This document shows, in pieces, positions 1-64,000 of a DNA stretch of 64,000 nt. The stretch covers positions 1 through 64,000 of the forward strand of contig QPMI01000521.1 of assembly GCA_004431415.1 (NCBI GenBank). The letters are read 5' to 3'. The translations under genes and the position numbers were made by a program. The DNA comes from Cyanophora paradoxa CCMP329 (taxonomy: Eukaryota > Plantae > Glaucophyta). Under the pieces are notes generated by a model. It saw nothing but the letters and a program-made list of their open reading frames with translations. It did not search any database and had not been told where the DNA came from. Positions within the stretch are counted from its first letter, which is position 1; every line of letters starts with the position of its first letter.

Positions 1-2
1 CA

Positions 3-193
3 GTCACAGGCGTCACAGTCAATTAAATAGGTGTCACACCCGATTATCTGACCATTTTCAGTAAGACCATCTGAAATTCTGAATTTCTCAGTGTCAACTA
101 ACTCGGAAATCGCAATACTCTATGTTTCTCCGATTTCTCCAACCCTGAAAACACACCTGTTATTCTCTCATCTATCTCATGAGATACTCTCGT
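3..193. repeat. Left terminal inverted repeat (visible part), reverse complement of 25365-25555
   Basis: 191-bp reverse-complement match read directly. It includes the last ~95 nt of the AdoMetDC gene. Confidence 0.9.
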
Positions 194-200
194 TTCGCCA

Positions 201-208
201 AAAATTGA
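201..208 (+). promoter_or_regulatory. AAAATTGA giant-virus-type early promoter motif
   Basis: CGCCAAAAATTGACAA just upstream of a small gene, nearly identical to CGCCAAAAAATGACAA at 6268. Confidence 0.5.
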
Positions 209-224
209 CAAACGATTTCCCATC

Positions 225-495
225 ATGCTGTAAAGGAAACATGCCGATTAACCAGCAATTCACAATTTCCATGGGACTTACATCTTGATTGTAAAAGAAC
301 TCAAGATCATTATGAGATCTTTCAAGAGATGGGATTGCGAATTACAAGGAGATCAACCTTTGTAGATTCTTGAAAAAGAATGGTGCTAAATGGGATAAGA
401 CAATTCGCCGATGGTATACAGAAGATCAAGAGTCCCCTTCTTAATATTTTCGAGACAGATGGGGATTTCAGGATCGGTTTAATCATTACCAATAG
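225..495 (+). pseudogene. Small frameshifted gene with a DUF5710-like motif
   Basis: + strand reads ...LKKNGAKWDKTIRRWY..., matching the GAKWDxxxxxWY motif of small viral proteins. Boundaries uncertain. Confidence 0.35.
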
Positions 496-1399
496 CCAAG
501 AACTCAACTGGAATGAGTTGTCAATTCCATTCATATCTACAAGATCACCATAATAATCGCGAAACTCAACTGTTAACTCTCTAATCACCAAGGTTTCGAT
601 CGGTTATTTTTATGTATTCACTGTGCTCTCCACTGTGATAAACATACTGTCCAATATCTTTACTTAATTGCAATCTGAGAATCGCCCCTTGATTCTGTGG
701 TTGAGATTGGGACAATATTGTGGTTTGTAGCAAATGGGGAGAGTTCTTTAATGTGCATGTATAAATACTGTTCTGCATTCATATCTGTCATCTTGGCTGC
801 TTCTAACTTGTAGTTTAAGCGAGATGCCTCGAATTCATATCCTGTGAATGTTATTCCCATTGGGATGGTTTGGGGTGATTGGTATTCCTGCAAATAAAGG
901 AAATTCTCGGGGCATATAAAGACCTTGCAGACTCTGGGAAATCGTATCTGTTCAATGGAAGCACCCATCACAGAACTCACCCCAAGAAGTTTACCCAATC
1001 TCTGTGTAGATGCAACCATATCGAATTGAACATTACTGTAAAACTCCAATTTGTAGGAGGTAGGTTGTAGTAGACCTTGAATGCATATGTGAGATTGTTG
1101 CTCCCAGTAAATGTGAAATTCAGACCATAATTATATGGACTGGTGACCCCGAAATGACCTTGATTTATATAACCACTTGGGAGAAGGAAGACCTGTTTGG
1201 TTTCAGAGATGCCTTGGTAGTAGAATCTGACAAGAAGGTGGTCTGTTCCAATGGAGTTATAGATGCTGTTGGGGATCTCTGCATACAAAACTCGACATTC
1301 TCTTGGTTTGGTCACTGGGGTTGTGAGTGAAACTTTGTAGGAGTTTTCTATTTGTCCATCTGATCGGTCTCTGCTATCTATATTGACCAGCCGAATCAT
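479..1399 (-). pseudogene. Minor capsid protein/penton B (frameshifted)
   Basis: N-terminal IDSRDR...AEIPNS and C-terminal LTVEFRDYYGDLVDMNG, split over four ORF-track fragments. Homologous to 58616-59571. Confidence 0.75.
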
Positions 1400-1427
1400 T
1401 TTAATATATGTTTATAGATAAAAGAAG

Positions 1428-2425
1428 ATGCCTGTGGATTACATCGAATGAGCCTTTCAATACAATTTCGGGAGATGGACCAACTTCGAGTTTTATTGCT
1501 CGCCTCCCCAGCACCTATGAATTTGTGAGAGCCAGTAAGACTGGTTTCAGCAGAATTCTATAACAGCATTCCCATGGTGAGTGGTGAAACCAAAGTAGGA
1601 GATGTGACAATAGATAATGCAATCTACCTTTATTGGTCTGAATATTATTCTGGTGCAGGAAGCACTGTATTCCAAACTGATCGACCTGCTGCCGATTATG
1701 AGCAATGGAAGCACATTGTGATAAGTCGCAGCACACCCATTCAAACCACCAACAACTGGTGAATGTAATTAACTCCAAACTTGCATGAGAGAGCCCAGTA
1801 GCAATTCGCTGTAAATGGGATGATACACTGAAACGAGTAATATTCCATTCCCACCATACCGTTTTACCTGGCTTTCTCAACTGCAATAAACCCAACCAGG
1901 CGCAGATTCAGAGGTTTTTGAGTTCTGCTCGACTGCTTGTCTTGATCCTGGGAGATATGGTAACACCCCAATCCAATCACAGTTTAAATACTCTGACTGA
2001 TGGTATCTTTACTGGGTCGATGGTGCATGGTATCATATCTTCATTTGAACCTGAAAAGACCAGGGATAGTGTTCTGTTTGTGAGAGTAAAGGAGTTGGGT
2101 GATCTGGTTCAATGTGGTGATGGTCTCCTCACTGGATATTTCCACAAAATCGTTGTTCAGATAAAGATTATGGTGAGCATGTCGTTTATAATTCGACAGA
2201 AGCCCATCGATTTATAAATACTATAACAAGAATCTGGACTTTCCACATTTTCGGTTGATATTGTGAATGCAGTTAATGAACCAATGATTTCGAGGGTCAA
2301 CCTGTCCACCTCACCTTCGAAATTCGATATGGTGATGAACCTGCTGGTGATCCTGTGTACGAATACTTTAAGAGGAGAATGCGGAAACACATCCATCTTA
2401 TCCAGTTATTGCGAATTTTGCGTAA
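1428..2425 (+). pseudogene. Minor capsid protein/penton A (heavily frameshifted)
   Basis: Fragments MPVDY, RLVSAE, YLYW, VRVKELGDLV...GYFHKI and IRYGDEP align with the intact 57632-58588 gene. Confidence 0.72.
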
Positions 2426-2479
2426 AATCAAGGATCATTGGTGAATTTTTTATGTTGCAGTATAATAAAAGAGATAATC

Positions 2480-3846
2480 ATGGATATTACTTCGACCCTC
2501 CAACGTCTTTCTCTGAAAGAAGCTCTAACAACCCCGGAGAAGCCAAGGCGTTCTTCTTGGACAACTCTCTCATGCTTGGTCTTGAATCCAAGTCGAAGCC
2601 AGTTCTTGTTGTTGTGAACCCAAGCAACACTTTCGAGAATAATGCTGGAAATCGCATTTCTTTCAAGCTCCCTCGCTACAATTCTGTGGAAAACTCGAAC
2701 TTGCGTTTGACCTTCCAGCTGTCACTTTGCTGGTGATACCGACCTTGTTCGCAATGGATACGTTCGCCCAGTTGGTGCTCTTGTCTCTCGACTTGAAATT
2801 ACCTATGGATCTTACACCTTCCATGTGCCTTCTGATTTCCTTGCTCATTTCCTCTTATCTATTACAGTGAGGATCAACTCGCAAGAAGAAGCGTTCAATG
2901 GAATGGTTCATGGTATCCTGCCCATGGAACCAACCGACTTGGTGGGTCATTTTTCACTGAAATCCCAGTCCCATGGCTAAACCACTACCTACCTCTTGGT
3001 GCTCTCTCAGGAGAAATGGTGGTAACTGTCTGGTTCAAGGATGCTGGAAAGGGTTATGTCGAGACTTCTTATGGTGGTCGTGCTCTTCCTGTTGTTGGTG
3101 GAACAGCTGCTGATAAGACAGAAGATGATGGACTTGGTGCTACTGCTAATGCTACTCTTGCCCATGTTGGTCAACAAATCACCACTTTTGGAATTGGTGC
3201 AACAACAACCCCCGAAATTAAAGTCACTTCTCCTCGTCTTTACATGCATGCTATTAATGTTTCTGATGAACTGTTTGCTACTGTCATTGAGAAGGTGAAG
3301 ACCACTGGTATGGCTATTCCTGCTCTGGATATTGGTTTTGTTGACAGTGTCAATTTTGCTGCAAAAGGCAATGCTCAACCAAATCGTATTAACCTGTCAC
3401 AGATCTCTGGTCTTGTCTATGGTCTTCTTGTTTCAGTTCGTGATGCCGCAGGTATTGATGGTTTCAATGGTTCCCACAGTGTCCTAAAAACGCATGCTAA
3501 CTCAAAAGACATTACTTTCACTGTTGAAATTAATGGTCAACGTCTCTATGCTACTGAGCCCATCCCTCTCCTCAAAGGTGCCGAATTAATTGCGGATGCC
3601 TTCAAGTGCTCAAATATGGACAAGGTTGCAGACAAATATGTCCTCAGTGGTCTACCATTCTGTGTTGATGGAGAGAAAGCGATTCGCAACATTGCCCAGT
3701 CTGGCTATGTTGATCTCACGAACTCCTCCTCTTCTTTCCTTACTCTATATATGCCTTCTGACCAGACAATCACAGTTAATGTTCGTGCTCTCATGCACAG
3801 TTTCATTATTGTTGACAAAGATGGTCTTCGTCGCATTAATCTGTAA
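2480..3846 (+). pseudogene. Major capsid protein (double jelly-roll, PLV-sized ~455 aa; 5' half frameshifted)
   Basis: Lies between penton and ATPase and is strongly similar to 56193-57580 (RINLSQISGL, ELIADxFKCSN, GLPFC, GLRxxNL). Several 1-nt deletions in 2530-2920. Confidence 0.78.
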
Positions 3847-3908
3847 AACCATTATCAGTAACAGTTTGTTATTTTTATCTATCTTTAATAAGAAAGATCT
3901 ACAAAGCC

Positions 3909-4691
3909 ATGAACGATTTAGAAGAGTTTAATGCAGGCGAAATGATAACCCCACCATTTCGTGCTCTTTTCATAGGAAAGTCTGCAACAGGCAAGTCAGA
4001 ATGTGTGAAATATTGGTTGAAACAGCTGCATGATGCGAAAAAGATTGATACTGTTCTTGTTGTGAGTGGGACGTCCTTCAATCATTTCTGGGATGCAGTT
4101 GCAACATTGCAACTCGGGAAATGGGATGCTGCTTACATTTCCAAATTACTGGATGAAAGGCAGGAGAAAATCGAAAAAGGGGAACCTGTGAATCAAATGT
4201 GTATTGTCCTTGATGATTTAATAGATAATGAGTTAGTCGATTTAACTCGCGATAAAATTGTTGGCTCTGTTTTCAATCGCGGAAGACACTCGGCAGTATC
4301 CTGTATCTGCATAACTCAGAAATTGCGTAAGGTTTCTTCAACAATTCGAGTAAATTCGGATTATGCTGTGTTCCTGAGTGCTGCTAATCGCAAAGAGCTC
4401 GAAGCAATCGAGGAGGAATACAATATCATGCGAAACAAAGACGATTTCTATAAGATGTTTGAGGAGTATGTGCACTCTTACCAATATATTGTGTGGTCTT
4501 CTGCGAATTATTCGGTGAACTATTATGTTGATAAAGCGGATCTGGTTAAAGACTTTAAGTTTCCTCGGTTCCACAGGAAGCCCAAAAAGAAAGAGGACGA
4601 ATTACCACCTCCACAGAAAGAGGAAGCCCCCAAAGAGGTCAAGAGTGGTGTTCATTCGAATAAACTGATGCGATATAAGAGAGGTTTGTAA
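3909..4691 (+). CDS. A32-like genome packaging ATPase
   Basis: Walker A GKSATGKS, Walker B IVLDD, RGRH, ITQ...IRVNSDY. Confidence 0.92.
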   Translation: MNDLEEFNAGEMITPPFRALFIGKSATGKSECVKYWLKQLHDAKKIDTVLVVSGTSFNHFWDAVATLQLGKWDAAYISKLLDERQEKIEKGEPVNQMCIVLDDLIDNELVDLTRDKIVGSVFNRGRHSAVSCICITQKLRKVSSTIRVNSDYAVFLSAANRKELEAIEEEYNIMRNKDDFYKMFEEYVHSYQYIVWSSANYSVNYYVDKADLVKDFKFPRFHRKPKKKEDELPPPQKEEAPKEVKSGVHSNKLMRYKRGL

Positions 4692-4719
4692 AATAATCTC
4701 TGCTTCTAATAAATATACA

Positions 4720-5454
4720 ATGCCTTCCAAACGCAAAGTTGGTGTTCCTGCTGGTGCTATGTCATATTCTGCATCCTCTGGAACCGGTTCTATTAACACA
4801 GATCCCATGAAATTCAATGGTGTCAATGAAGTGAAAGCATCACAGCAACAGGAGGATCCCCTTAATGCTGCTTACGAAGAATCACCAGATGATAAAGCGC
4901 CCCAAGCATCCACCAGTGATCAACTCAATATTTCGCCCGAAACCTCTAAGATGAAGGCAGTTGGTGAAGGTGCTCGTCGAATTATTGGTGCTGCTGATGA
5001 TAAAGGACTGGGTCTGCAAGATCTCTCACTGGCTCGCAAAGGTGAAGGTGTCTCCAAAGAATCAGACAAGGTAATTCAATCCATGGCTGGTGAGGTCACC
5101 TACAAGGTCGCACCTACACAGAATATTCATCGAATTCCCAAAGCCCAATGGGACGAAATGACTGCGAAACTGAAAGATCTGGAAGCGAAATCGAGTGCTC
5201 TCGAACAGTATGTCTCTGAGAAGAAAGAGAGAGCGAAATTGAAGGAGATGCTGCGAAAGGAGGTGTACAGAATGGGAATCACTGGTCTCCCAGATAAGCA
5301 ATTCATTGGTAAGAAAGAAACTCAAATCGATGAGCAGGCAGTTGATGAGATGAAGACCAAAACCCAGAAGGGCACCATTGAACCTGGTGCTACCAAATCA
5401 GAGGTCGATAAAGGTGTTGCCCCAACAGTATATAAACGACGAGTATGGCTTTAA
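4720..5454 (+). CDS. Conserved coiled-coil protein next to the ATPase (putative core/virion protein)
   Basis: KAQWDEMTAKLKDLEAKS...ERAKLKEMLR matches the element 2 gene 54727-55364 in the same syntenic position. Confidence 0.65.
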   Translation: MPSKRKVGVPAGAMSYSASSGTGSINTDPMKFNGVNEVKASQQQEDPLNAAYEESPDDKAPQASTSDQLNISPETSKMKAVGEGARRIIGAADDKGLGLQDLSLARKGEGVSKESDKVIQSMAGEVTYKVAPTQNIHRIPKAQWDEMTAKLKDLEAKSSALEQYVSEKKERAKLKEMLRKEVYRMGITGLPDKQFIGKKETQIDEQAVDEMKTKTQKGTIEPGATKSEVDKGVAPTVYKRRVWL

Positions 5455-5481
5455 TTATCTCGCATTAAGAGAGAGAGCATC

Positions 5482-5715
5482 ATGGATTTCTTGCGAAAAA
5501 TCATAGAGATGTTTAATCTCCACATTGTGAGCAATTGTCACAGTGGCTGCTGTGAAACCAAAGTCGAAATCGAGTTTTCAGATACTGAAAGCCACGGATC
5601 TGGTGGTAGGAGATTATCCACAGACTCGGTGGATTTCGAGGAGCATATTAAAACAGAGACTGTGAGGCGACGCTCTGTATCTTTCACAGATCCAAAATTA
5701 AATCTCGGTAATTAA
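5482..5715 (+). CDS. Small viral protein with SxCHSGCC motif
   Basis: Clean ORF with an AT-rich upstream motif. Function unknown. Confidence 0.5.
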   Translation: MDFLRKIIEMFNLHIVSNCHSGCCETKVEIEFSDTESHGSGGRRLSTDSVDFEEHIKTETVRRRSVSFTDPKLNLGN

Positions 5716-5826
5716 TATCGAATGCTCAGTCTCTCTGAGATCTATGCTCTCCTTGACAGGAAATCCGCTGAATATGCATCCGAAGCCGCAATAAAAAAGC
5801 GTAGACAGGAACTGGTCTCGATCTGC

Positions 5827-5840
5827 AAAAAATGACAAGG
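5827..5840 (+). promoter_or_regulatory. AAAAAATGACAAGG early-promoter-like motif
   Basis: Identical 14-mer at 6272-6285. About 76 nt upstream of ORF 5916. Confidence 0.5.
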
Positions 5841-5915
5841 GATGTAAGGGTAAGGTGTGTTTGATTGGTGAACCGGACAAATTATTTTCTCGTCCCATTA
5901 TAAGGAACATATCAA

Positions 5916-6143
5916 ATGGAAACTGAATCTGTGGTCGAATTCGAACTTGCAATGAGCGAAATGGATCCCAATGAGAGGAAAAGGTTGTATGACCGCTTGT
6001 ACTTCCAGAAACGCTATCAAGATGAGGAGTTTCGTGAATTATATCGTAAAAAGGCACTGGAACGATATTATCGCAGGAAAGCTGCTGAGATGGATCCCAA
6101 TAATCCAGTAAAACGCCCAGTTGGTCGTCCCAGGAAATACTGA
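5916..6143 (+). CDS. Small basic putative DNA-binding protein with AT-hook
   Basis: KRYQDEEFRELYRKKALERYYRRK...GRPRK. Related to 53505-53780. Confidence 0.6.
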   Translation: METESVVEFELAMSEMDPNERKRLYDRLYFQKRYQDEEFRELYRKKALERYYRRKAAEMDPNNPVKRPVGRPRKY

Positions 6144-6271
6144 ACCGCCCCCAAAGTCCCAAATATCCGCTGAATCCTTTTTGTTACCATGATCAATCGA
6201 CGTTTCGATGGATCATTACCATATATCGAGCGCCAATCGGAAAACCCAAAGGTATTTAAAGGTTAGGCGCC

Positions 6272-6285
6272 AAAAAATGACAAGG
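6272..6285 (+). promoter_or_regulatory. AAAAAATGACAAGG early-promoter-like motif
   Basis: About 53 nt upstream of the primase-helicase ATG. Confidence 0.5.
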
Positions 6286-6337
6286 ATCCGGAGAAATTAA
6301 TTTCTCCATTAAGTATAAGAAGCCCCCGATTTTCGAA

Positions 6338-8699
6338 ATGAACGCTGCCGCCAAGAAATCCCTGAAACGCCTTGTTGACTGGCTTCGTGAAGACGATGTC
6401 CTGTCTGAGAATCTCGTAATTCCTGTTGATCCTGATACCAAAAAACCCTTTTCGCTCATAAAGACGGAGCCTGGAATTGGGATAAATTCGATGAAGCCCT
6501 GAAATCCGGTAAGTATACTGCTTGGGGCATTCTCGCTCGTAATATCATGGTAATTGACTTTGACCAAGAGGAGGATTTCGCCAAATTCGAGGAGCAATTC
6601 CCTGATGATTTCGGTGGTGTCAATCCTCTTGCTAAAACCAAAAAAGGATATCATGCATTCTTCGCTCGACCTGCTGAATTCGACACCATTAAGATCTGGG
6701 ATAAAGCGGGTGCATTCAAAGGAAACCCAAGATCGATTGCAAAACAATTGCATCCACTGGGACTGCTGGGGTAATTAATGTTTGTCCCAGTCCCAACAAA
6801 ACCTGGATCAGAGAGCCATGGGCATCTGAGTGTGAGTTAAATGAACCCACTGCTGAGTTGCAAAAGTGGATTGTTGACAACTACGAATTCCCCAAAGGTG
6901 CACATTCTTATATTGTGAGGAGCATTGAGGAGAATTTGCAGAAACACATTCTTTCTAAACTCGAAGAATTCGGTTTCATCTTGCCCACAATCATCAATGA
7001 GACCAAGATGGGATACAATTTCACTGCTGAGAACAAAGGTCTGATCTGTCCCTGCTGCAAGGGAAGCCATGACTCAAACAATTGGTATATTATTCAAGGG
7101 AAGGAGAAAGACAAGTACATTGTTTCGAGTTACAGTGCAAACTGCAAGAAGCGAAGCATCACTGTTCGTGTGAAGGAAGAGACAGATGTGAAGATCGAAA
7201 ATCTGATTGATCGGTCTGCTGGATCTGATGGTGCCCATTATGATGTTGCACAGGTTGCCTATCTTGTTCTGCAAGACAAATACAAGTATTCCAACAAGAC
7301 CTGGTTCAAGTTCAATGATATATGTGGGATTTGGGAGTTGGATGAAACTGGGAAGCGAATCTTTCTCTGTTTGAGCTGCAAGGTCTGTCCAGTTTATCTT
7401 CAACGTTCTGTTCAACTCGCACAGAGAGCTCTTCGTGATGAAGAGAACCGCAATTCCTTGGAGGAAAGGTGAAAGATTCTGCTGGGAATTGCTAAGAGCC
7501 TCAAACAGACTACATACAGAACTGCACTTATGTCTGATCTTTCAGTTCTGTTCAGTGACAAGACCTTTTTCGAGAGACTTGATACTGTTCCCAACATCAT
7601 AGGATTCACAAATGGTGTATTTGACTTGAACTCCATGACTTTTCGACAGGGACTCCCAGATGATATGGTGAGCAAGACTGTTGGCTACGATTATACCACA
7701 GAAATCGACCAAGAGAAGGTTGCAAAGATTAAGTCCATCTATGCAGATATTATTGAATCGGATACAGACCGCGAATTTATGTTGGGATTAATCGCCTATG
7801 CCCTGAGTGGTTTGACAGAAAATCAGAGATACACTTGTTGGACTGGAATTGGAGCAAATGGGAAATCTCTGCTCCAAGAGTTGGTGAAAGACACATTTGG
7901 TGAATACTATGGGTCACTGGATATGACCTATTGGACGAAACCCAAGAAGAGTTCATCAGAGGCTTCCCCAGAACTCGCTTGCATCCTTGGTAAACGAATT
8001 GTTTTCAGTAATGAAGCAGAAGATGGTGATATGCTTCAACTGAACAAAATCAAACAAGTTACTGGTGGGAATGAGATGAAGGTTCGAACTCTATTCAAAG
8101 ATCTTGTAACATTCATTCCCATGTTCCAGTTGTTCTTGTCTACAAATGACAATCTGGGAATCAGTAAACCAGATGCAGCAATCCAAAGGCGAATTATCTA
8201 CTACCGATTCGAAAATGTCTTCAAGGTGGAACCTCAACCTGGTGAGAAGAAGGCAGACACCACTCTCATGCGCCTCATGAAGAATGATGATGATTATAAA
8301 ATGGCGCATATGTCCATTCTCCTGGAAATGTGGAGAACCCATTCTCTCAATACATTCGTCACCAAACCTCCCCAGTCCATTGTTGATCAAGGTATGGAGT
8401 ATTTCAATGAGAATGACAAGATTGGAGAGTGGATTCGAGAGAATTATGAACTCACCAAGAGTCAAGGCGATTTCACTACAAGTGAGTCCATCATGAGTGA
8501 CTTCAAGAGAGACCACATGGGCAAATCTGATGAGAAAATCTCAGATTGCACCATTATGAAGAGACTTCGCGAAGTCTTTAATGTGAAGTCTGACAGAAAA
8601 CGAGTGAATGGTGTACTTTGCCGTGGTTACTTTGGGATCATAAAGAAGCATGGTCGCAGATTGATGGATGACAGTGATGAGGAGGTTGGGGATGAGTAA
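6338..8699 (+). pseudogene. AEP (Prim-Pol) primase fused to a Zn finger and D5-like SF3 helicase (2 frameshifts, 1 in-frame TGA)
   Basis: Primase motifs VIDFD, TKKGYH and KIDCK...GVINVCPS; CPCCKGSH; Walker A GIGANGKS, Walker B FSNE, motif C STN, AIQRRI. TGA at 7470-7472 is in frame with ORF 7530. Confidence 0.88.
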
Positions 8700-8764
8700 A
8701 TAAAACGGAATCAATACTTATACTGTGAATTTCTAATTTTTTAAAACCCTTACTGTAAATGGTT

Positions 8765-8910
8765 TGTGTGACAGGTGTGACAGGTATTTTAATTGACTGT
8801 GACGGGTGTGACAGGTGTGACAGGTGTTTTCAGGAGTCTGAGGATTTTTAAAAAGTTTAAAAAGTTTGAAAATAGGTGTCACACCTGTCACACCCGTCAC
8901 ACCCAATTAA
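8765..8910. repeat. Palindromic TGTGACAGG iteron array around an AT-rich core (origin-like)
   Basis: 9-bp repeats in opposing orientation flanking an A/T-run spacer, right after the helicase gene. Confidence 0.75.
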
Positions 8911-8997
8911 CCACAGACTCCCCCCTGTGGGTCGATCACTTTTCCGAAGAATAATCGAAGGATATCAAAACGTATCGGAAATCGGTGTGTTGTGACA

Positions 8998-9005
8998 AAA
9001 ATTGA
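8998..9005 (+). promoter_or_regulatory. AAAATTGA giant-virus-type early promoter motif
   Basis: About 49 nt upstream of ORF 9054, which precedes pPolB. Confidence 0.55.
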
Positions 9006-9053
9006 CTGGCGATTTAAGGGATCGTTGCGTGTTTCACTTGACTAAGACAGAAA

Positions 9054-9320
9054 ATGGATTATTTCGATGAAATTCGGCGGCAGCTTGTCGAAAAGAATGA
9101 TATTGCAGAGGTGGCGGATTATATTGCAAAGATCAAAGCAATTAACGGTAGACCCTATCAAAAGAAGCGTGTTTATGCAAGCAGACTCGACACAGTAAAT
9201 GTATATGTCCCAAAGGCACGAATGTGCGAATTATCAGAACCTGAAAAATGGGAAATGCGTTTAAAATGCCCAAAAATAATATGTTCCCTTAAAGTAAAAG
9301 ATGCCCCGCCAATCCAATAG
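9054..9320 (+). CDS. Hypothetical viral protein
   Basis: ORF downstream of the early motif, overlapping the pPolB start. Confidence 0.45.
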   Translation: MDYFDEIRRQLVEKNDIAEVADYIAKIKAINGRPYQKKRVYASRLDTVNVYVPKARMCELSEPEKWEMRLKCPKIICSLKVKDAPPIQ

Positions 9321-12300
9321 AATCATCAAAGAGAAGAAAAACGAAATACTCGGTCTTTTAGGAACCCTTTTAGTTACTGGTGATATTACAGAATTCGAAT
9401 ATGATCGCCAGGCAGCAATCTTGGATAGGAGACCAAGGTTATCTCAACTCACAGAAATTACAAATCGCCTCTATGATCGTTTTGAGAAAATGGAGGATTT
9501 CAGGGATGAAGGTTTAAGGTTGGGAACAATTGAACCCGAGATTGAGGATGGGGAAGCAATGAACAAAGCATATTCTTGGTTAACCTATCGAGCAAGAGGG
9601 GAGGTTATCCAAGATGGGATTGAATTCTTGGAGAGAATTGCACCCACTCTACCTCAGAGACTCAGACAGAAACTCCAAGACCTGAGAGCAATTGAGACTC
9701 GGTTGACCTTCATTTGTAAATTCACCAAAGTGAGTGATCCAAGGGTGTGGATCACCAAATTCATTTACAGTGATTACTTTGTCATCACAAGATCACGAAA
9801 TATTGATGTTGAACTGCGAAATGCCCTTCAATCCATGCAGGAGCAGATGATGCAAGTTGACAGTTACAGACTGGATCGCATTGAGATGCTCAGAGTAGTA
9901 ATAATGTCCTATGCTCCTGTGGGTGGTTGCTTCTTCTCAACACCTGAGTGGATTGGATTAAAGAGAGCAACTGTGAATGTGAAGAATATTGATGGTCAAG
10001 ACTGCTTCAAGTATGCAATCTTGGCTTACCTGCACCGAAATGATATTAATAAACACAAGAGCAATGAACCCAGCCAGTATAGAAGATGGTTGAACGAACT
10101 CAATTTCGAGGGCATCCAATTTCCAGTTGCCTGTGATGCAGAGGTGATTGATCGATTTGAGGAGCAGAACCCTGAACTGAGTATCAACATTTATGGGGCA
10201 GATAATACTGCACAGTGTTTCTATCCTCTCCACCAATCCAGCAACCCCAGGAGAAAGACCAAGATTAACCTTTTATTAATCGAAAACGAAGAGGATGATA
10301 GAGGGCATTATATCACCATCATGTCTCTGAGTAGACTTCTGAAAACCACCTTTGATAAAGCCCATGATGGTCGCATTTATTACTGTGAGACCTGTCTGTC
10401 TCGTTTCAGAACTCAGGAGAAGCTGGATGTACATATAGAAGCGAATCGCTGCATTGATTGGAGGGAGAGCAAAGGTAAATGCCCGAAATCTGGAAGTCAC
10501 ATTGCATTTGGTCTGCAACACCTTCGCAAAACTGTGTGGCTTCCCGCTATCTGCTATGTGAAAATGGATAGTCACTCGGTTCCAATTGATGAGAACCGCA
10601 GTAAGAGAGAGGTAAAATCGGTTTCTCTAACAGTTGTGATGGGGGATGAGGTGATCTCTCATTATTTTGATGGATCAGATCCCCTTGGTGCTCTGTTTAC
10701 CACTCTCACAGAGATCAGACCCAAGTAATTCGCACTCTATTCACCAATATTCCCATGCATCCACTCACAGAGGAGCAGAAAGCACAATACAAGATCACTA
10801 AACACTGTTATATCTGTGCTGAACGATTTACCCATGAGAATTTCCCAGTGAGAGACCATTGTCATCAATCAGGAGCTTTTATTGGAAAAGCATGCCGAAA
10901 CTGCAACCTCCACAGGAGAATCTCAAAGCAAACGAAAGTAGCAATTGTGGTGGATCACATGGATGAATGTGGACACGAAATATTCCGCAAAATTGCACAG
11001 CAAGATGATAAACTTCGTGTTGAGATCCTGAGCAAGAATTTCGATCAATACCTCTCTCTGCAATGGGGCATGTGGAAATTCATAGATGCTTCGCACTTCA
11101 TGGACTTCCAGGCAGTGGATGCAAGTGATCTAATGGGTAAATTCCAGAAATTCCGAGAATTGGCGTTTTCCCAATATGGATTAGATCCTGCCCATTATGT
11201 TTCGGCTCCTGGATTGTCCTGGGATGCAATGCTAATTTACACCAGAGCAAAGATCGAGCAGATCAGTGATGTAGGGCAATAAGAATTTATTGAGAGGGCA
11301 ATTCGAGGTGGGTTTGCTACAATGCCTACTCGATATGCAAAGGTGGAAAACCCAGATGACCATATAGTTCTCTTGGATGCAAATAATCTGTATGGTTATG
11401 CTCTCATTCAAGAACTGCCCATTGGAGATTTTCGTTGGGAAGATGTCACAGAGGCACTTAAAGAGACCCAAGGACGAAGTGCCTTTATTGAAGTTGACCT
11501 GGAATACCCACAAACTCTCACAGATCATTACGATTTTCCACTTGTAGTTAATAAAGAACATGTCACCACCGAAATGCTGGGTGGGTATCAACAAAAACTA
11601 CTGGATATCACAGGTGAGAAGATAAGCAAAGACCCCAAACTCACAGCAACATTCTCGCCCAAAAACAACTATGTGATTTCCCAACCTCTCTTGATCTATC
11701 TTGTGAGCAAAGGTATTATAATCACGAAGGTTCACAGGGTTCTCTCATTTGCAACCTCTGCATTTATGAAGAGTTATATTGATCTAAATACGAAACTGAG
11801 GCGCCAATCTATGTCCAGATTCGAGAGTGACTTCTTTAAATTAATGAACAATGCAATCTATGGTAAATGCCTCGAATCATGCAGGGGTCGCTCTGTGGTT
11901 AAGATTGCTAACAGTGAGAAACTCTGCAAGAAATATGCTGCAAGTCCACTCATCAAGGCAACCAATGTATTAAACGAAAAAGCTGTTGCCTTTGAGATGT
12001 ACTCAAAGCATGTTCACTTAGATAAACCTGTTGCAATTGGTGCTTTTGTGCTGGATTTCGCGAAACTCCATAATAGCAGGTTCTTTTATGATGTGGTGAG
12101 GAGAACTTGGGAAACAGCAGAGCTACTATTCCATGATACAGATTCTTTCTGTCTACTGCTGCATACAAATGATCTAAATAATGAGATGAAGCGAATTTCT
12201 GAACACCTGGATTGCAGTAATTATGATACTGCCCACCCTCTCTATGATAGGAGAAATCGCTTGATTCCAGGTAAATATAAAAACGAGTTTCCCAATGCAA

Positions 12301-12581
12301 AGATTGTGGAGTATGTAGGTCTGAGATCGAAACTCTATGCTTTCAGAACTGAGACCTTTGATAAAATAAAAATGTCTGGGACTTCCTCCAAAGAGGTTCA
12401 CTTTGATGATTTCAAAAGATGCTTGTTTGAAGGAATCACCAAAACAGTAGCAGTAGTAAACAAGCGAAGACAAGACCACAACCTATATGATTTGGAGAGC
12501 AGAAGGGTGGCTCTAAACCAACTCGATAGCAAAAGGAAGATATTAGACGATGGAATTCACAGCATTCCATTTGGGCTCTAA
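9301..12581 (+). pseudogene. Protein-primed-type family B DNA polymerase with vOTU-like and endonuclease-VII-like Zn domains (frameshift ~10723, in-frame TAA 11280)
   Basis: DCFKYAI...GHY; CYIC...RDHCH...CRNCN; AIRGG, LDANNLYG, KLMNNAIYGK, HDTDS, GLRSKLY. Confidence 0.9.
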
Positions 12582-12764
12582 TCTACTTCATCAATCTTTC
12601 TTTTTCTTTGGTTTCGCTCTCCAAGAAGTAACAAACCGCGAATTAAATGCAGCAGCCATATACATCTTAATCCTGGATCATTGGGCTCAATTGCAAAGTA
12701 GTTGGGAATTGTGTTCTCCTTCCACACAGAGTCTTGCATTTATTATATGAGAGATAAGGTAAAG

Positions 12765-14259
12765 ATGCCTTCTACACAAATAGGATTGAGACAACCACCC
12801 AGAATTGTTAGAAAAGAAGCAATTGAAGATCGAGGAATATTCTGCCCATCACAGTTCCAGTGGAGGAGAAGAGCAGTCGAATATTAAAAAGATCAGAGAT
12901 GGTCAAGCAATTAATTCCAGAGACCCTCCCAGCTGAGACAGCACCAAAAGAGTCGAAGATTGCTAAGAAGTTCTATGATCCCAGAACAGGTTACAAGGGA
13001 TTTACTGCAATGAGACAGGAACTACCAGAGGAGAACTACAAGAAAATGAGAGAATGGTATGATAAGCAGGAGGTTGTCCAAATTAATGCACCTACCCTAT
13101 CTCGAAAGAGAGATCCCATGATTCCAATTAGGCAACCCCTTGATACATATGTGATTGATCTGCTCTTCTTTCCTGCATACAAAAAGCAGAATGATGGTTA
13201 TGATACATTTATGAGTGCAATGGAATCAACCCTAAGAACTGGGTTCATCATTCCAATGAGAGACAAGAGTGCTCTTACTACACTTGCAGCATTCAAGCAA
13301 CTTGAACAGAGAGTCCCCAGACCAATTGTTCGCATTCAGAGTGATAGTGGAAGCGAATTTACCAATGTCTTATTCACAGATTATCTGGGAACCAAATTCA
13401 TTGAGCATCAACTAAGTGATGTTGCAGATCACAGAACCCAAGGTCGGATTGAAGCCTTTAACAGACAGATCAAGAGATTAATCACAAACTACTGCATTGC
13501 AAATAATACTGCACGATTTTTTGATGTGTTGGGTGATATTGAGTATAATTATAATAATACCATTCACTCTGCAACCAAGAGAAAACCAGCAGAGACCACA
13601 GAAGCCCACTACAAAGAGATTGTGAATATGGAGGATCAGAGATTCAAGAAATCGATTGAGTATCTTGATGCTCTGAAACCTGGAATGTTTGTGAGAGTGA
13701 AAGTTGAAAAGAACCCATTTGCAAAGCAGGGAGTTAATTGGTCTCGAATTGTTTATAGTGTGGAGGGCAGAGAGGGCTTCAAGTTCAGAATCAGAAGTCC
13801 CAGTGGTGAGATAGTTGATGGTAGATTCGCTTTTCATGAACTGCTGCCCATTAAAGGCGTTGAGTATCATGAAACTCCCACAGTGGATGCTCTTGAACAG
13901 GCAAAGGAGGAAGCCAGGGTTGATTCAGCAATCAGAAAGGAGGGCATAGAAAAAGCAAGTGAAGTACCAAAAGAACCCTTACAGAAGCAAGAGCACAAAA
14001 GAAGGGTAGAGTAGAGAAAGAATTAAAGAAGTTGACCATAGCAGGAACCAGAAATTATCAGAAGTTAACAGTCAGAGATGGTATAATGACTTTTCAACCA
14101 CCAAGGAAACATATACTGCACCCCAAACTCGATTCAATCTACGAAGTGGGCAGAGGAAATAGATTAACAACGCTTTCGGAATCTCTTAGACCTCTGGCGA
14201 ATTTTTCTCATTTGTCTATCTTTTTCAAGAATTTCCAAGAAGAAAGTTTCAAGGTTTGA
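12765..14259 (+). pseudogene. Retroviral-like (rve) DDE integrase of Polinton type (frameshifts ~12835 and ~14010)
   Basis: YVIDL, IQSDSGSEF, RIEAFN, YNNTIHS, SH3-like PGMFVRV. The tail (KKLTIAGT) matches the element 2 integrase once a 5-bp TAGAG duplication is removed. Confidence 0.88.
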
Positions 14260-14406
14260 AACCAGTTGGTAATTATAAACAAAGAACAGTCTCACATGCT
14301 CTGGCTGTGACATGAAGAAATTGTAATAGAAAGCAGTTTTGAAATCATGGATCCAGTCTGATTGGGCAGCATGGATGATAGCAGGGTCTTGGTAGATGGG
14401 ATCCAT
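14164..14406 (-). CDS. Small hypothetical viral protein (MDPIYQ...)
   Basis: ORF preceded by AAAATTGACAAGG on the - strand. Confidence 0.4.
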   Translation of the reverse strand: MDPIYQDPAIIHAAQSDWIHDFKTAFYYNFFMSQPEHVRLFFVYNYQLVSNLETFFLEILEKDRQMRKIRQRSKRFRKRC

Positions 14407-14433
14407 AGCAGAAGTTGAGAGAATCCAGGAAGT

Positions 14434-14446
14434 CCTTGTCAATTTT
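14434..14446 (-). promoter_or_regulatory. AAAATTGACAAGG early promoter motif
   Basis: Reverse complement of CCTTGTCAATTTT, ~30 nt upstream of ATG 14406. Confidence 0.55.
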
Positions 14447-14570
14447 TTATTTTGTTAGTGCCCGATCTCGACGAAACCTGATAGCCGCTGGCGAGAGGAT
14501 TCCGAATCTGCTTTCAGAATTGAAAACGGAGCAGTTGGTAATAAAATACATATGTATGACCGAGATTGAT

Positions 14571-14680
14571 GGAGTTTCAGTGAAGTTTCGGTGAAGTTTC
14601 GGTGCGAAGTTTCGGTGAAGTTTCGTAGCGAAGTTTCTATGAAGTTTCGGTGAAGTTTCGGTGAAGTTTCGGTGAAGTTT
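14571..14680. repeat. 11-bp tandem repeat (GAAGTTTCGGT)n
   Basis: About 9-10 imperfect units read directly. Confidence 0.9.
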
Positions 14681-14827
14681 TGAGTGACGTCATGAGTGTC
14701 GTTTCGGTTCGCGAACAATTAAGTGGACATGGCGGCGTCCCGTCGTTTTTTTGAAAAGGTGTCCTCGAAAATCGTGCCCCGTCACTTTCGTGAACCGGTG
14801 TCCTCGAAAATATATCTTATCCTGATG

Positions 14828-15063
14828 AAAAAAATTGGTTGCGCGTCATCGCAACCATCATCGCAACCATGGTTGCATCATCGCAACCGTCATCGCAACC
14901 ATGGTTGCATCATCGCAACCAGGTCGCGCAACCACTCAATCGGAAAAAAATTGGTTGCGCATCATCTCAATAGTTAAAAAAATGGTTGCGCGCAACCAGC
15001 GCAACCATGGTTGCATCATCGCAACCATCATCGCAATCGCAACCATGCAGGTCGCGCAACCAC
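14828..15063. repeat. CATCGCAACC/GGTTGCG satellite-like repeats
   Basis: Three blocks starting AAAAAAWTGGTTGCGC with multiple CATCGCAACC units. Confidence 0.85.
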
Positions 15064-15520
15064 TATGACGTCATGACATCACATGTTTCATGATATATAT
15101 ATACACCATACATTTCGTGTGACCCTGAGCCCCAGAGTCGCCGACCGATCGCGACCAATCCGCTATTTTGTGGTCAAAATGTATATTTGCGCATATATAC
15201 TTGACGGTTCGCGTTACTACTGTCGGCATCGCGTAACGTTCCCACTGTGGGGCTTTCGGCATCTTCAAACGCTTGTATCTCACCACCAGATCATCAGATC
15301 GTGACCGTCAACATAGCGCTGGAAAGCGCTTGCAAAGACCTACACGATGGTGTAGGTATCAAGTACATATACGTATATATTACATACAAATATTTCGAAA
15401 AAACGATTAATCGGCTACTTTCTACTGTAAGGAACATACAGTAAAATAATGCGAAAATACAGTAGCTACTGTAAAAAATCGCCATAATCTGGTGCACCAT
15501 ACATCAGAAGTCCTGATGTA

Positions 15521-17061
15521 TCATACACTTCGAATAAATGCACCTGTGACATCCACTCTCATAGTTGGGGCATTTATATATACAATTGGATAAATACGAA
15601 TAAACCTTGTCCTCAGAGGGTAGCCAATATAGAAAACGTCTTTAATAGAGGTGGGATACCCAGAACTGTATGAGACATCACCACTGTTATGGGCATTATT
15701 AATTGTTTCACACATGAACACTCTATTCACACCTTCATACTTGATAAATGACCAGGAAACACCATCTTGTGAGGTTGCAACATTGAAGGTCTTAACAAAG
15801 GCATTGGTCACACCAGACCCATATGCAATTATAGATGCTACCTCATATATATATGGGAAGGATACTTGGAGATACTCAGTGGGAACACTCCATATCCCAT
15901 CAGGAGCAGATGCATTTGCCTCCCAACCTGTTAAAGAAGGTCTTGCTTTAAATGCCTCCCTTCCAATTTTTGATGATGAAGCAGTGAAAGCACCATCTGA
16001 TAGAAGATACCAGTTAGCATCAATGGGAGGTATGTTATTCAGAGTTGATGATATATAGAACCTTGCAGGGTTCTTGATTTCATAATTTGCAACCAGTAAA
16101 TCACAGAGTCTATCAATCATCACAGTGTTTGCTGCTATATACATTTCGGTTGCATCTATCATATCAGGGATCTTAGAGGTATCATCCAGGGAGTTTACTA
16201 TGGTCTTTGGAAGTGGGACAGAGAGTCTATAATATCTTGCATATCCCTGATCATCATTATATGGGAGAAACTCTTGCATCTTTTCCAGGGCTGAGAGTTC
16301 ACTTGCAGCCATCAACATATTAATTAATGGACTCCCAGAGGTCGAAGCAATCCATGAGAGAATGCCCCAGCTGTTGACATCTTCATAGGAAGATCCCACA
16401 TTTGGGGCATCTGTTTCATTGACCTCACCACAGGATATACTGATCACAATTATATCATCATCATCATCATAGATCTTTTTAGCATGGCTGTAACCACATA
16501 CACTGGGATTGTTGTTACCTGATATTGCACCATCAATTAGAGACATCCCATCATAGTTCACAGGTGAGAAGTAAGTAGGTGCAGCAGAGGTGGATCTTGC
16601 AGCAATCTTGCTGGGATGGATTTGTAGGAATTATCATTGGTGATAAAGATGGGCTTCATGCTCACAGTGTCAAAACTGGTGATCACCACATCTTTCAGAG
16701 AGTCTTGAATGAGAGACTCACCAGTAACAGTGAGAATGGCTGTCTCCAATGGGGTCACATCATACTTGGTGTTGAAGAGGGCATTATCTATTATATTTCG
16801 GGGATTTGCAAAGATTAAAGGCAGTTGATTGAGATAAGTGGAATGCAAATCGGTTGCAGTGAGTTTAGGTTCGTTTGGAAATTCGGGATTTTTCACATTG
16901 AGACCAATAGCAATTATCCCACCAGTGGATGTACCACTCACCAGGTCAACAAGGTCAATTACTCTTTTTCCTGTTCGAGTTTCGATTTCTTTTAGCAATC
17001 TCGTAATAATTATACCACGAGCTCCCCCACCTGAGAGACTGAGAATTACACGAAGGGGCAT
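15521..17061 (-). pseudogene. Patatin-like phospholipase fused to an F5/8 type C (discoidin) domain (one frameshift ~16600)
   Basis: LSGGGARG, GTSTG, DGA; C-terminal TASSS...YLQVSF...SQDGVSW...RFIRIYP...MRVDVTG. Homologue at 59957-61441 is a single ORF. Confidence 0.88.
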
Positions 17062-17110
17062 CTTTACTTTACTCAAATTTAATAAATCTCTATAAGTAAA
17101 GTGAACAGGG

Positions 17111-20100
17111 ATGAGTTTCAATTACCCAGCAAACCTGCAAACCATTCCCTCATCAGGAAGAGGGAAGGCAGATAACAAACATGTAAATTTCGATAACTTG
17201 ACAGCCAGAGGGTCAATCTCAATTGACCACAGTGCAGATGAACCCTCAAAGACTCACCCAAGAATGCATGCACTTTCAATAAACGAAATGGATCCCGAAA
17301 AAGAGGATGTGAGTGTTGCTTTCAGCATGGGAAATGTGAAATCGAATCAGGTAGCCCAGATTAAAGCAACCAGGAGCAGACCAAGAAAACTGAAAACCAG
17401 TGGAACCCATCCAGATATTCCAACTCGATTCGATAGTGGTAGGTTAATATTCAATGTTCAAAATGAGAAGGGTGGGCATCAGAGTGGTTTAAGAATCTAT
17501 AATGAAGGATCAAATGCAATTGCACAAATTCCCGAAATATTACAGATAGCCCCCCATGGAGAAACCAACAAAATCGAGTTCACTAACAATGTTTATCCAA
17601 GGGATATTGTGGCGAATTCGGCTTCTAATGCACAATTCGGTTTCCAACTACCTGGTGATACAGCAAAGAATAAGGCGTCTATCACTGTCAACAGTAGCCC
17701 CACTCAACCAGTAACAGTTCATTTACACCCAGACCTTGTCGAAATGGATAGGCACCTTTTACCTTTGGTCACCAACACCAAAGATCTTGGTATCAGAACC
17801 AGGCAATGGCGAAATATCCATGGAAGCAATGTGTATGCAAATGGTGAGAAACTGGTAAGTGAGAAGACCATAAGAGAGATCTTTGAATATTATGGACCTA
17901 ATGGACCTGTCCCAGTTCCCTTTCCTCTTCCATGGGATCCACCAGATTTAACACCCAAAAAGCAACCAGGAAGAGAGTATACAGCAGATGAGACAGTTCC
18001 CTTTGGGCAGCACATTGTGAGTTGGGAGCAGGTTCGAAATAAACCGATAATTGAACCAAGAAAGCAAATTGATGAGCAATATTTACCTCCCGAAATCGAT
18101 ATATTGGAGCTTGATGATTACTACTTCGTCCCAGATGAGGAGGAATACCTACCAGACGGTTTTGACCCACAGGAATATGAGTATGATCAATATGACCCCA
18201 ATGAGGAAGAGTATTTACCAGATGGTTTAGATCCACAAGAGTATGAATATGAGCAGAATTATGAACCCCATGAGGAATATTTAGCAGATGGTCTCGAACC
18301 ACCAGTTGTGGATTATGAGCAACCATATGAACCCCATGAAGAATTATTACCAGATGGATTTCGCCCAGAGATTTGGGAATTCTTCCCAGATTGGGAGCAG
18401 ATCAACAATAAACCAGCCAGATTTCCACCAGAGGATCACAACCATGACTGGGATGAGATATTAGGTAAACCAGACAAATTCCCACCAGAGGATCACAGGC
18501 ATGACTGGGGTGATATTGATGGAAAACCAGAAGAGTTTCCACCAGAAGATCACAGACATAAATGGAGCGAAATAGATGAACAACCAAAATTCGCATCAGC
18601 AGGTGATGATTTCGACACCTTACATGGTGTTACTCTCTACCAAAGTAATATCATACCAGAGAGATTAAGATTAGATGAATATTACCTGAATCTCAAAGGA
18701 ATAGATGCAGGAACCAAAATGCAGGGTGAATTATACATCAGACCCCTACAAGGATGCAGATAATTGCAGCAGGCGGAAATTTCGGTTTGATGGACACCAA
18801 ACCAGGTATCTATTTAACCAGTTACTATGCAGATGACATCCCAATGACAGGAGGATTGATCTCTCTACCATCTGATCCAGCAAACTATGATGACAAAGAT
18901 GCAGCAATCCAAATTAATGTAACTGATGTTAGTGACTTAGATAGTTCAAGACCCAAATTAATATTCAGCAGAGAGAGATTGTTACCCAATGCTCTCATTG
19001 GAAATCGAGATGACTACAAGAGATGCGAAATCTCATGGATAAAAACGAATTATAATGGTGGAGTTGGTGAGGGAGTTTTAGAAATCAATCAAAGGGCAGC
19101 AGCAAAGAATATTCACAATGAGACCATATCAAGAGTGGTAACAGAGGATTACCTTCAAGCCCAAAACTACATAGATGAAACAGAACTGAATACAATTATT
19201 GCAGGTATTAATATTGGTGTGACAGGTGATTACCTCCCTCTCACAGGTGGAATAATTGATGGAACAGTGACAGCATGTAACTTCTTTGTCCACACTGAAA
19301 GTAATCAAACCTTCCCAGTTGTACATCCAGGAGGTGAGTATGAGATCCCAGATGATCCAGCTATTATGCCCATTAAGATTGACCTACCTTCTGATTATGT
19401 TGGAAGGGGTGAACTGAAAACGATCTCTTTCACAGGAGATTATAATGATCTCCTCAATAAACCCACCCATCCAATTTACACCCTGTTGCATACTCAGGTA
19501 GTTTCCTTGATCTGAATAATAGATCACACACCCACACAAAGGCAGAAATTATAGATTTTGCACACACTCACACCAAATCCCAGATAACAGATTTTGCTCA
19601 CTTCCACACCAGAGCAGATATCACGAATTTCGCTCACACTCATTTTAAATCTGAAATCACAGATTTCGCACACACTCACACAAAGTCACAGATAACAGAT
19701 TTTGCACACACTCACACCAAAGGAGAGATTACAGACTTTGCTCACACCCATGTAAAGAGTGAGATAACAGATTTTGCACACACTCACACCAAAGGTGAGA
19801 TTACAGACTTTGCTCATACTCATACTAAGTCTCAAATTACAGATTTTGCTCACACACACCTTTGGGGAGATATTACAGATCGACCTACTCTTGATCCATT
19901 CACAGCAACCACTATTAGAGCCAACAACACGATGTATGTAGGATCAGGTCAGATTGTAGAACCAGCAGGACCTATGTTTGAAGAAACATGGTTCTTCCAC
20001 AATTCGCAAAATTACTTCGATAAAACCTTACTTGTTCGTGGAAATGCATATGCAAGGAATTTCTATGCTATGAACCCCTCAAATAATGCGACCATCAGTC

Positions 20101-20447
20101 GATGCATTACAGAAGCAGATCTTTCCAGTCAACTCAATGCATATTTTAATGGGAAAATTCAAGCAGGTAAGTATGTTTACACTACTCCTGTTTTAAATTA
20201 CAATAATCTATATGTGTTCAATCTTACTATCTATTTTACCAATGCCTTTGCTTCTCCTCCTGTTGTTACAGCAACTGTAAGGCATGAAGGACAAGAACCA
20301 AATTATCAAGTAACTCCCGTCATTTTTACTGTGAACCTGTTGAATGTTTACAGTAACTATTTCACTTGTGAACTTTTCACTGATCCATATGCAATGAATA
20401 ATTCATCCAAAACTGTAACAATCCATTACATTGCTGTCGCAATTTAA
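17111..20447 (+). pseudogene. Giant fibre protein (~1100 aa) with acidic repeats, HxH tail-fibre repeats and a C-terminal H-lectin/gp53-like head (frameshifts ~18753, ~19480)
   Basis: EEYLPDG repeats, FPPEDHxHxW repeats, HTHTKSQITDFA repeats, FTNAFASPPVV...IHYIAVA. Continuity across 18753 is confirmed by the homologue at 62184. Confidence 0.75.
19527..19886 (+). repeat. Ten 36-bp coding repeats (HTHTKxEITDFA)
   Basis: Translated by hand, in frame with ORF 19932. Confidence 0.9.
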
Positions 20448-20466
20448 CTATTTGATTAATATAAAG

Positions 20467-21513
20467 ATGACCTCTCTATTAGAAATCCCAAACTATGAAC
20501 TTGCAGCCAAATCACTGCACAGCACCTCTCATGGAGTAGTTGATTCAACCCCTGGGTATATTTGTACTGAAACTTCAAGTAATACCTCTTTCACAGAGAA
20601 TAATATACTCAGAGTCAAAGAAATTCGATGTGATAGGAATGGAGGCAAGATAAGAACCACAGGAATTATTATCTCGAATAAAAATCAGGTTCAAGCAGGT
20701 CAAGTAGTCCCAGATTCAGCAATATATGATAATGTAGGTGGATTTACCACAGCACAGATAGTTTCTTTTGGTAACACAAGTAATACTTCCGCTCTTGTAG
20801 TCAAGAGTGGAGGAGCATACTTTGGAGAGGCATTAAAGGTGAATGGAACAGTAACAGCATCCATACTAAATGCTGGAAGTGGAATGTTTGAGAGTCCAAT
20901 AAATTTTGAGGGTGGATATAATGCGAGTAGTTTTTCAGTTGGTGTTGGTGTCTTTTCCACAATGTTAAACACACCTGAAATTGAATCATCGAATGCACTC
21001 AATATCAAGAGAAATGCAGTGGTTACAGCAACCATAAACAATGTTTCCCCTTCAATAAATCTAATTAAATATCTGAAAGCTCCTCACCCTCGGTTTTGTA
21101 TTGTAAATTATTCAACATCAGCAGTTACTGTGGGAACCACATCAACAGCAAGAAGATTCGCTTTTAACAGAACTCTTGTGGATGCAAGCAATAATATCAC
21201 ATTATCCACAGGCACCTTTACAGCACCTGTGTCCGGAATTTATAGATTCTTCTTCATTGTTCAAATGTCAACAGCTTCATCAACAGGGGAGTGTAGAGTT
21301 GCATTTAGAAAGAATGATTTGGCTCTTTCCCCTCAATCGGTTCAAGAATTTTCAACTTACAATGGAAGGCGAAGTGTTCATATGGAGGCTTCTTTTGCTG
21401 TATATGCGAACGAATTTGTGAATGTTATACAAACCTGGACATCGTCCATGCAATATGATGCTACAATACAAGGTATTACCTGTTTTGGGGGGCATCTCAT
21501 CAGTAGATTATAA
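20467..21513 (+). CDS. Spike/fibre paralogue 1 with C-terminal C1q-like domain
   Basis: Shared N-domain (RVKEIRCDRNGG) and GTFTAPVSGIYRF C1q signature. Confidence 0.72.
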   Translation: MTSLLEIPNYELAAKSLHSTSHGVVDSTPGYICTETSSNTSFTENNILRVKEIRCDRNGGKIRTTGIIISNKNQVQAGQVVPDSAIYDNVGGFTTAQIVSFGNTSNTSALVVKSGGAYFGEALKVNGTVTASILNAGSGMFESPINFEGGYNASSFSVGVGVFSTMLNTPEIESSNALNIKRNAVVTATINNVSPSINLIKYLKAPHPRFCIVNYSTSAVTVGTTSTARRFAFNRTLVDASNNITLSTGTFTAPVSGIYRFFFIVQMSTASSTGECRVAFRKNDLALSPQSVQEFSTYNGRRSVHMEASFAVYANEFVNVIQTWTSSMQYDATIQGITCFGGHLISRL

Positions 21514-21535
21514 ACTTTTTGTTGGGAATTTATAG

Positions 21536-22546
21536 ATGGCTACCCAAATTGCAGTTCCTGTTTTCTGTTATGCAGCACCTAAATTGCATCAACTGAACCA
21601 CACAGTTACAGATGCTATTCCCGGGTTTATTTGCACAGAAACCACAGGAGCAGATTCGTTTACTCAAAATTCGATTATCAGATGCAAGGAGATTCGATGT
21701 GATAGAAATGCTGGAAAAATAAGAACCACACAATTAATCGTAAGTAACAAGAATCAGGTGTTAACAGGTGGTGTAGTTGCTGATGCAGCTATTTATGATG
21801 ATGCAGGTGGGGTGACCACACCACAGATTGTTACTTTTGATGGGACAGAAAATAATGCAGCACTTGTAGTTAAATCAGGTGGAGCATGGATAGGTTCGGG
21901 AGCTTTTGTGAATGGAACACTCTCAGCTGCAAACGTCTCAATTTCAGGCCAAACGACATTTACAGGTGTTGTGAATGCAAATGGTGGTCTTTTTGTTCCT
22001 ACTTATACAGTCCCTGTGATGACCACAACCACAAAGATTCAAACACCTGAAATAGATACAGGAGCAAATGTAGATCTCATTCTGAAACGCAATAGCACAG
22101 AAGTCGCACGAATTGATGCAGGGGGTCTTACAATCGCAGCAAACTTTTATTTGAAGCAAGAAACCCAACCTCGATTTTGTGTTGGGTTTGGTGTAGCAAC
22201 AAGAAGTGGAGTATATGGGCGTCTTACTAATTGGTTGCATGAATTCTTTGATAATACCAACTCATTTGATGTAGTAGAAGGGAAATTCACAGCGCCTATA
22301 AGTGGAGATTATAGATTCTCTCTTAATTCTTATAGTATTGTTACCTCATCTGTGAGTGTAGATCTGAAAGTAAATGATCAGAATGTTTCAACAGAATTCA
22401 ATTTCAGGGTAAACAACTCACAAACAGTAACCAACAAAACAATCATTTTGAGCGCAATACTCAGACTTGGAGCCGGGATAATGTCTCTATTTATGCTGTT
22501 GATACTTCCATTTCAGAATTCACAACGTTTAGTGGCGAATTGCTGA
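21536..22546 (+). CDS. Spike/fibre paralogue 2 with C-terminal C1q-like domain (probable late frameshift)
   Basis: RCKEIRCDRNAG and GKFTAPISGDYRF. Confidence 0.72.
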   Translation: MATQIAVPVFCYAAPKLHQLNHTVTDAIPGFICTETTGADSFTQNSIIRCKEIRCDRNAGKIRTTQLIVSNKNQVLTGGVVADAAIYDDAGGVTTPQIVTFDGTENNAALVVKSGGAWIGSGAFVNGTLSAANVSISGQTTFTGVVNANGGLFVPTYTVPVMTTTTKIQTPEIDTGANVDLILKRNSTEVARIDAGGLTIAANFYLKQETQPRFCVGFGVATRSGVYGRLTNWLHEFFDNTNSFDVVEGKFTAPISGDYRFSLNSYSIVTSSVSVDLKVNDQNVSTEFNFRVNNSQTVTNKTIILSAILRLGAGIMSLFMLLILPFQNSQRLVANC

Positions 22547-22576
22547 GCATAATTTAATTTCTACAAGTAGTTTAGA

Positions 22577-22840
22577 ATGTCGAATATATACCAAGTAGTT
22601 CTGACTGATACCGAAAAGTTGGGAATGGAATATTGCGCTGCTTCTGTTCAGGACTGGATTGATAATGCTGCCCACAACAGGGCAAGAATCGCAATTGATG
22701 AGATTGTTCAGAAAGAGATCCAATCTTGCATCTCATCAGGAGTTCAGATACCAACCTCAAAGGAAGCGATTGTATTACAGGCATTCCAAAGGGGAACTGT
22801 AAAGAAAGGCATCGAGTATAACAATGTCACAGAAGAGTAG
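22577..22840 (+). CDS. Small protein resembling phage fibre-associated proteins
   Basis: LTDTE...MEY...QDWIDNAAHNRARIAIDEI resembles small genes that follow C1q-type fibres in marine phages (recalled, not searched). Confidence 0.5.
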   Translation: MSNIYQVVLTDTEKLGMEYCAASVQDWIDNAAHNRARIAIDEIVQKEIQSCISSGVQIPTSKEAIVLQAFQRGTVKKGIEYNNVTEE

Positions 22841-22878
22841 TGTACATTATTTTTCTTTCCTTCTTAGTAAAAGAAGCA

Positions 22879-23724
22879 ATGGGTGAATATAATCGAGTTC
22901 AACTTCCAATATATTCCCTTGGATCCCCTGCTATGCACTTTCGCCAGCATGAAGTTAATGATGAGGTTCGTGGTTTAGAATCCACAGAGAGACCCAATTC
23001 CAATGGTAACTCTTTTGATAAGAATTCGATTATTCGAGTTAAAGAACTGAGAGCAGACAAGAATTCGGGTGTGGTTAAAACAACTCGACTCCTTGTCTCA
23101 AATGCGAACTTCTTCCAACCCACTAATGGAGGTCCTGATGCTTACAGTGTAGACCTGAAAGCCCTCGATTTTGACAAGAATTCTGCTGCTGTAACTGTGA
23201 GATCAGGTGGAGCATTTATTGGTGGTGGTTGCAGAGTTTCAGGTCAACTCTCCTCATCAATTGCATACAATGATGTCCCAGATACTCTTGAACAGAATGT
23301 TGAAGACCCACAACGAATTCGATTATATATACCAGTTGCACAACAGCCAATTATTCAATTTTACCAAGGTTATACTGTCACACTTGAAAACTCTGAATTG
23401 ATTGAAGGAACCAAAAGAGTAATGAGAGGGCTGGTCATTCCTTCTGCAATGCTTTCTTTATGTAGAGCCAACAATAACCAGCCAGGTCACAGATACAATT
23501 TCAGTGTTCAAGGATATGATCATTTCGGCACAGGGTTCTGTGTTTATAATAACAATTTCACCTATGATCTGTTTGTTACAGATATTGGAAAATATACAAT
23601 TACAGTTATGGGTATCAGAACAGATATAGCTGCTGTCTCAGCTCTAAGAGGTGTTACTCCTGATACTCTTTCTCAAACAGGGTTTTACCAGGAACCAGAT
23701 GTGATTGATAACCCAACCCCATAA
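22879..23724 (+). CDS. Spike/fibre paralogue 3
   Basis: Shared N-domain (RVKELRADKNSG...KTTRLLVSN) with a different C-terminus. Confidence 0.65.
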   Translation: MGEYNRVQLPIYSLGSPAMHFRQHEVNDEVRGLESTERPNSNGNSFDKNSIIRVKELRADKNSGVVKTTRLLVSNANFFQPTNGGPDAYSVDLKALDFDKNSAAVTVRSGGAFIGGGCRVSGQLSSSIAYNDVPDTLEQNVEDPQRIRLYIPVAQQPIIQFYQGYTVTLENSELIEGTKRVMRGLVIPSAMLSLCRANNNQPGHRYNFSVQGYDHFGTGFCVYNNNFTYDLFVTDIGKYTITVMGIRTDIAAVSALRGVTPDTLSQTGFYQEPDVIDNPTP

Positions 23725-23747
23725 ATTATATATTACTTTAATGTAAA

Positions 23748-24574
23748 ATGGCTGCCCCAGTAGAGCGAATTATTACACCCCAACTCTCATTAGCAGCACC
23801 TGCAAATCACGTTTTGCAGCATGCTACTTTTGATGATGTAGAAGGTCTCCAATCCACAGAAGTACAACCTACAATGAATACCTTTGGTTCCACCCATAAA
23901 CTGAGATTGCAGGAACTCAGATGTGATAAAAATAATGGTATAGTTAAGACAACGAAACTCCTTGTGACAAATGCGAACTTTTCTGCCCATTATGGAGACC
24001 CAGACAGTTATGGTGATCCTCTTTCTACTTATTCTTTTGAATCTCGGTCGGGAGCTATTAACTGCAAAACGGGGGAGCATATATTGGTGATGGTCTTCGG
24101 ATTGGTGGAGCTGTTGGTGCGCCTCTTTTCGTAAATGATCAACCCAATCCCATTGATCCCAACACCAGAATTCGCACCTATGTCCCCAGTATGAATGCAC
24201 CATATATTATCAAGATCTTCCCAATTGTTGTGAATGAGCAGACATCAGTAGTTGATTCTCTTGTTGAGATTGGTGACCACTACAAGGTGGTCGTGGATAT
24301 TCCACCAGATGTTTATGCTGTCTGTCAAGTAGAGGGTGGAACCCCAAATATTGCAGTTGTAATCACTCCATATGACAATTTCGGGATTGCTTATCATGGA
24401 GTGAATTTCGGTCTTGAAGATTACCAGTTTTTGGTGAGAGCCACCAGATTTGGTATCTACAAATGCATTCTCTATGCTGAGAGAACCGATGCTATTGCAA
24501 GACAGAATACATATGCAGAATATTACGGCACAAATCGATACTTCCCCATTTTCGGGCAGGATACTGCTCCATAG
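23748..24574 (+). pseudogene. Spike/fibre paralogue 4 (frameshift ~24075)
   Basis: RLQELRCDKNNG...KTTKLLVTN. C-terminus (YDNFG...RTD) is related to paralogue 3. Confidence 0.62.
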
Positions 24575-24599
24575 AAATCTCAGGTATATATAGAGAGGA

Positions 24600-24872
24600 A
24601 TGGATGATAAAACAAAGAAATTCATAGAATCTGCAATGATGGTTCATGGTGATGCTAAATTCGATTATAGTGAGACAGTGTATAAGAAAGCACAAGAGAA
24701 GGTCTCTGTTAGATGCCTTAAATGCAACAAGATCCTCCAAACCTACCCATTTAATCATGTAAGGGGAAGTGGATGCAGAGAGTGCAACAAGAAATCCTCT
24801 CATGCTTACAGAAAAAAGACTACATCAGGAATTGTGATAGATGATAAACCAGTGGTACTGTACTTTGATTAG
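24600..24872 (+). CDS. DUF723/CapR-like Zn-binding domain protein
   Basis: FIESAMMVHGDAKFDYS...KVSVRCLKC...NHVRGSGCREC. Confidence 0.62.
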   Translation: MDDKTKKFIESAMMVHGDAKFDYSETVYKKAQEKVSVRCLKCNKILQTYPFNHVRGSGCRECNKKSSHAYRKKTTSGIVIDDKPVVLYFD

Positions 24873-25018
24873 ATCTTTGAGAGAGAAATGAGGATCTTTC
24901 CCCATTTTCCCTTTGTGATTATGCATGTGTCAAAGCAGTTTGGACAGGTCTTGTGGTAGTGCAGCAGAATGATATCCACCAACTCATAAGGTAGCACTCT
25001 TGCTAAGATGGTTCGCAT
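24869..25018 (-). CDS. 49-aa ORF with F-box-like start and CxxC
   Basis: MRTILARVLPYELVDIILLHYHKTCPNC..., fills the intergenic gap exactly. Confidence 0.3.
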   Translation of the reverse strand: MRTILARVLPYELVDIILLHYHKTCPNCFDTCIITKGKWGKILISLSKI

Positions 25019-25058
25019 TCTACCAATCGCGTTTTTAATTTTTCTAAATTATTCATAA

Positions 25059-25460
25059 ATGAATACTCATCGAGGCTTCCATGTGATGCTGGATTACAAA
25101 TTCAGAACCCAATTAGCAGTAGGAGTGGAAGACTTGGAGACAACGACCAGGTGGTTAATGCAGTTCTTACAAACTATTATTCAAGAGCAAGGTATTCGAG
25201 TAGTTCACAAGCATTGCGAGATTTTCGATGGTGGTATTTCTCCTCCTGGTTTTGCAATGGTTCTTCTGCTGGATGAGAGCCACTGCACTGCTCATTGTTA
25301 CTCAAATGAAGGTATGCTGGCGATTGATATATTCAGTTGTGGATTAGAAGCAGAGAGAAAAACCACGAGAGTATCTCATGAGATAGATGAGAGAATAACA
25401 GGTGTGTTTTCAGGGTTGGAGAAATCGGAGAAACATAGAGTATTGCGATTTCCGAGTTAG
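25059..25460 (+). CDS. speD: Prokaryotic-type S-adenosylmethionine decarboxylase proenzyme (SpeD/SpeH family)
   Basis: GFHVMLD...F...PPGF...LLDESHCTAHCY...AIDIFSCG, with the ESH self-cleavage motif and the conserved CG. Confidence 0.85.
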   Translation: MNTHRGFHVMLDYKFRTQLAVGVEDLETTTRWLMQFLQTIIQEQGIRVVHKHCEIFDGGISPPGFAMVLLLDESHCTAHCYSNEGMLAIDIFSCGLEAERKTTRVSHEIDERITGVFSGLEKSEKHRVLRFPS

Positions 25461-25555
25461 TTGACACTGAGAAATTCAGAATTTCAGATGGTCTTACTGA
25501 AAATGGTCAGATAATCGGGTGTGACACCTATTTAATTGACTGTGACGCCTGTGAC
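25365..25555. repeat. Right terminal inverted repeat, part matching the window start (probably extends to ~26719)
   Basis: Reverse complement of 3-193. Confidence 0.9.
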
Positions 25556-25932
25556 AGGTGTGACACCTATTTTCAAACTTTTTAAAATTCTCACAAATTA
25601 CAGACTTCTGAAAACACCTGTCACACCTGTCACACCCGTCACACCCAATTAACAAAAGACTCTATTTCTTACTGAGATATTCAAGAATTTATTGTTGTCT
25701 TACTGAAAACAGTCTATGTGACAGGTGTGACACCTTCAAAATCCACCCAACAATAGTCGATTTCATGAATACCTTTCTGTCTTACTGAAAATGGTAAGGA
25801 GACCAGGTGTGACAGGTAGTTTAATTGAGTGTGACAGGTGTGACAGGTGTGACACCTATTTTCAAACTTTCTAAATTTTTCAAAAATGACAGACTTCTGA
25901 AAACACCTGTCACACCTGTCACACCTGTCACA
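25519..25932. repeat. Two subterminal copies of the palindromic TGTGACAGG iteron module
   Basis: Copies at ~25530-25652 and ~25820-25932, homologous to 8765-8910. Confidence 0.85.
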
Positions 25933-26045
25933 GACATTCTACCCCTCTTACTGACTTTCTCAAAAACAAATATATCTATTACTGAATATCATTTGAATAC
26001 TACCTGTCACACTTGAATTCAATTATTCTGTTTTATAGAACATAT

Positions 26046-26303
26046 GCAATCTAATCGATTGTTCAATTGGAGACCATGCAACTCTGTGACACTTTTTCGA
26101 TCTAAAATATAAATCCGCAATCTCATCGATTGTTTAATTGGACATAATGCAGTTCCGATATATTCCAATAGAAAATCCCGCAATCTAATCGATTGTTTAA
26201 TGGGAGATAATGCAACTCTGTGACACTTTTTCGGTGCAAAAATGTACATCAGCAATCTCATCGATTGTTCAATTGGACACAATGCAACTCTGTGACACTT
26301 TTT
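26046..26303. repeat. Four 63-72-bp subterminal direct repeats
   Basis: GCAATCTMATCGATTGTTYAAT...TGCAACTCTGTGACAC units start at 26046, 26117, 26180 and 26252. Confidence 0.85.
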
Positions 26304-26622
26304 GCGTTTTTCGATACAGAATGGGCGGTGGTCTACTTCAATACATGAGAGATATATCGAGTTTATGCGAATTTATGCAATTTAATCGCAATTATATCGA
26401 TCTTTAAGCAGTTTAATGTTAATCTATCGCAGATTTGTATGTAAACAACAAAGTACATAATCAATCGATATAAGATCAATTGAATCTATCGAAGTTTAAT
26501 CGAAAATATGCATTTTGGTAAACGCGTTTTCATTTTTAATACAAAGTTTGCATTATTTTATACAAAGTTTGCATAAAAAGTTTAAGAAATTAATCGAAAA
26601 ATATGTATTTTAGTATTAAATT

Positions 26623-26719
26623 AACACATATTGAAAAACGAATTTAAATCCAGAGTGAATCGAGATCGCGAAGCGATCGAGATGAACGAGGGATTTAAAT
26701 TCGTTTTTCAATATGTGTT
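26623..26719 (+). other. Terminal 97-nt hairpin with GCGAAGC loop and tandem G.A mismatches
   Basis: Perfect 29-bp arms 26623-26651/26691-26719, centred on 26671, at the AT/GC junction. Confidence 0.85.
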
Positions 26720-26751
26720 GGGGGAGGCAGTGCCTTACGCTCCCCATCGCC

Positions 26752-29700
26752 ATGCCTGGCCCTGCGCCGGGGCCTGGGCCTTTGCGCGTCCGATCGCCGA
26801 TTTGATCACGAGATTCACGAGGCTGACGCATTCGAATTCGCAGCCGCGGCCAGATCCGGAGGGCCGGGAGCACGCCTGCGAATTATAGGAATTTCGCAAT
26901 GGGGCTTCTCCTGGCCGCTGTGGGTGCGTTTCAGCTACAAATTTCGCATATCTGAAATTCTCCTTTTGAAGTTGCAATATTGGCATTCTTTGACAGTTTA
27001 AAATTTGGAGTTCGAATTCTGAAAATCAGCTGCGCATGCATATGCAGATCTAGATCTGGACAAGAGAAACTCTTCTAGATCTCCCCGTTGCCTGATCTTG
27101 ACGGCGCTGACGCCTGCGCCAGCGGCGCTGCTGGCGATCGCGCTCTGGCGGGCCCCCCTCGCGCTGGGCCCGGCGGGGGGCCCCCTCCCCGCGCAGCGCC
27201 TCGCGGCGCTCGGCGGGGCCCTCGCGGCGGCGGCGGCGGCGTGCGGGGCCCTCGCCCTCGCCCTCCTCCCGCGCCGCGACGACGCGCCCCTCCGCCGCCA
27301 CTGGCAGGCGCGCCGCCCCAGCCCCGCCCGCCCGCCCCGCTGAGCCCCGGCGCCCGCAGGCGGTCGCCTGCGCAGCCATCCCCACGCTCTACGGCGCCGC
27401 CTTCTGCGTCTCCTGGGTGCGCCCCGCGGGCCGGAGCCGGCGGGGGCGGGGCGGGGCGGGGCCGACGGGGGCGGGGCGGGGCGGCAGGCGCTGGCGATGC
27501 CGTCGTGCCTGCTGGTGGCGGTGGCGGCCGGCTCGCTCCTCTCCTCCTCCCTCGTCCGCCTCCGCTGCCTCCAGGCCCGCCCCGCGCCCCGCCCCGAGCT
27601 CGATCTAGCTCGCGGCGCCGCGTGCGAGGCGGCGGGGTCCGGGGCGCAGGTGCTGGCGGTCAACGGCGTCGGAGTGGCCCTCGGCGCCGCCCTCGCCCTC
27701 GCCCTCGTGCGCACTCTCCGAGCGCCCTCGAGCTCAGACGTGCTGACCCGGGCCCGCCCGCGCCCCTGCAGAGCGGCTCGGAGCCGGTCCGCGCGTGGGA
27801 GATCGGTGCGTACTCGCGAGGCGGCGCCTCGCGATTGCAATTGCTTATAAGCTTCGCGCCGCTGACGCCCTTGCGGTTCGAATTCGACTCGGCGAGTAGC
27901 TTTCTCCCAGCCGATCTGCCTCGCCGCCTTCGTTTTCGGAGCCGCCGCCGCCCGCCGGGACGAAACCGAATCGCGCGAGGTGATTTTTGGCGGCATTTGA
28001 AATTTATATTATATATATTCCGGGGGATCCGGCCTTCAATTAAATTTCTGCTGTTATATATATATATAATGGAAGCGTGGGAATAATTGGCCTAGCCTTG
28101 GCGTGTGGCCAATTTATATCTGACGCTGGCCATGGATTGGCGGCGTCGGTTTTAATTTGCAGCGCTTCATGCGGAGCGGGGAGGCGCCGGCGGAGGCGGA
28201 GAGCTTCCGCGAGGAGTACGCGCCTCTCTTCGCCGAGCTCGCGGTCCGATCCCGGCCCGAGCCCGGCCGGCTCCAGGGCCGCCCGCGCCCGAGCCCGCGT
28301 CCTAAGGCCGGGACGCGCGCAGTCGTTCCGGTTCCTGTCGGCAGAGATGGAGCTCGCCTCGCCGGTCGCCTCCGCCATCGCCGTCCTCGCCGACCTCCTC
28401 GACGCCCTCGTCGCTGGTACGAGCTCGAGCCGCGGCCGGCCCCGCCGCTGGCCCCGCTGACAATGAGGGACGCTCCCGCAGAGGCCAGCATCGTCCACGC
28501 GGCCGGCGCAGCCGCAGCCCTCCGGTGCCCTCCGATCCCAGGCTTGAGCCTTCCCATCCAACTCTAACTCCCGGCCCCTTCACGACCAGGCACCTCCTCA
28601 CGTACGCGAAGAAGGCCCCCTCCGAGGATTCCGCGACGGTTGAGGTCCGGCACGGGAAAGGGCGCCGGCCCCTCCGCGGGTCGCGCCGCGCTGACCGTGC
28701 GCGTGCCCACTCTCGCAGGGGGCGATGGAGGCGGCGGAGGCGAGCGGGGAGAGCGACGTGATCGTCCAGTCGTTCCAGGGGTGGATGAACGCTATGGTCC
28801 GTCCGCGTTCGCTCGCGATCGAACCTCGCGATCGCGGATCGCGATATCGATCGATGCATCTATTTTCGCGCCCATATATAAAATAATTCACCGGTCGAGC
28901 AGGGCGCGGCGCCGCCGCGCATGCAATTCCGCTCGATGTCCTACAAGCGCAAGCCCTCCGTCATCCTCCACGGGCCCGTTCCGGGCCTCTCCCGGGCCCT
29001 CCTCGAGCCGGAGTCCGATGCGCTGGGGGAGGCCCTCGCCCCCGCCTGCCTCGTCTCCTGGGAGTCCTTCGACGTTTTCAAGGTTCGCGTTCGAATGAAC
29101 TCTTATATAATTATAATTATGTCCTTCATAGCCCTGAACTCTTATATAATTATAATTATGTCCTTCATAGCTCTCTAGATTAAATTTCCCATAGATCTCT
29201 AGGTGCCCCCGCCCTCGAGCTCCCCTCCCCTCCGCGACTCTTTCTTCTTCTTGTGCGAGGCTGCAGCTGAGCGACCTCCACCGGCAGCTGGAGCAGGCGG
29301 CGGGGGGCCGGCCCCTCGAGCTCCTCGCGTGCGCCCCGCCCGCCCCCTCCCGCCGCCCGCCCCGCCCGGCCCGGCCCACCGGGGGCGCCCTCGTGCAGAA
29401 TGCACCTGGCGGAGAAGCACCGCGTCTTTGAGGCCTCGGGGGCACGCCCCGCCCCGCCCCGCCCGCCCGCCCGCGCCGCGGCCCGTTGCGAGCGGCGCGG
29501 CGCATGCGCAGGTGGAGGCGGCCAAGTTCCGCGCCTTCGTCTCCGCCGTCGAGGCCGGCTACCAGAAAGTGGTCCGCCCCGCCCGCCCTCGATTCTTCCA
29601 GATATGGGCCGTCCGCCGCTGACGCCGGCCCGGCGCCAGCCGTACCACACGGCGACGCACGCCGCCGACGTCCTTCAGGTGAGCGGGCGCCGCGCGCGCC

Positions 29701-32416
29701 CCGCGCCGGCCCCCAGTGCCTTGCGAGCGCGAAAGGTCCCTCGAGCTCGAGCTCATTCACTGAGTCAAATATTTTCGCGCCTCTGTATCTTACAGGCTCT
29801 TGTCTTCCTGATCGATTGCGGCGGGATTCGGGAGCACATCTCTCCCACCGACATGCTCGCCGCGATGGTAATTATTATATTAATTATGTAGAGCCCACTC
29901 TCGAGAACGTGCCTCACTCTCCGGCTCATGCAGGTGTCGGCAATCGTGCACGACGTGGGCCATAGCGGCAGGAGCAAGTGCGGTCGATTCAAATATAATT
30001 AGGCTCCTTGAAACGCTTGCGATCATCGGATGGCTAGATGCATCGATCTGCAGCTTATACTGGAATGTCTTCCCGCAGCGGCTTCGAGACCGCGACGGAG
30101 AGCGAGCTCGCGCTCCTCTACAACGACCGCAGGCGCGCATCCCGCGCACATGTACAGCGCTCCGGCGGCGGGGCTGACGTTCGGGGGCGGGGCGCAGCGT
30201 GCTGGAGAATAACTCGCTGACGTGGTCCTTCTCGCTGCTGCGCGACCCCGACAAAAACTTCCTCTCCCACCTCGGCCGCGAGCGCGTGCGCCGCCCCGGC
30301 GCCGGCTGCGAAACGCCGCGAAAGACAGACTCCGTCCTCGCTAACGCCAACCGACGCGCGCGGGGCAGCGGATGGAGTTCCGGCGGCTCGTGATCGACAT
30401 GGTCCTCGCCACGGACATGGCCAAGCACTTCAAGGTGCGGCCGCGCCGGCGCCGACGAAGCCGCCTGCGCCCATCCGCCTCTGCCTGACTGCGCGCGCGT
30501 CCGATCGCGATCGCAGCGAGTCGGCGAGTTCAAGGTGCGGCCCCCGCACTCGCTCGCGAGAGCTCAGGCGGCCGCGTCCCCCGAGTCCGTATCGTAAACG
30601 TAACCGAGGCCACAGGCCAAAGTGCTGGCGAGCTCTCTTGGGCCGATCGCGACTGGAGGCGGGCCGCAGGGCTCACGCGTGCACCATGTCGCGTGCGTGG
30701 CTTTACTCGCAAATAAAATCGCGATTAGTTGTCGCACTGCGGCATTTAATTTTAACATTGATTGTATATGTAATCCTCTTTTCCGTTAGCGTGGAGGCCG
30801 CGGAGCCTGGCTCCGTGTGTCTGCCCGAGGGCCCCTTCGCCCCGGAGGACCGCACCCTCTTCCTCGCCATGGCCCTCAAGGTACCCCCCCTTTCCCCCCC
30901 CCCCCGCCCTTCCCGCTGCCCCCGCCCAGCCTCGAGCTCGTTTCATTTGTGTTTCAACCGCCTGCAAAGATTTCGGGCGCGCTTTCTTCCTCGCCGCTGA
31001 CCTTGCGGCAGGTGGCGGACATCAGCAACGCCGCCCGCCCGCTCCCGCAGCACGTGCGCCGCCCCGCGCCGAGCCCGCCCCGCCGCCTCCGCCGGCTGAG
31101 GCGGCTTCGTGGTGCGCGCGGGGCAGGCGGAGTGGTGCGCGCGCGTGAACGAGGAGTTCTACAGGCAGGGCGACGAGGAGCGGCGCATCGGGCTCCCCGT
31201 CAGCCAGTTCTGCGACCGCACCGCCGGCTCCCCCGCCACCACCACCGTCCGCCCCCGCCCCCCGCCCCCCGTCGCCCGCCCTCGAGCCCGCGGCGCCGGC
31301 CGAGCCTCTCGTGCCGCCCCGTCGCAGGCCGGCTTTGCCTCCTTCATTGCCGTACCCCTCTTCCAGGCGTGGGCCTCCCGCTTCCCCGTCGCCCACCCCC
31401 TCGTCGAGGTCCGCCGCTTCGATTGGGCCCGCGGTAGCCCTCGCACGCTCGTGTTCAAGCCCGCATGCGCAGCGCGCGCAGGCGAACCTCGCGCACTGGC
31501 GCGCGATGGTGTCGCCCCACCAGCCGGTCCCGAGCCGGGCCCGCACCCCCCCCCGCCCGGCCCCCGCCCCGCCCCGGCGGCTGCAGCCGCCTCGCCGGCG
31601 GCTTTAGCTTCGGCCGGCCGCGGCCGCGGCGCAGCGTGGCCGTCCCCTTTGCGCCCCTCCCGATCCGGATCCCTCCTCTGCCCCCTCCAGGACCCTCCGG
31701 CATCCCCCCCGCCCTTCAAGATCGGCGAGAGCGCCGGCGCCGGAGTCGGTGCCGGCATCGCGTTCTCCCTCTCTCGTTCGCTGGGAATCGACCTGGAGTG
31801 CCTGGGGGGGCCCTTGGCCATGGGCTCCGCGGCCGAATTCGAGTTCGCCCGCCGCCGGCAGTCGGGCTCCAGCGGGTGCGGCCGCGACCGGCTGCCGCTC
31901 GGGTCCGAGTCCGACTCCGATCGCGAGCCCGGGCCGTCGATCGCGAGCCGCCGCGCGTCGACCTCGGACGCCCACCGCGAGCGCCGCCAACCGCACGCGG
32001 CGCGGCCGCGCTCGAGTTCGCGGCCGGCGCACGCGGGGCGGCCGCGGCCGCGGTCGACCTCGCACGGAGGCTCGGGTCTGCCGTTCGCGATCGGGCACGC
32101 GCCCTCGCCTTCGCCCTCGTCGGGGAGCGAGCTCGAGCTCGACGAAGCGGCCGCCAATGCCGCAGCGCCGGCGCCGATATCGATGGCGCCGCGGCGCCCC
32201 TCGCGATCGCGGCGCTCGAGCATCGCGGAGGCCGTGCAAGAGGCGCTCGCCCGAGCCTCGAGCTCGGGCTCCCTCGGCGCCGGCGCCGGCTACAAGCCGC
32301 TGCTGCAGCGCTCGGGGCCGTCGGCGGCGCCCGCGGCGGGGCCGGGGGAGCTCACGCGGAGCGGACAGGCGGCGGAGCGGCTTCTCTCGCGATCGAGCTC
32401 GCATTGCAAGCTGTGA
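26752..32416 (+). CDS. Host multi-exon class I cyclic nucleotide phosphodiesterase with N-terminal hydrophobic segments (5' end uncertain)
   Basis: Exons spell YHTATHAADVLQ, HDVGH, LYNDRSVLEN, LATDMAKH, ADISN, EEFYRQGDEE and QAGFASF. Introns have CTGAC branch points. Confidence 0.85.
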
Positions 32417-33329
32417 GCCAGTCGACGTCGCCCCATGAACAGCTGCAGCTGGCCCCTGTTCTAATTTTCGATTTCTGAATTTCTGATCCCGGGGAGTCCC
32501 ACTTAAACAGCTTGCCTTACGTATACTACGTATACTAAGTTATTCTCGAGCCGGTTGTAGACCGTCGGACTTTCAATTTCTCATAATTACAATCATGATC
32601 ATGATCAGTTCTGCCTTGAGCTTTCGCAAAAGTTTTAAAGCAGTTGTTTCAACAGCCGTATTTAATATTTAGTGTGTATTCCGATCGCGAGGTTCCGGCC
32701 CCACCCACAGCTGCAGTGACTTCCGAATAACGCGTGCCTCGGGAGCTTGCCGCAGTCTTCAGTCTTTATTACCTGTGATGTAGTTTAACGCAGTACAGAA
32801 ATTTCAACGATGCTTCGGCCTGATGTGCTCATACGCATGCGCAGTATTAGTGTTCCGGCAATTGCCTACAGGATCCCGGACACCGGCATGCGCAGCTTGT
32901 ACCTGGCAGCTTGTAAAAGAATTCAATCCGGAAAGCGGCGCCGGCATGCGCAGATAAATATAACGCCTCGTCTCGCGAATATTGCGCGAATTCGAATATT
33001 CGTATATCATATACCGATATCGTCTCGCAAATACTGCGCGAATTCGCGATCGAATATTCTTTTCGCGCCCGGCCCTTATTCCCTCGAACCTCAGGGTCTC
33101 GAAATTAATATTGTTTATCCAATGATTCATTCTCGAGGGGCCCTAAAGCTGGACCTAATCTGCAATTCAAATCTGGTACTGGTGCCGATTGATTAGCCGG
33201 AGATGACCGTCGGACATCTTCGCCCCCCGGGGCCCGGGCCCCCTTGGGGCTGCGACTGCGATTTTAAATCTCAGCCTGCAGCAGTTTGTCTGCAACCGCA
33301 TGCATATGAGCAGACAGCGTGCCTCATGA

Positions 33330-36300
33330 TCAGTCCTCGGGGCCGCTGGGGGCGGCGAGGAGGGCCCGGGCGCGGCGGAGGCGGCCGCGGGCCTTCTCGG
33401 CGAGGGCGGCCCCCCGGGGCCCGGGCCCCGCCGGCGCCGCCCCGGGCTCGAGCTCGCGCAGCGCCGCCGCCGCGTCCCGTTCCGCGTCCGCCGCCCGCGC
33501 CCGCCCTGCCCCGCCCCGCCTGAGGCCGGCCGGGCGGGGCCGGGCGGGGCGGGCACCGCCGAGGGCGAGGTTGCACTCGGCGCGGTTGCCGAGGGCCGCG
33601 GCGCGCGTGAGGCGCGCCTCCGCGGGGCAGAACCCGAGCACCGCGCCGTAGACCAGGGCCGCCAACTGCCGCCCGGCCGGAGCCCCTCAGATCACAGAGT
33701 TCGAATGCATAATAACGGACCACATAATCTTTGTCTGCGAAGTGCTTGTTGCCAACATTCTGCGACCCATTGAGAAAGGGGGAAGGAGTCTTATTCAACC
33801 TAAAAGCAGAGGCCGGGCCTTGCCTTGAGGTTCTCGGCCTGGCGGGCGGCGAGGGCGGCGAGCCCCGCCTCCAGCGGGGGGCATTCGGCGGGGAAGTGCC
33901 CCCGCAGGCGCGCGTGCGCCGTGAAGAGCGCTGCGGGGCCCCCGCGCGAACTTTCAAGCATATGGAGAATTAAAAAAGAATAAATAATCAAGCTGGAGCA
34001 CAGTGCAACAAAGCGGGCGTGAAAGTGGATGTGGTCTCGGCGACTTGCAATTGAACGTTCTGTTAACGTTAACGGTGTTTATGATCGCGCTGAGCAATAT
34101 GGAAATCGGAATGAAAGCGGAGTTCGAACCAGAACGTTGACGCCGTGGCCAGGGACGCTGCACATGCCCTCTTCGGGGTTGTCCAGCCCGAAGAGCGAGT
34201 AGCCGCCGTGAAACGGTCCGCTTCTCCCGCCCATGCAGACAGGCAGCAGCTGCGCGTGCATATATGCGGCGTTCTAAATGGCGATCGCTCTTTCAGAGCG
34301 CCGGGGCACCCTCTGGAGGAGCGGGGCGTGGGGCAGGACGGCGCGCGCGTGCTCCGGGAAGACGCAGAGGTCCGCCAGGCAGGCCCCCAGCTCGAGGCCC
34401 TCCTGCGTGTGCGCAGGGGCGAATATACTAGGGGCCCGGCCGCGATTCTCGCGCCGGGGGTGCAAGGGGGGAATCTGGATCGAATGAAAGAGTAGTAGTG
34501 GCACGAACATGCACGGGGCAGATGTAGATCGACCCCGGCCCAGCGCGCGCGGCAGGTTGAAGTAGTAAAGATAGAGACAGATTATATGTGATTGTAAAGA
34601 GTAGAAAAGGGCTGATAAGCAGACGCTGCGATCTACAGGAGACAGCTGATAAGCGAGGAAGCCGAAATCTACAGGAGACAGCTAGCTATAGGGAGAACTG
34701 GTTCCATGCAGAACCGCGGAAGGAATTCGAAGACCGGAATTAGAGAGAAGTTGGTTTCCAGGCTTCAAGTCGAGGAAAACTGGTCTTCGCTAGATCCGCG
34801 GAAGGAATTCGAAGATCGGAATGAGAGAGAAGTTGGTTTCCAGGCTTCAAGTCAAGGAAAACTGGTCTTCGCCCTCGAAAACCTTTTTTTGCATGGACGG
34901 CCGCAGCGACAAACACGTGTCGCTGCAACCGAATTTCGGCACATTTTTGTTGCAAACTGGACCTCGAAAACGGCCTCATAGAAAACTTTTGGCTGAAGCG
35001 AGGGAACGGGAAGCAAGGGGGGAAGACCTGCGGTCTTCTTTCCCCCCTTGCAATCTAAATCATATATCAATTGTATAATCATGATGTCGATCAATATATA
35101 TTGATCGGCGTCACCAGGGCCGGCCCGGCCGACTACCTACGGGGAGTTCGCCTCACCGGCCGGCCGCGGGCTCTTGCAATTAAATATTTCAATTGCAAAC
35201 TGAAATTTAAATATGCAATATTAATTGAATTGAGCGCACCCAAACACGGGACTGGAGAGCCTGTACCAAATCCTCGGACTTCGGCTCGTCCTCTTCAACA
35301 AGGCAGCAACTGCGGTCCGGGGCGAAGCCAACTTATATGAGCAGAATACACGCCTGGGCTTCACTCAACGTCCTCACTTCTTTGCTGCACTCAATGTCCA
35401 AGAGGATGTGCGCTGTCGCCGGTCCTCGTCAAAGTGGAAGACGACCCTGCGATCGATATCGCGACCACGCATAGGAGGGAATTCGAAGCCAAAAGGCGAT
35501 CGCAGAGGACGGCAAAGCACAATTTAATTATAGCGCTAGCGACGCTGGCAGAGGAAAAGCTGTAAATAAAATATCCGGACACGAGGAAAAAAGCACGATT
35601 CCGATCCGGATCCGGGCAATGTACAATGCGGGCGGGCCCGGATCCGGAGCCCTCGCGCGCGCACCACTCGAGGGCGCCGGCGAGGACGGCGACGGGCTCG
35701 CCCGGGGCGGCGAGGAACGCCGCCTGCGCCCCGCGCGCCGCCGCCAGCTCCGCCCCGTGCCCCTCGTGCCCCGCCGCCACCAGCCGAAGCCGGCCCCCGC
35801 GCGGGGACGCGGCCGCAGGAGGCCAAGGGGCGGCGGGAGCCTCGGGGGCGGCGGCGGCCGGGTCGCCGATCACGACGGGGGCGAAGAGGAGCTGGCGGAG
35901 GCAGGCGGAGGCGTAGAGGGGGGTACTGTCCTCGGGGTAGAGGCGGGGCACGGGGCGGGCGGCCGAGGCGAGGTGCAGGAGGGCGGGGACGAGGCCGGGG
36001 TGCCGGGCCAGCCGCAGGCGGAGCTCGCCGTGCGGCGCCGCCACCGTGCACAGCTGCGGCCGCGTCAGGGGCGGGCAGAGCAAATTTTAGAGGCCCGGCT
36101 CGGCCGAGAAATCGAATTTCAAAGGCAGAACGTTTGTCAAGAAGTGAGCGACGGATTTGTGGGTCAAAGCGGTGAAGCTGCAAGAATATGCATAAGAGAT
36201 CCCCGCAGTCAGCTTGATTCGCACGCACGTGCACGCACCGCGGGGCGTACGCCGATACTCGCTTTGGCGTTGGAAACATTTTGCACACCTCCGGCGCTGC

Positions 36301-37691
36301 GCGAATATTAATCCGAAAACCAAAGCCTACGCGAAATATTTCACGAATTAGAGCATGCGCACCTTCTCGAATTTCTTCGAGGAGGCGATCGGGCCCGATG
36401 CGGGCCTGCTCGAGGACCGCGTCCAGGAGCCCCGACGAGAAGAGGCGCTCGGAGAAGGCGAGCGACGTGCGCCGCAGGAGGACGATGGCCAAGTGGATCG
36501 CTTCGGAGCGGAGCTGCGGGAACGTGGCCGTGGGGGGGTAGAGCGGGGTGCGGCGTGAGTCGCGACTGGCATGCGAGCGCGCAAATGCAGGCCATATCAT
36601 GACATAAATAGATGAAGGAAATTAAATAAAAATAACATCGCCAAGTGCCAATTAGTATGATAAGATATCGATGCAGATATTGCGCGCGCGCGCGAGCCTT
36701 CGTCACTCCTTGCTTCATCGTGCGGGCCAGGCTCTCCACGATGTCCGTGTTCTCATGAATCTTGCAATTAGCGCGCGTTCATGATCAAAAGCATGAAATC
36801 GAATGTTTTTAATCGAAGTATACGTATACGTAGCTATATCAATAAATACTATGATACATGCGCATGCCATGATGCAAATCGAAATCGAAACCAAATTAAA
36901 GCGCACGGAATCCAGTTCGTCGCGAATGGGGTCATAAACATGCTCGTGATCACGAATGTAGGAGTGGAGGAACTCGCACGCCGCGGCGGCGACCACTGGC
37001 CTCTCGTACGCGCCGACGAGCTGGCGCGCGTCTGTGTAGGCACGCGCGAACGCACACGCGCGACGAACGCACCTCGGCAAGCAATGAAAGGGCCGCCTTG
37101 AAATCGTGCACATGCTCGGGCCGCCCGGGCCGCTGACGGCGCCGGCCGTCTATTTTGAAATCTTCGACGATTGCACGCGCCCATTTCTGATCATAAACGC
37201 GAAGGTCAATATAAATCATAATTATACCGAATTGAACGTGCATGCGCATGCACATAGTGCACGTGCTCAATCGAAGGCGCCGCTCTCGCGAGGTCTAGAG
37301 CTAACTGTAGAGCTAAATTAAATATTAATCTATACCGTCGGATAAATATTAATCTATACCGTCGGACATATTTCATCGCGGGCGCGCGGGTCGCGATCGG
37401 CGCCCGCGCTCCGATCGATTTTCGCGCACCAGCTTTTCGCGCCCGCGAGCGCTCTGATCGATTTTCGCGCATGCGCACCAGCTTCGTGGCGAGGCCACAC
37501 GAGGGAAGCGTCATGAGCTTCTCAGATGCGATCCTCACCCGCTCCTTGGGCGCGCATTTGGCGAAGCAGCGCAGGCAGCTGCAGCCACGCGCACAGCGCG
37601 CCGCGGCCGGCCCCGTCTCGCATCCTTCCGACTCCCCTTCGCTGTCGGTGTCCCAGTTGAGCTTCGCGCGCTCGGAAGGAGCGAGCGGCAT
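33330..37691 (-). CDS. Host multi-exon helical-repeat protein with C-terminal TPRs, copy A (5' end uncertain)
   Basis: AENLK-NVGNKHF...Y...AAALGNRAEC...AERDAAAAL...KA TPR pattern. Inverted paralogue of 38060-41227. Confidence 0.6.
34430..35055 (-). mobile_element. Non-autonomous Helentron-like (HINE/DINE-1 architecture) insertion in an intron
   Basis: 13-bp subterminal IR TGCAAGGGGGGAA (34461/35040), internal IR forming hairpin 35013-35051, stem-loop 34435-34458, internal ~77-bp duplication. Absent from the paralogous intron. Confidence 0.5.
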
Positions 37692-38059
37692 GGTTTTGGG
37701 GCGCGATCGCCGGGTACAGCAATTGTCAAATTTGAAAGCGTACCCCGCGGCCGGTCCGGAATCCGGATCCCGGAGTCCCGGACGATTCCGCCGAGCTCGA
37801 GCGCGCGACACACTCGTCGAGGACGCCGCCCTCCGCAACGTTAACGTAAACACGACTTGCGAAGCGCCGGGTGCGCGCGGGCTGCCCGCAGTCATGGGGG
37901 CGCGTCGCAGTCATGTTGACTGCAGTCATGGGGGCGCGTGCGCGCTCAGAAACTCTTGGAATGCGCTTGCCCGCACTTCAGTCGCTCGCCGAGGTGATAT
38001 CAACAATGCGAGCTCGAGCCGCGGCCGGCGCCGCGGGGGCCGGGGTGGTGATATCGCGA

Positions 38060-41000
38060 TGCTTGACCATTCTTGCATGCGCAGCTTGCCGGCATGTACG
38101 AGCGGCCAGCAGTCGCTGCGAAGGCTTTGAAAACTCTGCAGGAGTACGTGCGCGATTTCGAATTGTACGAAGGCGAAGAAGGCGACGTCGACGGCTTTCC
38201 GAATGCCGTGCACCGCGGCGCCGCATATAATTACCCTGAACCGCATTGACCTCAAGCTTGCTTAGATCTACGAGAAAACGAAAATCCTGGAGAGCCTCGC
38301 TCGCGATCGCACGCTCAAGCACGGCGTGACGAAGGTTCGAATTCAATCCCCGCGCGCGCGCCTGCAGCGAATCGATATCGAAATTCGAATTCAAAGCTCC
38401 TTGTCGAATGATCGTCGCTGTGCTGCAGCTTCGCTTCGACGCGATTCACACCGCCGTCCCCCTTGTGCCGCGCACGTCGCTCGCGTTCTCCGAGCGCCTC
38501 TTCTCGTCGGGGCTCCTGGATGCTGTCCTCGAGCAGGCTCGCATCGGGCCCGATCGCCTCCTCGAAGAAATCAGAGAAGGTTCCTTGCATGTCAAAATCC
38601 TATCCGTGCCTTCAACAAGCGAGCGCACATTTCGATTTTTAAGTTCGGCCTCGCGCGCAGCGCCGGAGCAGTGCAGAATGTTTTCGAGCATCCCGCAGCG
38701 TGTGTCGGCGTACGCCCCACGGTGCTCGAGAATCAGTTTGGCCAGCCAGCCAGCTTAAACTTGAAATTAAAGTCCCGGCCGAGGCTTATTTTGCCCTCAC
38801 TCCCCCGCGCCGCAGCTGCGCCGCTATGATTCAAGTGTATCAATGCGACGTCCACTTTTGCAAAAAAAAAATGCGCCGCTATGATTCAAGAATCCGTTGG
38901 CCACTTCTTGACACACGTGCCTTCTGAATTTTCTCTGCTGAGCTCCTGCCCGCCCCTGACGCGGCCGCAGCTGTGCACGGTGGCGGCGCCGCACGGCGAG
39001 CTCCGCCTGCGGCTGGCCCGGCACCCCGGCCTCGTCCCCGCCCTCCTGCACCTCGCCTCGGCCACCCGCCCCGTGCCCCGCCTCTACCCCGAGGACAGTA
39101 CCCCCCTCTACGCCTCCGCCTGCCTCCGCCAGCTCCTCTTCGCCCCCGTCGTGATCGGCGACCCGGCCGCCGCCGCCCCCGAGGCTCCCGCCGCCCCTTG
39201 GCCTCCTGCGGCCGCGTCCCCGCGCGGGGGCCGGCTTCGGCTGGTGGCGGCGGGGCACGAGGGGCACGGGGCGGAGCTGGCGGCGGCGCGCGGGGCGCAG
39301 GCGGCGTTCCTCGCCGCCCCGGGCGAGCCCGTCGCCGTCCTCGCCGGCGCCCTCGAGTGGTGCGCGCGCGAGGGGCCCGAGTCCTTCGAATTCGATTTTC
39401 TGATCCGACGCGGGCCCCGCTCACGCTTCCGCCAGGATCATACTTGAGGAGGACTTGCACGAGCGCTCCGCCTGGTTCGGGGCCGCCTCCATGTGCGCGC
39501 TCGCGTGTGCCGGCGCCGCGTGTTTAATTTCGTATGCCATGCGTTCCGCCTGCACCTGGTCATGACCACGCCCATCGCCGGCGCTGCGGCAGGTGCTGCC
39601 TCCACAGTGCGGACGGGCCCGAACCCGGCTCGCTCGAGAACGCCGTGGAGGCCCGCGCAGAGGTGAACGCTCACCCTGGACGTCCCTTCCCTCCCGCCTC
39701 CCCCTCTCCCCCTCCCCCTCCCCTCGCCCGATCGCGACCTGCCGGCCCGCAGCAAACGCGCGAGCTCGCCGCGTGCCTGGCGGACCTCTGCGTCTTCGAG
39801 GAGCACGCGCGCGCCGTCCTGCCCCACGCCCCGCTCCTCCGGAGGGTGCGAAGCCCGCTTCCTGAATAATCGAACCCCAGGCTCAAGCTGTAGATTAAGA
39901 GAAGCGCCTCAGCTTTTCGCGGTCTGCGTGGGCGCGGATTCCGACCCGATCTTCGGGGGCTACGACGGCGAGTTCGACCCGGACTTCGGGGGCGTCCCCC
40001 ACTACAACTGGAAGGTGCCAGGCTGCGGTCGCTTGCACTTATATTTACAGGCGCCGATCACGCGAATTTTAATACATGCATGTGCTGAAGCCGCCCGCCC
40101 CCTACCCCGCCCCCCCCTCCCCCCCCCCCCTCTCCTCCTCCCCCCCCCTCTTCGCCTCGGGAGAGTCTGAGCTTCGGCCGGCAGCACGTCCGGGACGGCG
40201 CCGTCCCCCTCGTCTTCACGAACGCGCTCCTCCACTGTGCGCCCCGGTCCCTCTTTATCTGTCTGTGCCGAGGCGGCGCGGCCGATGGTGATCCTGGCGG
40301 CGGATCCGGCGCTGGCGGGCCGGGGCGCCCGGCCGCGCGCCTCTGGATCTAGATCTGCTGTGGGGCGGCGCCGCTGACCGCTGCGCGGGGGCCCCGCAGC
40401 GCTCTTCACGGCGCACGCGCGCCTGCGGGGGCACTTCCCCGCCGAATGCCCCCCGCTGGAGGCGGGGCTCGCCGCCCTCGCCGCCCGCCAGGCCGAGAAC
40501 CTCAAGGCAATTGCAAGCCCCGGCCTCTAGATCTGCTTCCAGATATCGATCTAACTATAATCTTTGAATTTCCCCGGGGGGCCCCTCTTCTTAATTAAAT
40601 CGTTTCCCCTTTCTTAATCAAATAGTTTCCGCTCTCTTTATTGATTCGTTTCTAGATCTAGATCTACTTCAAATTCCCCGGTTTTTATGGTTTATAATTA
40701 TTGAATCGTTTCTAAAGCGTTTCGCGCGCAGGGCATCGGCGACGAGCACTTCGCCGAGAAAGAATACGCGGTCCGCTCTAATTTGTCTTGCTCGCATCGC
40801 CCGGCCGGCAGGCCGGCAGTTCCGGCAGTTTGCCGCGTCCGGATCCGGATCCGGATCCTGATCCGAGGGGCGCCGGCCGGGCGGCAGTTGGCGGCCCTGG
40901 TCTACGGCGCGGTGCTCGGGTTCTGCCCCGCGGAGGCGCGCCTCACGCGCGCCGCGGCCCTCGGCAGCCGCGCCGAGTGCGCCCTCCTCCTCGGCGGTGC

Positions 41001-41227
41001 CCGCCCCGCCCCGCCCCGCCCCGCCCGGCCGGCCTCAGGCGGGCGGGGCAGGGCGGGCGCGGGCGGCGGACGCGGAACGGGACGCGGCGGCGGCGCTGCG
41101 CGAGCTCGAGCCCGGGGCGGGGGCGGCGGGGCCCGGGCCCCGGGGGGCCGCCCTCGCCGAGAAGGCCCGCGGCCGCCTCCGCCGCGCCCGGGCCCTCCTC
41201 GCCGCCCCCAGCGGCCCCGAGGACTGA
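38060..41227 (+). CDS. Host multi-exon TPR protein, copy B (5' end uncertain)
   Basis: Exons homologous to copy A, with blocks near-identical at DNA level. Confidence 0.62.
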
Positions 41228-41587
41228 TAGTGAGGCACGCTGTCTGCTCACTGCAAAGCTTGCAGCTTGTAAATATTTATAGATTGCATAGAACGACTTT
41301 GACTAATTGAATATATGAGTGCTGAGCTGAAGCTTGCAGTTGGGAGTTGAGGTGCCTGAAGCTTTAATTTCGCGTTTGGTCGCATGGTGCTTATATAATT
41401 GGCATCTGAGCCTGCTTGCCAGCTCGCTCCCCCGCCAAGACGCTGATCATGAGCACGATATAGATCGTGAAACGCTCTTCGAGAAGTTCTTCGCTTCGAA
41501 TCAAAACTAAGCTAATGGCGGATTCGAGAACAACTAGTACTAGTCCAGTTGGAGGCCTAGGGCCGTGCGAGGGGGGCCCGGGGTCGC

Positions 41588-42838
41588 CTAGCCCTGGTCC
41601 GCGGGGCCGGCGGTCGTCGTCCGCCGGCGTGCCGCGCCGCCGGCGGCCGCTGCGGCGCCGCGGGACCCGGACCGGCTGGGCCCCCCAGCTCGGGCTCCTC
41701 CCCCCCGACCCGGCTGGACCCGGGGCCAGCGACGCCCGCGGGGCCTGCCCGTCCCCCCCATCGGCCGCCTCCCCCGCCGCGCCCTCCTCCGGTACCCCGG
41801 ACATCTTGGGGGGGTTGAAGTGCCCGCAGCGGGGGCACTTGTACTCTGCGGGGTACCGCCCGAGTCGGACCGGGGGGGGGGGGAAGCGAGGGGGGTACGC
41901 GCACTGATGAAGGGGTACTCGCGGGGGAGGGCGAGCCCGTTGTGCGCGAAGCAGGCGCCGCAGATGAGGGCGTACCGCTGCTCGGGGCCGTCCGCCCCGT
42001 CCCCGACCACGCGGTCCACGATGCCCGACACGAGCCGGTCTCGCAGGCTCGGCCGCGGCATCGCCGGCCCGCCCGCCACTGCGGACGCGCGGCGCGTGAG
42101 CTGCCGGCGCGCGCTCGCCACGTCCTGCTGGAGGGCGCGCACGGGACTCGCGGGGCGCGGCCTCGGAGGCGCGCGGGACGGCGGCGGCCTCCTCCGGCGG
42201 CGGCGCCTGCTTCTCCTCCTCGTCGTACTTCTCGACGAGCTTCTGCAGCTCGCTGAAGCGCGTCCGCTCCTTCAGCTCCTCGATCTGAAGCGCGCGGCGT
42301 CGGGCGCGGCGCGGAGCGGCGCAGCGGGCGGACCTTGGCCTTCTGCTTGGTCTTCAGGTCGTCGAGCTTGGACTCCGCCTTGGCGTCGAGCTTGTCGTAG
42401 TACCAGTTGAGGCCGCGGTGCAGGAAGTACCACCTGCGCATGCGGGGCGGCGCGCGCGTCGTCGGCCGCTGGGCCGCACGGAGCTGTCAAGCGGGCCGGG
42501 CGAGGCGCACAGCACAGGGACGACCAGGATGGGGCCGTAGTGAAGAAGCCTCTGCCACCAGAAGGCACCCGGCTTTGCGATGGCGGCCACCGCGAGGACG
42601 ACGGCGTAGAGGCCGCCGGCGATCTGCCGCACGACGCGATTCCAGCGCTGCCGCTGAGCGATCAGAACCTGCCGACGGCGCTCCTGGTCCGAAATCTTCT
42701 TCTGCATCTTGTCGAGCGCCTTGGAGAATGTCTGCGCCTCCCGCTGCGAGCGCGTCAACATCGGGGCCCGGCGGGCGGCGCCCGTTGACGCAGGCCGCGC
42801 ACCTCGACGGAGCGCGCGACCGAAAACCACCCGCCCAT
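41588..42838 (-). CDS. LNPK: Host lunapark (ER junction protein), multi-exon; 3' end approximate
   Basis: MGGWFS start, two TM segments, coiled coil, IVDRVVGD, RYALICGACFAHNGLA...YKCPRCGHFN zinc ribbon. Confidence 0.85.
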
Positions 42839-43272
42839 CTCGCCACAGTGATGCCTCAAACGTCTCCGACGAGCACGTACCCCTGCCGCGGGACTCAAAA
42901 GCACTCTGGCGCGGCGCAGACGTGGCCGGAGAGGGCTCCAGACTTGGTCGAAGCCGCTCTCGCATCAGCGAAGCTGTCGAAGACTCGAGCCCGGGTGTCA
43001 AGTTTTGAAATCGCGCCGCGGGTTGCACACTGCCTCGGCGACGAAGCCGGTGCGTCCTGTCGCCTTAAATCACCTACAGGAGGCTGCAGCAAGCTCGGAT
43101 GGGCTTCGGATAAGCCTGCGGCTGCGGCCGTCGGCCGCCAACCTTGCCTCAGCCCATCGCCCGCCTTCCACGCCCAGCCGGCTGCACGGCGGTCGCTCTC
43201 TGACCTCGCCTTGCCTCGCAGCTGACCTGAACTAGCCCGGGCCGCGCCCAAGGCCTCGAAGAAGCGAACGCG

Positions 43273-45489
43273 ATGGAAGAAGGCTATCTGGAGCTGGAGA
43301 GCCCCGCCGGGAGCCGCGGGCCGTCCCTCGCGGCGGTCTCCGCGTGGGTGGCGAACTCGCCGCCGGCGGATCGGAGGAGCCCGACGGCTCCAGCGCCGGA
43401 GGTCGAGCGGAGACTCGAAGAGCTGGCCCAAAAATACGGCCTCGCCGAGCGCCGCATCACTTCCGCCATTTCCGGCGCCCCGGGGCGGCCCCTCACCGAA
43501 GAGGAGAGCCTCCGCGCCCAGCTCGACGGTAACGACCACCCGCCCGGCGCCCACAGCGCTCCGCTTCGCCCGCCCGACCGGCGCGCAGAGGAGCGGCTCG
43601 AGGTGGAGCGGCTGAGGGCGGAGCTTGGGTCGCTGCGCGAGGGCGCGTCGGCGCGGCAGTCGCGCGAGGGCGACGCGCAGCGCGAGATCGAGGCCCTCCG
43701 CACCGAGCTCTACGCCGCCAAGGCCCGCGCCGTGCGTGCCCATGTACCCCCTTCCGTCCCCTCGTACCCCTCCGAGCGGCCGGGTTGCGCAGGAGCAAGC
43801 GGAGGCGCGCCGCCGGGCGGTCGAGGAGGAGCTCGACGAGGCCAAGAAGCACGTGCGCGCCGCCCCGCGCGCCCGTACCCCGGGGCCGGCCCGACGCCCG
43901 CGGGGGTACAGGTCGCGAAGGTGCGGGGCCACGTGGACCGGCGGGAGGAGCGGTACCTCGAGCAGGACCAGCGCCTCCGGGTGCGCGGGGGGGTACAGGG
44001 CGAAGTGCCCCCGGGGCCCGAGGCCTGAGGCCTGACCGGAGGGGGGCGCTGCGTTCGTAGGAGACAGAAGACCAGCTGCGCCAGCTCCGCGAGGTGCGAG
44101 AGGGCCAAGTCTTGGAGAAGGGGCTGGCTAGCTGGCTAGCTCGGGCTGGCTCGGGACCGCCGCTCCCGGGCCTAACTCCCCGGCCCCCGGCGCAGCTCTC
44201 GGGGCGGATGCAGGCGGAGTGCCGCGCCCGCGTCGAGCGCGCAGAGGACGAGCGCCTCCGCTTCGAGGTCCGCCGCCTGTACCCCCCCGCCCTCCCCGCC
44301 GAGGGAAAACGGCCCCGCGCGGAGCCGAGCCCGGGCAGAGCGAGGCGAGCGTGCTGCGGACGAAGGTGCGGGAGGTGAAGCGGCAGCTGAAGGTGCAGGC
44401 CGAGGCGAACCGCGACCTCCAGCGCCTCTGGGTCGATCTCCGCGACATCGCCCTCGCCACCGGGGTGCCCCCGTACCCCCCTCCGGCCCGCCCCCCCCGT
44501 CCCCCCGTGACGCCGGGCAGGGCGGGGGCCGGCCGGGGCGGGGGGGCGGGCGCCCTTCCTCCCGGTCCCCGGCCCGGGGCTCCGGCGAGCGGGAGCGGGA
44601 GCGGGGGCGGGGGCGGGACGGGGAGGCGCGCGCCGCCTCGCGCCGCCTCGACGAATCCGAGTTCAGCTGGCAGGTCGGCCCCCCGCGCTTGCAGCGAGCC
44701 TTCCGCGCTGGGAGGAGACTAGCTCTCTATCAAGAAATTTGCCCTCTATCAAGCCCCCTGCGCGCCCGCCGCCCCCCGCCACGCCCCCCAGACCACGAGT
44801 GCTTAACGTGCCAGAGCGCCGTGCGGTTGGGCGAGCAGCCTCCCGCCGACTGGAGACGCCTAGCTTCCTGCAATGATAGCTTTGTTTGTTCCGAGGCCTG
44901 CATCGCTCACGAGCCGTGTACCCAGCTGGAGAAGCAGCGGATGGAGATGGAGGGCCTCAAGCTCTCCCTCATGGAGGAGAACCGCCGCCTCCAGGTGGCC
45001 CCGTACCCCCCAAAGCCCTCGAATCCACGTACCCCCGGGGGCCTCCTCACCCCGCCGCTCGCCCCGCGCAGGAGGAGCTGGCCGCGACGCGGCGCGACAT
45101 GGTGGACCGGCTGTACCCCCCGCCGCAGGTCGAGCGGTCGGGCACGGGCGGCGTGGTCGGTGCGCCCCCTTTCGCTCCTCCGCCCTGCTCTAATCGTACC
45201 CCCGCCCTGCTCTAATCTTACCCCCCTCGACAGCCAAGTGCCGCTTCTGCGGCGATCGCTTTGACGTCGACGAGAACGGATCGGTGCGGGCGGGCCGCGG
45301 CGCTCGAAATCCCCCCCCCCCCCCCCCCCCTCCCTCCCTCTCTCGCTGACGGGTACCCCCCGGGGTGCGCAGTACGCGTGCGGGTACCACCCCGGCCGCC
45401 TCCTGGAGGGCTCCTTCACCTGCTGCGGGGTGCGGCCGATGGCGGGCGGGCCCCCCACGTTCTGTTCCTTCCGGCGCCACGCCGCGTGA
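43273..45489 (+). CDS. Host multi-exon coiled-coil protein with C-terminal Cys/His Zn-binding motif
   Basis: Coiled-coil exons and C-terminal CRFC...CGYHPG...FTCC...C...H. Divergent from lunapark. Confidence 0.55.
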
Positions 45490-46686
45490 ATTCGAATTCA
45501 ATGATTCGAATCCGAACCTTGCGCGTGCAATCGAAGCGCCTCCGCCCCCGCGCCTAGGCCTGCATGCGCAGCTGCGATGCAGTAGCAGTGCGATCTTGCG
45601 AGCCACTGCTGCGCTAGCGCTCTTGTTAGTAAGTTGTTTCAGTCTTAATTCAAGGCTGGATTCGGCCCTGGAAGGCCCTGAAACTTGGCTGGAAGGCTGC
45701 CTTAGGCTGGCGCCGTTACTTCGGAAAAGGAAGGACCCTAGCACTGGCTAGCAGCTGCAGTGGTGCCAGACTGCCACTGGGCCAGTAGATACGGTTATCG
45801 ATGATACCGCCAAGTCGGCGCCAACTCGATTCCTCGTGCGTGTCGTTCGAACCTCCTAGCCTAGTAGGCCCCCCAGGCTTGGCAGGCTAGGCCAGCCTAG
45901 GCGTCATTGCCGCGTCAATGCCGGCGCCCGTCACCGCGTCCAAGCGAGTTGAAGGCTTGAAGCGACGCGCGCGGCGCGCAGCCGCGCGCTAGCGCTGCGC
46001 CGCGGCGCATGCGGGCCTGCGGGGCAGTGCGGGCTGCGGGCCTGCGGCGCGCGTCGACTCCCGGAGTCCGTCGAGTCGTCGACGTCGGACGTCGTCGAGT
46101 CGTCGTCGACTCGTCGACTCGCCGTCGCGCCGACTTGCAGCGCTTGGCGACGAAGTTGGGCCTTACTGTAGAACTAGTTAATTTAGTACAGGAAAATAAT
46201 TAGTACTTCGCCAAAAATGCCATTAAAAAAAATTTTAGCAGCTGGTAAATCTTTATATAATTAGTAGGTCGGTCTTGACACTGTTGACAGGGCTTTCGAA
46301 TGGCGGAGACGGGACTACCCCTATAGCTACAAATTCTCGCGATCGGCTTTAGCAGGCGGGAAATATTTAGTAGATCGATCGCCCAAAAACTTTTACTACT
46401 ATAAATTTATATGCAGCCCACTAAATATTTCTAGCCTAGTGGCCCTAGTATAGCTCTCCAGCTGCAGTAGTTGACGTCGACCGTCGGACTCGCCGTCGAG
46501 CCGACGTCGAACCGTTGAACTTCCCAAATTTTTAAAACATGTACACGTGCACGGTGCACCGTGCACGTGCGTGCGCTGCGCATGCGGTGCGCGGCCGGTG
46601 TTGCAGTGCGCACAGCAGCGCACTGCGCGCGCGCAGCGCACGTACTGCGGCATATGCATGCAGGCTGATGATGCAGCGCTACCCGG

Positions 46687-46928
46687 TACTGTAAACGTAC
46701 GAATTTCCGCCAGCGTTTAATTTCGACTATATTCGCCAGACCCTCGCGCTGTCGAATATTTGACGCTGGCGAATTAAGCCTTTGTATGGAGAGAGGGGTA
46801 CCAGCGGCTGACCTCTCTATGGCGAAGTCGCAGGGTGTCGAAATCAAGACGCTGGCGGACTAATTTTCGACAGGATTTTCGGGTTTTGTCGAATTAAAGT
46901 GCTGGCGGATATTTGTACGTTTACAGTA
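46687..46928. mobile_element. MITE with TA target duplication (Tc1/mariner-pogo type)
   Basis: TA-CTGTAAACGTACGAATTTCCGCCAGC ... GCTGGCGGATATTTGTACGTTTACAG-TA. Confidence 0.82.
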
Positions 46929-47692
46929 GCCGAATGCTTTGTTCCGAAATTAAAGACTCGAAGTCAGCCTGAATGACCCGGAAAGCCCCTCAAGGCCATT
47001 AAGGCGATTCTGTCCCATTCAAACAGAAAAAAGAAAAAGTTGACAAAAATTGGCAAAAAACCACGCGTTGTTCACAACTTCACATCCATGTGTGAGCAGA
47101 AAGATTCTAACTGACGCGAAAGACTCACTTGAAGACAGGCATTGACATGTACAGACAGACTGATGTTCGCATCTTACGTATACGCGTATACGCGTAGGCG
47201 TTGTACATGTGTAAAAGTTGAGGCGTACCCAGACCGGAGCGCTTCTAACAGAAGCAAACAGAAGCGCTGCAGCTGGCGCTAGCTTTAATTTCTGGAGCCT
47301 TGCGCAAGCGCCGCCGGCTGCAGCTGCACTGCTTCTGCAGCCCGCCTCCCTGCAGCTGTTGAAGAGCAAGCAATTGTTCAATTGCAAGACGCATAGAGAT
47401 TCACCACTAGAGAGCGAGCGCGGGTCGCCGCGCCGGCCGTCGACGTCGCTGTCGGCGAGACAGAAAGCGCTGCAGCGACCGTCGGACATTCGGGGCGCCG
47501 AGCGCGGCCGCCTGTCTCGCCGCGCCTGCAAGCCAATGCGTGCGAGCAGCGCTAGCAGTCGACTCGCGGACGTCGGTCACCTCGCGCTTGTCCCAAGCTA
47601 AGGCGGGCCTTCAAAGGCTTCGTTTAGTTTGCTTCTGCAGACGGAGTCGTAACGGTGCGCGTGCCGGCGCCTGGTGTCGTCGCCTGTTGTAT

Positions 47693-47752
47693 ACGCATGG
47701 ACCTCACACCCGGGCAATTCCGCTTCGCTCCATTGCCCCCGATTCCATGCGT
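47693..47752 (-). other. Hairpin with GCGAAGC loop and GGA/GGA mismatch at the inferred left end of element 2
   Basis: - strand GGGCAAT-GGA-GC-GAA-GC-GGA-ATTGCCC (47712-47738) plus an outer 9-bp stem 47693-47701/47744-47752. Confidence 0.6.
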
Positions 47753-48135
47753 TTCCAGTGTATACCTCCAGCCCCTCTTCAGTTAATTCACCTTGTACGT
47801 CTACGAGACTCAAATTCCCAGGTCTACCAGACTCGGGTCGGAGTCTTAACAAAGAAATATCTAACGACTATTCAGGGCAGAGCTGACAACTAGAATAGAC
47901 GAAGAGGAGCGCTGCCCCCTTGAGCGCGGTCTGTAGAACAACGTGGCAGAATAGGCTAGGCGATATTAATGAGTACAGAGAAGCTAAACGAGGAAACGTG
48001 TTAAGCTCTAGCTAGATGTAATTGATGTGTACAGAGAAGCTAAACGAGGAAAAAGCGTTAAGCTATAGCCGCACGTAAGGACGGGCCCCCAGAGCGGTCT
48101 GGTGCGGCCTCTGGAGATGTGTCGATGACTTTACC

Positions 48136-48903
48136 TTTCTTTTGTTTTAATTGTTTTAATTGTTTTAATTCGGAGGGTCAAGTTCCTAAGAAAACTTTGC
48201 GGACGCCGTGACGTGACGCTGTGACGTGGCGAGAAAACGGCGAGATACGTGTCACACAAAAGATCACAAGTTTCAAGTTTAAACTTAACGCTGGCCGGTT
48301 GGACGGTTGACCGGTTGGATGCAGTCGCCTAGTCGGTTCGGAGCTAGAGCGCTCCGGCTAGGACCGCTAGACCCAGAGCTATGACTTTATCAGCCGAGTG
48401 AGCTCTGACTCTCTGAAAATTGATGAAAAGCACAATTAGTTGCGAAATTAACAGGACCGGGTTTGTGGACAAGCTCACGTCCAAACGATGCTTTCATCAC
48501 ATCGATGCGCCCTGCGCTTACGGACGGACCGGGAAAGCGATTCGTACATCATCAGCTAGCTATAACCGCTGCAAGCTAGCGAGGCTGCGCGGTGAGAGCC
48601 TGGAGGTGCACGACCGGGGTTGTGGACAAGCTTGAACTCTGAAAAAGCCTGCAATTGTTGAACTTTGGAAATAGAAAAGTCGCAAGCCCAATTTAATTAT
48701 TTTGCAAGCTCAGCGGTCAGTCGACGAAACAGGTACCGGTTAGATCCGTCAGACTGCAGGCTCAGAAGTTTCTGCCTTTGGAGCTTTTCTTTTGTTTTAA
48801 TTGTTTTAATTGTTTTAATTCGGAGGGTCAAGTTGGCGAGAAAACTTTGCGGACGCCGTGACGTGACGCTGTGACGTGGCGAGATACGTGACACACAAAA
48901 GAT
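48136..48903. repeat. ~120-bp subterminal direct repeat pair (48136-48264, 48786-48903)
   Basis: (TTGTTTTAA)3 followed by GTGACGTGACGCTGTGACGT in both copies. Confidence 0.88.
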
Positions 48904-48905
48904 TG

Positions 48906-48957
48906 GCGCTGATAGTGCGCTGATAGTGCGCTGATAGTGCGCTGATAGTGCGCTGAT
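48906..48957. repeat. 11-bp tandem repeat (GCGCTGATAGT)4+
   Basis: Read directly. Confidence 0.9.
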
Positions 48958-49092
48958 TGCTAGCCGGAGACAGGTCTTGCAGTAAGTTGTATGACTTAAA
49001 GGTTTCTCGCATACATACTAGCAATCAGAGATTGTCTGCGATTAAATCCCAAAAAGTTTTCGGCCATCCAATATTGTAGAGACCTATTCATA

Positions 49093-52000
49093 ATGGACAG
49101 GAACAATCTGAGAGCTGAAATTCGGAGTCTAGCGCAGGAGCTACACAATCTTAGGTACATTAACGGAACATATTTGAACACACTGATGCGACTAGCAGAC
49201 CCACAGAGGGGAACCCACACACAAAATCTTCGAGCTAATCTTTCAACATTGCTTAGACTTAGACAGACGAACCGGCCGCAGCGCCCTTTGTACCAGTCAT
49301 GGATAACAAGTCATTTTGAGAACGAACGCAATGCTCGAATTGAAGCCACGCGAGAGTTTGATGAAATTGTAGAGTATGGGATCTCGAATTTATTTCGCGA
49401 GACAGGTCGAGGTGATACCGTGTTAAATTATACTCACTATGCATATCCGGGGTTGTTATTTACCAAGGATATTTTGGATATTGATCCGACTCCAATACCT
49501 GAGCGGGTTAAAGAGATCACGATTGAGTTTCTGAGAGAGCTGCGAATTCCAGAGAAAATAGGATCAAGCGTCCTAATTCGGTTTCATTTCGATAACTTTC
49601 GCATGTATCGCACTCAACTAGCAACAATCGAAGAGGGCACAATGCAGTCGCTCTTGTCAAATCTGGCTGAAAAGATGGAACAATGGATGCTAGCGCAGCA
49701 GCCATATGAAGACAACGACCTTTGGCCAGTAGTGAAAATAGAGGTGCTCATTGCAGAGAACGCTGCAGGCGCACTTGGAAACGTACCGAAACTCCCATTC
49801 AATGGCAAAGCCCTGACCATGAATAAGATCTACTGTCCGATTTCACCAGAAGACAACTGTGTGCTTGAGTGTTTTGAATATGTGAAGCTAAACCCTGGAA
49901 GAATAAGCCTTGATCGAATTTACAAGCAACTTCAGAGACTGGACTACGGAGGGATTAGAACACAGCTAGGACTGCGGCGAGGAATGATATCAGTTGATGT
50001 GCCAACGATTAATAAGCTGAGCGCTTTTTACAGAATAGACACCAGCGTTTTTGAGTTTTCGCAAGGAAAGTTTAAGCTGCTTTTTGCGACCGATCTAGGA
50101 TTTGAAAAACGTGCTCACCTTTGTATAGTCGATGTGCACTGCTACCTGATTAAGGATAAAAGAACGACTGAGATGGAGAAGTGTAGTGCCTGCGGGAAAA
50201 TGCAGTTCGAACTGGAAAGACACAAGCTAACCTGTCAGTTTTGTGCTAGATGTCGTTGCGCCTACAATCCAATTGAAGATCACACAAACAAATGCGTTGC
50301 CGCCATCAGAAACAAAGGTGTTATTGGAAGAAAGATTACTCCTTGCGAAAAGGAGAGTGAATTTACAGCGATGGATAGCGTGATAGGGGCTGACTTTGAA
50401 ACATTTCCTTGTGATGGCAAGACCCACGTTCCTTATGCTGTTGACACAGACATAATATGCAAGGGCGAAATTGTAGGAACCAAGATGTTTTACGGTCCTG
50501 AAACATTAAATCAATTCATGCAATGGCTGGATGCTTGGGCAGAGAAGACCACAGTAGTATTTTACAACGGTGCTGGTTTTGATCTGATATTCATATACCG
50601 ATGGCTGATTGAGAATCGGCCAGAAAGCCAGGTGAACGTCATGCGCTCCTCGGGCAAGATTAAGAGTATGAAATGGAAGACGTCAGCAGGAGGAGAGTTG
50701 ACGAGTTTTGACCCGTGCCTACATATTCAAGGTTCACTAAAACAGGCTGGAAAGGACTACGGCTGCACGACAATCAAAGGAGACTTTGACCATCGCAAGA
50801 TCAAGACGTGGGCAGACGTTGAGACACACAAGGAGGAATGGGGAGAATATCTTAGAGCCGACGTGCGATCGATGACGGAGCTATACATGAAATATTCGAG
50901 TACGAGCTTTGATCTATTTGGAATAAATGTGAATTCCAAACAAACACTTACAGCTTCATCAATGGCTTTTCAGATTTACCGGCAGCTGTTGAAGACAGAG
51001 CTGCAACTTCCGAAGTATAGTGAAGATCAGGTGTTTCGCAGGGCGATTTACGGAGGTCGCTGTTTACCATTCAAACGCAAGTTTGTCTCGAAGGGTCCAG
51101 ATGATTACTTGGTAGATCTGGATGTGGTCTCTCTATATCCAACCGCTATGTACTTTAACCAGTTTCCTACAGGTAAATTTAAGCTAATCAATGAACCGGA
51201 GGCATTAGAACGTTTTAGAAAGTTCATGTTAAGTCGAAAAATGGAGCAACTGTTCATTGCGAGCATCAGTGCGAAAATTCCTCAGGACCTTGTGCTTTCT
51301 CCGCTACCTCGTCACGAGTCGAATTTGGGCTGGTCGAACCTGAAACCGATCGAGCGCGAGATGTATACATCGGTTGATATCTACAGGGCGATAGCGCTTG
51401 GGGTGGAAATAACAGAAGTTCACGAGGTGTATTTATTTGAAGGCAAGGAGAGAATGTTTAAAGATTACATCGAGAAGTTATACTGTATGAAAGCTCGTTC
51501 AAGGAAGGGCACAGCTCAGTACGCAACAGCAAAGATTCAATTAAATGGTCTTTACGGAAAATTTGCCCAGAGGCCTGTGATCGAAACAACAGAGCTAGTT
51601 TCTAATTACCGCCGATTTAAGGAGCTACAGCGGACGTCTACGATTACAGACATCGAAATTGAGAGTGAAACACGGATGTATGTGACATATGAAGTACCTG
51701 AGAGCAAACGTGATGCTTGTGTGTCGAAGCCCTGTTTTATTGGAGCATTTATTCTGTCCTACAGTCGCGAGATAATGGACAGGTTCCTAGTAAAGATGAA
51801 CTCTTATAAAGACATCGAAGCCATGCCGTTTTACACGGACACGGACTCTCTTGTTGTGCACAGGAAATTTGCAGAGCTGGTGACTGATTGCATGAAGCGG
51901 CCCTACTCTGTGGAGGGAATGGGCGAAGAGGAGGCGAACAGGGTGATCTGCGAGAGCGAACTTGGAAAACTAGATTACGATATCCAGGGACACATTGTGG

Positions 52001-52419
52001 AGGCGTATTTCGTTGGGCCCAAGGTGTACTGTTGTCGGTACGTGAAAGCGAACGGTGAATCGGACGTGCATGTGCGTGCCAAAGGAATACCAAAAAGCTG
52101 GATCGAAGAGAACTGGCTTTCGAATGATCCGGAGATGAGGAAGGGGCACCTCCATTCTCGGGTTGCTTTGGAAGCGTTCAAGCAGATGCTTGAGAGCCGG
52201 TATCAGCCGGAGTGCAAAATAGAGTCTAAACTATCTCGTGTCTTCAAACCGAATGGAAAGCAACGCGAGGAGGGGATAGGTTTTAGTTCAATCATTCAGA
52301 TTCCATTCAGCAGAGTATTAAATAAGACGGAATACACAAAGCGAAAGATAATTTCGGATGACTATTACAGCACAGTTCCTCATGAGTACATCAGCCAAAA
52401 TTCAGGAGGCATACTATGA
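49093..52419 (+). CDS. Protein-primed family B DNA polymerase, intact
   Basis: ExoI ADFET, ExoII YNGAGFD, ExoIII YLRAD; YGGR, LDVVSLYP, KIQLNGLYGKFAQ, YTDTDS, GPKVY, RAKG; N-terminal DNCV...VHC vOTU-like region. Confidence 0.95.
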   Translation: MDRNNLRAEIRSLAQELHNLRYINGTYLNTLMRLADPQRGTHTQNLRANLSTLLRLRQTNRPQRPLYQSWITSHFENERNARIEATREFDEIVEYGISNLFRETGRGDTVLNYTHYAYPGLLFTKDILDIDPTPIPERVKEITIEFLRELRIPEKIGSSVLIRFHFDNFRMYRTQLATIEEGTMQSLLSNLAEKMEQWMLAQQPYEDNDLWPVVKIEVLIAENAAGALGNVPKLPFNGKALTMNKIYCPISPEDNCVLECFEYVKLNPGRISLDRIYKQLQRLDYGGIRTQLGLRRGMISVDVPTINKLSAFYRIDTSVFEFSQGKFKLLFATDLGFEKRAHLCIVDVHCYLIKDKRTTEMEKCSACGKMQFELERHKLTCQFCARCRCAYNPIEDHTNKCVAAIRNKGVIGRKITPCEKESEFTAMDSVIGADFETFPCDGKTHVPYAVDTDIICKGEIVGTKMFYGPETLNQFMQWLDAWAEKTTVVFYNGAGFDLIFIYRWLIENRPESQVNVMRSSGKIKSMKWKTSAGGELTSFDPCLHIQGSLKQAGKDYGCTTIKGDFDHRKIKTWADVETHKEEWGEYLRADVRSMTELYMKYSSTSFDLFGINVNSKQTLTASSMAFQIYRQLLKTELQLPKYSEDQVFRRAIYGGRCLPFKRKFVSKGPDDYLVDLDVVSLYPTAMYFNQFPTGKFKLINEPEALERFRKFMLSRKMEQLFIASISAKIPQDLVLSPLPRHESNLGWSNLKPIEREMYTSVDIYRAIALGVEITEVHEVYLFEGKERMFKDYIEKLYCMKARSRKGTAQYATAKIQLNGLYGKFAQRPVIETTELVSNYRRFKELQRTSTITDIEIESETRMYVTYEVPESKRDACVSKPCFIGAFILSYSREIMDRFLVKMNSYKDIEAMPFYTDTDSLVVHRKFAELVTDCMKRPYSVEGMGEEEANRVICESELGKLDYDIQGHIVEAYFVGPKVYCCRYVKANGESDVHVRAKGIPKSWIEENWLSNDPEMRKGHLHSRVALEAFKQMLESRYQPECKIESKLSRVFKPNGKQREEGIGFSSIIQIPFSRVLNKTEYTKRKIISDDYYSTVPHEYISQNSGGIL

Positions 52420-53518
52420 TCCAGAAATAGGGCTTCAGTCTGCCACACGTATTGCCAAGAAGTTGAAAATACCAGTTTCCAGGGTTAGAGAAGTGCTGGA
52501 GAAATTATCGACAGCGCAAAGATTTGCGAGGCCGCAAAAAGAGAAACCATTCACAAGTATAACATACGACAAAGCAGAGAAATACTACGAGGTGGACCTA
52601 ATCGACGTGACTCCGTACGCTAGAACAAACCGCGGTATTCACTTTATAATGAACGCAGTGGACGTAGTGACTCGGAAAGCCTACAGCATTCCAATGAAGA
52701 ACAAGAGCGAAAGTACACTCCTTTCAACACTACGGAAACTCATAGATAGTTTTCCAGCCAAGCCGGATATTATTCAGACAGATCAGGAGTTTAAAGCTTC
52801 AGCTGGTAGTTTGTTAGAAGCTGAGGGAATTAAGCACAATGCTGTGGAAGCGCATCGACCACAAGCAAACGGCAAAATAGAAAGATTTAATGGAACTTTG
52901 AAGCGAGTTATTGCACGGTATATGGAGGCATATGACACGGATAGGTACATCGACAAGCTGCCCGCTTTCTTGCGCAATTATAATTCGTCAGAGCATAGGT
53001 CGATTGGTACATCGCCAAACGCTGCAGCAGAGAATCCGAAGGAGACAATCGCGCGCAACGATTATCAGCGAGAGATCTACGAGCAGCAACACTACCTGAA
53101 GGAGGTCGAATTTAAAGTAGGAGACCTAGTTCGAGTTAAGCTAACCAGGAGAACCTTCGATAAATCGACAAAGCCAACCTTCTCGAAAGAAGTATTTCGA
53201 ATTGAGTCGATTGGGGGTTTTGGACCCCTTCTAAGATTTAAACTCGCTGGATCGGATACACCAGTGACCTACCAGCAACTTTTAAAGGTCCCAGTAGATT
53301 CAGAGGAACGTCGTGCGGGAAATGCAGCACAGCGGTCACAGCAGCGCAGAAAGAAGGAGCTAAATCTGATGCGAGAGAATTTAGATCGAGTGGACATAGA
53401 AAAAAATAAGAAGCTGCTTCGCCTTCAAAAGCAACTTGCGACAGCTGGAACTGTCAAGTTAAACCCTGGTGGAATATTAGAGAGAACAAAGACCAGAAGG
53501 CTAGTCAAAGAGCTATAA
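52382..53518 (+). CDS. Retroviral-like (rve) DDE integrase, intact
   Basis: YEVDL, IQTDQE, KIERFNGTLK, YNSSEHRSIG, FKVGDLVRV. Confidence 0.93.
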   Translation: MSTSAKIQEAYYDPEIGLQSATRIAKKLKIPVSRVREVLEKLSTAQRFARPQKEKPFTSITYDKAEKYYEVDLIDVTPYARTNRGIHFIMNAVDVVTRKAYSIPMKNKSESTLLSTLRKLIDSFPAKPDIIQTDQEFKASAGSLLEAEGIKHNAVEAHRPQANGKIERFNGTLKRVIARYMEAYDTDRYIDKLPAFLRNYNSSEHRSIGTSPNAAAENPKETIARNDYQREIYEQQHYLKEVEFKVGDLVRVKLTRRTFDKSTKPTFSKEVFRIESIGGFGPLLRFKLAGSDTPVTYQQLLKVPVDSEERRAGNAAQRSQQRRKKELNLMRENLDRVDIEKNKKLLRLQKQLATAGTVKLNPGGILERTKTRRLVKEL

Positions 53519-53780
53519 CAACACATTGTTGGAGGGACTCTAGCAGTGCTAACTTTTCGTAGATTCGATTGCGATAGCGGCGATTGGCCTCTAAATGATT
53601 CTCGCTGTTGTTCTGCTGGTATCTTGAGCTGGCTTCTATGTGTCGTCGGCGAAATTCCGGATCTTCATTGTAACGACGGCGATGGCTCTCTGCACGCTTT
53701 GCCTTTCGTGCAGCAGCGATTTCAGGGGTAACAACAATTGGTTTGCGACCACGCTGTTTAGTTGATGATTCAACATCCAT
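53505..53780 (-). CDS. Small basic putative DNA-binding protein
   Basis: RGRKP...RRRYNEDPEFRRRH. Related to 5916-6143. Confidence 0.6.
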   Translation of the reverse strand: MDVESSTKQRGRKPIVVTPEIAAARKAKRAESHRRRYNEDPEFRRRHIEASSRYQQNNSENHLEANRRYRNRIYEKLALLESLQQCVVIAL

Positions 53781-53889
53781 TTCTTTGGTTTTCTCGTCAC
53801 AAACAATGTGCGAAATCTTTTTATGGCATAAATCGCAGGTTTGTGTTGCGTTAAATTCCGAACATAAAATCCGAGATATAATTCAAAGA

Positions 53890-54174
53890 ATGGAAGCAGA
53901 CAAGCAGCGTTGCTGCGCCGCAGGAACAATTCGATTTGGGAAGTACCGCGGTGAAACTCATCTTAAAGTAGTGTTTAGCGACCCAAAATATGCGGAATGG
54001 TTGTTATCTTGGCCGCATCTTCGTGAGTACGACAAACGTGAATTGCAGCGTGCTTTTGAAATTTGTCAATCAAATGATCTGGCAACAGTAAACGGTATGC
54101 TTGACTTTGCAGAGCGAGAGAGGAAACCAACTGTAGAGGATCTTCCGGATTTGCCCGATTTTGATTTGCCTTAA
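53890..54174 (+). CDS. Small protein with DUF3820/ExoX-C-terminal-like FGKYRG motif
   Basis: IRFGKYRG...DPKYAEWL. Confidence 0.55.
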   Translation: MEADKQRCCAAGTIRFGKYRGETHLKVVFSDPKYAEWLLSWPHLREYDKRELQRAFEICQSNDLATVNGMLDFAERERKPTVEDLPDLPDFDLP

Positions 54175-54203
54175 AGAGATCTCAATCTCAGATTGTAAAG
54201 AAG

Positions 54204-54779
54204 ATGGAGGTCACAATTCCAGAGGTTCCTGAAGATGTGGCTTTGATACCAATTACTGGACGTAGGAATGGCAGAAACGGAATTGTTGTCGCTTATGCAC
54301 TAGTTAGTCAGGATGATGCTCAACGTGTTCTTGGATTCCGCTGGAGTTTACATAATTCTGGATATGCTCGAACCATTATCAATCATAAGTGTGTGTTCTT
54401 GCATAACTTCATCAGCGGTGAGTTAGAGAACGGATTGACTGTCGATCATATAAATCTGAACAAGCTTGATAACCGCCGCGAGAATCTGCGTTTAGCAACA
54501 CAGCGGCAGCAGAATTTGAATCGTGGCCAGCAGCGCAATAACACATCAGGATTCATAGGTGTTACTTTCCATCAGCGAGATGGTAAATGGCAGGCGGAAT
54601 ATCGGATAAATGGTCGCAAAAAGCACATCGGATACTTTTCCACTGCTGAAGCTGCAGCAAGAGCCCGTGATGCTTACGTTCTAGAACATACTTCAGATGC
54701 AGATAAGCCGTTCTTGCGTCTGAATTTCACAGACGAATCCTTCTCCCACCCATCGCATTCTTCATCTGTGAGCTCGTAG
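54204..54779 (+). CDS. HNH-AP2 homing endonuclease
   Basis: VDHINLNKLDNRRENLR plus SGFIGV...KWQA...HIGYFSTAEAAARARD. Confidence 0.92.
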   Translation: MEVTIPEVPEDVALIPITGRRNGRNGIVVAYALVSQDDAQRVLGFRWSLHNSGYARTIINHKCVFLHNFISGELENGLTVDHINLNKLDNRRENLRLATQRQQNLNRGQQRNNTSGFIGVTFHQRDGKWQAEYRINGRKKHIGYFSTAEAAARARDAYVLEHTSDADKPFLRLNFTDESFSHPSHSSSVSS

Positions 54780-55364
54780 AATTTGGCTCTGAGACGTAAG
54801 GAGATGCAGTTTTAACCTCGGCAGAGTCAAGCGATTGCTCGGCTTTAGCTTTTTCGTTTTTCAGATAGCGTAAATCTGGTACATCCATAGGTCTGTGCTT
54901 AAACATTTCGCTTCGCAACATCTCGCGGATCTTAGCTCTTTCTTGCTTGTCTTTTACATACGATTCGATATTAGCCGACCTCGCTTCTAAATCTCGCAAT
55001 TTAGCCGCTAACTCGTCAAATTGTGACTTTGACACCGTTGCTGTCTTGATTTTAGGCCCTGAATACCGCGCTTCAGACGCCATCGCTTGTAAAATTCTAG
55101 CAGCATCATCATCGATATCAGACTGCATTTCGTTTACAATTTTGACCTGGCTCTGTCGGTCGTCAATCGCACTGGCATTAGCAGCAGCAGAGGCGATCGT
55201 TTTAGCAACGGGTGCATTAAGGCGGGGTCACTAGCTAATTCACCGCTAGGTTCAGCAACAGCTGCGCCCTCAGTTGAGCCGCTTTCAATCAGTGGAGTGT
55301 TCGGCTCAGATATATTAACCTTGCGACGTTCCCGATAGCCCTTCTTAGGAATCCCGCGACTCAT
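54727..55364 (-). pseudogene. Core-like coiled-coil protein (one frameshift ~55220)
   Basis: Two ORF fragments homologous to 4720-5454. Confidence 0.62.
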
Positions 55365-55373
55365 CTTATTTTC

Positions 55374-56114
55374 TTAAGATAAGATTTTAAAACGCCTCTT
55401 TTTAGAAACAACAGGCGATTCTTTCTTAGGCTCTTCTTCATTCTTAAGCCATTTTGTAAAACGAAAACTCTTATCTTCAACAGCTTTATCAACGTACCAG
55501 GCCGTATCGTACTTGGTCCCATCAAGGACTAGGCACTGATAATCGTGCGCCCAGGTTTCAAATAAAGCTATAAATTCTTCTTTTGGGAGATGGCTAAATT
55601 CTCTATAAATGGCCTCCAGCTCCGTGTGATTAGAGTAACTGAAGAAAAAACAATAGTCGGAGTTCGATCTTATAGATTGACTCAAAGCTGTTAGTTTTTG
55701 CGTCATTAGAATTGTACTTATATTAAAATGGCGACCCTGCGTAAAAAGTCGATTAACGGTCTTGCTATTTCGCAGATCAACAGTTTCAGAGGCAGCAACG
55801 AGATCATCCAATACAAGCAATATCTGCGGCGCTTTCTTTTTGTTTTCAATCAAATTTCGCTGTGAATCAATGATTTCTGCAACGATAGATGGCTGAAAAT
55901 CGTCATAAAGCTCATTCGGTATTGCAGAATACTCGCCGTTGAATTTGGTGGCGGTAAACACAACGACTCGGTTGATCTTTGGATACAGCAGTCGAAGCAG
56001 ATGCTTTGTGCAATAGAAGGATTTGCCGCTATTAGACTTTGAAATAAACAGGGCTTTGAATGGGACCCTCATATCGCTAGGCTGGAACTTTGCGAGCTCT
56101 TGAGACTCATCCAT
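55374..56114 (-). CDS. A32-like packaging ATPase
   Basis: SKSNSGKS, LVLDD, QGRH, MTQ...IRSNSDY. Confidence 0.92.
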   Translation of the reverse strand: MDESQELAKFQPSDMRVPFKALFISKSNSGKSFYCTKHLLRLLYPKINRVVVFTATKFNGEYSAIPNELYDDFQPSIVAEIIDSQRNLIENKKKAPQILLVLDDLVAASETVDLRNSKTVNRLFTQGRHFNISTILMTQKLTALSQSIRSNSDYCFFFSYSNHTELEAIYREFSHLPKEEFIALFETWAHDYQCLVLDGTKYDTAWYVDKAVEDKSFRFTKWLKNEEEPKKESPVVSKKRRFKILS

Positions 56115-56192
56115 CAAAAAATTAACTATTGATATTCGCAGGCAAACACAACCGCGACCGCAGGCGAGTCAGCTTGTCTGGCGACACTGTGA

Positions 56193-57580
56193 CTAGAGAT
56201 TAACTTTCCGCAGTCCCGCAGCATCAACAATTAGGACAGTGTGAAGGAGAGCGCGAATTTGGACGTAAATCTTGTTGTTAGCATCATACGCAGCAGGGTT
56301 CATGATATTCAGGAAGCAGCTGCTGGAGTTCGTCAGATCTACGAAACCAGTTTGAGCAGCATTTCGAATCGATTTATCCCCACTAATGCAAAATGGCAAT
56401 CCAGTCAGAACATACCGATTAAGGGGTGCGTCGAGATTGGAGCACTTGAAGACATCAGCGATGAGTTCAGCACCTTGCAATAGAGGAACAGGCTCATTTG
56501 AATAAAGCCGCTGTCCATTCAATTCGCAGGAAATAGTAATATCGCGAGCATTAGCCTCGGTTTTGAGGACACTGTGTTTTCCATCAGTTTGGTTCATGTT
56601 TGGCTGCTTGCGAATGCTAACGAATAGGCCGTAACAAAGTCCACTGATTTGAGACAGATTAATTCGGGTGGGCGCACCAGCACCAGCATAAGTAATTGAA
56701 TCAGCATCAACCCAGCCGACATCGGTAGCGGGAATTGCGATTCCAGACGTTTTGACTTTCTCAATCACCTGGGCAAAAGTGGCCTCATCAACGTTGATGC
56801 AATGAGCAATAATCTTTGGATTCGAAAGCTCCGGATTGGCAGGGGTGACACTGAGAACATTGGGAGTTATATTCTGGCCGATGTTTGCAGGGGATGCAGC
56901 AGCAGCTCCCACGCTCCCAAGTCCATCTTCTTTAGAAGCATCACCGCCTATGGCATATTCTGTTACAAACCTACCACCATAGCTGGTTTCGACGAAGCCC
57001 TGGGCACGATCACGGAACCAAACCTCGACGGAAACCTCGCCAGATAGAGCACCAATCGGAAGCACAGAACCCTCCCAGGGACAGGGGATTTTTACACTGA
57101 AAATACCTCCAGTGCGATTGCTCCCCTGAGGTGGTGTTCCATGGAGCCAGCCACCGGATCGGTACTTCTTTTTAAGCTGAGCATCATCATTGTAAATCAG
57201 TGCGCTGTGAACAAGCCAGTCCTCGGGACAATGTAGCTGTAGGAAGCATATTTGATTTCGATTCGCTTTACGAGAGCACCAACCGATCGCAAATAACCAG
57301 TGCGAACCAGGTCAGTGTCACCAGTAAATGCTGTCAGCTCGGGAAGGGTAAACTGGAGTTCGAGTCCCTGAAGGAAATTGTATCGGGGCAGGAAATAAGT
57401 AACCCTCTTTCCGAAGCAGTCTCCATAGTCATTGCTTGGGTTGACAACAACACGAACAGGCTTGGTTTGGCTCGTTAGACCTAACATAAGCTCGTTGTTC
57501 ATGAAGAAGTCCTTCGCTTCCTGAGGTGTGGTGAGGAGCTCTTTGAGGCCGAGCCGCTGCAAATTCTGAGTAACATCCAT
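56193..57580 (-). CDS. Major capsid protein (single frameshift at ~57197)
   Basis: Joining TAH/LIYNDD... gives one ~460-aa protein collinear with the element 1 MCP. Confidence 0.8.
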
Positions 57581-57631
57581 CGAAGTATATAATTGCAGTG
57601 AAAGAAAATAATTCTGCCGCTTCACCAAGAC

Positions 57632-58588
57632 TCAGTTTGACGAATTGATCCAAGGATATGTCTTTGACCTTTTCTGGAGCTGAAGTTTTGCAAGTTCGTA
57701 GACAACATCACCATTGGGTTCGTCAGGACCATAACGAATTTCGAGAATAAATGACACAGGAGCTCCATTTAAATCAGCGATTCGCTGCATAAAATCGTAT
57801 ATCTCAATAGTCACAGAGTAGAGGTCCAGCTTTGAATAAACATACTTATACAAAGGAGTTGCTTCAGTTGAATCGTAGTAGGCTGTCTCACCAGGACGGA
57901 GGGCGCTTGGAATGCTGAGCTTTGAGAAGAAGCCAGGAATTGAAGTATTTGGCATACTGACAAGGTCACCAATTTCAGGAATGCGAAGTAGCACATGATC
58001 ATCGGGAGTGACATCGGGTTCATAAGCGCCCTCTATATATTGAATATCGACAGTTAAATCCTTAGACCGAATCGGTAGAATTGATCGCAAGCCTAGCAGC
58101 TTTGCAGTTCGCTGAGCCCTTGCAACGGCCTGGTAGTTTCTGACTTCCCGCCCACCCTGGTTCGTTGGCAACATCAGAGCAATAAAGAACTCGAAGTTAG
58201 CTGTGAACCCTATTAATTTAACCGCTGAATTATACGTGCACGTGAGACCAGTCCCCGTCAACCTTTGGTTTATATTTGTCACAAGCGAGGTGACGTCGTA
58301 ATTTCCAGGTGGAATTGCAATGTTATTCCACGCTCCAAAACCTGGCTGAGGTGGGTCGGGTCCCTCATTTGCAGGATCATATTTGCACCAATATATATAG
58401 GTGTCAAACACTAAATCCTCTGCTGGATCGAGTGCATCAACTGTGCTCATTGTGTTGGGGATCTCAGCAGATACCAGGCGCACGGCTTTTACATCCTGAT
58501 AAACTTTAGGCAGTCTTACTTTAAATTTTGAGGTGGATGTCAGCTCATCCGCTTGGTGGCTTGCAATGCAGACGTAGTCCGTCGGCAT
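57632..58588 (-). CDS. Minor capsid protein/penton A
   Basis: FKVRLP...VKAVRLVSAEIPN...VTIEIYD...DLNGAPVSFILEI penton pattern. Confidence 0.8.
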   Translation of the reverse strand: MPTDYVCIASHQADELTSTSKFKVRLPKVYQDVKAVRLVSAEIPNTMSTVDALDPAEDLVFDTYIYWCKYDPANEGPDPPQPGFGAWNNIAIPPGNYDVTSLVTNINQRLTGTGLTCTYNSAVKLIGFTANFEFFIALMLPTNQGGREVRNYQAVARAQRTAKLLGLRSILPIRSKDLTVDIQYIEGAYEPDVTPDDHVLLRIPEIGDLVSMPNTSIPGFFSKLSIPSALRPGETAYYDSTEATPLYKYVYSKLDLYSVTIEIYDFMQRIADLNGAPVSFILEIRYGPDEPNGDVVYELAKLQLQKRSKTYPWINSSN

Positions 58589-58615
58589 CTTTTTTATATC
58601 AGTTAGAGAATAAAA

Positions 58616-59571
58616 ATGGTCGAAGACAAGCATCGACGCTGCGCCAGGCTCAGCTTTGACAGTAGAGACAGAAGGCCAATCGATTCAGAGGCAAACTTTG
58701 TGCTAGAAATAAATGAACCTATAATCAATCCAGTTGCTGTTCGACTTACCCAGTGTGAGTTCGCAAATAGCCTTTACACGAGCATTAAAGATGAGTATCT
58801 TTCGATCACCTTCCCAACATTTGGACGGAAAATCTGGCAGTTTTTGAGCCTGGTATAATTACTACTGCAAATATGGGCGAAACAGATCTTTACAACTTTG
58901 GCCTATCGTTTAAGTTTGAACTGGGGGGAATCGTAATAGCATATTTCAAATTGTTTCGGGACCCAGAGACACTGAAGATGTCTGCCTATTGCAACCGTTC
59001 CTGCACAGTGACCTGCCAGTTCAAAGCTCTATCGAATCTGCTAGGGCTGAACCGAAATGAGCCCCTCCAGCTGTCTCCTATCGTGATTGAAGGAGGGCAA
59101 AGATCAGTAACTGCAGCTGAGCGATATCTCGAGGTTGCTGGCATTCCAGTAACACCTTCACACCCTGAATATGGCGTGGATTTCACCGAAAGAATGCGGA
59201 GTGAGCCACTTGGTTATGCTGTCGAATTTCCAAAGATAATTGACATGAACAGCGACCAGTATCTCTTCCTAGTCTGTGAAGAGCTTCGACCATTTGCTTC
59301 AAAGCTTCGCCGTGGGGCCAAAACAATGTGCAACTACGGGCTTGCTCGAATTCAAATGAGTCAGGACGTTGGCAAATTCGTTTATATAAATCAGGATCAT
59401 CAAGGCGAATGGATCCCCATCGAAGAGCGTCTTGTGCTGACTTCCTTGCGACTGCGCATTGTAGACAGAGATGGTGATGATGTATTACTGAATGGATTGC
59501 CATGGTCTGGTGAACTGCAGTTCATTACTAGGGAAAGCCGAAGGCAAGAAGCCACTTGTGCTTCGCACTGA
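58616..59571 (+). CDS. Minor capsid protein/penton B (one frameshift ~58850)
   Basis: FDSRDR...VRLTQCEFAN...LRLRIVDRDG...LNGLPWSGELQF. Confidence 0.78.
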
Positions 59572-59631
59572 TTTGAAAAGTTGCAGACAAGCCTTCATCC
59601 CGTTTTATTTCTTGGCACAATATATAAAAAA

Positions 59632-59964
59632 ATGTCGCAGTTGATGCCTTTAGCTCAGATTGAAAAGTACTTGCCGTTGATGCGGGACAAAAAAGTATCA
59701 CTTGTTGCGATTGGAGATAAGCCAAGCACACAAACAAACCTAGGTTTTCTGCAAGCTTACCGCCGATTCGGTCCTGACGGAATCAAAAAGGAGCTCGCAA
59801 CCAAAAACACAACTTGGTATCAGCGAAGAGAGAATTACATAAAGAGGCGACTGGGAGGGCGTAATGGAGCACCATTTTGGGAGAAAGATAAATCTGGCAG
59901 AACTATTCCAACACGTCTTGGACTCTCTCTGATTTCCTGGGCATTCATGCCGCCGCCTAATTAA
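59632..59964 (+). CDS. Conserved hypothetical viral protein
   Basis: VSxVA...GFLQAY...W..RR..YIKR...LSLISWAF pattern recalled from large DNA virus/PLV hypotheticals. Confidence 0.5.
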   Translation: MSQLMPLAQIEKYLPLMRDKKVSLVAIGDKPSTQTNLGFLQAYRRFGPDGIKKELATKNTTWYQRRENYIKRRLGGRNGAPFWEKDKSGRTIPTRLGLSLISWAFMPPPN

Positions 59965-61441
59965 TGTAACGTCCCCGGAAATCAAGCCGGAATGCATTCA
60001 CATTTATAAATTCGTTTGTTATAATTTGCACATAGTTATATACCTGTGGGGTGATCAAGTGCGAGTCACTATGCATTAGATCGAAGCCTGTCATAGATGG
60101 GTTTGCAGCAAGCACATTTGCTAGGACCGTGTTTTCAAATAGTGCCCCGTCTCGTAAATATCCTAAATTGGTCAGAATGCTGAAATTAAATAGAACTCCG
60201 GCGGCAAAGGCTGGCCCATACATAATTATTTGATGTAGCTCAAAAGGCTTTGGAAACTCGACTTTAATCCAGGGATTAGGTAAAGTGCCCCCTTGGAACC
60301 CTGTTGAGTTAGGTCGAACGTGAGAAGGTGGGTGCAATTCCTCAAAGTCGTTGCTTGTGATGTTTGCATCTGGAATTATAAACCAGTTGACATCAAATGG
60401 CGGCTCAACTGTTAAGGTAGACGATATGATAAGTCTCTCATCGTTCAGTATGTCGTAGTTCGCCAGTAGAAAGCTACAGAGTGCATTTATTTTGTTACTG
60501 ATTTCGGTTTGTTTCAGCCATAAATCAGTTGTGGAAATCAAATAAGAAATATTCGAAGGCGAGGCATCATCAAGCTTGCTCATGACTGCAGCTGGCAGCG
60601 GAACACTTAAACGCCAGTATCTAGTTAGATTCCTATCTGCATCAACTGGAAGCAGTTCCTGCATTTGAAAGTGCGATTCCAGCTCGCTACCAGCCATTAG
60701 CATAGAAATGATTGGGCTGCCTGAGAGGGATAGAATCCAGCCCAGAGCGCCCCAGCCTGACGTCTCCGCATTTGAAAAGCCTGCAGTCAATTGCTCACTG
60801 GCTTGGACCTCGCCACAGCTAATGCTCACAAGAACAATTGGATCCTCTGCATCATAAATTTTGCTGGCGTGGCTCAGTGCAGCAACTGAGGGATTATTCA
60901 AACAGGCAATGGCCCCGTCAACAAGGTTTTTGTCCCCTAGAACCTTCGGTGGAAAGAATGTAGGCGCTGCAGAAGATGCTCTCACTGCATCACGAATCAG
61001 CGTGCTTGAGTACGGCCCATCCTTTGTAAAGACTACGGGCTGCATCCGAACTGTATCAAACGCTGTAATTAATATGTCTTTTGTCGATTCTGCAATTGTG
61101 TAGTCCAGGGCAACGTCTGTGAGCACCGACTCTAGAGGGTTTGCATCATAACGGCTGCCTGAGAGCAAGCTTGTCAGTGATCTTGGATTTGCAAATATTG
61201 TTGGCAGGTTCGTTTGATATAGACTCAAGATATCACCTGCAGAATATCGGTAAGCGAGAACAGAGCCTGGAGTTGATGGGATAGCCAAACCGGCCGCTAT
61301 TATTGCCCCTGTCGAGGTGCCTGCAAAGAAATCAAACAGCTGTGGAATTGCTTTCCCAGTAAGCGCCTCGATCCGTTGCAGAATTCTGGCAATAATTATA
61401 CCACGAGCACCTCCACCTGATAACGAGAGAATGACCTTCAT
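59957..61441 (-). CDS. Patatin-like phospholipase with degenerate discoidin-like C-terminus
   Basis: LSGGGARG, GTSTG, ASSAAPTFF, DGA; WIKVEF...FRLDFRG tail. Confidence 0.9.
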   Translation of the reverse strand: MKVILSLSGGGARGIIIARILQRIEALTGKAIPQLFDFFAGTSTGAIIAAGLAIPSTPGSVLAYRYSAGDILSLYQTNLPTIFANPRSLTSLLSGSRYDANPLESVLTDVALDYTIAESTKDILITAFDTVRMQPVVFTKDGPYSSTLIRDAVRASSAAPTFFPPKVLGDKNLVDGAIACLNNPSVAALSHASKIYDAEDPIVLVSISCGEVQASEQLTAGFSNAETSGWGALGWILSLSGSPIISMLMAGSELESHFQMQELLPVDADRNLTRYWRLSVPLPAAVMSKLDDASPSNISYLISTTDLWLKQTEISNKINALCSFLLANYDILNDERLIISSTLTVEPPFDVNWFIIPDANITSNDFEELHPPSHVRPNSTGFQGGTLPNPWIKVEFPKPFELHQIIMYGPAFAAGVLFNFSILTNLGYLRDGALFENTVLANVLAANPSMTGFDLMHSDSHLITPQVYNYVQIITNEFINVNAFRLDFRGRYIN

Positions 61442-61556
61442 TTTTAAAAGGGGGCTTATATAAAAATGTCCTATATCTTGAAGAAGCCAGTGCCACTTCG
61501 TAAAGCTCCAGATCTCGTGGATGATCGACATATAAATATCCGTGTATTCGGGAGTA

Positions 61557-62075
61557 CTACTGCTGGAAATTCAGCTGCAGGAATTGCTTATCAGCCTCTA
61601 AAGTGTGCACAATAGCAAATGCATCACGAGCACGAGCAGCAGCCTCGGCTGTGTGGAAATAACCTATGTGCTTCTTTTTACCATCTACATTAAAATAAGC
61701 TCGCCATTTACTACTTGATCTATCAAAGTTGACTCCAATAAATCCTGATGAATTGTTAGATTGGCGGTATCGATTCAAAATTTGCTGGCGCCTAGATGCA
61801 ACTCGCAAATTTTCACGTCGATTGTCGAGGGGATTATGGTTGATGTGATCGACAGATAGGCCTTCTTCGATATTTGGAAAGAGAAACACTTGAAGTTTAA
61901 TTGTTGTATACTTCCCGTTTACTTTTATGTTAGCCTGAGCATAGCCATTATTATCCAAGTGCCATTTCTTCTGAAGAACTCGTTCGGTATCTTCGTGAGA
62001 CACAAGGGTATATGCACGAATGTTTCCTCGACGATCACGGAGTGGAACCGCCATTGCACCAACAGGAATGTCCAT
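61557..62075 (-). CDS. HNH-AP2 homing endonuclease (paralogue of 54204-54779)
   Basis: VDHINHNPLDNRRENLR plus AP2 domain. Confidence 0.92.
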   Translation of the reverse strand: MDIPVGAMAVPLRDRRGNIRAYTLVSHEDTERVLQKKWHLDNNGYAQANIKVNGKYTTIKLQVFLFPNIEEGLSVDHINHNPLDNRRENLRVASRRQQILNRYRQSNNSSGFIGVNFDRSSSKWRAYFNVDGKKKHIGYFHTAEAAARARDAFAIVHTLEADKQFLQLNFQQ

Positions 62076-62183
62076 TTCGATTCCAGCTTACTTAAGCTTG
62101 GCTTCTTTACAGTTAGAACCCGACATCTCTTTATAGCATATCAAAGTCTTGATCTGCATTCTTTTATCGAACCATCTACTATC

Positions 62184-64000
62184 ATGTCTTATCTCCTGAG
62201 AAAGCCTGTGCCTCTGCGACGGCCACCAGAATCGCCTGAAGAGGATAGGCTCATTAATATTCGCGTTTTCGGAAGCATTTTGGCTGACTACAATGCTGAC
62301 AAAGATATACACCAGACCGAGTTTAATCGCCCAGCTGCGTTAATTCTGCGCAACTCACATGTTGGCGCCCCGGACATTGCACAGAGATTTTGTCTAGGTC
62401 CAGCTGAGAACTATGTTGCTGAAATAATTGGATCCAGGGCGTTGCCGCGGCACCTGCGAATTGCCTCCTCAGGCACTGTTTCCAAGTATGATTCTGGTAG
62501 ATTAATCTTTAGGCTCCAAAATGATAGAGGGGTCCACACATCAGCTCTACGCCTAATTGATGAATCCAATGCTGTCACAAACAAGACTGCGGCTCACATT
62601 ACAGGGCGAATTCTCCTTGGCGAAGATGCAGGAATATCAGTGATAGCATCGCAAATCCAGCCGTTTCCCTGGGATTTACTATATACTGCTGCAAGAGAGA
62701 CAAATATTTTGTACGGTTTCGATGTTAATCAAATCGATACCGAGCCAGCCACCAGGTTAGATATTCCTGGATGCACCTTTGGCTCTATCCTGATTGAGGC
62801 TGACAGGCACCTGCTCCCGGCATTGCATGATAGATATGACCTAGGGCTTCGAACCAGGCAGTGGCGAAATATTCATGGAACAAGTATTTACCAAGACGGC
62901 AAAAAAGTAATCACTGAACCTGAGATAATAAACATTTTCAACTACTACTTTGGACCTATTGTCCCTATACCACCTATACCACCTCTTCCAGGGCTACCAA
63001 AGCCGCCAACGCCGGATGGACCAGGTCGAGAGCGAGTTGCCGATGAGACAATCCCATTTGGTCAAAATATTATATCATGGGAGGCTGTCAGGAATCGTCC
63101 AGTGATAGAACCCTATAAGCATCCACATGAGGAATACCTGCCGCCTGATATTGAAGTTTTCCCACTCGAAATGTACACAGAGCCGGAGGAGCAATTAATT
63201 CCCGACGGATTAGACGTTCAAGAACTCGAGTACGAGCAGCCTGTGATTCCGCATGAGCAGCTGCTTCCAGATGGCTTTGATCCTATTTTCTTCCCCTTGG
63301 AGTTCACAGTGGACTGGGAATCTATTAACTACAAACCTGAGAATTTTCCACCGGAAGATCACAGACATAACTGGGATGAAATCGATAATAAACCGTTGCA
63401 ATTTCCACCAGAAGATCATAGACACGACTGGGATGATATCGATAATAAACCGCTTAAATTTCCTCCAGAGGATCATAGACACGACTGGGGTGACCTTGAT
63501 AATGTTCCGCTTGAATTTCCACCGGAAGATCACAGACACATTTGGAGCGAAATAGATGAGCAGCCCGAGTTCGCAAAGATTGAGCTTCCTGTCACACTAG
63601 CTGTCTCTCTCTACAAATCAATTAACACCCCTGAAAGGTTATATTTGAATGACCACTATGTCCACAGGCAGGGAATTCGTGCTAACACTGACATGTCAGG
63701 CTCTTTGTTTATAAGGATTCCCCGTGGAATGGAGATAGTTGCTGCTGGCGGGAATATCGGTTTGCAGGACACGTTCCCAAGTATTTATGTCACAAACTAC
63801 TACGCCTCTGACATCGAAATGACATCTGTTCTACCTCCTTTGCCTTCACTGCCGTTAGATCCTCTCTCCCATGCTGATTTTCATTCTGCAATCCAGATTA
63901 ATGTAACAGATGTTAGCGATTTAGATTCATCGAGACCGAAATTGGTATTTAGCCGTGAACGCCTTTTACCCGAAGCTTTAATTGGAAACCGAGACGATTA
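62184..64000 (+). CDS. Giant fibre protein, truncated by the window end (absent from the ORF track)
   Basis: Hand translation: DSGRLIF, DLGLRTRQWRNIHG, ADETIPFGQ, FPPEDHRHDW repeats, SDLDSSRPKLVFSRERLLP, collinear with the 17111 gene. Confidence 0.8.
   Translation, partial: MSYLLRKPVPLRRPPESPEEDRLINIRVFGSILADYNADKDIHQTEFNRPAALILRNSHVGAPDIAQRFCLGPAENYVAEIIGSRALPRHLRIASSGTVSKYDSGRLIFRLQNDRGVHTSALRLIDESNAVTNKTAAHITGRILLGEDAGISVIASQIQPFPWDLLYTAARETNILYGFDVNQIDTEPATRLDIPGCTFGSILIEADRHLLPALHDRYDLGLRTRQWRNIHGTSIYQDGKKVITEPEIINIFNYYFGPIVPIPPIPPLPGLPKPPTPDGPGRERVADETIPFGQNIISWEAVRNRPVIEPYKHPHEEYLPPDIEVFPLEMYTEPEEQLIPDGLDVQELEYEQPVIPHEQLLPDGFDPIFFPLEFTVDWESINYKPENFPPEDHRHNWDEIDNKPLQFPPEDHRHDWDDIDNKPLKFPPEDHRHDWGDLDNVPLEFPPEDHRHIWSEIDEQPEFAKIELPVTLAVSLYKSINTPERLYLNDHYVHRQGIRANTDMSGSLFIRIPRGMEIVAAGGNIGLQDTFPSIYVTNYYASDIEMTSVLPPLPSLPLDPLSHADFHSAIQINVTDVSDLDSSRPKLVFSRERLLPEALIGNRDD

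Follow-up and report, generated by a model that had tools for sequence, protein, structure and literature searches.

Two related proviruses, 21 kb apart, lie in the window (the whole 64,000-nt stretch of Cyanophora paradoxa CCMP329 DNA analyzed here). They are best explained as integrated, multicopy polinton-like viruses (PLVs) of one capsid family whose DNA polymerase has probably undergone at least one replacement since the two diverged, leaving related virions with unrelated pPolBs.

Two proviruses and their virion genes

Element 1 (positions 1–26719, 40% GC) carries inverted terminal repeats and measures ~28 kb in total, its outer left end preceding the window. Element 2 (45% GC) extends from ~47700 to beyond position 64000, where the window end cuts off its right side. 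Per kilobase, GC content forms two low blocks (36–44% and 43–49%) on either side of a 53–78% stretch. In this GC-rich middle, none of 18 long ORFs matched Pfam and a tRNA search found none; GC by codon position did not tell the modules apart. The features are as follows (strand in brackets where applicable).

Element 1
3–193, inner part of the left terminal inverted repeat (rest before the window); 191 nt, 100% complementary to 25365–25555
584–1399 (−), penton B (minor capsid protein), frameshifted pieces; 26–39% to penton B of element 2, E 5e-4 and 0.045 with a penton-like profile
1430–2390 (+), penton A, frameshifted pieces; 31–35% to element 2 penton A
2430–3846 (+), MCP; 49% to element 2 MCP, 59% to P0001, whose fold matches DJR capsids
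3909–4691 (+), A32-like packaging ATPase; PF04665 E 7.5e-12, sister to element 2 ATPase (100/99)
4720–5454 (+), conserved 'core' protein; 39% to element 2 counterpart, no Pfam match
6200–8699 (+), AEP primase-polymerase to SF3 helicase, in pieces; PF08706 E 2e-8, PF19263 E 2e-7, motifs seen
8749–8920, TGTGACA repeat block separating helicase from pPolB, an internal copy of the terminal one; 78–91% to 25493–25933
9301–12581 (+), PF03175-negative pPolB ('Beta'/group 1-like) bearing an EndoVII-type zinc finger; PF02945 E 6e-4, tree
12899–14014 (+), rve (DDE) integrase; PF00665 E 1.4e-3, its D, D and E residues in register with those of element 2
14558–15064, two short repeat arrays 3′ of the integrase (11-bp and 32-bp)
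15521–17061 (−), patatin phospholipase fused to an F5/8 type C (discoidin) domain, frameshifted; PF01734 E 4.5e-13, PF00754 E 1.5e-7
17111–20447 (+), fibre in three pieces, bearing phage tail repeats and an H-type lectin at its C terminus; PF12789 E 4.5e-6, PF09458, 42–63% to element 2 fibre
20467–24574 (+), four paralogous predicted spike proteins with a common N-terminal domain; 34–44% to each other
25059–25460 (+), S-adenosylmethionine decarboxylase-like gene, extending into the terminal repeat; PF02675 E 6e-11
25365–26719, terminal repeat region on the right, closed by an imperfect hairpin of 97 nt (26623–26719)

Element 2
47700–49092, left non-coding end, terminus approximate; single-copy-like contigs reach no further than 47710, with loose ends at 48081
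49093–52419 (+), pPolB of PF03175 type ('Alpha'-like), intact, 1108 aa; PF03175 E 7e-59, relatives 25–36%, tree
52358–53518 (+), rve (DDE) integrase; PF13683 E 3e-8, PF00665 E 4e-7
54204–54779 (+), HNH-AP2 endonuclease 1; PF13392, PF00847
54727–55227 (−), 'core' protein; 39% to element 1
55374–56114 (−), A32-like packaging ATPase; PF04665 E 4e-10
56193–57580 (−), MCP; 60% to P0001, fold match of P0001
57632–58633 (−), penton A; penton-like profile E 1e-8
58616–59571 (+), penton B, one frameshift; profile E 0.019, Atlas neighbour the Sputnik V18/19 minor capsid family (0.92, low recognition)
59957–61531 (−), patatin phospholipase with C-terminal extension; PF01734 E 9e-26, 36–46% to element 1
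61557–62075 (−), HNH-AP2 endonuclease 2; PF13392, 52% to endonuclease 1
62184–64000 (+), fibre, cut by the window end; 41–42% to element 1 fibre over ~540 aa

Common to both elements are pentons, a double jelly-roll MCP, ATPase, 'core', patatin, fibre and rve, the last matching PF00665 in each. As the sequence-only reading had proposed for two related viruses with one virion module, the internal gene order (pentonB<->pentonA-MCP-ATPase-core and patatin<->fibre) is identical; the fibre that it called giant is long, not giant (~1100 codons in element 1). In tblastn of element 2 against element 1, the MCPs were 49% identical over 379 aa (E 9e-113), with 36% for the ATPase, 39% for 'core', 28% for rve, 31–35% and 26–39% for pieces of penton A and penton B, 36–46% for patatin and 42–63% for the fibre. 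Similarity at the DNA level is confined to 10 short patches, and the virion modules, judged from their sequences, are thus relatives at the family level (26–63% protein identity) rather than near-identical. The arrangement of blocks differs, the element 2 capsid block being inverted relative to pPolB-rve and patatin-fibre, and the elements have no terminal sequence in common within the window. Only in element 2 does an HNH-AP2 gene sit between patatin and fibre; this second endonuclease is present in few copies (contig depth 190 vs. 2051–2589 nearby). Two of the four predicted spike proteins of element 1 bear C1q heads (PF00386 E 4e-6).

P0001, an intact 456-aa MCP relative, is 59–61% identical to the window MCPs (60% to that of element 2; 59% to the C-terminal part of that of element 1) and was printed as a confirmed MCP with HHpred 98.5% (PMC10120064 Table S2). 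In Foldseek, its model (mean pLDDT 55) matched the PBCV-1 MCP (E 2.5e-15, probability 1.0, TM ~0.5) as well as iridovirus MCPs, identifying a predicted double jelly-roll fold; fold libraries are rich in NCLDV capsids, and the NCLDV ranking is weak evidence of affinity. P0001 had no Pfam match at E ≤ 5 and so none to PF21738, PF21915 or PF22031, in contrast to three Polinton-type loci matching PF21738 at E < 1e-40 and to two further loci (L009 and L082) matching virophage MCP profiles. The family is very isolated, with five real matches among 1.8 billion representatives; another candidate, P0243 (E 8e-12), was dropped as a repeat-protein artefact. The MCP family was found in none of the candidate stretches from IMG/VR (0/11, 0/37 and 0/25) or JGI metagenomes (0/156 and 0/139), and a PDB sequence search returned nothing below E 0.3. 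Sequence similarity does not extend from this MCP to the named PLV groups, which precludes an MCP tree against them.

A minor capsid profile seeded from a DUF5901-hit ORF (14 rows) matched penton A (E 1e-8) and penton B (E 5e-4 and 0.019), which points to a minor capsid protein (penton) in both elements. The two pentons share no direct BLAST similarity, and a single-sequence model of penton A (pLDDT 38) had an uninformative fold. The A32-like packaging ATPase family PF04665 was found in both elements, and 'core' is a label carried over from the first reading, without family match.

Replication genes and their histories

Element 1 holds two replicases, AEP-SF3 and pPolB, with a terminal-type repeat between them. 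The AEP-SF3 and the EndoVII-type pPolB noted from sequence were recovered by PF08706, PF19263 and PF02945 (E 6e-4), with a weak Prim-Pol match below the cut-off (E 0.14); the AEP and SF3 pieces are likely one D5-like fusion. The pPolB, broken by one frameshift and one in-frame stop, has 3412 relatives at E ≤ 1e-30. Together with rve it forms a block flanked by the terminal-type repeat on one side and by the two repeat arrays on the other; five of the 13 matches to the TGTGACA pattern fall in the internal repeat copy (0 expected by chance). The terminal hairpin (−39 kcal/mol, z −11.5) was matched by none of 200 shuffles, and directly after it GC climbs from 0.31 to 0.65. In line with the same reading, the pPolB of element 2 is very different (20% identity, E 3e-6), and a Pfam search found no helicase in the visible part of this element, the missing part of which could hold one.

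The ATPases of the two elements are sisters (100/99; 26 rows, including Polinton-type and virophage-type loci). In a 64-row tree, the two pPolBs are split with a support of 100, albeit with both as long branches and with reference sets picked for their resemblance to the respective query, a choice biased towards separation. Forcing them together cost 286 log units (AU test, p-AU 1e-40), and they score 43 bits against each other vs. medians of 306 or 224 bits against their own 120 database relatives. Module exchange between the elements, suggested earlier as swappable replicases that sister pPolBs would have contradicted, is therefore supported by incongruent ATPase and pPolB trees. The rve tree was unresolved and integrase sisterhood was not rejected (p-AU 0.37), so it is by inference that we extend the exchange to a cassette of pPolB with rve.

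Relatives of each pPolB in IMG/VR adjoin other capsids: the window MCP occurred in 0/80 and 0/19 loci, a Sputnik-type MCP in one of nine scanned loci of the element 2 type and one of 13 of the element 1 type, and PF21738 in three of the latter 13. No close outgroup combining the window capsid with a known replicase was found by which the swaps could be oriented or counted.

Each virus would integrate by its own rve integrase. Upon reactivation, for which cultured PLVs mostly depend on a giant virus, pPolB would copy the linear genome from its ends and the ATPase would package it, while fibre, lectin heads and patatin may serve attachment and membrane entry. The polymerase may move as a pPolB-rve cassette, passed on when co-resident elements recombine or when a transpoviron-like unit inserts. 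Element 1 could represent an intermediate, combining a hairpin-ended AEP-SF3 replicon with a repeat-bracketed pPolB-rve block in one genome.

It could instead be the virion block that is mobile, two unrelated transpoviron-like pPolB-rve replicons each having acquired capsid and fibre genes that are related. The inverted capsid block and the lack of a common terminal sequence in the window would fit this account, as would Starrett 2021 (PMC8502044), where mosaics in which one virion module occurs with Alpha or Beta PolB are read as virion module transfer. We nonetheless consider it improbable, as two separate blocks (capsid and patatin-fibre), making up most of each genome, are both common to the elements, and as rve sisterhood was not rejected. 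Lower still is the chance that an ancestor with two or three replicases underwent differential loss, with no exchange needed. Element 1 itself has two replicases, and dual-replicase genomes are published (10.64898/2026.10.13.758929), but such an ancestor must have held two distant pPolBs plus AEP-SF3, and in both elements pPolB adjoins a single rve, directly before it. Polymerase replacement thus remains the preferred explanation.

Copy number and frame breaks

Both families are multicopy in one organism. Element 2 was present in 20 of the 24 runs listed, all from this organism and none of them RNA runs, and contig depths were ~7–35 times that of the flank. Two presumed RNA runs, with 4 contigs each, were left out of the evidence. 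Each stretch was covered in 30 of 30 bins in all three DNA-type runs.

Element 1 has many frameshifts, element 2 only two. High-depth contigs differ from the window by single bases in all 12 of the indel rows listed for element 1, and likewise at both breaks of element 2; because short-read contigs disagree with the window there, these frameshifts are likely assembly errors. An alternative genetic code was ruled out as the cause, most breaks being frameshifts. Despite these breaks and although none of the contigs listed spans either element, it is scarcely credible that the elements are dead relics or chimeras of a noisy assembly, given the complete bin coverage, the single-base differences at the breaks listed, the intact P0001 and terminal repeats 100% identical over 191 nt.

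Relation to described elements

With ~28 kb and inverted ends, element 1 fits the polisuvirus range (15–40 kb, terminal inverted repeats), and both elements have the pPolB and rve of Polintoviricetes. They resemble Polintons/adintoviruses further in A32 ATPase, DJR MCP, penton and terminal inverted repeats, yet differ in an MCP without PF21738 match, two pentons, patatin-discoidin in place of PLA2 and, in element 1, AEP-SF3 beside pPolB. No Ulp1/adenain protease family was detected among 45 ORFs at E ≤ 0.05 and no motif match in a real ORF, an absence that holds for the near-complete element 1, element 2 being cut by the window end. A Polinton-type MCP is lacking, as are the protease and the MCP match (PF21915/PF22031) of virophages. 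HUH and VLTF2/VLTF3 had no Pfam match among the 45 ORFs, a search that could miss remote homologues. Zoravirus, Zephyrvirus, Alpenseevirus and Mriyavirus (10.64898/2026.06.19.733378) are similar in size (20–30 kb), lipase and, in some groups, rve, and the nearest features and folds of the window MCP are NCLDV-type; unlike these small viruses, the window has no VLTF3 or HUH match, and its MCP relatives were not found in the IMG/VR scans.

The closest described relatives are C. paradoxa EVEs of Bellas et al. 2023 (PMC10120064), who report 366 MCP matches in this genome (272 and 94). In their Table S4, Cyanophora occurs only in clusters 20 and 28, unnamed 'new' MCP clusters, and not under Mavpol or GKS1. 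As regards Aquintoviricetes (PgVV, TsV, Dino and related PLVs), the same table places the family in none of its named groups. With ≥25% MCP identity to members as the cut-off, the 59–61% identity to P0001 assigns the window MCPs to cluster 20 or 28, and a second printed MCP is, judged by eye, a close relative of that of element 1. The texts examined give these EVEs no name, genome description or replicase comparison. Some accessory genes are also on record (PMC12220804): Glaucocystophyceae PLVs carry discoidin, by itself or joined to patatin, and a PLV of C. paradoxa has a PTR-PTR-H_lectin fibre. The earlier suggestion of an undescribed group consequently stands as to name and dedicated description, none being found in the literature searched, and falls as to the capsid family, catalogued in Tables S2 and S4, and these accessory genes. 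Nor is the mix of PLV and Polinton traits put forward by that reading surprising: several PLV clusters use rve as their principal integrase (PMC12220804), and polisuviruses at large combine pPolB with DDE integrases, the polymerase passing from one capsid type to another (Barth, Ha and Aylward 2026, 10.64898/2026.10.13.758929).

Novelty is limited accordingly, PLVs with rve being common and replicase swapping and dual-replicase genomes already published (Starrett 2021, Bulzu 2025, Barth 2026); beyond these precedents stands a capsid lineage that is unnamed and very isolated. A bolder, rather doubtful reading would see glaucophyte DNA viruses that form a deep, as yet unnamed lineage, have an NCLDV-like capsid, lack a maturation protease and continue to exchange replicases within a single culturable host. 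On this view, element 1 would be an AEP-SF3 replicon with hairpin ends that acquired a pPolB-rve cassette bracketed by repeats, and the virion module of element 2 would, in most of its near-identical copies, be joined to another replicase.

While the swap itself confirms a published pattern, it offers a clear example in a catalogued but unnamed capsid family, and its value is that of a test case: one host genome with tens of related virus copies and at least three replicase types. One accurate assembly could map exchange points, their direction and the proposed 'autonomous replication cassette'. The isolated capsid family could mark a lineage absent from current classification, and an inducible copy would yield a virus of a glaucophyte alga.

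The polisuviruses of Barth 2026 share replicases that change capsid type, elements in tandem whose virion modules are homologous but whose replicases differ, and dual-replicase genomes whose second replicases are bracketed by repeats. Their paired examples have PolA swapped for AEP at 70–100% DNA identity, whereas the window presents two distant pPolB lineages on virion modules 26–63% identical as proteins. Their text does not mention 'hairpin', unlike element 1, which has a hairpin end, and a narrow literature search found no paper on polintons that mentions hairpin termini, AEP, SF3 helicase and pPolB together. The assembly prefix of the Cyanophora records recurs in one contig figured by Barth 2026.

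Two elements with a common virion module

GC content per kb is 36–44% over 1–26,700 and 43–49% over ~48,000–64,000, separated by a GC-rich stretch whose 18 longest tested ORFs gave no Pfam match. Nested long inverted repeats in this middle part (33,307–41,250; up to 439 nt at 99%, without Pfam match) reflect either a sizeable inverted duplication or a fold-back in the assembly. Element 1 carries a perfect 191-nt inverted repeat (3–193/25,365–25,555), and its right repeat region extends to 26,719. As the hairpin of that region coincides with the GC step at this position, the element measures ~28 kb, its left tip lying beyond the window. The gene orders are:

Element 1 (1–26,719): penton B, penton A, MCP, ATPase, ‘core’ (a conserved gene after the ATPase), AEP-SF3, pPolB, rve, patatin-discoidin, fibre, four spike paralogues, AdoMetDC-like gene
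Element 2 (~47,700 to beyond 64,000, truncated where the window stops): pPolB, rve, HNH, ‘core’, ATPase, MCP, penton A, penton B, patatin, HNH, fibre

Internal order is conserved in both gene blocks, with the capsid block in opposite orientation in the two elements. Protein identity between them is 49% for the MCP, 36% for the ATPase, 39% for ‘core’, 26–39% for the pentons, 36–46% for patatin and 42–63% for the fibre, as against 28% for rve and 20% for pPolB. The pairing of two related elements proposed from sequence alone is thus real: virion genes are 26–63% identical and keep their order within blocks. Penton A (E 1e-8) and penton B (E 5e-4 and 0.019) were both matched by a profile built on 14 penton-like ORFs taken from viral loci.

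A word search of 5.8 billion proteins returned a single MCP relative (P0001, 60% identity), assigned by EukProt to Cyanophora paradoxa and printed as a confirmed MCP by Bellas 2023 (PMC10120064). The glaucophyte C. paradoxa is accordingly the likely host of the window. A full HMMER search of 1.84 billion representatives gave six matches, one of them discarded as a repeat artefact; further relatives comprise P0242 (38–40% identical) and an environmental group (25–28%). The predicted model of P0001 (pLDDT 55) resembles double jelly-roll capsids including those of PBCV-1 and iridovirus (E 2.5e-15), and by Atlas features the nearest clusters to the MCP have NCLDV capsid domains in 12–18% of members (0.98, low recognition).

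Element 1 further encodes four paralogous predicted spike genes (20,467–24,574) with a common N-terminal domain and differing heads (two C1q), which suggests an exchangeable receptor-binding set. An S-adenosylmethionine decarboxylase-like gene (25,059–25,460; PF02675, E 6e-11), present in this 28-kb virus, overlaps the terminal repeat.

Probable polymerase exchange and classification

Searches with the pPolB of element 1 retrieved 3412 proteins at E≤1e-30; the EndoVII zinc finger PF02945 is present in many of them, and many lie on long contigs. Searches with the pPolB of element 2 retrieved 136, nearly all PF03175. Against their own 120 listed matches the two scored medians of 306 and 224 bits, respectively, compared with 36–42 bits against the other element's match set and 43 against each other. 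In a tree of 31 of the 120 listed matches per set (top matches plus an even spread; the database match P0122 excluded), a branch with support 100 separated the two window sequences, and an AU test rejected their pairing (p 1e-40); reference sets were chosen by similarity and both window rows are long branches, but the separation is large nevertheless. The ATPases, in contrast, were sisters (100/99) in a tree of 26 rows drawn from 99 IMG/VR loci, bearing out the earlier claim of module exchange. By the definition in PMC8502044, the pPolB of element 2 is Alpha-like (PF03175) and that of element 1 Beta-like.

At E≤1e-3, no locus among 80 + 19 with related pPolBs matched the MCP, pentons, patatin or fibre of the elements; some carried Polinton-type or virophage MCPs. 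Three IMG/VR loci (L007, L009 and L010) are 30–40-kb contigs with pPolBs of 1750–1890 aa; L009 encodes a YqaJ recombinase domain in addition to a virophage-type MCP, and L010 a subtilase. A 15-row rve tree lacked resolution, sister pairing of the two integrases standing at p 0.37 (not rejected). Since the genes adjoin and Barth 2026 (10.64898/2026.10.13.758929) pairs pPolB with DDE integrases, rve may have travelled together with pPolB.

The elements work like other mosaic polisuviruses. Starrett 2021 (PMC8502044) describes Alpha/Beta mosaics and mentions Cyanophora contigs; Bulzu 2025 (PMC12220804) reports pPolB–MCP incongruence, rve as principal integrase in some PLV clusters, discoidin–patatin fusions and a PTR-H_lectin fibre from C. 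paradoxa; and Barth 2026 has replicases shifting between capsid types. On MCP and protease, the elements (element 2 as far as the window shows it) fall outside both Polintons, as defined in PMC11161782, and virophages. The proposal of an undescribed group stood in part: the capsid cluster is unnamed, and our literature search, with most subscription journals outside its coverage, found no dedicated description, but the cluster is already catalogued, Bellas 2023 listing 366 MCP matches in the C. paradoxa genome, distributed over two unnamed ‘new’ clusters. The main text of a 2026 framework (10.64898/2026.06.19.733378) mentions neither Cyanophora nor glaucophytes; its supplement may contain a profile for this MCP.

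Putative replicon boundaries in element 1

The extreme end of element 1 forms an imperfect 97-nt hairpin (26,623–26,719; z –11.5; 0/200 shuffles) abutting the GC step. The window contains 13 copies of a 16-base repeat where none would be expected by chance: eight lie in the right terminal region and five at 8767–8901, immediately 3′ of the helicase, where the internal block (8749–8920) is 78–91% similar to the terminal one. Together with two unrelated repeat arrays after rve (14,558–15,064), this block flanks pPolB–rve. The 16-base repeat may serve the AEP-SF3 enzyme and the hairpin ends as a binding site or origin, and pPolB–rve may constitute a bracketed cassette; dual-replicase and repeat-bracketed genomes are figured in Barth 2026. 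By eye, the hairpin translation agrees with residues 1–29 of a gene model from Table S2 of PMC10120064 that runs on into an MCP of another family, apparently an independent junction at the same element end.

Copy state and mobile genes

Between 73 and 76% of element 2's sampled words were present in 20 of 24 listed runs, all labelled as one organism. In run X1, listed flank contigs had depths of 94 and 117, compared with 741–1015 for element 2's pPolB–rve side, 2051–2589 for its penton–patatin side, only 190 for its second HNH gene and 2152–3499 for element 1's listed contigs; the corresponding depths in run X7 were 15–23, 132–244, 497, 42 and 562–803. Contig depth does not equal copy number, but because the depth ratios recur across runs, both elements are multicopy families. 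In element 2, virion genes were two to three times deeper than the polymerase, which fits other replicases residing on the same virion module. Plain divergence past the 95% cut-off could also produce this pattern, the fibre end being likewise shallow (236 in X7).

All 12 displayed indel rows of element 1 (of 12 + 47), and the rows at both breaks in element 2, are single-base differences borne by deep contigs; the frameshifts are therefore likely consensus errors or private to the window copy rather than family-wide decay.

Element 2's HNH-AP2 endonucleases (54,204–54,779 and 61,557–62,075) are 52% identical, the second present in few copies, and contigs in two of four runs connect 58,647 to 54,166, which hints at mobility of these genes between sites. 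Before element 2, a repeated stretch beginning with TG (47,686–48,080) may interrupt its left end, other copies diverging upstream of 48,081. Loose contig ends at 48,972, 57,629 and 62,626 have a short motif in common, suggesting that in other copies a small mobile element has inserted there.

Follow-up and report, generated by a model that had tools for sequence, protein, structure and literature searches.

Early-type and late-type promoter-like boxes in an integrated Polinton-like virus of Cyanophora paradoxa

The window (the whole stretch of DNA analysed, 64,000 nt of contig QPMI01000521.1 from Cyanophora paradoxa CCMP329) carries an integrated Polinton-like virus (PLV) of about 26 kb, here called element 1, and a related element 2, of which 18 kb are visible. 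The left terminal inverted repeat arm of element 1 (nt 3–193, + strand) is cut by the window start and is 100% complementary to nt 25365–25555, the two arms being identical across 191 nt. The right terminal region (nt 25365–26720) comprises the inverted repeat arm, TGTGACA hairpins and further repeats, and past about nt 27,000 the GC content climbs from ~39% to ~75%. CpG is depleted in the element (observed/expected 0.53) compared with the flank (1.18). Size (PLVs span 15–40 kb), terminal inverted repeats and integration are those of a PLV; the left end and the target-site duplication lie outside the window. The TGTGACA hairpin repeat of the termini recurs internally at nt 8747–8920, between the primase-D5 gene and box 4 (see below); other copies join the 3' end of the primase-D5 gene to the terminal repeat (joint 38/8775). 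No related loci were found in the viral_contigs and metagenome_contigs collections.

The major capsid gene (nt 2480–3846, +) is frameshifted in the assembly; its product is 51% identical over 447 columns to the homologue P0001 (51–57% across comparisons). The structural model of P0001 (pLDDT 61.6) returned the PBCV-1 capsid as a Foldseek match (E = 4.8e-17), and through this model the element 1 protein is assigned a double jelly-roll fold; searched against PDB sequences, the capsid alignment had no match. It is followed by an A32 packaging ATPase (nt 3909–4691, +; Pox_A32, E = 7.5e-12), and a candidate single jelly-roll minor capsid gene (nt ~1428–2440) is proposed because of where it lies and its weak homology to element 2. 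The primase-D5 helicase gene (nt 6338–8699, +), also frameshifted, has D5_N and DUF5906 matches; its relatives (786–1243 aa) are only 26–35% identical and indicate no helper lineage. The protein-primed family B DNA polymerase gene (pPolB; nt 9301–12581, +) is in pieces in the assembly. Its product has no Pfam polymerase match of its own and was assigned by its 22% identity (pairwise E = 7e-7) to the element 2 pPolB, which matches DNA_pol_B_2 at E = 7e-59. The retroviral-type (rve) integrase (nt 12765–14014, +) has an rve match below the cut-off (E = 0.0014) and 28% identity to the element 2 integrase. Domain searches also returned discoidin-patatin, fibre/C1q-like, zinc-finger and AdoMetDC genes. 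Since short-read contigs differ from the window at several of the frameshifts, the gene breaks look like assembly errors. No RNA polymerase was matched among 31 element 1 ORFs and nine further pieces, a result compatible with, but insufficient for, a Gezel-like dependence on a co-infecting nucleocytovirus. The marks of canonical virophages (Maveriviricetes) were likewise not found, none of the 31 ORFs matching a Sputnik capsid or cysteine protease family; the profile library does recognise the virophage capsid of a control locus (L065, see below), and frameshifted pieces could hide a protease.

The first-pass annotation of this DNA had reported a giant-virus-type early promoter motif, AAAAWTGAC, at five places in front of non-structural genes. 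All five sites exist, at 201+, 5828+, 6273+, 8998+ and 14446- (the positions 5827 and 6272 given earlier are starts of the 10-mer). Extended by one letter to AAAAAWTGAC, the motif has exactly five copies in the window, each in sense orientation and 41–89 nt 5' of an element 1 start codon. Further copies of the 9-mer lie antisense within genes (2954-, 3357-, 20327-) and within the terminal repeats (25882+). In the window scan, the 10-mer was absent from the GC-rich host stretch (19 kb) and from element 2.

Box 1 (AAAAATTGAC; nt 200–209, +) lies 41 nt before the ATG at nt 241 of a small, frameshifted DUF5710-like gene, whose domain match (E = 7.8e-5) is under the Pfam cut-off; it sits immediately inside the left terminal repeat arm. 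Box 2 (AAAAAATGACAAGG; nt 5827–5840, +) is 89 nt before a gene for a 75-aa basic protein (nt 5916–6143) with an AT-hook-like end, for which the atlas points to small AT-hook proteins (score 0.88–0.90; a lead only). Box 3 (AAAAAATGACAAGG; nt 6272–6285, +) precedes the primase-D5 helicase gene by 66 nt. Box 4 (AAAAATTGAC; nt 8997–9006, +) has the weakest context of the five, similar to the adjacent hairpin repeat unit, and stands 57 nt before an 88-aa ORF (nt 9054–9320); the gene behind this site is that ORF and not pPolB. Box 5 (AAAAATTGACAAGG; nt 14434–14447, -) is 41 nt before an 80-aa ORF (nt 14406–14164). The spacing of about 80 nt given at first thus fits four sites and is exceeded at box 2, and the AAGG tail directly follows the motif in three of the five and is missing from two. 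The genes behind the box are four small ones and the primase-helicase; pPolB and integrase are not among them. As had been noted, the motif does not occur before capsid and fibre genes, nor before the ATPase gene.

All five boxes match WWWWWTGW. Measured against the Imitervirales early promoter, defined as an exact AAAATTGA on the sense strand within ~100–150 nt of the ATG, three are exact, and the other two hold AATGACA instead; WTGACAA is present in four, and none of the five matches WWWWWTGWWWWW, the consensus for Antarctic PLVs.

The predicted enrichment upstream of starts over shuffled element sequence was found: AAAAAWTGAC was counted five times against a mean of 0.41 (0/300 shuffles of nt 1–25555 reach this count), and in 5 of 24 upstream regions against 0.03 expected (0/2000 shuffles of the same regions). 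The 24 starts (19 of them non-early) were picked by the analyst in a frameshifted assembly. Because the pattern was derived from the sites themselves, fairer tests are leave-one-out scoring and the previously published AAAATTGA. Held-out sites ranked 1, 1, 1, 1 and 2 among 51,066 positions, and AAAATTGA is enriched in upstream regions (3/24 against 0.24 expected; 5/2000 shuffles). That the motif arose by chance in AT-rich intergenic sequence, or reflects A-rich surroundings of start codons, could be argued from the choice of pattern after the sites had been seen, from the TGA of one box being a stop codon, and from the AAAATTGA core not being enriched across the whole element (5 against 3.84; 110/300 shuffles). 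This explanation is, however, largely refuted by the leave-one-out ranks and the AT-matched shuffles, and start-codon context is countered by the ATG in two boxes opening only 7–10 codons while the other three hold TTG; we regard it as highly improbable. The stop codon in question is that of a 37-aa ORF (nt 5722–5835), which shares its TGA with box 2.

The boxes share their TGAC(A) core with the hairpin repeats, terminal and internal, which have TTAATTGAC in their arms; boxes 1 and 4 adjoin such repeats, and one gene behind a box encodes the AT-hook-like protein. The box might on these grounds be an operator or replication-linked signal instead of a borrowed promoter, bound by a DNA-binding protein of the element or the host that also binds the TGTGACA hairpins. 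The boxes are, however, single-copy, strictly sense and at promoter spacing, three are distant from any repeat, the hairpin repeats are not among the top scores of a matrix built on the five boxes, and the boxes resemble published early promoters, all of which make a binding site of this kind improbable.

The other genes were compared with the mimivirus (Megamimivirinae) late consensus W8T[AC]TN4W5[AG]TA[TG]A, taken unchanged from the available text of PMC11464507. The published criterion of at most one mismatch is satisfied at only 2 of the 24 starts; the limits of 2–4 mismatches used below were set in the present analysis and are looser. With up to three mismatches, a late-type box occurs 24–45 nt 5' of 15 of the 19 non-early starts, and at 16 of all 24. 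At two or fewer there are 13 matches in nt 1–25555, of which 11 are in sense orientation and lie 24–45 nt before an ATG, at 10 genes. Altogether, five of the 24 starts have the early-type box and 18 others a late-type box (four or fewer mismatches), and two of the five early genes bear both. Late-type boxes on the + strand precede the genes for major capsid (nt 2445–2469, three mismatches), A32 ATPase (nt 3870–3894, three), a 244-aa protein (nt 4689–4713, two), a 77-aa protein (nt 5450–5474, two), the 37-aa ORF (nt 5695–5719, one), primase-D5 (nt 6293–6317, two; the second box there, and changed in one variant contig) and pPolB (nt 9274–9298, two); that of the integrase gene (nt 12738) has four. 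Overlapping boxes (nt 17063–17100, three mismatches each) lie between the divergent patatin-discoidin (-) and fibre (+) genes, and seven more at 20441, 21512, 22552, 22850, 23723, 24570 and 25035 (span nt 20441–25059, +; one to four mismatches) precede C1q/fibre-like, zinc-finger and AdoMetDC genes. As pPolB, integrase, AdoMetDC and zinc-finger genes have a late-type box, the early-type box is not the general mark of non-structural or replication genes that had been proposed.

Mismatches summed over the 19 non-early starts amount to 54, against 86 for the column-permuted consensus (0/3000), 78 when only the specific letters were permuted (15/2000) and 80–86 for the reversed or complemented consensus; when the last 30, 35 or 40 nt upstream were shuffled 1000 times, the fit was never equalled. 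For an external control, one automatic ORF caller was applied to the element sequence and to viral loci drawn from a viral_contigs scan for CAAAAAWTGACAAGG (at least 122 stretches, of which 76 of 122, those of at least 5 kb, were used). Among the stretches listed in that scan, none was homologous to the elements and none had a convincing excess of the box. At two or fewer mismatches, 6 of 36 element ORFs carried the late box, against 1 of 259 ORFs from 18 unrelated, GC-matched IMG/VR loci. At the same offsets, the box stood before 20 of 26 ORFs in two virophage-like loci and before 5 of 15 in another two that carry a nucleocytovirus capsid, these four positive controls having been chosen by ranking on late-box rate and identified only afterwards. 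L065 carries a Sputnik-type capsid and L052 was called virophage-like through near identity to L065 genes; L011 and L045, the loci with the nucleocytovirus capsid, may be prasinovirus-like. The AT-matched comparison gave 5/12 against 11/296 (Fisher 1.2e-4), and AT-rich unrelated loci also bear the relaxed box (8 of 74 ORFs below 33% GC). Other signals were not detected: the mimivirus 3' hairpin rule is not followed (two hairpins against one to four in five shuffles; z falls below -3 at 1 of 23 gene ends), the CroV/mavirus TCTA is not enriched (6/19 against 3.4 expected; 208/2000 shuffles), ARNTTAANA occurs at 1 of 19 starts, and T5NT terminators at two of the five early genes.

Mavirus carries an rve integrase and a pPolB. 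Element 1 is like mavirus and the endogenous EMALEs of Cafeteria in being an integrated, multi-copy, rve/pPolB-bearing element; it differs from the mavirus type, with its CroV late TCTA, in being a PLV and in having an additional early-type class. In EMALEs, upstream motifs, which differ between types, have been taken to indicate the helper (PMC8547959). The closest precedent is Gezel-14T (PgVV-14T), a PLV virophage of Phaeocystis globosa virus (PgV), in which AAAATTGA precedes five genes including the polymerase-helicase and the authors conclude dependence on helper transcription (10.1101/2022.07.28.501842). A giant-virus early motif in a PLV is therefore not new in principle. Element 1 is likewise a PLV with such a motif before five genes, a replication gene among them, but Gezel has TVpol and a tyrosine recombinase, and element 1 has pPolB, D5, an rve integrase and a glaucophyte-type host. 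The box of element 1 is extended relative to the Gezel motif (…TGACAAGG); its late-type box covers most other genes, whereas the Gezel study found no late motif for PgV; and the helper dependence of Gezel was shown experimentally, while that of element 1 is argued from sequence.

The late mimivirus motif has been described for 9 of 20 Zamilon genes and 12 of 21 Sputnik genes; three of the 21 Sputnik genes have the early motif (PMC11998528, PMC11464507). Element 1 resembles both virophages in its late motif before many genes, and Sputnik in its early motif before few. It differs in that its capsid pieces match no Sputnik capsid family, no protease was found, its late boxes fit loosely, 3' hairpins are missing and its gene sets split more cleanly. 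The late motif of another study (10.64898/2026.10.09.758095) differs from the consensus used here. According to the same two virophage reports, motif class predicted timing poorly in Sputnik, and the megavirus early factor is produced late and then packaged (PMC11998528, PMC11464507); both are difficulties for the tentative reading of the element as a sensor of an incoming virus, as is the chlorovirus-type AATGACA with its presumed use of the host polymerase.

The chlorovirus early motif AATGACA/ATGACAA has its hot spot at -60 to -90 and is presumed to be read with the host polymerase, PBCV-1 having no RNA polymerase (PMC5294985, PMC3946568). It is exact in two of the five boxes, at -85 and -62 and so within the hot spot, and one letter off in two more. 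Host RNA polymerase II, with a host factor, might accordingly read the early box in the nucleus, so that the element would prime itself, and nucleocytovirus factors, if any, would be needed for the late class only. The integrated copy is nuclear, virion-packaged early machinery presumably is not, and some PLV capsids are expressed in cultures with no detectable giant virus (PMC12220804). Against this, three boxes match the Imitervirales motif (AAAATTGA/AAAAATTGA) exactly, and the box is absent from the 19-kb GC-rich flank, a weak point; the available literature describes the chlorovirus motif in large viruses that have no RNA polymerase, not in PLVs, and leaves a viral factor in its reading as an open question. 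We consider host reading of the early box unlikely.

Both boxes resemble giant-virus promoters, and expression of the element's genes therefore likely proceeds in two stages by means of a giant virus. Our preferred reading, with a probability of about 60%, is a helper-dependent PLV with two promoter classes that are read by an as yet unisolated nucleocytovirus of the algal host. On the sequence evidence, the early-type box is supported as a promoter-like element, resembling nucleocytovirus early motifs, before a subset of non-virion genes. Both boxes very probably act as promoters, and the late one is probably read by nucleocytovirus factors; reading of the early one by the helper's early machinery is favoured with less assurance. 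The five non-virion genes would have AAAAAWTGAC as their early promoter; the genes for capsid, fibre, packaging, polymerase and integrase would be driven late, from the bipartite AT-rich box. Helper factors would first transcribe the primase-helicase and the four small proteins, and the remaining genes would wait for the late factors; the copies would stay silent from one infection to the next. The two-stage programme proposed at first thereby gains a sequence basis for its second stage, the late-type box before most other genes, but that integrated copies are switched on directly by an incoming virion seems doubtful. The late-type box of pPolB is odd under a strict replication-first order.

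The accessible literature treats it as an open question whether a giant virus is required by most integrated PLVs (PMC12220804, 10.64898/2026.07.28.741278). Early-type and late-type nucleocytovirus boxes that split nearly the whole gene set argue for helper dependence more strongly, at the sequence level, than a single motif does, and provide two concrete patterns with which to search for the helper. The extended early box would be missed by the consensus of a recent PLV survey, and such elements may consequently be under-counted; 6–19% of Antarctic PLV clades are described as matching an early consensus. Published reports describe C. paradoxa PLVs whose fibre genes are of discoidin-patatin and H-lectin type, and also contigs with adintovirus-like polymerases (PMC12220804, PMC8502044); the same domains occur in element 1. 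The supplements of PMC12220804 may list element 1 itself; its main text does not contain the word 'promoter'. A more specific proposal, which we judge unlikely, is that this PLV family is a parasite of a glaucophyte-infecting giant virus of chlorovirus or prasinovirus type, which would lack a polymerase and be transcribed in the nucleus. With a helper active there, the early factor of that virus could act on AAAAAWTGACAAGG in the chromosomal copies themselves. If so, the large silent family would be an immediate-early tripwire with the late programme next, and the two boxes would preserve the promoter sequences of a giant virus that still awaits isolation.

In C. paradoxa, endogenised giant-virus regions (PMC12344493) and methylated, silent repeats have been reported, and these, with the CpG depletion of element 1, fit the helper-dependent reading. 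The boxes could also be relics of a helper-dependent ancestor, the present copies being silent, transposon-like repeats that are no longer triggered. CpG depletion of element 1 and the many variant contigs in DNA runs (1,255–3,662) would fit, as would element 2, whose visible 18 kb have no early-type box, including before its pPolB and integrase, and whose late-box fit is weaker (marginal over all 13 starts, 137/3000 permutations). In favour of the helper-dependent reading, a matrix trained on element 1 places 5 of the 13 element 2 starts in the top 2.2% of background. Boxes 2 and 3 have no substitution or indel listed in contigs of three DNA runs, but zero variants in 28 nt, against 37 variable places in 1,021 nt, would arise by our own arithmetic about once in three times without selection, and is no significant conservation signal. 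The terminal arms are nevertheless 100% identical, and the frameshifts appear to be errors of assembly, and such relics seem improbable. The boxes are also intact in a rearranged variant, and box 3 is retained in a variant with different upstream DNA.

The GC profile divides the window into element 1 (nt 1 to ~26.9 kb, ~41% GC), a GC-rich stretch (27–46 kb) and, from ~46 kb onward, element 2 (~45% GC), which continues up to the window end. Element 1 carries an inverted repeat (arms nt 3–193 and 25365–25555, 100% match), and a domain search detected an A32 ATPase, D5 helicase, rve-like integrase, patatin, discoidin, H-lectin, C1q and AdoMet decarboxylase (AdoMetDC); its pPolB is in pieces. Element 2 (nt 46100–64000) has an intact pPolB, rve and two HNH-AP2 genes, and shares a capsid/patatin/fibre set with element 1 in a different gene order. 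The sole close database relative of the element 1 capsid gene is P0001 (EukProt EP00741_Cyanophora_paradoxa), predicted to adopt a double jelly roll, with 51–57% identity to the capsid of element 1 and 60–75% to that of element 2. Discoidin-patatin and H-lectin genes are mentioned for glaucophyte Polinton-like viruses (PLVs) in the accessible text of PMC12220804. Given the gene set, the likeness to P0001 and these glaucophyte PLVs, the two elements are related PLVs, and their host is likely C. paradoxa or a near relative. Element 1 is not a canonical virophage: no Sputnik-type capsid or protease family was detected among its 31 ORFs.

The first-pass annotation had placed a giant-virus-type early promoter motif at five sites, within ~80 nt upstream of small or replication genes and not ahead of capsid or fibre genes. 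The 9-mer AAAAWTGAC has nine matches in the window, all inside element 1, and the 10-mer AAAAAWTGAC (the early box) occurs at exactly those five sites: nt 200, 5827, 6272 and 8997 (forward strand) and 14447 (reverse strand). Each box is on the sense strand, at 41, 89, 66, 57 and 41 nt, respectively, upstream of the ATG of a small DUF5710-like gene (ATG 241), a basic 75-aa protein whose end is AT-hook-like (5916), the primase-D5 helicase (6338), and two ORFs of no known family (88 aa, 9054; 80 aa, 14406), so that the proposed distance holds for four sites and is exceeded at one. The TGA within the second box doubles as the stop codon of a 37-aa ORF. Across the 24 starts listed, the box is absent ahead of pPolB, the integrase, AdoMetDC and all virion genes; this agrees with the annotation as regards capsid and fibre genes, and the marked set comprises four small genes and the primase-helicase but not every replication gene.

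The 10-mer count in the element is 5 against 0.41 expected (≥5 in 0/300 shuffles). The upstream enrichment over shuffled sequence that had been proposed as a check was found: 5/24 upstream regions against 0.03 expected (equalled in 0/2000 shuffles). As the pattern was derived from the sites themselves, a leave-one-out ranking was added, in which held-out sites ranked 1, 1, 1, 1 and 2 among 51,066 positions. The pre-published AAAATTGA was not enriched over the element as a whole in the shuffle comparison, and occurred in 3/24 upstream regions against 0.24 expected (equalled in 5/2000 shuffles).

Twenty DNA runs of one organism contain about half of the sampled words. Their contigs include many variants and disagree with the window at several frameshifts, so that many gene breaks in the window look like assembly errors. 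The boxes at 5827 and 6272 have no listed changes, with 37 variable places in 1,021 nt (three DNA runs). An abundant variant contig joins at 6256, its upstream DNA being unrelated, and shows 10 letter differences and 2 gaps over 107 nt; of the 7 to 8 differences that could be placed, none falls in the early box and several fall in the adjoining late-type box. The variant contigs confirm the letters of both early boxes, in an amount too small to demonstrate selection.

Listing all 24 starts revealed an AT-rich bipartite stretch near the ATG of the other genes, and this was compared with the mimivirus late consensus, letters unchanged from the accessible text of PMC11464507. At ≤2 mismatches there are 13 matches in nt 1–25555, of which 11 are on the sense strand 24–45 nt upstream of an ATG; at ≤3 mismatches the consensus is present at 16/24 starts. 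It fits 9, 15 and 18 of the 19 starts lacking the early box at ≤2, ≤3 and ≤4 mismatches, and the only misfit (19932) is probably a fibre-gene piece with no true start. Column permutations (0/3000), permutations of the specific letters only (15/2000), reversed or complemented forms and local shuffles (0/1000) all fitted worse. Using one automatic ORF caller throughout and ≤2 mismatches, the late box was found at 6/36 ORFs of element 1 versus, among the matches listed of a viral-contig scan and with the virophage-like and nucleocytovirus loci picked by late-box rate, 1/259 in GC-matched unrelated viral loci, 13/368 and 8/74 in more AT-rich unrelated loci, 20/26 in two virophage-like loci and 5/15 in two nucleocytovirus loci with the GC content of element 1. 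Only two sites satisfy the published 1-mismatch rule, and on element 1 the tests for mimivirus-type hairpins and for the CroV motif TCTA both failed; the box is therefore no proof of a mimivirus helper and, judged by sequence, would be a nucleocytovirus/virophage-type late signal in the broad sense.

The two nucleocytovirus loci (L011:983-6861 and L045:751-5585), which we take to be prasinovirus-like, carry the mimivirus-type box at the same offset, so the motif probably extends outside Imitervirales. The virophage-like loci (L065 and L052) are near-identical IMG/VR contigs with the box ahead of most genes.

Both boxes are most likely read by a helper nucleocytovirus, the early box serving the primase-helicase and four small proteins and the late box the remaining genes. 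Observation covers both boxes, the distances at which they lie and the way they divide the genes; the reader and the timing are inferred. With the late box added, dependence on a helper gains in likelihood and becomes open to a direct computational test. Endogenised giant-virus regions are reported for C. paradoxa (PMC12344493, accessible text), so this lineage has encountered viruses of that kind. The annotation's interpretation, an element switched on by an incoming giant virus, is partly supported, in that boxes and partition agree with a helper-read two-class scheme, but its principle, a giant-virus early motif in a PLV, is already published as far as the accessible texts go. There, Gezel-14T likewise has this kind of motif ahead of five genes, with helper dependence demonstrated (10.1101/2022.07.28.501842) where that of element 1 is inferred; Sputnik, like element 1, has both motif classes, motif class and timing agreeing only in part; and early-consensus matches are reported for 6–19% of several PLV clades. 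A literature search mostly outside subscription journals turned up neither a study of glaucophyte PLV promoters nor a description of any PLV that combines the two classes; the Gezel Extended Data Fig. 6 logos, the EMALE motif supplement and the PMC12220804 tables may already contain the motif or element.

For the sensor idea to hold, early factors would have to reach the copies in the nucleus. According to the accessible literature, megavirus produces its early factor late and then packages it, so a parasite's early box could also be active at a late stage, inside the factory. Chloroviruses share the extension of the box (ATGACAA/TTGACAA) and the spacing seen at its two exact AATGACA sites; in the accessible text of PMC5294985 and PMC3946568 (also the source of their early motif and its spacing), these viruses lack an RNA polymerase and are presumed to be transcribed in the nucleus. 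This match would allow the early class to be read by the host, or the helper to be a nucleus-transcribing virus. Reading of both classes by a helper nucleocytovirus is still preferred.

The visible part of element 2 has no early box, and the late consensus fits less well there, best in the structural cluster (8 starts, 37/3000 permutations). Duplicated TGACGTG-rich blocks (48200, 48850) lie upstream of its pPolB; they resemble plant bZIP sites, and element 2 may for that reason use a different first-stage promoter.

TGTGACA-repeat large hairpins occur at the right terminus of element 1 (25532–25652, 25821–25936) and internally, after the D5 gene (8747–8920). In other copies among the DNA-run contigs, the D5 3′ end continues straight into the terminal repeat (joint 38/8775), and element 1 may thus have been fused from two modules, both bounded by terminal repeats and both beginning with an early box. 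The AdoMetDC gene (25059–25460) carries a late-type box and ends inside the right repeat arm, so the left arm holds an antisense copy of that end. In one variant of low depth the 77-aa gene (5477–5703) is missing and the late-type boxes on either side of it are joined, which suggests that these boxes act as recombination or module boundaries. A non-coding repeat block (14558–15070), comprising an 11-nt GAAGTTTCGGT array, CATCGCAACC repeats and two TGACGTCA palindromes, separates the two halves of element 1 and differs among copies. CpG observed/expected is 0.53 in element 1 (1–25555), 0.91 in element 2 (49000–64000) and 1.18 in the flank; the two element families may differ in time under host methylation. 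Nested inverted repeats in the GC-rich stretch (33307–41250), including repeats of 439 nt (99%) and 210 nt (98%), may form a foldback element or stem from an inverted duplication.

Follow-up and report, generated by a model that had tools for sequence, protein, structure and literature searches.

A candidate replication origin behind the D5-like helicase gene of an integrated Polinton-like virus, and the inversion of its core

The palindromic repeat module that follows a D5-like helicase gene in the DNA analysed here (a stretch of 64 000 nucleotides, called the window) is probably an origin at which an integrated Polinton-like virus begins to replicate, and the helicase that reads it would be the one encoded directly upstream. 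In the same reading, to which we give a probability of about 0.7, the inverted core of the module is a rare rearrangement that became fixed, and not a product of each round of replication. As a candidate origin the site is well supported by comparison. If the reading is correct, a bacterial satellite origin design works in the integrating viruses of eukaryotes, and travels with its helicase. The design itself is already known; what this locus adds are the copies within the terminal repeat and the test of flipping, and the flip is the less important part. The locus combines a defined 120-bp site with an intact protein domain and repeats that can be mutated, so that the origin question is directly testable.

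The viral element and its repeat modules

GC-rich DNA (55–78% GC) occupies 27–46 kb of the window, with an AT-richer element on either side. The first element runs from 1 to ~26.7 kb, and past 27000 the GC content jumps from 39% in the element to 75% in the host DNA. Its right terminal repeat has a perfect inverted copy at the start of the window (Table 1), which thus begins within the left terminal repeat. Its genes are those for the A32 packaging ATPase, the rve-type integrase, patatin and the D5-like helicase, together with the split PolB-like gene and fibre-like genes. Terminal inverted repeats (191 nt visible, at 100%), packaging ATPase, integrase and PolB-like gene are Polinton-like traits; from the sequence we read the element as an integrated Polinton-like virus and infer that its host is a eukaryote. 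The putative capsid gene is so labelled from its position, without a family match: the candidate at 3016–3846 matches nothing in Pfam or PHROG, and a gene 53% identical to it adjoins the ATPase of the second element of the window.

About half of the sampled words of the window occur in public runs of one organism (20 of the 24 runs listed), and no RNA run carrying them is among those listed. In three runs the depth of exactly matching contigs in the terminal repeat is, among the pieces listed, 2.1–2.4 times that at the helicase end and 13–37 times that of the host flank, and in 3/3 runs the contig depth drops ~100-fold past 26760. Depth is not equal to copy number, and the values fit a multi-copy element with two repeats each.

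The second Polinton-like element, at ~46200–64000, has an intact pPolB gene (49093–52419), rve, A32 and patatin genes and two HNH-AP2 genes; its visible part is without a helicase and without a TGTGACA array. It contains a 41-nt inverted repeat at 46687–46928, and a GTGAC-rich block stands twice, near 48200 and near 48850. Within the first element, 14558–15036 is a non-coding block that opens with tandem repeats of 11 bp, after which come CATCGCAACC repeats of 12/20 bp. The GC-rich host DNA holds nested long inverted duplications at 33307–41250, up to 439 nt at 99%, and eight long ORFs of the host stretch found no match in Pfam.

Table 1. Positions in the window of the features of the first element.
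Feature	Position	Strand	Remarks
Left terminal repeat, inner part	1–193	-	Cut by window start inside the left arm of B's mirror copy
Putative major capsid gene in pieces, and A32 ATPase (3909–4691)	2284–4691	+	Pox_A32 E 7.5e-12
Helicase gene, broken 5′ part, likely primase domain	6300–7472	+	Stops and frame change; in-frame stop 7470–7472
D5-like SF3 helicase, intact 389-aa C-terminal part	7530–8699	+	Pfam D5_N, DUF5906; ASFV C962R E 2.5e-14
Left flank of A	8749–8782	+	CTTACTG-AAATGGT box, which B and C have too; two outer TGTGACA repeats follow
A left arm	8789–8822	+	Three TGTGAC[AG] repeats, 9-bp spacing
A core	8823–8876	.	70% AT; orientation opposite to that of the B and C cores
A right arm	8877–8910	-	Three repeats opposed to those of the left arm; perfect over 25 bp against that arm
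Protein-primed PolB-like gene, split	9301–12581	+	Three ORFs; phrog_1907 E 9e-5; weak match to the intact pPolB (49093–52419)
rve-type integrase	12899–14014	+	Pfam rve E 0.0014 (below Pfam cut-off); 28% identical to rve of the second element
Right terminal inverted repeat	25365–26719	.	25365–25555 100% complementary to 3–193; outer end at host junction
Module B	25532–25652	.	Core 25566–25618; within right terminal repeat
Extra TGTGACA copies, terminal repeat	25717–26297	.	At 25717, 25726, 25808, 26005, 26085, 26219, 26291
Module C	25820–25932	.	Core 25855–25907; oriented as B, 289 bp further out
Terminal hairpin, 97 nt	26623–26719	.	29-bp perfect stem, mismatched inner stem; abuts host junction

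The original prediction named three repeat palindromes in this element, and all three are present at the places claimed (module A at 8789–8910; modules B and C as in Table 1). In each, a 53–54-bp core, whose AT content is 70–72% as against 59% for the first element, is flanked on either side by three TGTGAC[AG] repeats spaced at 9 bp, and each module folds as a long hairpin (z −7 to −11). The repeats that face each other number 5+3 in A; B and C have 3+3 in their arms. There are 42 copies of TGTGACA in the window where 5.5 are expected, a number that 0 of 100 shuffles reached. Both A and B are found 3′ of a gene, and such arrays are found at just 2 of the 38 ORF ends of the first element. At 8805–8806 and 25548–25549 the two bases that separate neighbouring repeats read GG or CC; these may be micro-inversions, and TGTGACA is itself nearly palindromic.

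As flip/flop ends the palindromes would stand at the genome end; A is internal, and B and C lie ~0.8–1.2 kb inside the end. The three modules are not genome ends, and the end has a different hairpin. This terminal hairpin has a fold z of −13, and the host-flank contigs begin at 26690–26697. Its tip is GCGAAGC, an unusually stable DNA mini-hairpin. If real flip and flop forms exist in the element, this is the place to look for them. Three of the extra TGTGACA copies of the terminal repeat sit in a 63–72-bp tandem repeat at 26022–26313, three units of which have one TGTGACA each, the number of units differing among contigs (a joint of 26100 to 26047). A gene for AdoMet decarboxylase (25059–25460) starts in unique DNA and ends within the terminal repeat.

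The first repeat of A begins 67 bp past the stop of the helicase gene (8699), an arrangement that holds for A only, B and C being away from the helicase. By tblastn one frame continues through the stop in the 5′ part of this gene, of which a three-frame translation was examined too; the Prim-Pol match of this part (E 0.14) is below the cut-off and hints at a primase domain. An AF2 model of the helicase (pLDDT 86, from a 24-sequence alignment) superimposes over residues 1–376 on the SaPI5 primase-helicase 7om0 with Z 25.6 (rmsd 4.3, 332 aligned), and through residue 376 reaches Z 30.4 to C962R and 28.5 to vaccinia D5 (8apl). A C-terminal domain of winged-helix type is predicted at about residues 297–372, for which Pfam returned no match. 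Direct searches of viral and metagenome contigs with the helicase, and with the capsid-like protein, gave no relative. The helicase end (8500–8790) also exists in a sister version, ~88% alike and more abundant, which arm-type repeats likewise follow.

Modules behind helicase genes elsewhere

How general is the placing of such a module behind a helicase gene? A metagenome search by DNA pattern alone, the pattern being derived from the module and given a gap of 40–70 (the true gap being 53–54), gave 60 loci. Counted without dereplication, and against helicase references taken from Pfam-named ORFs of these loci themselves, 27 of the 60 have a primase-helicase-type gene whose end adjoins the module towards which it points, while 0 of 60 have one pointing away only. 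Outside the second eukaryotic family described below, such a gene points at the module in 19 of the 22 loci with at least 1 kb on both sides. Proteins of the VapE, DUF927, DUF3631, DUF3987 and AAA_25 families are taken by us to be replicative helicases. Viral loci were found by a 16-mer (103, of which 80 have flanks), and a gene of the primase-helicase type is present at 17 of 32 repeat-rich loci versus 1 of 48 repeat-poor ones (Fisher P 8e-8). Among 22 genome loci, 8 match the same helicase references within 2.5 kb.

The word TGTGAC[AG] follows unrelated helicase families (VapE, DUF927, AAA_25 and DUF3631), and one word serving all of these is odd for a strictly cognate site. The helicase genes that it follows in phages and islands (L007–L062, L104–L163) belong to at least five Pfam families. 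The 77 closest giant-virus D5 relatives, three of 80 having been dropped as too short, include none with such an array 3′ of the gene, so that the link of helicase and array is not general for this helicase clade; the control ORF ends of that survey have arrays at 0 of 289. When a profile was made from the C-termini of module-linked phage helicases, giant-virus proteins outranked the window's protein, which lies outside the top 20 of 82. A wing motif, identified post hoc and not relied on, is shared by the window's helicase with 7 of 16 module-linked proteins, and is present in 0 of 80 giant-virus proteins.

Six copies of the module in one Paludibacteraceae genome have no helicase match within 2.5 kb and have neighbours of other kinds, and thus the module can exist as an orphan. 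Dispersed orphan TGTGACA palindromes are seen at L249, L251–L253, L257 and L267 of this genome, and at L119, L125, L132 and L162; they are possibly a non-autonomous repeat.

A second family of eukaryotic elements is represented by ten metagenome loci (eight of them distinct), in low-GC pieces of which several contain an rve-chromodomain integrase and several abut higher-GC DNA. It has the same repeat word and a similar core, with the module internal once (L110, L156) and near the end once or twice. Its terminal modules stand behind the integrase or some other gene, and in L156 the internal module is preceded by a gene that is only weakly helicase-like (E 0.025). Hairpins are complete at the junction in L127 and L145 and partial in L122 and L139; L118 ends inside one, and L148 gave no match to a terminal hairpin. 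Two further loci, L168 and L271, are rve-type elements tied to the family through neighbouring genes, and carry other SF3 helicases. Directly after the SF3 helicase gene each has an inverted repeat with a different word, 20 bp perfect in L271, while that of L168 was seen with 5-mers and missed with 6-mers. The pattern of these two would fit a cassette of helicase plus origin that is exchanged.

Orientation of the core and competing explanations

Modules A and B were claimed to share the orientation of their outer arms while the core is inverted between them, and the alignment bears this out for A against both B and C. The A core is identical to the B core at 32 of 55 positions as written and at 46 of 54 when reverse-complemented; the corresponding values against the C core are 31/54 and 47/54. 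The left flank of A is collinear with that of B (37/49, versus 27/55 against the reversed right flank) and with that of C (42/50), and the right flank likewise with B (18/20, versus 11/21 against the reversed left flank). Scored as models of A and B, internal inversion reaches 114 and collinearity 83. Inversion of the whole module, the outcome that the original prediction had set against its own claim, scores 53 and is rejected. The breakpoints may lie anywhere in the 25-bp perfect arms (8798–8822 and 8877–8901). B and C are collinear with each other, at 105.5 versus 97.5 for the best inversion. Since A, B and C are paralogous sites, the inverted core does not represent two forms of one site.

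The word AACTTTTT, chosen post hoc after the data had been seen, is on the strand of the upstream gene in L110, L168, L271 and B, whereas A has it on the other one. Its placing on the gene strand has a shuffle chance of 0.002–0.009 each in L110, L168 and L271, and as an exact word it is absent from C and L156. From this post hoc pattern, the orientation of the A core is probably the derived state.

Do such cores flip in general? The 105 modules of our loci reduce to 90 distinct ones, of which 46, in 13 families, have alignable flanks and cores; four loci from an additional pattern search were used in this test only. In 12 of the 13 families (36 modules) there are no flips in 24 comparisons, an outcome that a 50:50 process would give with a chance of 2^-24. 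The second eukaryotic family has 10 of 10 distinct modules in one orientation. The thirteenth family, a bacterial one that includes the Paludibacteraceae orphan copies, has core orientations of 6:4, counted as modules and not as events. Perfect arms of 24–25 bp, the longest, are found in just the two flip-bearing families of 14 (the thirteenth and that of the window), the others having at most 23, in a small sample where family size confounds the comparison.

Three other explanations can be weighed against these data. An inversion of the cores in every replication round, by hairpin transfer or resolution in the style of poxvirus telomeres, is quite improbable, as about half of the 24 comparisons should then have flipped. 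The modules can indeed fold as hairpins, the bacterial family has both orientations, and in one run a contig of low depth (14.8) joins, among the pieces listed, left-arm-type sequence to the right flank of B on the opposite strand. Yet B and C agree in orientation, the modules are away from the element ends, and no HUH or resolvase family was found among the scanned ORFs of the first element. At C, identical contigs in 3/3 runs lead from the B–C spacer through the left arm into 12–14 core bases in the orientation of the window, a hint only, at a length below the 31-base rule for bridging. It is very improbable that the inverted core of A is an error of assembly across its 25-bp perfect arms. 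Perfect arms of 24–25 bp can confuse short-word assemblers, and among the pieces listed no public contig bridges the flank and core of A, the exact pieces ending at 8785; but the A core differs from those of B and C at 8 and 7 of 54 positions and was therefore not borrowed from them, and a multi-copy element with repeats resolved in one piece suggests long reads.

Nor do the palindromes seem to serve some other process, as hairpin-type transcription ends, as sites for integrase or for packaging, or as orphan repeats dispersed in the DNA, which we regard as unlikely. Hairpin-type transcription ends occur in mimiviruses and virophages, and the position of A and B 3′ of a gene would suit them, as the orphan copies in a bacterium and the terminal modules behind an integrase or another gene would suit one or other of these roles. 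Against them stand the scarcity of arrays at the ORF ends of the element, the strong and one-sided link to helicase 3′ ends, and the change of repeat word where the helicase differs (L168, L271).

We therefore favour the reading of the palindrome as an origin with a core that was inverted once and fixed. On the SaPI/PICI model, the C-terminal winged helix of the helicase would bind the TGTGAC[AG] arrays, two hexamers would be loaded in opposed orientation, and melting and priming would take place at the AT-rich core. A complete element would have five such sites, namely A and, at either end, the B and C of the terminal repeat; those at the ends would perhaps act as end-proximal loading sites. 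The A core may have been flipped by strand exchange in the 25-bp perfect arms, whether by template switching or by conversion from a terminal copy of opposite orientation, and would be tolerated because the origin is two-fold symmetric. Counting against the origin reading are the broken helicase and polymerase genes of this copy, the position of B and C away from a helicase gene, and the PolB-like gene of the element, which might not need an internal origin. The original prediction spoke of internal and terminal origins for the SF3 helicase that invert during replication. Its first half is favoured by the comparison and by the position of B and C in the terminal repeat; its second half is not supported, 12 of 13 families being without a flip. 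A more elaborate scheme is possible but doubtful, in which replication is hybrid: a swappable phage-satellite cassette, primase-helicase with its own repeat origin, would seed the terminal repeats with origin copies that load helicase beside end hairpins able to prime themselves, and the cores would keep flipping at low frequency as internal copies exchange with terminal ones.

Comparison with known systems

Poxvirus telomeres are imperfect palindromes that exist in two complementary forms, made at the genome end by concatemer resolution (PMC8956199), whereas the modules here lie inside the element, and the difference is from one paralogous site to another and not at a single site. Inversion of a small segment between short inverted repeats is a known type of mutation, and chloroplast genomes have hairpin-flanked inversions of 5–50 bp between inverted repeats of 11–24 bp (PMC12928735). 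The inversion at A is of a similar kind, but those described in chloroplasts are without a tie to an origin or helicase gene. The accessible text of PMC5941160 does not address spacer inversion.

The hairpin at the end of the element (26623–26719) matches the terminal palindromes of Halocafeteria virophages and PLVs, which lie in the terminal repeat beside the host junction and have been proposed as replication primers (bioRxiv 10.64898/2026.07.28.741278). Those palindromes belong mainly to non-pPolB elements, however, and repeat-array modules are not covered in the accessible text of that work (section 7). In PLVs associated with entomopoxviruses, inverted repeats were proposed as an origin recognised by the primase-helicase (PMC11296320). 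That proposal is a hypothesis from gene position, in a main text that, as accessible, is without the word 'iteron', and those elements have a tyrosine recombinase where the present one has rve. Unlike them, the element described here has an explicit repeat–core–repeat site both behind the helicase gene and in the terminal repeat. The accessible texts of PMC12220804 and PMC8547959 make no mention of 'origin of replication' or 'palindrom', and a literature search limited to articles outside subscription, without their supplements, found no description of an iteron origin in a PLV, nor of TGTGAC[AG] as an iteron.

In the origins of SaPI and PICI, iterons lie directly 3′ of rep and face each other across an AT-rich centre (PMC9371898, PMC6092414). 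SaPI1 Rep1, SaPI5 PriRep5 and the pri-rep-ori of EcCICFT073 are thus like the present locus in having opposed repeats 3′ of an SF3 helicase with an AT-rich centre, and the predicted fold of the window's helicase matches PriRep5. PICI and SaPI are bacterial phage satellites that lie in a bacterial chromosome and have int, regulators and pri-rep-ori, in contrast to the A32 ATPase, rve, PolB-like gene and terminal inverted repeats found here. By analogy, the palindrome would work like a SaPI/PICI origin, but the element that carries it is not a PICI.

Follow-up and report, generated by a model that had tools for sequence, protein, structure and literature searches.

A hairpin with G.A pairs on one strand at the terminus of an endogenous Polinton-like virus of Cyanophora paradoxa

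Results

Where a virus-like block in the genome of Cyanophora paradoxa CCMP329 meets host DNA, the sequence can be folded back on itself, and the question raised by this locus was whether the fold-back is a genuine viral terminus and what form such an end would take on free viral DNA. We analyzed 64,000 nucleotides of contig QPMI01000521.1 (the window; assembly GCA_004431415.1) together with contigs of public runs. Of 24 runs listed, four were compared over positions 25900-27100 and three over 26570-26760, and the contig pieces referred to below are the 32 of 629 and the 24 of 119 listed for these two intervals, respectively.

Base-by-base pairing placed the symmetry axis at ∼26671 and reproduced the fold described in the initial annotation, a symmetric structure with a GC-GAA-GC cap (26668-26674, + strand). 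As first counted, including 26719, there are 29 Watson-Crick pairs joining 26623-26651 to 26691-26719. Inward from this stem, the tip (26652-26690, + strand) consists of A.G, G.A and A.G pairs, two Watson-Crick pairs, G.A/A.G, three Watson-Crick pairs, G.A/A.G, six Watson-Crick pairs and the GAA loop. All non-Watson-Crick stem pairs (7/7) were G.A or A.G, and three tandem GA/GA steps were located at 26653-54/26688-89, 26657-58/26684-85 and 26662-63/26679-80 (+ strand), as had also been annotated. On the complementary strand, the same positions give T.C pairs and a TTC loop; the strand carrying the G.A pairs is only the one ending 3' at the terminus.

Contig depth fell to single copy immediately beyond the hairpin, and a GC-rich, single-copy host flank (26719-27100) was recognized from depth and composition. 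Among the pieces listed, host-like loose ends started past 26718 in runs X9 (one) and X3 (another) and past 26719 in X9 and X4. The single-copy junction piece began at 26689 in X3 and at 26690 where a second flank starting with T existed. Because other insertion sites diverge after 26718, the virus most likely ends at 26718, with T26719 belonging to the host. The perfect pairing of the annotated 97-nt hairpin with a 29-bp stem was correct, but the element's own hairpin most likely comprises 95 nt (26624-26718, + strand, with the 3' end of the G.A strand toward the host) and a perfect 28-bp stem formed by the inner arm (26624-26651, + strand) and the outer arm (26691-26718, + strand).

Folding as DNA gave −35.3 kcal/mol (z, −13.1), and none of 200 shuffles (0/200) folded as well. 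The hairpin ranked first in the window, with a score of 29.5 versus 23 for the next structure, and in a G.A-tolerant scan it scored 40 versus 22 for the runner-up. The inner arm had pair probabilities of 0.94 to 1.0 when the whole terminal inverted repeat (TIR) was folded, and the 3'-terminal 28 nt were fully paired, forming a primer-template junction. Rfam gave no matches in 25300-27000. The probability that seven mismatches would all be G.A was 2e-6 to 2.4e-5 under the composition of the element, TIR or hairpin, 3.7e-4 under the tip's own composition and 6e-4 to 1e-2 when the four blocks were treated as units. A subterminal control palindrome (25532-25652) had G.A at 0/14 mismatches on the + strand, and two further controls (8789-8910 and 25821-25936) had mixed mismatch spectra in an ungapped comparison. 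The GTGAAT/ATGAAC block was not a plain direct duplication, since its flanks differ yet are complementary.

Two of the three tandem GA steps had a pyrimidine-GA-purine context on both strands, and tandem steps of this type form sheared pairs (PMC10085684). GNA is the sole class among the 64 triloops to form the GC-NNN-GC mini-hairpin, which has a Tm of 70 to 76 C and is exonuclease resistant (PMC13037366). The asymmetry between strands computed with ViennaRNA was just 1.4 kcal/mol, and hence published G.A chemistry, not the computed energies, carries the argument for strand specificity.

Two other putative viral tips, B and C, were seen as loose ends of 16 to 30 letters among the contig pieces listed. 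Tip B (X3, X4 and X9) had GC-GAA-GC units in tandem, up to three per line, preceding an outer arm identical to that of the main form. Tip C (X3 and X4) followed the inner arm and read GGA, GC-GGA-GC, GC-GTA-GC, GC-GTA-GC, GGA; a loose length of 57 was recorded for it, corresponding to the tip plus the 28-nt arm. All units in the two tips (6/6) were GC-GNA-GC. The tips differed at 3/21 positions, all at the unpaired N, for which the probability calculated by hand was 1/1330, or ∼0.014 if the two GTA units represent one event. Folding by hand gave either a stem bearing three mini-hairpins or a single stem interrupted by GNA/GNA internal loops. A variant stem with five substitutions in register (X1 and X4) and an X4 copy with six other letters at a depth of 273 were also detected, one arm being visible in each. 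Tip variants differing only at the free N point to selection for sheared G.A folding of the 3'-ending strand. Overall, there was good sequence evidence for selection on a one-strand G.A/GNA fold, and the earlier proposal that these Polinton-like viruses have an end folded on one particular strand was supported by variant tips that keep the G.A/GNA design.

The identical hairpin was present in contigs of all four runs compared, and contig depth corresponded to ∼39 identical ends per single-copy locus. Relative to the junction contig, the depth of the core hairpin was 38-39x in X9, 38-45x in X3 and 76-95x in X4, an excess that may be due to GC bias. In X9, depth climbed toward the end, from ∼14 copies at 26433-26514 to 24, 31 and then 39. 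This rise indicated that no other part of the TIR is as conserved as the hairpin, which is common to subfamilies with diverged TIR interiors. Loose ends at 26612 and 26619 belonged to subfamilies, one with a variant stem, whose TIR departs from the window sequence just before the hairpin.

Polarity was assessed on the assumption of 31-letter words, for which an inverted tip would appear as a branch past 26651 and a solo hairpin as a merger at 26624. The X9 piece 26616-26688 was unbroken at a depth of 3698, without alternative letters, and the X4 piece 26623-26681 was likewise unbroken. As side branches at depths of 11 to 12 (0.3-0.5%) were retained in the X9 contigs, these results indicated that there was no inverted 'flop' form above ∼0.3-0.5% among integrated copies of the main family in this run. 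Strand-changing joints were absent among the pieces listed for the four runs. A host-like loose end before 26620, detected in 3/3 runs among the pieces listed, is explained most simply by a normal junction that was assigned to the wrong arm. The initial annotation had considered that the 97-mer might be a dispersed MITE; it is not, as the ∼39 ends were joined to viral TIR sequence and solo copies were not detected in X9, where the piece was unbroken at 26624. Non-autonomous elements may carry longer pieces of the TIR. The terminal hairpin is a real feature and the true viral terminus.

The carrier of the hairpin is an endogenous, multi-copy Polinton-like virus (PLV). Bases 1-26718 form a block of 40% GC within DNA of 55-78% GC and encode an A32 ATPase, a D5-type helicase, PolB pieces, an rve integrase, patatin, discoidin, H-lectin and C1q. 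The right TIR spans ∼1.35 kb (25365-26718), an extent taken from its inner border to the end. Positions 3-193, the inner part of the left TIR, were 100% complementary to 25365-25555 over 191 bp, indicating that the window begins inside the left TIR and that the hairpin closes the right TIR; the left terminus and ∼1.2 kb of the left TIR lie outside the window. Subterminal repeats at 25491-26313, comprising TGTGACAGG iterons, the palindrome at 25532-25652 and 57-72-bp spaced repeats, are a candidate origin. An internal copy of the TGTGACAGG iteron palindrome was found between the D5 helicase and PolB genes (8747-8920) and is possibly a second origin or a module border.

A capsid-like gene in frameshifted pieces (2284-3846, + strand) probably encodes the major capsid protein, judging by its position, the size of its relatives and its conservation. 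It matched no Pfam family, and only 6 relatives at an E of ≤0.001 were detected among 1.84 billion proteins. The nearest was a Cyanophora paradoxa protein with 56% identity, which by itself points to a glaucophyte alga as the probable host. One relative is 456 aa long, and a 54% identical copy is present in a second element. The A32 packaging ATPase (3909-4691, + strand; PF04665, E 7.5e-12) is followed by a Prim-Pol-like piece and the D5-type helicase in frameshifted pieces (6436-8699, + strand; D5_N, E 2.3e-8; DUF5906, E 1.7e-7), with the Prim-Pol match upstream of D5 below the cut-off (E 0.14). The rve integrase (12899-14014, + strand) retained D, D and E, with a Pfam E of 0.0014 that was also below the cut-off. 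Pfam matches of the 35 ORFs, several of which had no family, included no HUH nickase (NS1/Rep), no resolvase or protelomerase and no Tpg/Tap family. Window letters 25971, 25978, 26017 and 26598 disagreed with nearly all contig depth (A26598 reads T); such disagreements (25940-26598) and the many frameshifted viral genes make assembly errors probable. An S-adenosylmethionine decarboxylase gene (25059-25460; PF02675, E 6e-11) has its final 96 nt inside the right TIR. A 240-bp element with 41-nt inverted ends (46687-46928) was also observed, and the first virus contained two short tracts of tandem repeats (14558-15036). PLVs of Cyanophora paradoxa with H-lectin and discoidin-patatin genes have already been catalogued (PMC12220804), and 'hairpin' and 'palindrom' do not occur in the text available from that report.

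The PolB gene is in three pieces (9301-12581, + strand) encoding a terminal protein (TP)-like domain, an OTU domain, a degenerate exonuclease and a polymerase with motifs A and B kept. A sequence search of the PDB with PolB gave nothing significant, and a single-sequence fold of the N terminus had a pLDDT of 31.9. A structure model was built with 8 aligned relatives (mean pLDDT, 64) and predicted a beta-alpha-beta-beta-alpha-beta domain at residues 79-205. This domain matched the Y-family LF/PAD with Z-scores of 8.8 (rmsd 3.0, 106 aligned) and 8.2, and residues 214-345 matched OTU (Z 7.4, rmsd 3.2, 105 aligned), these Z-scores being near the background range. Viral matches were to adintovirus, MELD, bidnavirus-like and mavirus polymerases. 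The modeled layout is the TP-vOTU arrangement described by Krupovic et al. (10.1101/2024.03.18.585575).

The catalytic Cys and His of OTU were retained. Ser188 was located between helix 2 and strand 4 of the TP-like domain, where the linking residue is placed by Krupovic et al., who report a Gly or Pro near all linking residues (10.1101/2024.03.18.585575). The predicted linking loop was four residues shorter than in 7/7 full-length aligned relatives and had no Gly or Pro, and the TP may be dead. A contrast with protein-capped ends had been drawn at the outset, and it is weakened, since PolB keeps the TP fold and an intact OTU dyad. Exonuclease motifs I-III were lost, with 272 residues from Exo I to motif A versus 384-413 in relatives. 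The use of this loss as proof of a patch-only polymerase was dropped because mavirus pPolB has also lost the exonuclease, beside a separate SF3 helicase (10.1101/2024.03.18.585575).

Database searches were performed with parts of the hairpin and with the viral proteins. In IMG/VR, the 15-nt tip core extended to a long stem at none of at least 121 loci, triple GCGAAGC occurred at 8 loci, none mirroring the terminal hairpin, and the variant-tip pattern gave no match; the exact 27-nt outer arm gave none in JGI metagenomes. Capsid, integrase and D5 queries detected no relative in IMG/VR. PolB matched 8 loci at 29-36% identity, and one metagenome locus at 34% was retrieved with the integrase. A comparable G.A hairpin was seen in 0/9 distant PolB/integrase loci within the retrieved DNA, whose true ends are probably missing. 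Since these searches yielded no relative whose end could be seen, the known range is one host genome so far.

Discussion

We rate at about even the chance that the 95 nt form a folded 3' end cap (telomere) on free linear viral DNA, similar to that of Streptomyces and completed by protein priming, which is the model we favor. The evidence for this mechanism comes from integrated copies in contigs, from which we infer all steps on free viral DNA. Replication would leave the 3'-ending strand at each end single-stranded, either as a displaced strand or through a lagging-strand gap. This strand would snap back into the 28-bp stem, stabilized by sheared G.A pairs and the GNA mini-hairpin, and the folded 3' end would thereby resist nucleases. 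Priming on the folded end by the TP-OTU-PolB would then restore the 5' strand, in the manner of end patching in Streptomyces. The rve integrase would join the completed, open duplex end to the host, and this proposal would account for the shared polarity of integrated copies. Open, TP-primed ends predict one polarity, and the fixed polarity argues against closed telomeres of the pox type. The short linking loop without Gly or Pro counts against protein priming. Furthermore, a perfectly paired 3'-OH beside a template is an ideal self-primer, and hence fold-back extension would compete with protein priming.

The 3' overhangs of Streptomyces have GNA loops closed by sheared G.A pairs, their terminal bases fold back on an inner palindrome, and they are protein primed (PMC4513846, PMC5449611). 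Like these Tpg/Tap telomeres, the viral terminus appears to have GNA loops and G.A pairs on the 3'-ending strand, and the variant tips, if folded as three GNA mini-hairpins above a fold-back stem, would resemble the Streptomyces 'rabbit ears'. For an internal origin of the Streptomyces type, a helicase, a weak Prim-Pol match and iterons are present in the element. Differences are that this is a eukaryotic, integrating virus, that the TP is fused to a B-family polymerase and that one long stem with tandem GA steps stands in place of seven packed palindromes. The likeness would be one of working in the same manner, not of membership, and is known here from sequence alone.

The initial annotation regarded the system as undescribed. 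Terminal palindromes at TIR extremities were reported in July 2026 for virophage subtypes 1, 2, 5 and 6 and PLV subtype 4 of Halocafeteria, mostly elements without pPolB, and hairpin priming was proposed for them (bioRxiv 10.64898/2026.07.28.741278); the description as undescribed is accurate only in part. As in those elements, the palindrome described here lies at the TIR extremity beside the host junction of an rve-integrating element. The Halocafeteria palindrome is 52 nt (subtype 5), unlike the 95-nt, G.A-only hairpin of single polarity that accompanies a TP-OTU-PolB. The words 'mismatch' and 'flip' do not occur in the available main text of the preprint, which treats how most PLVs start replication and excise as an open question. 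G.A-only or GNA ends, fixed polarity or pairing with a TP-bearing PolB in PLVs or virophages were not found in the literature searched, which covered few subscription journals and main texts of preprints. The available portions of PMC6061790, 10.1101/2022.07.28.501842 and 10.64898/2026.10.13.758929 contained nothing on PLV end hairpins, and inverted repeats are treated as a helicase origin and recombinase substrate in PMC11296320. The element shares TIRs, A32, rve and TP-OTU-PolB with Polintons/PLVs and mavirus, and it resembles mavirus in combining a lost exonuclease with a separate SF3-type helicase; it differs from other Polintons/PLVs in its divergent capsid and folded G.A terminus.

The main rival account, which is less probable and which we hold tentatively, is fold-back self-priming, in which the 3' hairpin itself primes synthesis, as it does at parvovirus ends and as modeled for the Halocafeteria elements, and the TP is decaying. 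The integrase would nick after 26718 and link the resulting 3'-OH to host DNA, and fill-in by the host would unfold the hairpin; such joining of one strand would yield a single polarity in integrated copies. The 28 perfectly paired 3'-terminal nt at the primer-template junction and the shortened, Gly-less linking loop are consistent with this account, and the same model has been proposed for the terminal palindromes of other PLVs and virophages (bioRxiv 10.64898/2026.07.28.741278). Self-priming accounts best for the fully paired 3' terminus and the short loop, but it requires that resolution be asymmetric or that integration be selective. Inverted isomers are the usual outcome of rolling-hairpin or dimer resolution, and none was seen in the ∼39 ends. 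A single polarity would need an asymmetric nickase, whereas an HUH protein was absent among the 35 ORFs scanned, and the TP fold, Ser and OTU dyad have been retained. The left-end hairpin of autonomous parvoviruses has a single orientation. It is also a 3' fold-back, whose likeness to 'rabbit ears' has been noted (PMC4513846); unlike parvoviruses, this is a dsDNA virus with a capsid, ATPase, PolB and integrase and no NS1/HUH nickase among the 35 ORFs. It is doubtful, though conceivable, that a PLV lineage is replacing its protein-primed ends with a DNA-structure telomere, with a decayed TP loop, priming by the G.A/GNA fold-back and insertion of the folded end by one strand after nicking by rve. 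If true, this would be an independent invention, by a eukaryotic virus, of the end architecture of Streptomyces and parvoviruses.

A role solely as an integration, excision or packaging signal is unlikely. Here the stem would be a binding site for integrase or ATPase, the G.A tip would aid cruciform extrusion or protein recognition, and there would be no role in priming. The hairpin does adjoin the host junction, the rve DDE is intact, and mismatches of poxvirus hairpins serve assembly and not replication (PMC8956199). However, a cruciform folds both strands and leaves the G.A-only design of one strand unexplained. Integrases act on duplex ends and are not known to need a single-stranded mini-hairpin, which also argues against this role.

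A covalently closed flip/flop telomere of the pox, asfar or N15 type that unfolds upon integration, part of which had been suggested by the initial annotation, is very unlikely. The length and imperfect tip are similar to such telomeres, and only integrated copies were sampled, among which one isomer could have been integrated selectively. The absence of the inverted isomer in X9, where no flop junction exceeded ∼0.3-0.5%, and the lack of strand-changing joints among the pieces listed for four runs argue against such telomeres. A flop strand would carry T.C pairs, closed telomeres resolved from dimers yield both isomers and would not favor G.A on one strand, and no resolvase or protelomerase was present among the 35 ORFs scanned. 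Poxvirus telomeres share an imperfect terminal hairpin with conserved mismatches (PMC8956199) but differ in having inverted isomers and extrahelical loops in place of pairable G.A mismatches.

Chance, an assembly artifact, a repair scar or a junction MITE is highly improbable: the window assembly does have errors (frameshifts and A26598, which is T in nearly all contig depth) and accidental annealing was raised as an alternative by the Halocafeteria authors (bioRxiv 10.64898/2026.07.28.741278), but such origins are largely refuted by a hairpin found in 4/4 runs compared, at ∼39 identical ends, with no solo copy in X9 and with variants that keep GNA.

Protein priming and hairpin priming are directly testable with the 95-nt oligonucleotide, the natural variants that mark tolerant positions and the cognate polymerase and integrase. 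If the folded 3' end cap is correct, a eukaryotic dsDNA virus would join the short list of natural replicons apparently selected for sheared G.A pairs and GNA mini-hairpins.

Several other structures were observed. A second PLV (49093-64000) has a related capsid-like gene (54%), an ATPase, patatin, a different pPolB that is typical for its Pfam family (PF03175, E 7e-59) and an rve of its own. A search upstream of it detected no G.A hairpin, the best structure being a 26-nt perfect palindrome (46544-46569). In IMG/VR, a 16,073-bp phi29-like phage (Phi29_MCP, E 6.8e-66) has inverted, GC-rich, multi-hairpin ends (1-200 and 15900-16073), and close to the right end its 3'-ending strand carries four GCGAAGC units. 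Phi29-like phages are known for protein priming, and these ends are possibly a parallel to the algal-virus terminus. Tandem (GCGAAGC)n arrays of 3 to 18 units were detected in six AT-rich viral contigs of IMG/VR, two of them named GVMAG. Host DNA at 33307-41250 contained nested inverted repeats, with six pairs of 112-439 nt that were 85-99% complementary, in a large fold-back duplication.

Follow-up and report, generated by a model that had tools for sequence, protein, structure and literature searches.

Along the host DNA of the glaucophyte Cyanophora paradoxa CCMP329, a three-base word X is often followed by its reverse complement X' and then by X again, which raises the question of what process writes such strings. 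The window analyzed here is a stretch of 64,000 nt (contig QPMI01000521.1). Its host block (~26720–48000) is GC-rich and intron-dense and sits between two elements of 40–45% GC, and the host exons showed a 99–100% match with the predicted proteins tig00020964_g1677x. All counts of X-X'-X strings, called scars below, come from this one window with a host part of ~21 kb, and exon status follows the source's predicted models and splice-site reading (splice sites and homology for the exon at 38301). The original prediction of a recurrent process turning X into X-X'-X was supported by the excess of the strings, by six duplicate pairs, and by nesting. We consider the scars to be excision footprints of a cut-and-paste transposon of the CACTA/CMC or Transib type, with a probability of about 0.6. 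Statements on published systems refer to passages of the cited sources. Coordinates are collected in Table 1.

Table 1. Scars, genes and elements of the window (positions in nt).
Feature	Position	Strand	Remarks
TCGCGATCG = TCG-CGA-TCG	38301..38309	+	Conserved exon-like block; two codons longer than paralogue, in frame
CAATTGCAA = CAA-TTG-CAA	40508..40516	+	Paralogue empty site near 33820
TCTAGATCT = TCT-AGA-TCT	40526..40534	+	Paralogue has TCT alone
GCA-TGC-GCA	37469..37477	+	Local duplicate at ~37416 without the 6 nt
Nested scar, TCG-CGA-TCG within GAA-TTC-GAA	33040..33054	+	Local duplicate at ~32982 has the outer scar alone
Five-unit run	32039..32053	+	6 nt longer than local duplicate at ~31993
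TAG-CTA-TAG in high-depth repeat	34683..34691	+	Weak: shorter form in a contig of one run of four
Same-register five-unit run TCTAGATCTAGATCT	40651..40665	+	Further runs at 29740 and 32593; seven-unit run at 40838
Predicted terminal exon, phosphodiesterase gene (P0007)	31691..32413	+	14 scar runs
Paralogue A (source model P0004)	33300..37100	-	No Pfam family
Paralogue B (source model P0003)	38090..41260	+	No Pfam family
CACTA...TAGTG pair, 23 nt	46419..46441	.	GCC on both sides; post hoc, weak lead; remnant or chance
Polinton-like element 1	1..26719		Packaging ATPase, D5 helicase, weak rve match; scars near background
Polinton/Maverick-like element 2	~47900-64000 (scar count: 49000..64000)		Protein-primed PolB, rve integrase, ATPase; scars near background

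The X-X'-X strings named in the original prediction were all present at their places (38301, 40508, 40526, 40651, 40838, 29740, and 32593). Alignment of the plus-strand copy (38000–41260) to the inverted paralogue (33300–37100) showed exact 6-nt gaps at 40508 and 40526, as expected if X had become X-X'-X there. The proposed in-frame exon insertion at 38301 also appeared as a 6-nt gap; the paralogue has C in place of this copy's first T, and the X-X'-X reading needs one synonymous change. This exon is absent from the source's gene models. Six conserved paralogue blocks, mostly coding, comprised 1277 aligned bases with 68 substitutions and 3 scars. When the internal indels between the paralogues were classified, three of the five were X-X'-X, and the other two were slips in simple repeats, one of 5 nt (CCCGC) and one of 1 nt (G). 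We set aside five gaps at block edges, which reflect faulty anchoring, and for 40526 we relied on the whole-paralogue alignment because the block there was mis-anchored. Six duplicate pairs (three paralogue and three local-duplicate pairs) differed by exactly the 6 nt, and the chance that a random 6-nt insertion yields X-X'-X is P = 0.0025.

We infer the direction from X to X-X'-X from the structure and the excess of the long form, rather than from an outgroup; the paralogue proteins P0005 and P0006, from other contigs, do not carry the exon needed to polarise 38301. A deletion between two copies of X is possible for a single pair, but the excess of the long form is not so explained. In the empty-site scan, four of the eight candidates (33382, 33430, 40847, and 41167) were discarded as register shifts or substitution-only matches, and 5 of 400 controls were positive, four of these in GC-rich simple sequence. 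Self-BLAST with strict flank filters kept just four non-low-complexity host indels, one of them X-X'-X, because neighbouring gaps or mismatches exclude other sites. For the scar at 34683, the form lacking the 6 nt was seen in run X1 in a single contig (depth 4718 of 21062), at depth 3 in X15, and not in X10 or X19.

Two further paralogue differences were observed. One came without a gap, at 41226–41234 versus 33324–33332, with in-phase stops TGA-TAG-TGA versus the scar form TGA-TCA-TGA. The other concerns the exon at 38946–39384/35640–36078, which was 99% identical between the paralogues; neighbouring exons showed 85–88% and introns barely aligned. This pattern suggests a recent gene conversion of that exon.

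Public DNA-run contigs spanned the sites at 29740, 32593, 38301, 40508, 40526, 40651, and 40838 gap-free, and at 80% likeness GC-rich simple repeats dominated their indels (best 12 of 126 indel rows). The records of these runs do not state the library type, and their source may be the window's own strain, which would favor a sequencing or assembly artefact. Against this, separate runs reproduced the cited sites gap-free, as they did the paralogue's empty site near 36720, scars were common to old duplicates and showed one-mismatch decay (655 vs 419), and viral DNA of the same window stayed near background. The probability of an artefact is therefore negligible.

Against a Markov background, X-X'-X was far above expectation in host DNA, introns included. 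The host block 26720–48000 contained 197 X-X'-X 9-mers (9.3 per kb) for ~17 expected, and 26720–46200 contained 178 for 14–22 (Markov orders 1–4). These formed 166 runs in the host block (~8 per kb); 145 runs had three units, a further 13 had four, 7 had five, and 1 had seven. The viral genes had been said to be largely free of scars, and this agreed with the counts of 12 in 26.7 kb (0.45/kb) and 9 in 15 kb (0.6/kb), slightly above expectation (12 vs 7 and 9 vs 4.5; P ~0.03 and 0.05 from 60 simulations).

The excess was specific for a word of three bases. In 26720–46200, k=2 gave 149 vs 93–148 and k=4 gave 4 vs 2–3; in a larger scope, the 4-4-4 class gave 7 vs 2.9 and the 5-5-5 class 1 vs 0.2. 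The k=3 control patterns in 26720–46200 (mirror, 38 vs 13–25; X-complement-X, 88 vs 11–18; XXX, 62 vs 16–44) exceeded expectation 1.4- to 8-fold according to the background used, less than X-X'-X, and we tentatively ascribe this to GC-rich simple repeats. Palindrome-centre spacing showed its sole peak at 3 (197 vs 53, scaled for palindrome excess), while the other spacings in the range 2–15 gave 30–67 vs 43–57. Lone 6-bp palindromes were at background (294 vs 308); most of the palindrome richness is therefore accounted for by the triplications. Partial footprint forms exceeded an order-2 background 1.3–1.5-fold in counts made without masking, GC-rich simple repeats included. Two other classes were rejected: 3-5-3 (64 vs 17) mostly disappeared after scar removal or with a higher-order background, and 2-2-2 showed no excess after scar removal with an order-4 Markov background (141 vs 122±13).

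This size specificity bears on a replication template switch or polymerase snap-back, in which X would be copied, then the nascent strand for X', and then X again. Such an event has the same topology and requires no mobile element, and replication-error small inverted triplications exist; like ODIRA-type events, they share the direct-inverted-direct order of the scars (PMC13334657). These published events range from 7 bp to >10 kb, with a median of 148/160/148 bp and median 30-bp spacers, and are FEN1-dependent (PMC13334657), whereas the scars are 3/3/3 with zero spacer and a single size. Moreover, within this window scars were nearly missing from two of the host genes as well as from both viral elements, which makes a template switch improbable. 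A spacer-free palindrome is the product of an opened sealed hairpin, and fold-back synthesis leaves a loop. The original prediction had offered both hairpin opening (P-nucleotide-like) and snap-back or template switching; the first is retained, while the second conflicts with a word fixed at 3 and the missing spacer.

Removal of 163 scars exposed 17 more, compared with 0.4 in simulations. Of the 17, 8 kept the register and 9 were shifted; by our own arithmetic, about ten shifted hits are expected from random re-hitting at the observed density. Scar sites have thus undergone repeated independent events. Palindromic hexamers kept as binding, methylation, or splicing signals and then expanded by slippage would account for the same-register runs of 4–7 units (21 of 166) and for the excess of 6-mer tandems (28 vs 6). 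However, scar-in-scar nesting in shifted registers is not a product of slippage, and X to X-X'-X is no tandem duplication of a pre-existing 6-mer. In addition, 27 of the 30 testable word classes were in use, lone hexamer palindromes showed no enrichment, and the empty-site pairs largely refute this explanation, which is very unlikely. Target-site preference was non-random and weak. C preceded the word in 143 of 306 half-sites, compared with 101.5 in the matched set (P 1e-5; half-sites are not independent), and among the word classes ANG/CNT was low (5 vs 19.9) and GNA/TNC high (34 vs 21; P 0.005 over 10 classes).

Non-coding host DNA had been described as full of iterated products, and this was correct, but scars also lay in predicted coding DNA, where one terminal exon was as dense as intergenic sequence. 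Introns of the source's predicted models held 52 9-mers in 5804 nt (3.3 expected), and the predicted exons other than the phosphodiesterase tail held 16 in 4674 nt (4 expected), a count that is likely inflated, as one gene model seems to extend into intron DNA. The phosphodiesterase tail showed 19 9-mers in 723 nt (1.5 expected), and the intergenic stretch 32417–33300 showed 19 9-mers in 16 runs over 884 nt. The predicted tail of P0007 is 241 aa long and would be 207 aa, with no stop, once scars are taken out, so that scars make up 34 of 241 residues (14%) and likely lengthened the predicted protein tail six bases at a time. Six bases keep the reading frame, and scars are therefore frame-neutral and persist in tolerant coding regions. 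The tail is of low complexity, and stretches such as GAGAG, ELEL, and RPRPR come from scars.

Scar density varied strongly between host genes: gene 43270–45470 had 1 run in 2201 nt, and its downstream neighbour 45471–47900 had 27 in 2430 nt. The proposal that scars could date insertions was weakly supported by the viral elements, which were near background, but the gene-to-gene unevenness of the host spoke against it. This range means that location matters as much as age, and scar density varies too much to serve as a simple clock. The steady-state density of perfect scars equals r/9μ, which by our own arithmetic and under assumed neutrality gives r/μ of ~0.06–0.16. The Lunapark gene and its neighbour (41590–45470) were almost scar-free yet rich in the apparently intronic motif GTACCCC/GGGGTAC, and ~17 of its 23 occurrences in the window fell in 2-kb bins from 40000 to 46000.

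The scars likely behave like flank-hairpin excision footprints, for which CACTA/CMC–Transib membership is a candidate assignment. The inserted bases in the duplicate pairs were the reverse complement of the adjoining flank, with no spacer, and the spacing counts agreed. A word of fixed length 3 flanked both sides, and we infer from this a 3-bp target-site duplication, hence a transposase over a general host repair error. The length fits the CACTA/CMC–Transib target-site duplication of 2–4 bp (typically 3 bp): CMC elements make 2–4-bp and some Transib elements 3-bp duplications (bioRxiv 10.64898/2026.08.26.747230), and the CACTA element Tdv1 makes 3 bp (PMC3193017). The transposon reading also agrees with EnSpm insertions in Chlamydomonas lines, which were not depleted in coding DNA (PMC9977147).

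Under the transposon reading, insertion at a weakly preferred site would duplicate X. Excision would then close both flanks, which end in X, into flush hairpins without loss of a base, a form that the even and spacer-free palindromes point to. By analogy with Artemis, which opens hairpins mainly at +2 (PMC2175297), a host nuclease would open the hairpins 1–3 nt past the tip. The 3' overhangs would be complementary at their tips for any X, since both derive from the duplication, and in our model they anneal, fill in, and ligate to X-X'-X. Repeat rounds would give the nested and iterated scars that we observed, and 6-mer slippage may extend the longest runs. Frame-neutral scars would stay in tolerant coding regions and be scarcer in other exons, consistent with the densities in predicted models. 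A toy model with a 3-bp duplication, flush hairpins, and terminal annealing only gave X-X'-X at 79% of sites for +2/+2 opening and at 60–100% of sites for 1–3-nt openings summing to at least 3. It failed with +1/+1 (0%) and with +4 on one side (10–36%, partners 1–4 nt).

A source element was searched for in the window. No transposase domain was detected in the 71 proteins and ORFs scanned (29 + 42, covering part of the host ORFs), no convincing TIR element with a 3-bp duplication appeared among the matches listed, and no filled/empty site pair was seen in the window. An unbiased scan for TIR plus duplication returned mostly chance GC-rich pairs. The pair at 46419–46441 was the sole CACTA-like one with a 3-bp direct repeat; a match (≤200 nt) occurred in 1% of 200 simulations, with six motifs tried.

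Nearby repeats showed further features. A TA-flanked miniature inverted-repeat element at 46689–46926, Tc1/mariner-like by its TA flanks, had no scars inside. The high-depth TA-flanked repeat at 46166–46469 holds CAG-CTG-CAG at its right end, and its ends matched better by hand with this string removed (11 vs 8 of 13). Paralogue A contains a high-depth element (34461–35052) with 13-nt inverted ends, an internal 81-nt direct repeat, and flanks readable as a TGCA 4-bp duplication. The two viral elements, both with long ORFs, are Polinton-like but distinct from each other. Element 1 carries an inverted repeat (3–193/25365–25555), a 47-nt hairpin at its right end (26623–26719), and genes with C1q, F5/8, and H-lectin domains; element 2 genes include patatin and HNH-AP2. 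No loci related to the window were found in viral contigs searched with two viral proteins, or in metagenome contigs queried with the repeat pattern and the paralogue alignment.

Several observations count against the transposon reading. The scars are uniform, whereas hairpin footprints in the literature vary (28 types among 128 clones; PMC5873905), and plain 3-bp duplications were not in excess (86 vs 83.5). The 14 runs in a 723-nt exon and the many in short introns would need insertions that survived until excision. Element 2 is deeply covered by variant contigs, and of the 52 indels between variants of 46450–64000, the 12 with the best support were all 1–2 nt, with no 6-nt indel among them.

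Uniformity and predicted-exon density strain a model of lasting insertions and keep alive a hit-and-run or domesticated enzyme (a transposase-derived, RAG-like one or another host nuclease) that would cut with a 3-nt stagger and close the ends, once filled, as hairpins, with no element left in place. Each such event would produce the scar directly. The very high density, reached in 32417–33300 and equalled in the predicted coding exon, the uniform product, and the failure to find an element in the window all agree with such an enzyme. On the other side, X on both sides requires stagger fill-in before hairpinning, which the insert-then-excise cycle, by our reasoning, provides, and the host DNA looked at was only 21 kb. 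We know of no enzyme of this kind and rate it as unlikely, although ahead of the other alternatives. A bolder version, which is speculative and similarly doubtful, is that a CMC/Transib-type transposase, hit-and-run or domesticated, serves a glaucophyte as a dedicated mutator that forms hairpins. Its frame-preserving 6-nt insertions would arise genome-wide, ~1/20–1/6 as often as point mutations, and would extend introns and disordered protein tails by two residues per event, with no insertion that lasts.

Hairpin footprints have long been known, and the scars can be compared with several systems. Excision footprints of Ac/Ds elements (hAT) in plants and yeasts share flank-copied palindromic P-nucleotides, flank hairpins, and microhomology joining (PMC5873905, PMC4561436), but hAT palindromes are single-base-centred (PMC5873905) and their footprints varied, whereas the scars are even, have a 3-nt word, and are nearly of one type, seen as a standing genomic signature. 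The hAT geometry was not seen here: the 7-8-7 count was 0, 2-3-2 gave 168 vs 170, and 3-4-3 gave 35 vs 18 raw and 9 vs 4.6 after scar removal. Target duplications of hAT elements are 8 bp. HzTransib cleavage is RAG-like with hairpins, and hairpins opened chiefly at +2 would produce the joint seen here (PMC2175297; bioRxiv 10.64898/2026.08.26.747230). Canonical Transib differs in its 5-bp duplication (5-5-5 class near zero here), and V(D)J joints differ in being diverse and without target duplication.

CACTA/En-Spm elements (CMC: dahlia Tdv1, soybean Tgm9, Chlamydomonas EnSpm-3; Volvox Jordan, Idaten) resemble the scars in 3-bp duplication, algal activity, and coding DNA not being avoided. Jordan footprints are reportedly 3–9 bp. 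Soybean Tgm9 differs in leaving footprints of 0 and 4 bp (PMC4015899), and no CACTA footprint of X-X'-X form was found in the literature text examined, including passages of PMC2613891. PIF/Harbinger (mPing) shares a 3-bp duplication and duplication-derived microhomology that guides repair, but it has TAA/TTA-type targets and precise excision (PMC4561436), whereas the scars gain 6 nt and only 3 of 166 runs used TAA/TTA.

A standing 3-3-3 signature was not described for any genome in the titles and abstract openings searched, a scope with most subscription papers outside it. The word 'palindrom' was absent from the main text, as available, of the Cyanophora paradoxa genome paper (PMC6704402), and CACTA, CMC, and EnSpm were not named in the parts consulted of a methylation paper covering this species (PMC12344493). 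If the transposon reading is true, the genome would be a dense machine-readable record of past cut-and-paste activity, which escapes repeat annotation because the elements themselves have disappeared. The geometry of the scars would report on the chemistry of the transposase (flush hairpin, 3-bp stagger) and on end-joining in the host, neither of which, to our knowledge, has so far been studied in the glaucophyte lineage. Palindrome enrichment in such genomes need not signal binding sites, and indel models for such lineages would miss a major class. The long-standing view of footprints as a driver of sequence and protein evolution would also receive numbers, with 14% of one predicted protein tail made of scars.

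Follow-up and report, generated by a model that had tools for sequence, protein, structure and literature searches.

Two integrated elements and their genes

The window, i.e. the whole stretch of 64,000 nucleotides of DNA that was analysed, contains two blocks of low GC content, at positions 1 to ~26720 (element 1) and ~47700 to 64000 (element 2), while the host DNA has 55-78% GC. The features at the left end of element 2, with its main genes and the corresponding hairpin of element 1, are collected in Table 1. Element 2 encodes an intact protein-primed family-B polymerase (pPolB), an rve integrase and an A32/FtsK packaging ATPase, the genes expected of a Polinton or Polinton-like virus (PLV), and as judged from these predicted proteins it is an integrated PLV. 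Polinton/Maverick elements are likewise bounded by terminal inverted repeats (TIRs) and carry pPolB, integrase and ATPase genes (PMC8097293). The Pfam scan covered 18 proteins, ORF 59957-61531 of element 2 being left out; the capsid candidates at 56193-57580 gave no Pfam match, and their probable identity is deduced from their position beside the ATPase gene.

Table 1. Coordinates of the features discussed in the text (positions are those of the window).
Feature	Position	Strand	Description
Single-copy host flank	46929-47680		One contig, 46884/46906-47710, depth 88/23/29/110
Probable left end of element 2	47681-47685		From contig stop and bin depth
Probable left TIR of element 2	47685-~48250		~2x depth; inner edge 48085 to ~48250
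Outer 9-bp stem	47693-47701 with 47744-47752	-	Separated from the inner hairpin by an asymmetric purine-rich internal loop
Inner hairpin	47712-47738	-	7-bp stem, GGA/GGA motif, 2-bp stem, GAA loop
Core	47719-47731	-	GGA / GCGAAGC mini-hairpin (47722-47728) / GGA
Direct repeat	48136-48264 and 48786-48903	+	96% identity in stretches of 99 nt and 26 nt
Protein-primed PolB	49093-52419	+	1108 aa; PF03175, E 7e-59
rve integrase	52358-53518	+	PF13683, E 3e-8; PF00665, E 4e-7
A32-type packaging ATPase	55374-56114	-	PF04665, E 4e-10; 37% identical to that of element 1
Probable major capsid protein (split ORFs)	56193-57580	-	60% identity of the C-terminal piece to 3016-3846 of element 1
Putative right-terminal hairpin of element 1	26623-26719	+	47-nt arms, GCGAAGC loop, 7/7 mismatches G·A

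The first 370 residues of the pPolB were modelled with a mean pLDDT of 62. The model shows an alpha/beta domain (residues 141-223), with Tyr205 in the loop before its last strand, followed by an OTU-like fold; an OTU fold ranked first in the PDB (E 0.015), the best BFVD matches were the PolBs of Polintons, adintoviruses and mavirus, and C256 and H349 are invariant in 22 sequences. The enzyme is thus predicted to have a terminal-protein (TP), vOTU and polymerase layout, the TP domain being judged by its topology and by Tyr205; a TP-vOTU layout of such polymerases has been described (10.1101/2024.03.18.585575, section 6).

Some further features of the window may be mentioned here. Two HNH-AP2 endonuclease genes are present in element 2 (54204-54779 and 61557-62075), and several viral genes, i.e. 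the capsid candidates and the PolB of element 1, are split into consecutive ORFs (2284-3846, 9301-12581 and 56193-57580), either by decay or by assembly indels. The ORFs 15521-17061 (element 1) and 59957-61531 (element 2) presumably encode patatin-like lipases, from their glycine-rich and GTSTG motifs. In element 1, an S-adenosylmethionine decarboxylase-like gene (PF02675, 25059-25460) runs at its end into the TIR (from 25365), and the gene-free gap after the integrase holds arrays of 11-mer and 9-12-mer repeats (14558-15036). A GTGTGACAC-type motif, possibly a regulatory site common to both elements, forms palindromic arrays in the TIR of element 1 (25519-25951), occurs there once internally (8789-8910) and is also found in the terminal region of element 2 (48245-48257 and 48878-48903). 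The host DNA at 33307-41250 contains nested long inverted repeats (arms of 112-439 nt, 85-99% complementary), resembling a foldback-like duplication.

The hairpin near the left end of element 2

On the minus strand, positions 47712-47738 read GGGCAAT-GGA-GC-GAA-GC-GGA-ATTGCCC, so that both this sequence and the outer 9-bp stem reported by a previous sequence-only reading were confirmed from the letters. The heptamer GCGNAGC is present here as GCGAAGC. This heptamer is known to melt at 76.5 C and to be nuclease-resistant (PMC13037366), and a guanine zipper is formed where GGA faces GGA (PMC11014236); by analogy, the core is predicted to contain sheared G·A pairs and a guanine zipper. Both motifs are matched closely, with the exact GCGAAGC and with GGA/GGA set between Watson-Crick pairs, but they have been described separately, the mini-hairpin at origins or promoters of phages and plasmids and the zipper in human satellite III (PMC13037366, PMC11014236), and their combination at the end of a PLV was not found in the literature available to us.

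The core GGA-GCGAAGC-GGA has no other match in the window with up to one mismatch (0.06 expected). In terms of folding energy the hairpin of element 2 is modest overall (z -1.6 to -3.0): with standard DNA parameters, in which sheared G·A pairs do not count, 81 nt gave a z-score of -2.6 (2 of 200 shuffles equally stable) and the 41-nt core one of -1.6 (14 of 200). Counting both strands, GCGAAGC occurs at 18 sites in the window, only two of which, 26671 (+) and 47725 (-), have 9/12 flanking Watson-Crick pairs, and the caution in the sequence-only reading that GCTTCGC alone also arises by chance in the host was well placed. When any GNA loop with 9/12 pairs and purine-only mismatches is considered, the same two sites are again the only ones in the window (0.39 in regional shuffles). 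In 20,000 dinucleotide shuffles of the first 540 nt of element 2, there were 141 cases of GCGAAGC on the same strand and no more than 100 nt from the end, none of them with 9/12 pairs, and 36 cases of any GNA loop with 9/12 pairs in this position; the thresholds of this test are post hoc, having been chosen once the hairpin was known.

The complement of the hairpin strand has a TTC loop and pyrimidine mismatches, so that only the hairpin strand is expected to fold this stably. The first 110 nt of element 2 contain one interrupted hairpin, and in the predicted folds of this end the last 4-12 nt at the 3' end are unpaired. An Rfam scan of the window gave no match at the gathering score.

Position of the element boundary

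The stretch is contained in 20 public runs of one organism, and assembled contigs of 4 of the 22 listed runs were compared. The single-copy contig of the host flank terminates at 47710 in all four runs; because neighbouring contigs overlap by 30 nt, the repeated sequence starts at ~47681, or it may start a few bases to the right if the flanks of other insertion sites happen to have bases in common with this one. In the bin 47573-47693 the extra depth corresponds to 10-15 bases if it is overlap-doubled, and otherwise to 19-31, and the first base of element 2 is probably within 47681-47685. A start at 47685 would give a 5'-TG end; TGTTG seems to be at or close to the start of element 2, and resembles the TG ends of Gypsy/Ginger integrase substrates (PMC2836005). 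The motifs found, together with target site duplications (TSDs) of 6 bp, at the ends of vertebrate Mavericks (PMC8097293), namely (AGT)2, (AG)3 or (AC)3A, are absent from 47681-47692.

The summed contig depth, a rough proxy and not a copy number, was at 47734 22-37 times that of the single-copy flank contig. The depth of the contigs at 47878-48085 exceeded that of the identical pPolB contig by a factor of 2.05-2.54 (three runs with such a contig listed), and 48222-48716 had 0.66-0.93 times the depth of the pPolB contig (four runs). Element 2 has therefore a probable left TIR of ~500 bp, present in two subfamilies, and the right part of the element lies beyond the window. In addition, the direct repeat at 48136-48903 ties the terminal region to sequence upstream of pPolB.

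Because the repeat starts at ~47681-47685, to the left of the hairpin, the hairpin is element DNA, and because the boundary was set by the contig stop and the depth jump, it was fixed independently of the hairpin. The outer stem begins 8-12 nt, and the loop lies ~40 nt, inside this end, and we consider it very likely that the hairpin is inside the terminal repeat of element 2. The end had previously been placed at ~47690, where a shift in composition from host to element had been noticed. The hairpin does belong to the element and lies near its end, but the end itself is at ~47681-47685, 5-9 nt away; a repeat starting only beyond 47900, which would have left the hairpin in host DNA, is at variance with the contig data. 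As to composition, the change-point (47742) is indeed near the hairpin, but its interval (47685-47786) alone does not fix the boundary, and the GC change-point was discarded as a boundary marker, being too loose and range-dependent.

The host flank holds two MITE-like, high-copy small repeats, one at 46164-~46460, where 13-16 contigs per run depart from the window sequence at 46164, and one at 46687-46928, with 41-nt inverted ends bounded by TA. Considering that both are at most 1.6 kb away, and that the depth at 47734 reaches up to 2.75 times that of pPolB, one could regard 47685-48220 as a separate small MITE- or Helitron-like transposon beside element 2, with the hairpin as its terminal signal. 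This appears extremely unlikely, because none of the joints listed skips the stretch, its subfamily ratios match those at pPolB, and part of it is repeated upstream of pPolB. A Helitron 3' end is made of a hairpin followed by CTRR within ~25 nt; no CTRR is present within 25 nt after the hairpin on either strand, and a Helitron 3' end was therefore rejected.

Two subfamilies of element 2

A second subfamily of element 2 carries a T>A change at 47734, which breaks the pair with 47716. The variant makes up 22-39% of the depth at this position in the four runs (630/2912, 194/843, 337/855 and 785/2434). The ratio of variant to major form, 0.67 and 0.65 at the hairpin in two runs, is similar to the 0.55-0.73 obtained at pPolB, so the same two subfamilies are present at both places. 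In run X17 the major contig begins at 47704; this implies that the subfamilies agree over 47704-47733, and therefore 47716 is unchanged and the stem pair is broken without compensation. From this branch point of the contigs, the loop and the GGA/GGA motif appear to be retained in both subfamilies. The uncompensated variant counts against a tight constraint on the stem.

Comparison with element 1

The TIR of element 1 begins at 25365 and pairs with positions 3-193 of the window. Its hairpin (fold z -12) appears to be terminal, with the loop ~48 nt inside an end placed by composition only. In both elements the GCGAAGC loop is on the 3'-terminal strand, as the sequence-only reading had anticipated in describing the left end of element 2 as a mirror of the right end of element 1, and it is ~40 nt (element 2) and ~48 nt (element 1) from the end. 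All ten inner-stem mismatches, seven in element 1 and three in element 2, are purine-purine. The two ends share no significant sequence (blastn, best E 0.9), in agreement with the earlier remark that the stems are unrelated to 26623-26719.

The probable capsid C-termini of the two elements are 60% identical, the ATPases 37%, the integrases 28% and the polymerases 22%. Element 1 encodes a D5-type helicase, and its PolB belongs to a family that includes the polymerases of animal Mavericks and adintoviruses; the N-terminal part of this PolB aligns weakly (probability 53%) to the vOTU Cys/His region of element 2. On the strength of these comparisons, elements 1 and 2 are best described as related PLVs with different replication modules.

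The claim that structure, and not sequence, is conserved at the ends is borne out by the unrelated stems, the common loop and the purine-only mismatches of the two elements, but not by the stem variant at 47734; as a general rule it does not extend to distant relatives, where GNA loops are a minority and the mismatches are not biased (see below). Similarly, the two hairpins do support each other, but less independently than had been implied, because the capsid lineage is common to both elements.

It is improbable to a considerable degree, in our opinion, that the hairpin is neutral, i.e. a decayed or chance palindrome whose loop is a coincidence or a functionless relic. The weak folding z-scores, the uncompensated variant and the criteria set after the fact would all fit such an origin, and strand annealing can yield palindromic ends (10.64898/2026.07.28.741278), but the absence of a match in 20,000 shuffles and the ten purine-purine mismatches out of ten, with strand and distance matching across both hairpins, argue against it.

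A structure kept where capsid, ATPase and integrase are homologous, and the polymerases barely alignable, might instead be an end signal recognised in integration/excision or packaging, by the rve integrase, the A32 ATPase or a capsid-associated protein, and not by the polymerase. A preprint on Halocafeteria links terminal palindromes to particular rve integrases (10.64898/2026.07.28.741278), and the title of a cited work ties mismatched poxvirus hairpin ends to virion maturation. However, the vOTU Cys/His region is retained in the two polymerases, so that protein priming may apply to both, and an integrase match was found in only 2 of the 9 relatives with terminal hairpins that were checked. 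Moreover, retroviral-type integrases act upon duplex ends, while the strand asymmetry of the hairpins points to a single-stranded state. This interpretation is considered rather unlikely.

Terminal hairpins in distant relatives

The exact 27-nt hairpin had no match in metagenome contigs, a search of viral contigs with the integrase alone gave no relatives, and the search with the element 1 ATPase found one homologue; for these reasons, no close relative is available for comparison. The distant pPolB relatives are 23-33% identical. Of 144 contig ends of these relatives, 11 have a long hairpin no more than 25 nt away (1.2 expected), and GNA-loop hairpins with at least 10/12 pairs are present within 150 nt of 3 of the 144 ends on the 3'-terminal strand and of none on the other (0.16 expected), an asymmetry that is not significant alone. 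The three loops are 37, 41 and 81 nt from the contig end. It should be considered that contig ends are not proven genome ends, and that assemblers break at palindromes. Seven near-duplicate loci of L001-L086, L238 (the same contig end as L223) and L248-L260 (matches of E 8e-10 or worse) were left out of the end counts.

A GAA loop was seen in only 2-3 of the 11 terminal hairpins, and a general G·A bias in the relatives was rejected, their mismatches being 21 R·R vs 25 Y·Y. Among relatives of the element 1 PolB or of the integrase, GNA hairpins were present at 0 of 56 ends, so that the enrichment was not replicated; one long hairpin was found at the same ends. Terminal palindromes thus appear common in pPolB elements, with the GNA/G·A type as a subset. 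Imperfect palindromes of 45-90 nt were also observed within 20 nt of the ends of pPolB contigs L002, L008, L011, L013, L046, L053, L059 and L081.

The core motif in other viral contigs

In IMG/VR, at least 121 loci match the 15-nt core exactly. A first analysis covered 80 of these loci, and the later count all 121 (97 non-redundant). Among the non-redundant matches listed, the flanks pair at 7/10 positions or more in 13 of 97, vs 1.8 in same-locus controls; in the held-out part (41 loci), 4 of 29 were paired vs 0.58 expected, again among the matches listed. Most of these stems resemble neither one another nor the window, and because the same core carries unrelated pairing stems above controls, it is a recurrent folded motif. 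The view of GGA/GGA with GCGAAGC as a folded unit gains support from this count, which is silent on its role here.

In three related loci (L145:255-352, L195:255-351 and L200:255-367) the motif is 44-60 nt from the contig end on the 3'-terminal strand, and the outer stems covary, staying complementary; the record of L145 is classed as a provirus. Rfam gave no family in 17 motif loci, with sub-threshold miRNA-like matches in 2 of the 17; no known RNA family fits, as there is no match above threshold, and the core is possibly an uncatalogued class of single-stranded DNA structure.

The stem-bearing core also occurs in phage-type contigs (L096, L098, L099, L100, L120, L122, L154, L169, L177, L202 and others of L087-L207), and mini-hairpins are known at the G4 origin, ssiA and N4 early promoters (PMC13037366). 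Both facts would suit a hairpin that, as in G4, ssiA or N4, serves as an initiation signal on single-stranded DNA or as a promoter, to which a primase or an RNA polymerase is recruited. A pPolB (PF03175) match was present in 0 of 5 motif-bearing viral records, which would suit this too, but the control was silent as well, so that this count is uninformative on absence. However, the part of element 2 in the window encodes neither a primase nor an RNA polymerase among the proteins scanned with Pfam, and the first ORF starts 1.4 kb from the hairpin; such a role is therefore very unlikely.

Comparison with known terminal structures

Palindromes inside TIRs adjoining TSDs have been described in endogenous virophages of Halocafeteria seosinensis and in one PLV subtype, mostly with non-pPolB genes (10.64898/2026.07.28.741278). 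The hairpin of element 2 appears to be similarly placed, inside a probable TIR beside the insertion site of an rve-integrase element in a eukaryotic genome. The preferential link to non-pPolB genes does not hold here, since element 2 has a pPolB; its palindrome is heavily interrupted and leaves an unpaired 3' tail, whereas self-priming was proposed for the Halocafeteria elements. The text of that preprint gives no loop sequence or G·A pairing, although its figures or supplements may show loops.

Fold-back self-priming in the manner of parvoviruses or poxviruses, with the 3' end annealing to itself, was proposed for PLV terminal palindromes in section 7 of the same preprint, and it would suit element 1, whose 47-nt arms reach the presumed end and which encodes a D5-type helicase. 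For element 2 it is improbable: the predicted folds leave 4-12 nt at the very 3' end without a partner, a state that disfavours self-priming and suits a template for a protein primer. Furthermore, the polymerase has a predicted terminal-protein domain, and the preprint itself ties palindromes mainly to non-pPolB elements.

A closer parallel in structure is offered by Streptomyces telomeres, where GNA loops closed by sheared G·A are present on the 3' overhang; Tap binds these hairpins and primes on the terminal protein, and they are thought to resist single-strand nucleases (PMC4513846, PMC5449611, PMC7205883). As in element 2, the GNA loop is on the 3'-terminal strand near the end, and unrelated telomere sequences keep the loop type. 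In contrast, Streptomyces telomeres have several packed palindromes, with a 13-nt palindrome I, and element 2 one interrupted hairpin; the former belong to bacteria with an internal bidirectional origin and a Tap primase, the latter is an integrating eukaryotic virus with a family-B polymerase. The Pfam matches of the 18 proteins name no Tap or Tpg, and the likeness is to be read as an analogy, not as homology.

With regard to novelty, the terminal palindromes of PLVs are already known from the 2026 preprint. The word 'hairpin' is absent from the available text of PMC8097293, PMC12721341 and the Krupovic preprint, and that of PMC11296320 uses it for poxvirus telomeres only. Our literature searches turned up no description of GNA or sheared-G·A hairpins at the ends of Polintons or PLVs, although preprint figures may show loops, and the GNA/sheared-G·A architecture is, as far as we found, unreported.

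A possible function of the hairpin

Protein priming with strand displacement is established for the pPolB class of enzymes. Considering the predicted TP-vOTU-pPolB polymerase, the free genome of element 2 would be a linear molecule replicated from both ends by strand displacement, and each displaced strand would end 3' in the hairpin sequence, in its GAA/G·A version. We tentatively propose, with somewhat more doubt than confidence, that the 3'-terminal strand may be capped by the hairpin, folded as a single strand, so that the end is protected and marked for synthesis primed by the terminal protein. The GAA loop would be closed by a sheared G·A pair, GGA/GGA would form a guanine zipper, and the resulting fold would resist nucleases. 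The unpaired 3' tail of 4-12 nt could serve as the priming template, as do the GNA-loop hairpins at Streptomyces telomeres, and the imperfect stem may limit the extrusion of a cruciform from the integrated duplex. The cap is supported by the distribution of stems: of the 18 GCGAAGC sites just two have one, and both of these are at element ends on the 3'-terminal strand. On the other hand, to our knowledge, adenovirus- and phi29-type origins need no hairpin.

A broader and decidedly doubtful extension of the cap hypothesis is that the PLV lineage keeps a strand-specific GNA/sheared-G·A 3' hairpin, similar to that of Streptomyces telomeres, while swapping repeats and polymerases; the structure of the end would then be the origin that permits module exchange, and the GGA-GCGAAGC-GGA fold a widespread, uncatalogued single-stranded DNA signal. 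The function given here is a proposal, and its generality seems limited.

In the literature available to us, no experimental account was found of how Polinton or PLV replication starts and how these elements leave the chromosome. Their replication modules are swapped often, and a substrate of less than 100 nt for priming, integrase and packaging assays is provided by this strand-specific structure, which is present at the ends of two related elements whose polymerases differ. The hairpin of element 2 extends terminal palindromes to pPolB-bearing elements, suggests a convergence with Streptomyces telomeres, and is a practical marker to locate the ends of such elements.
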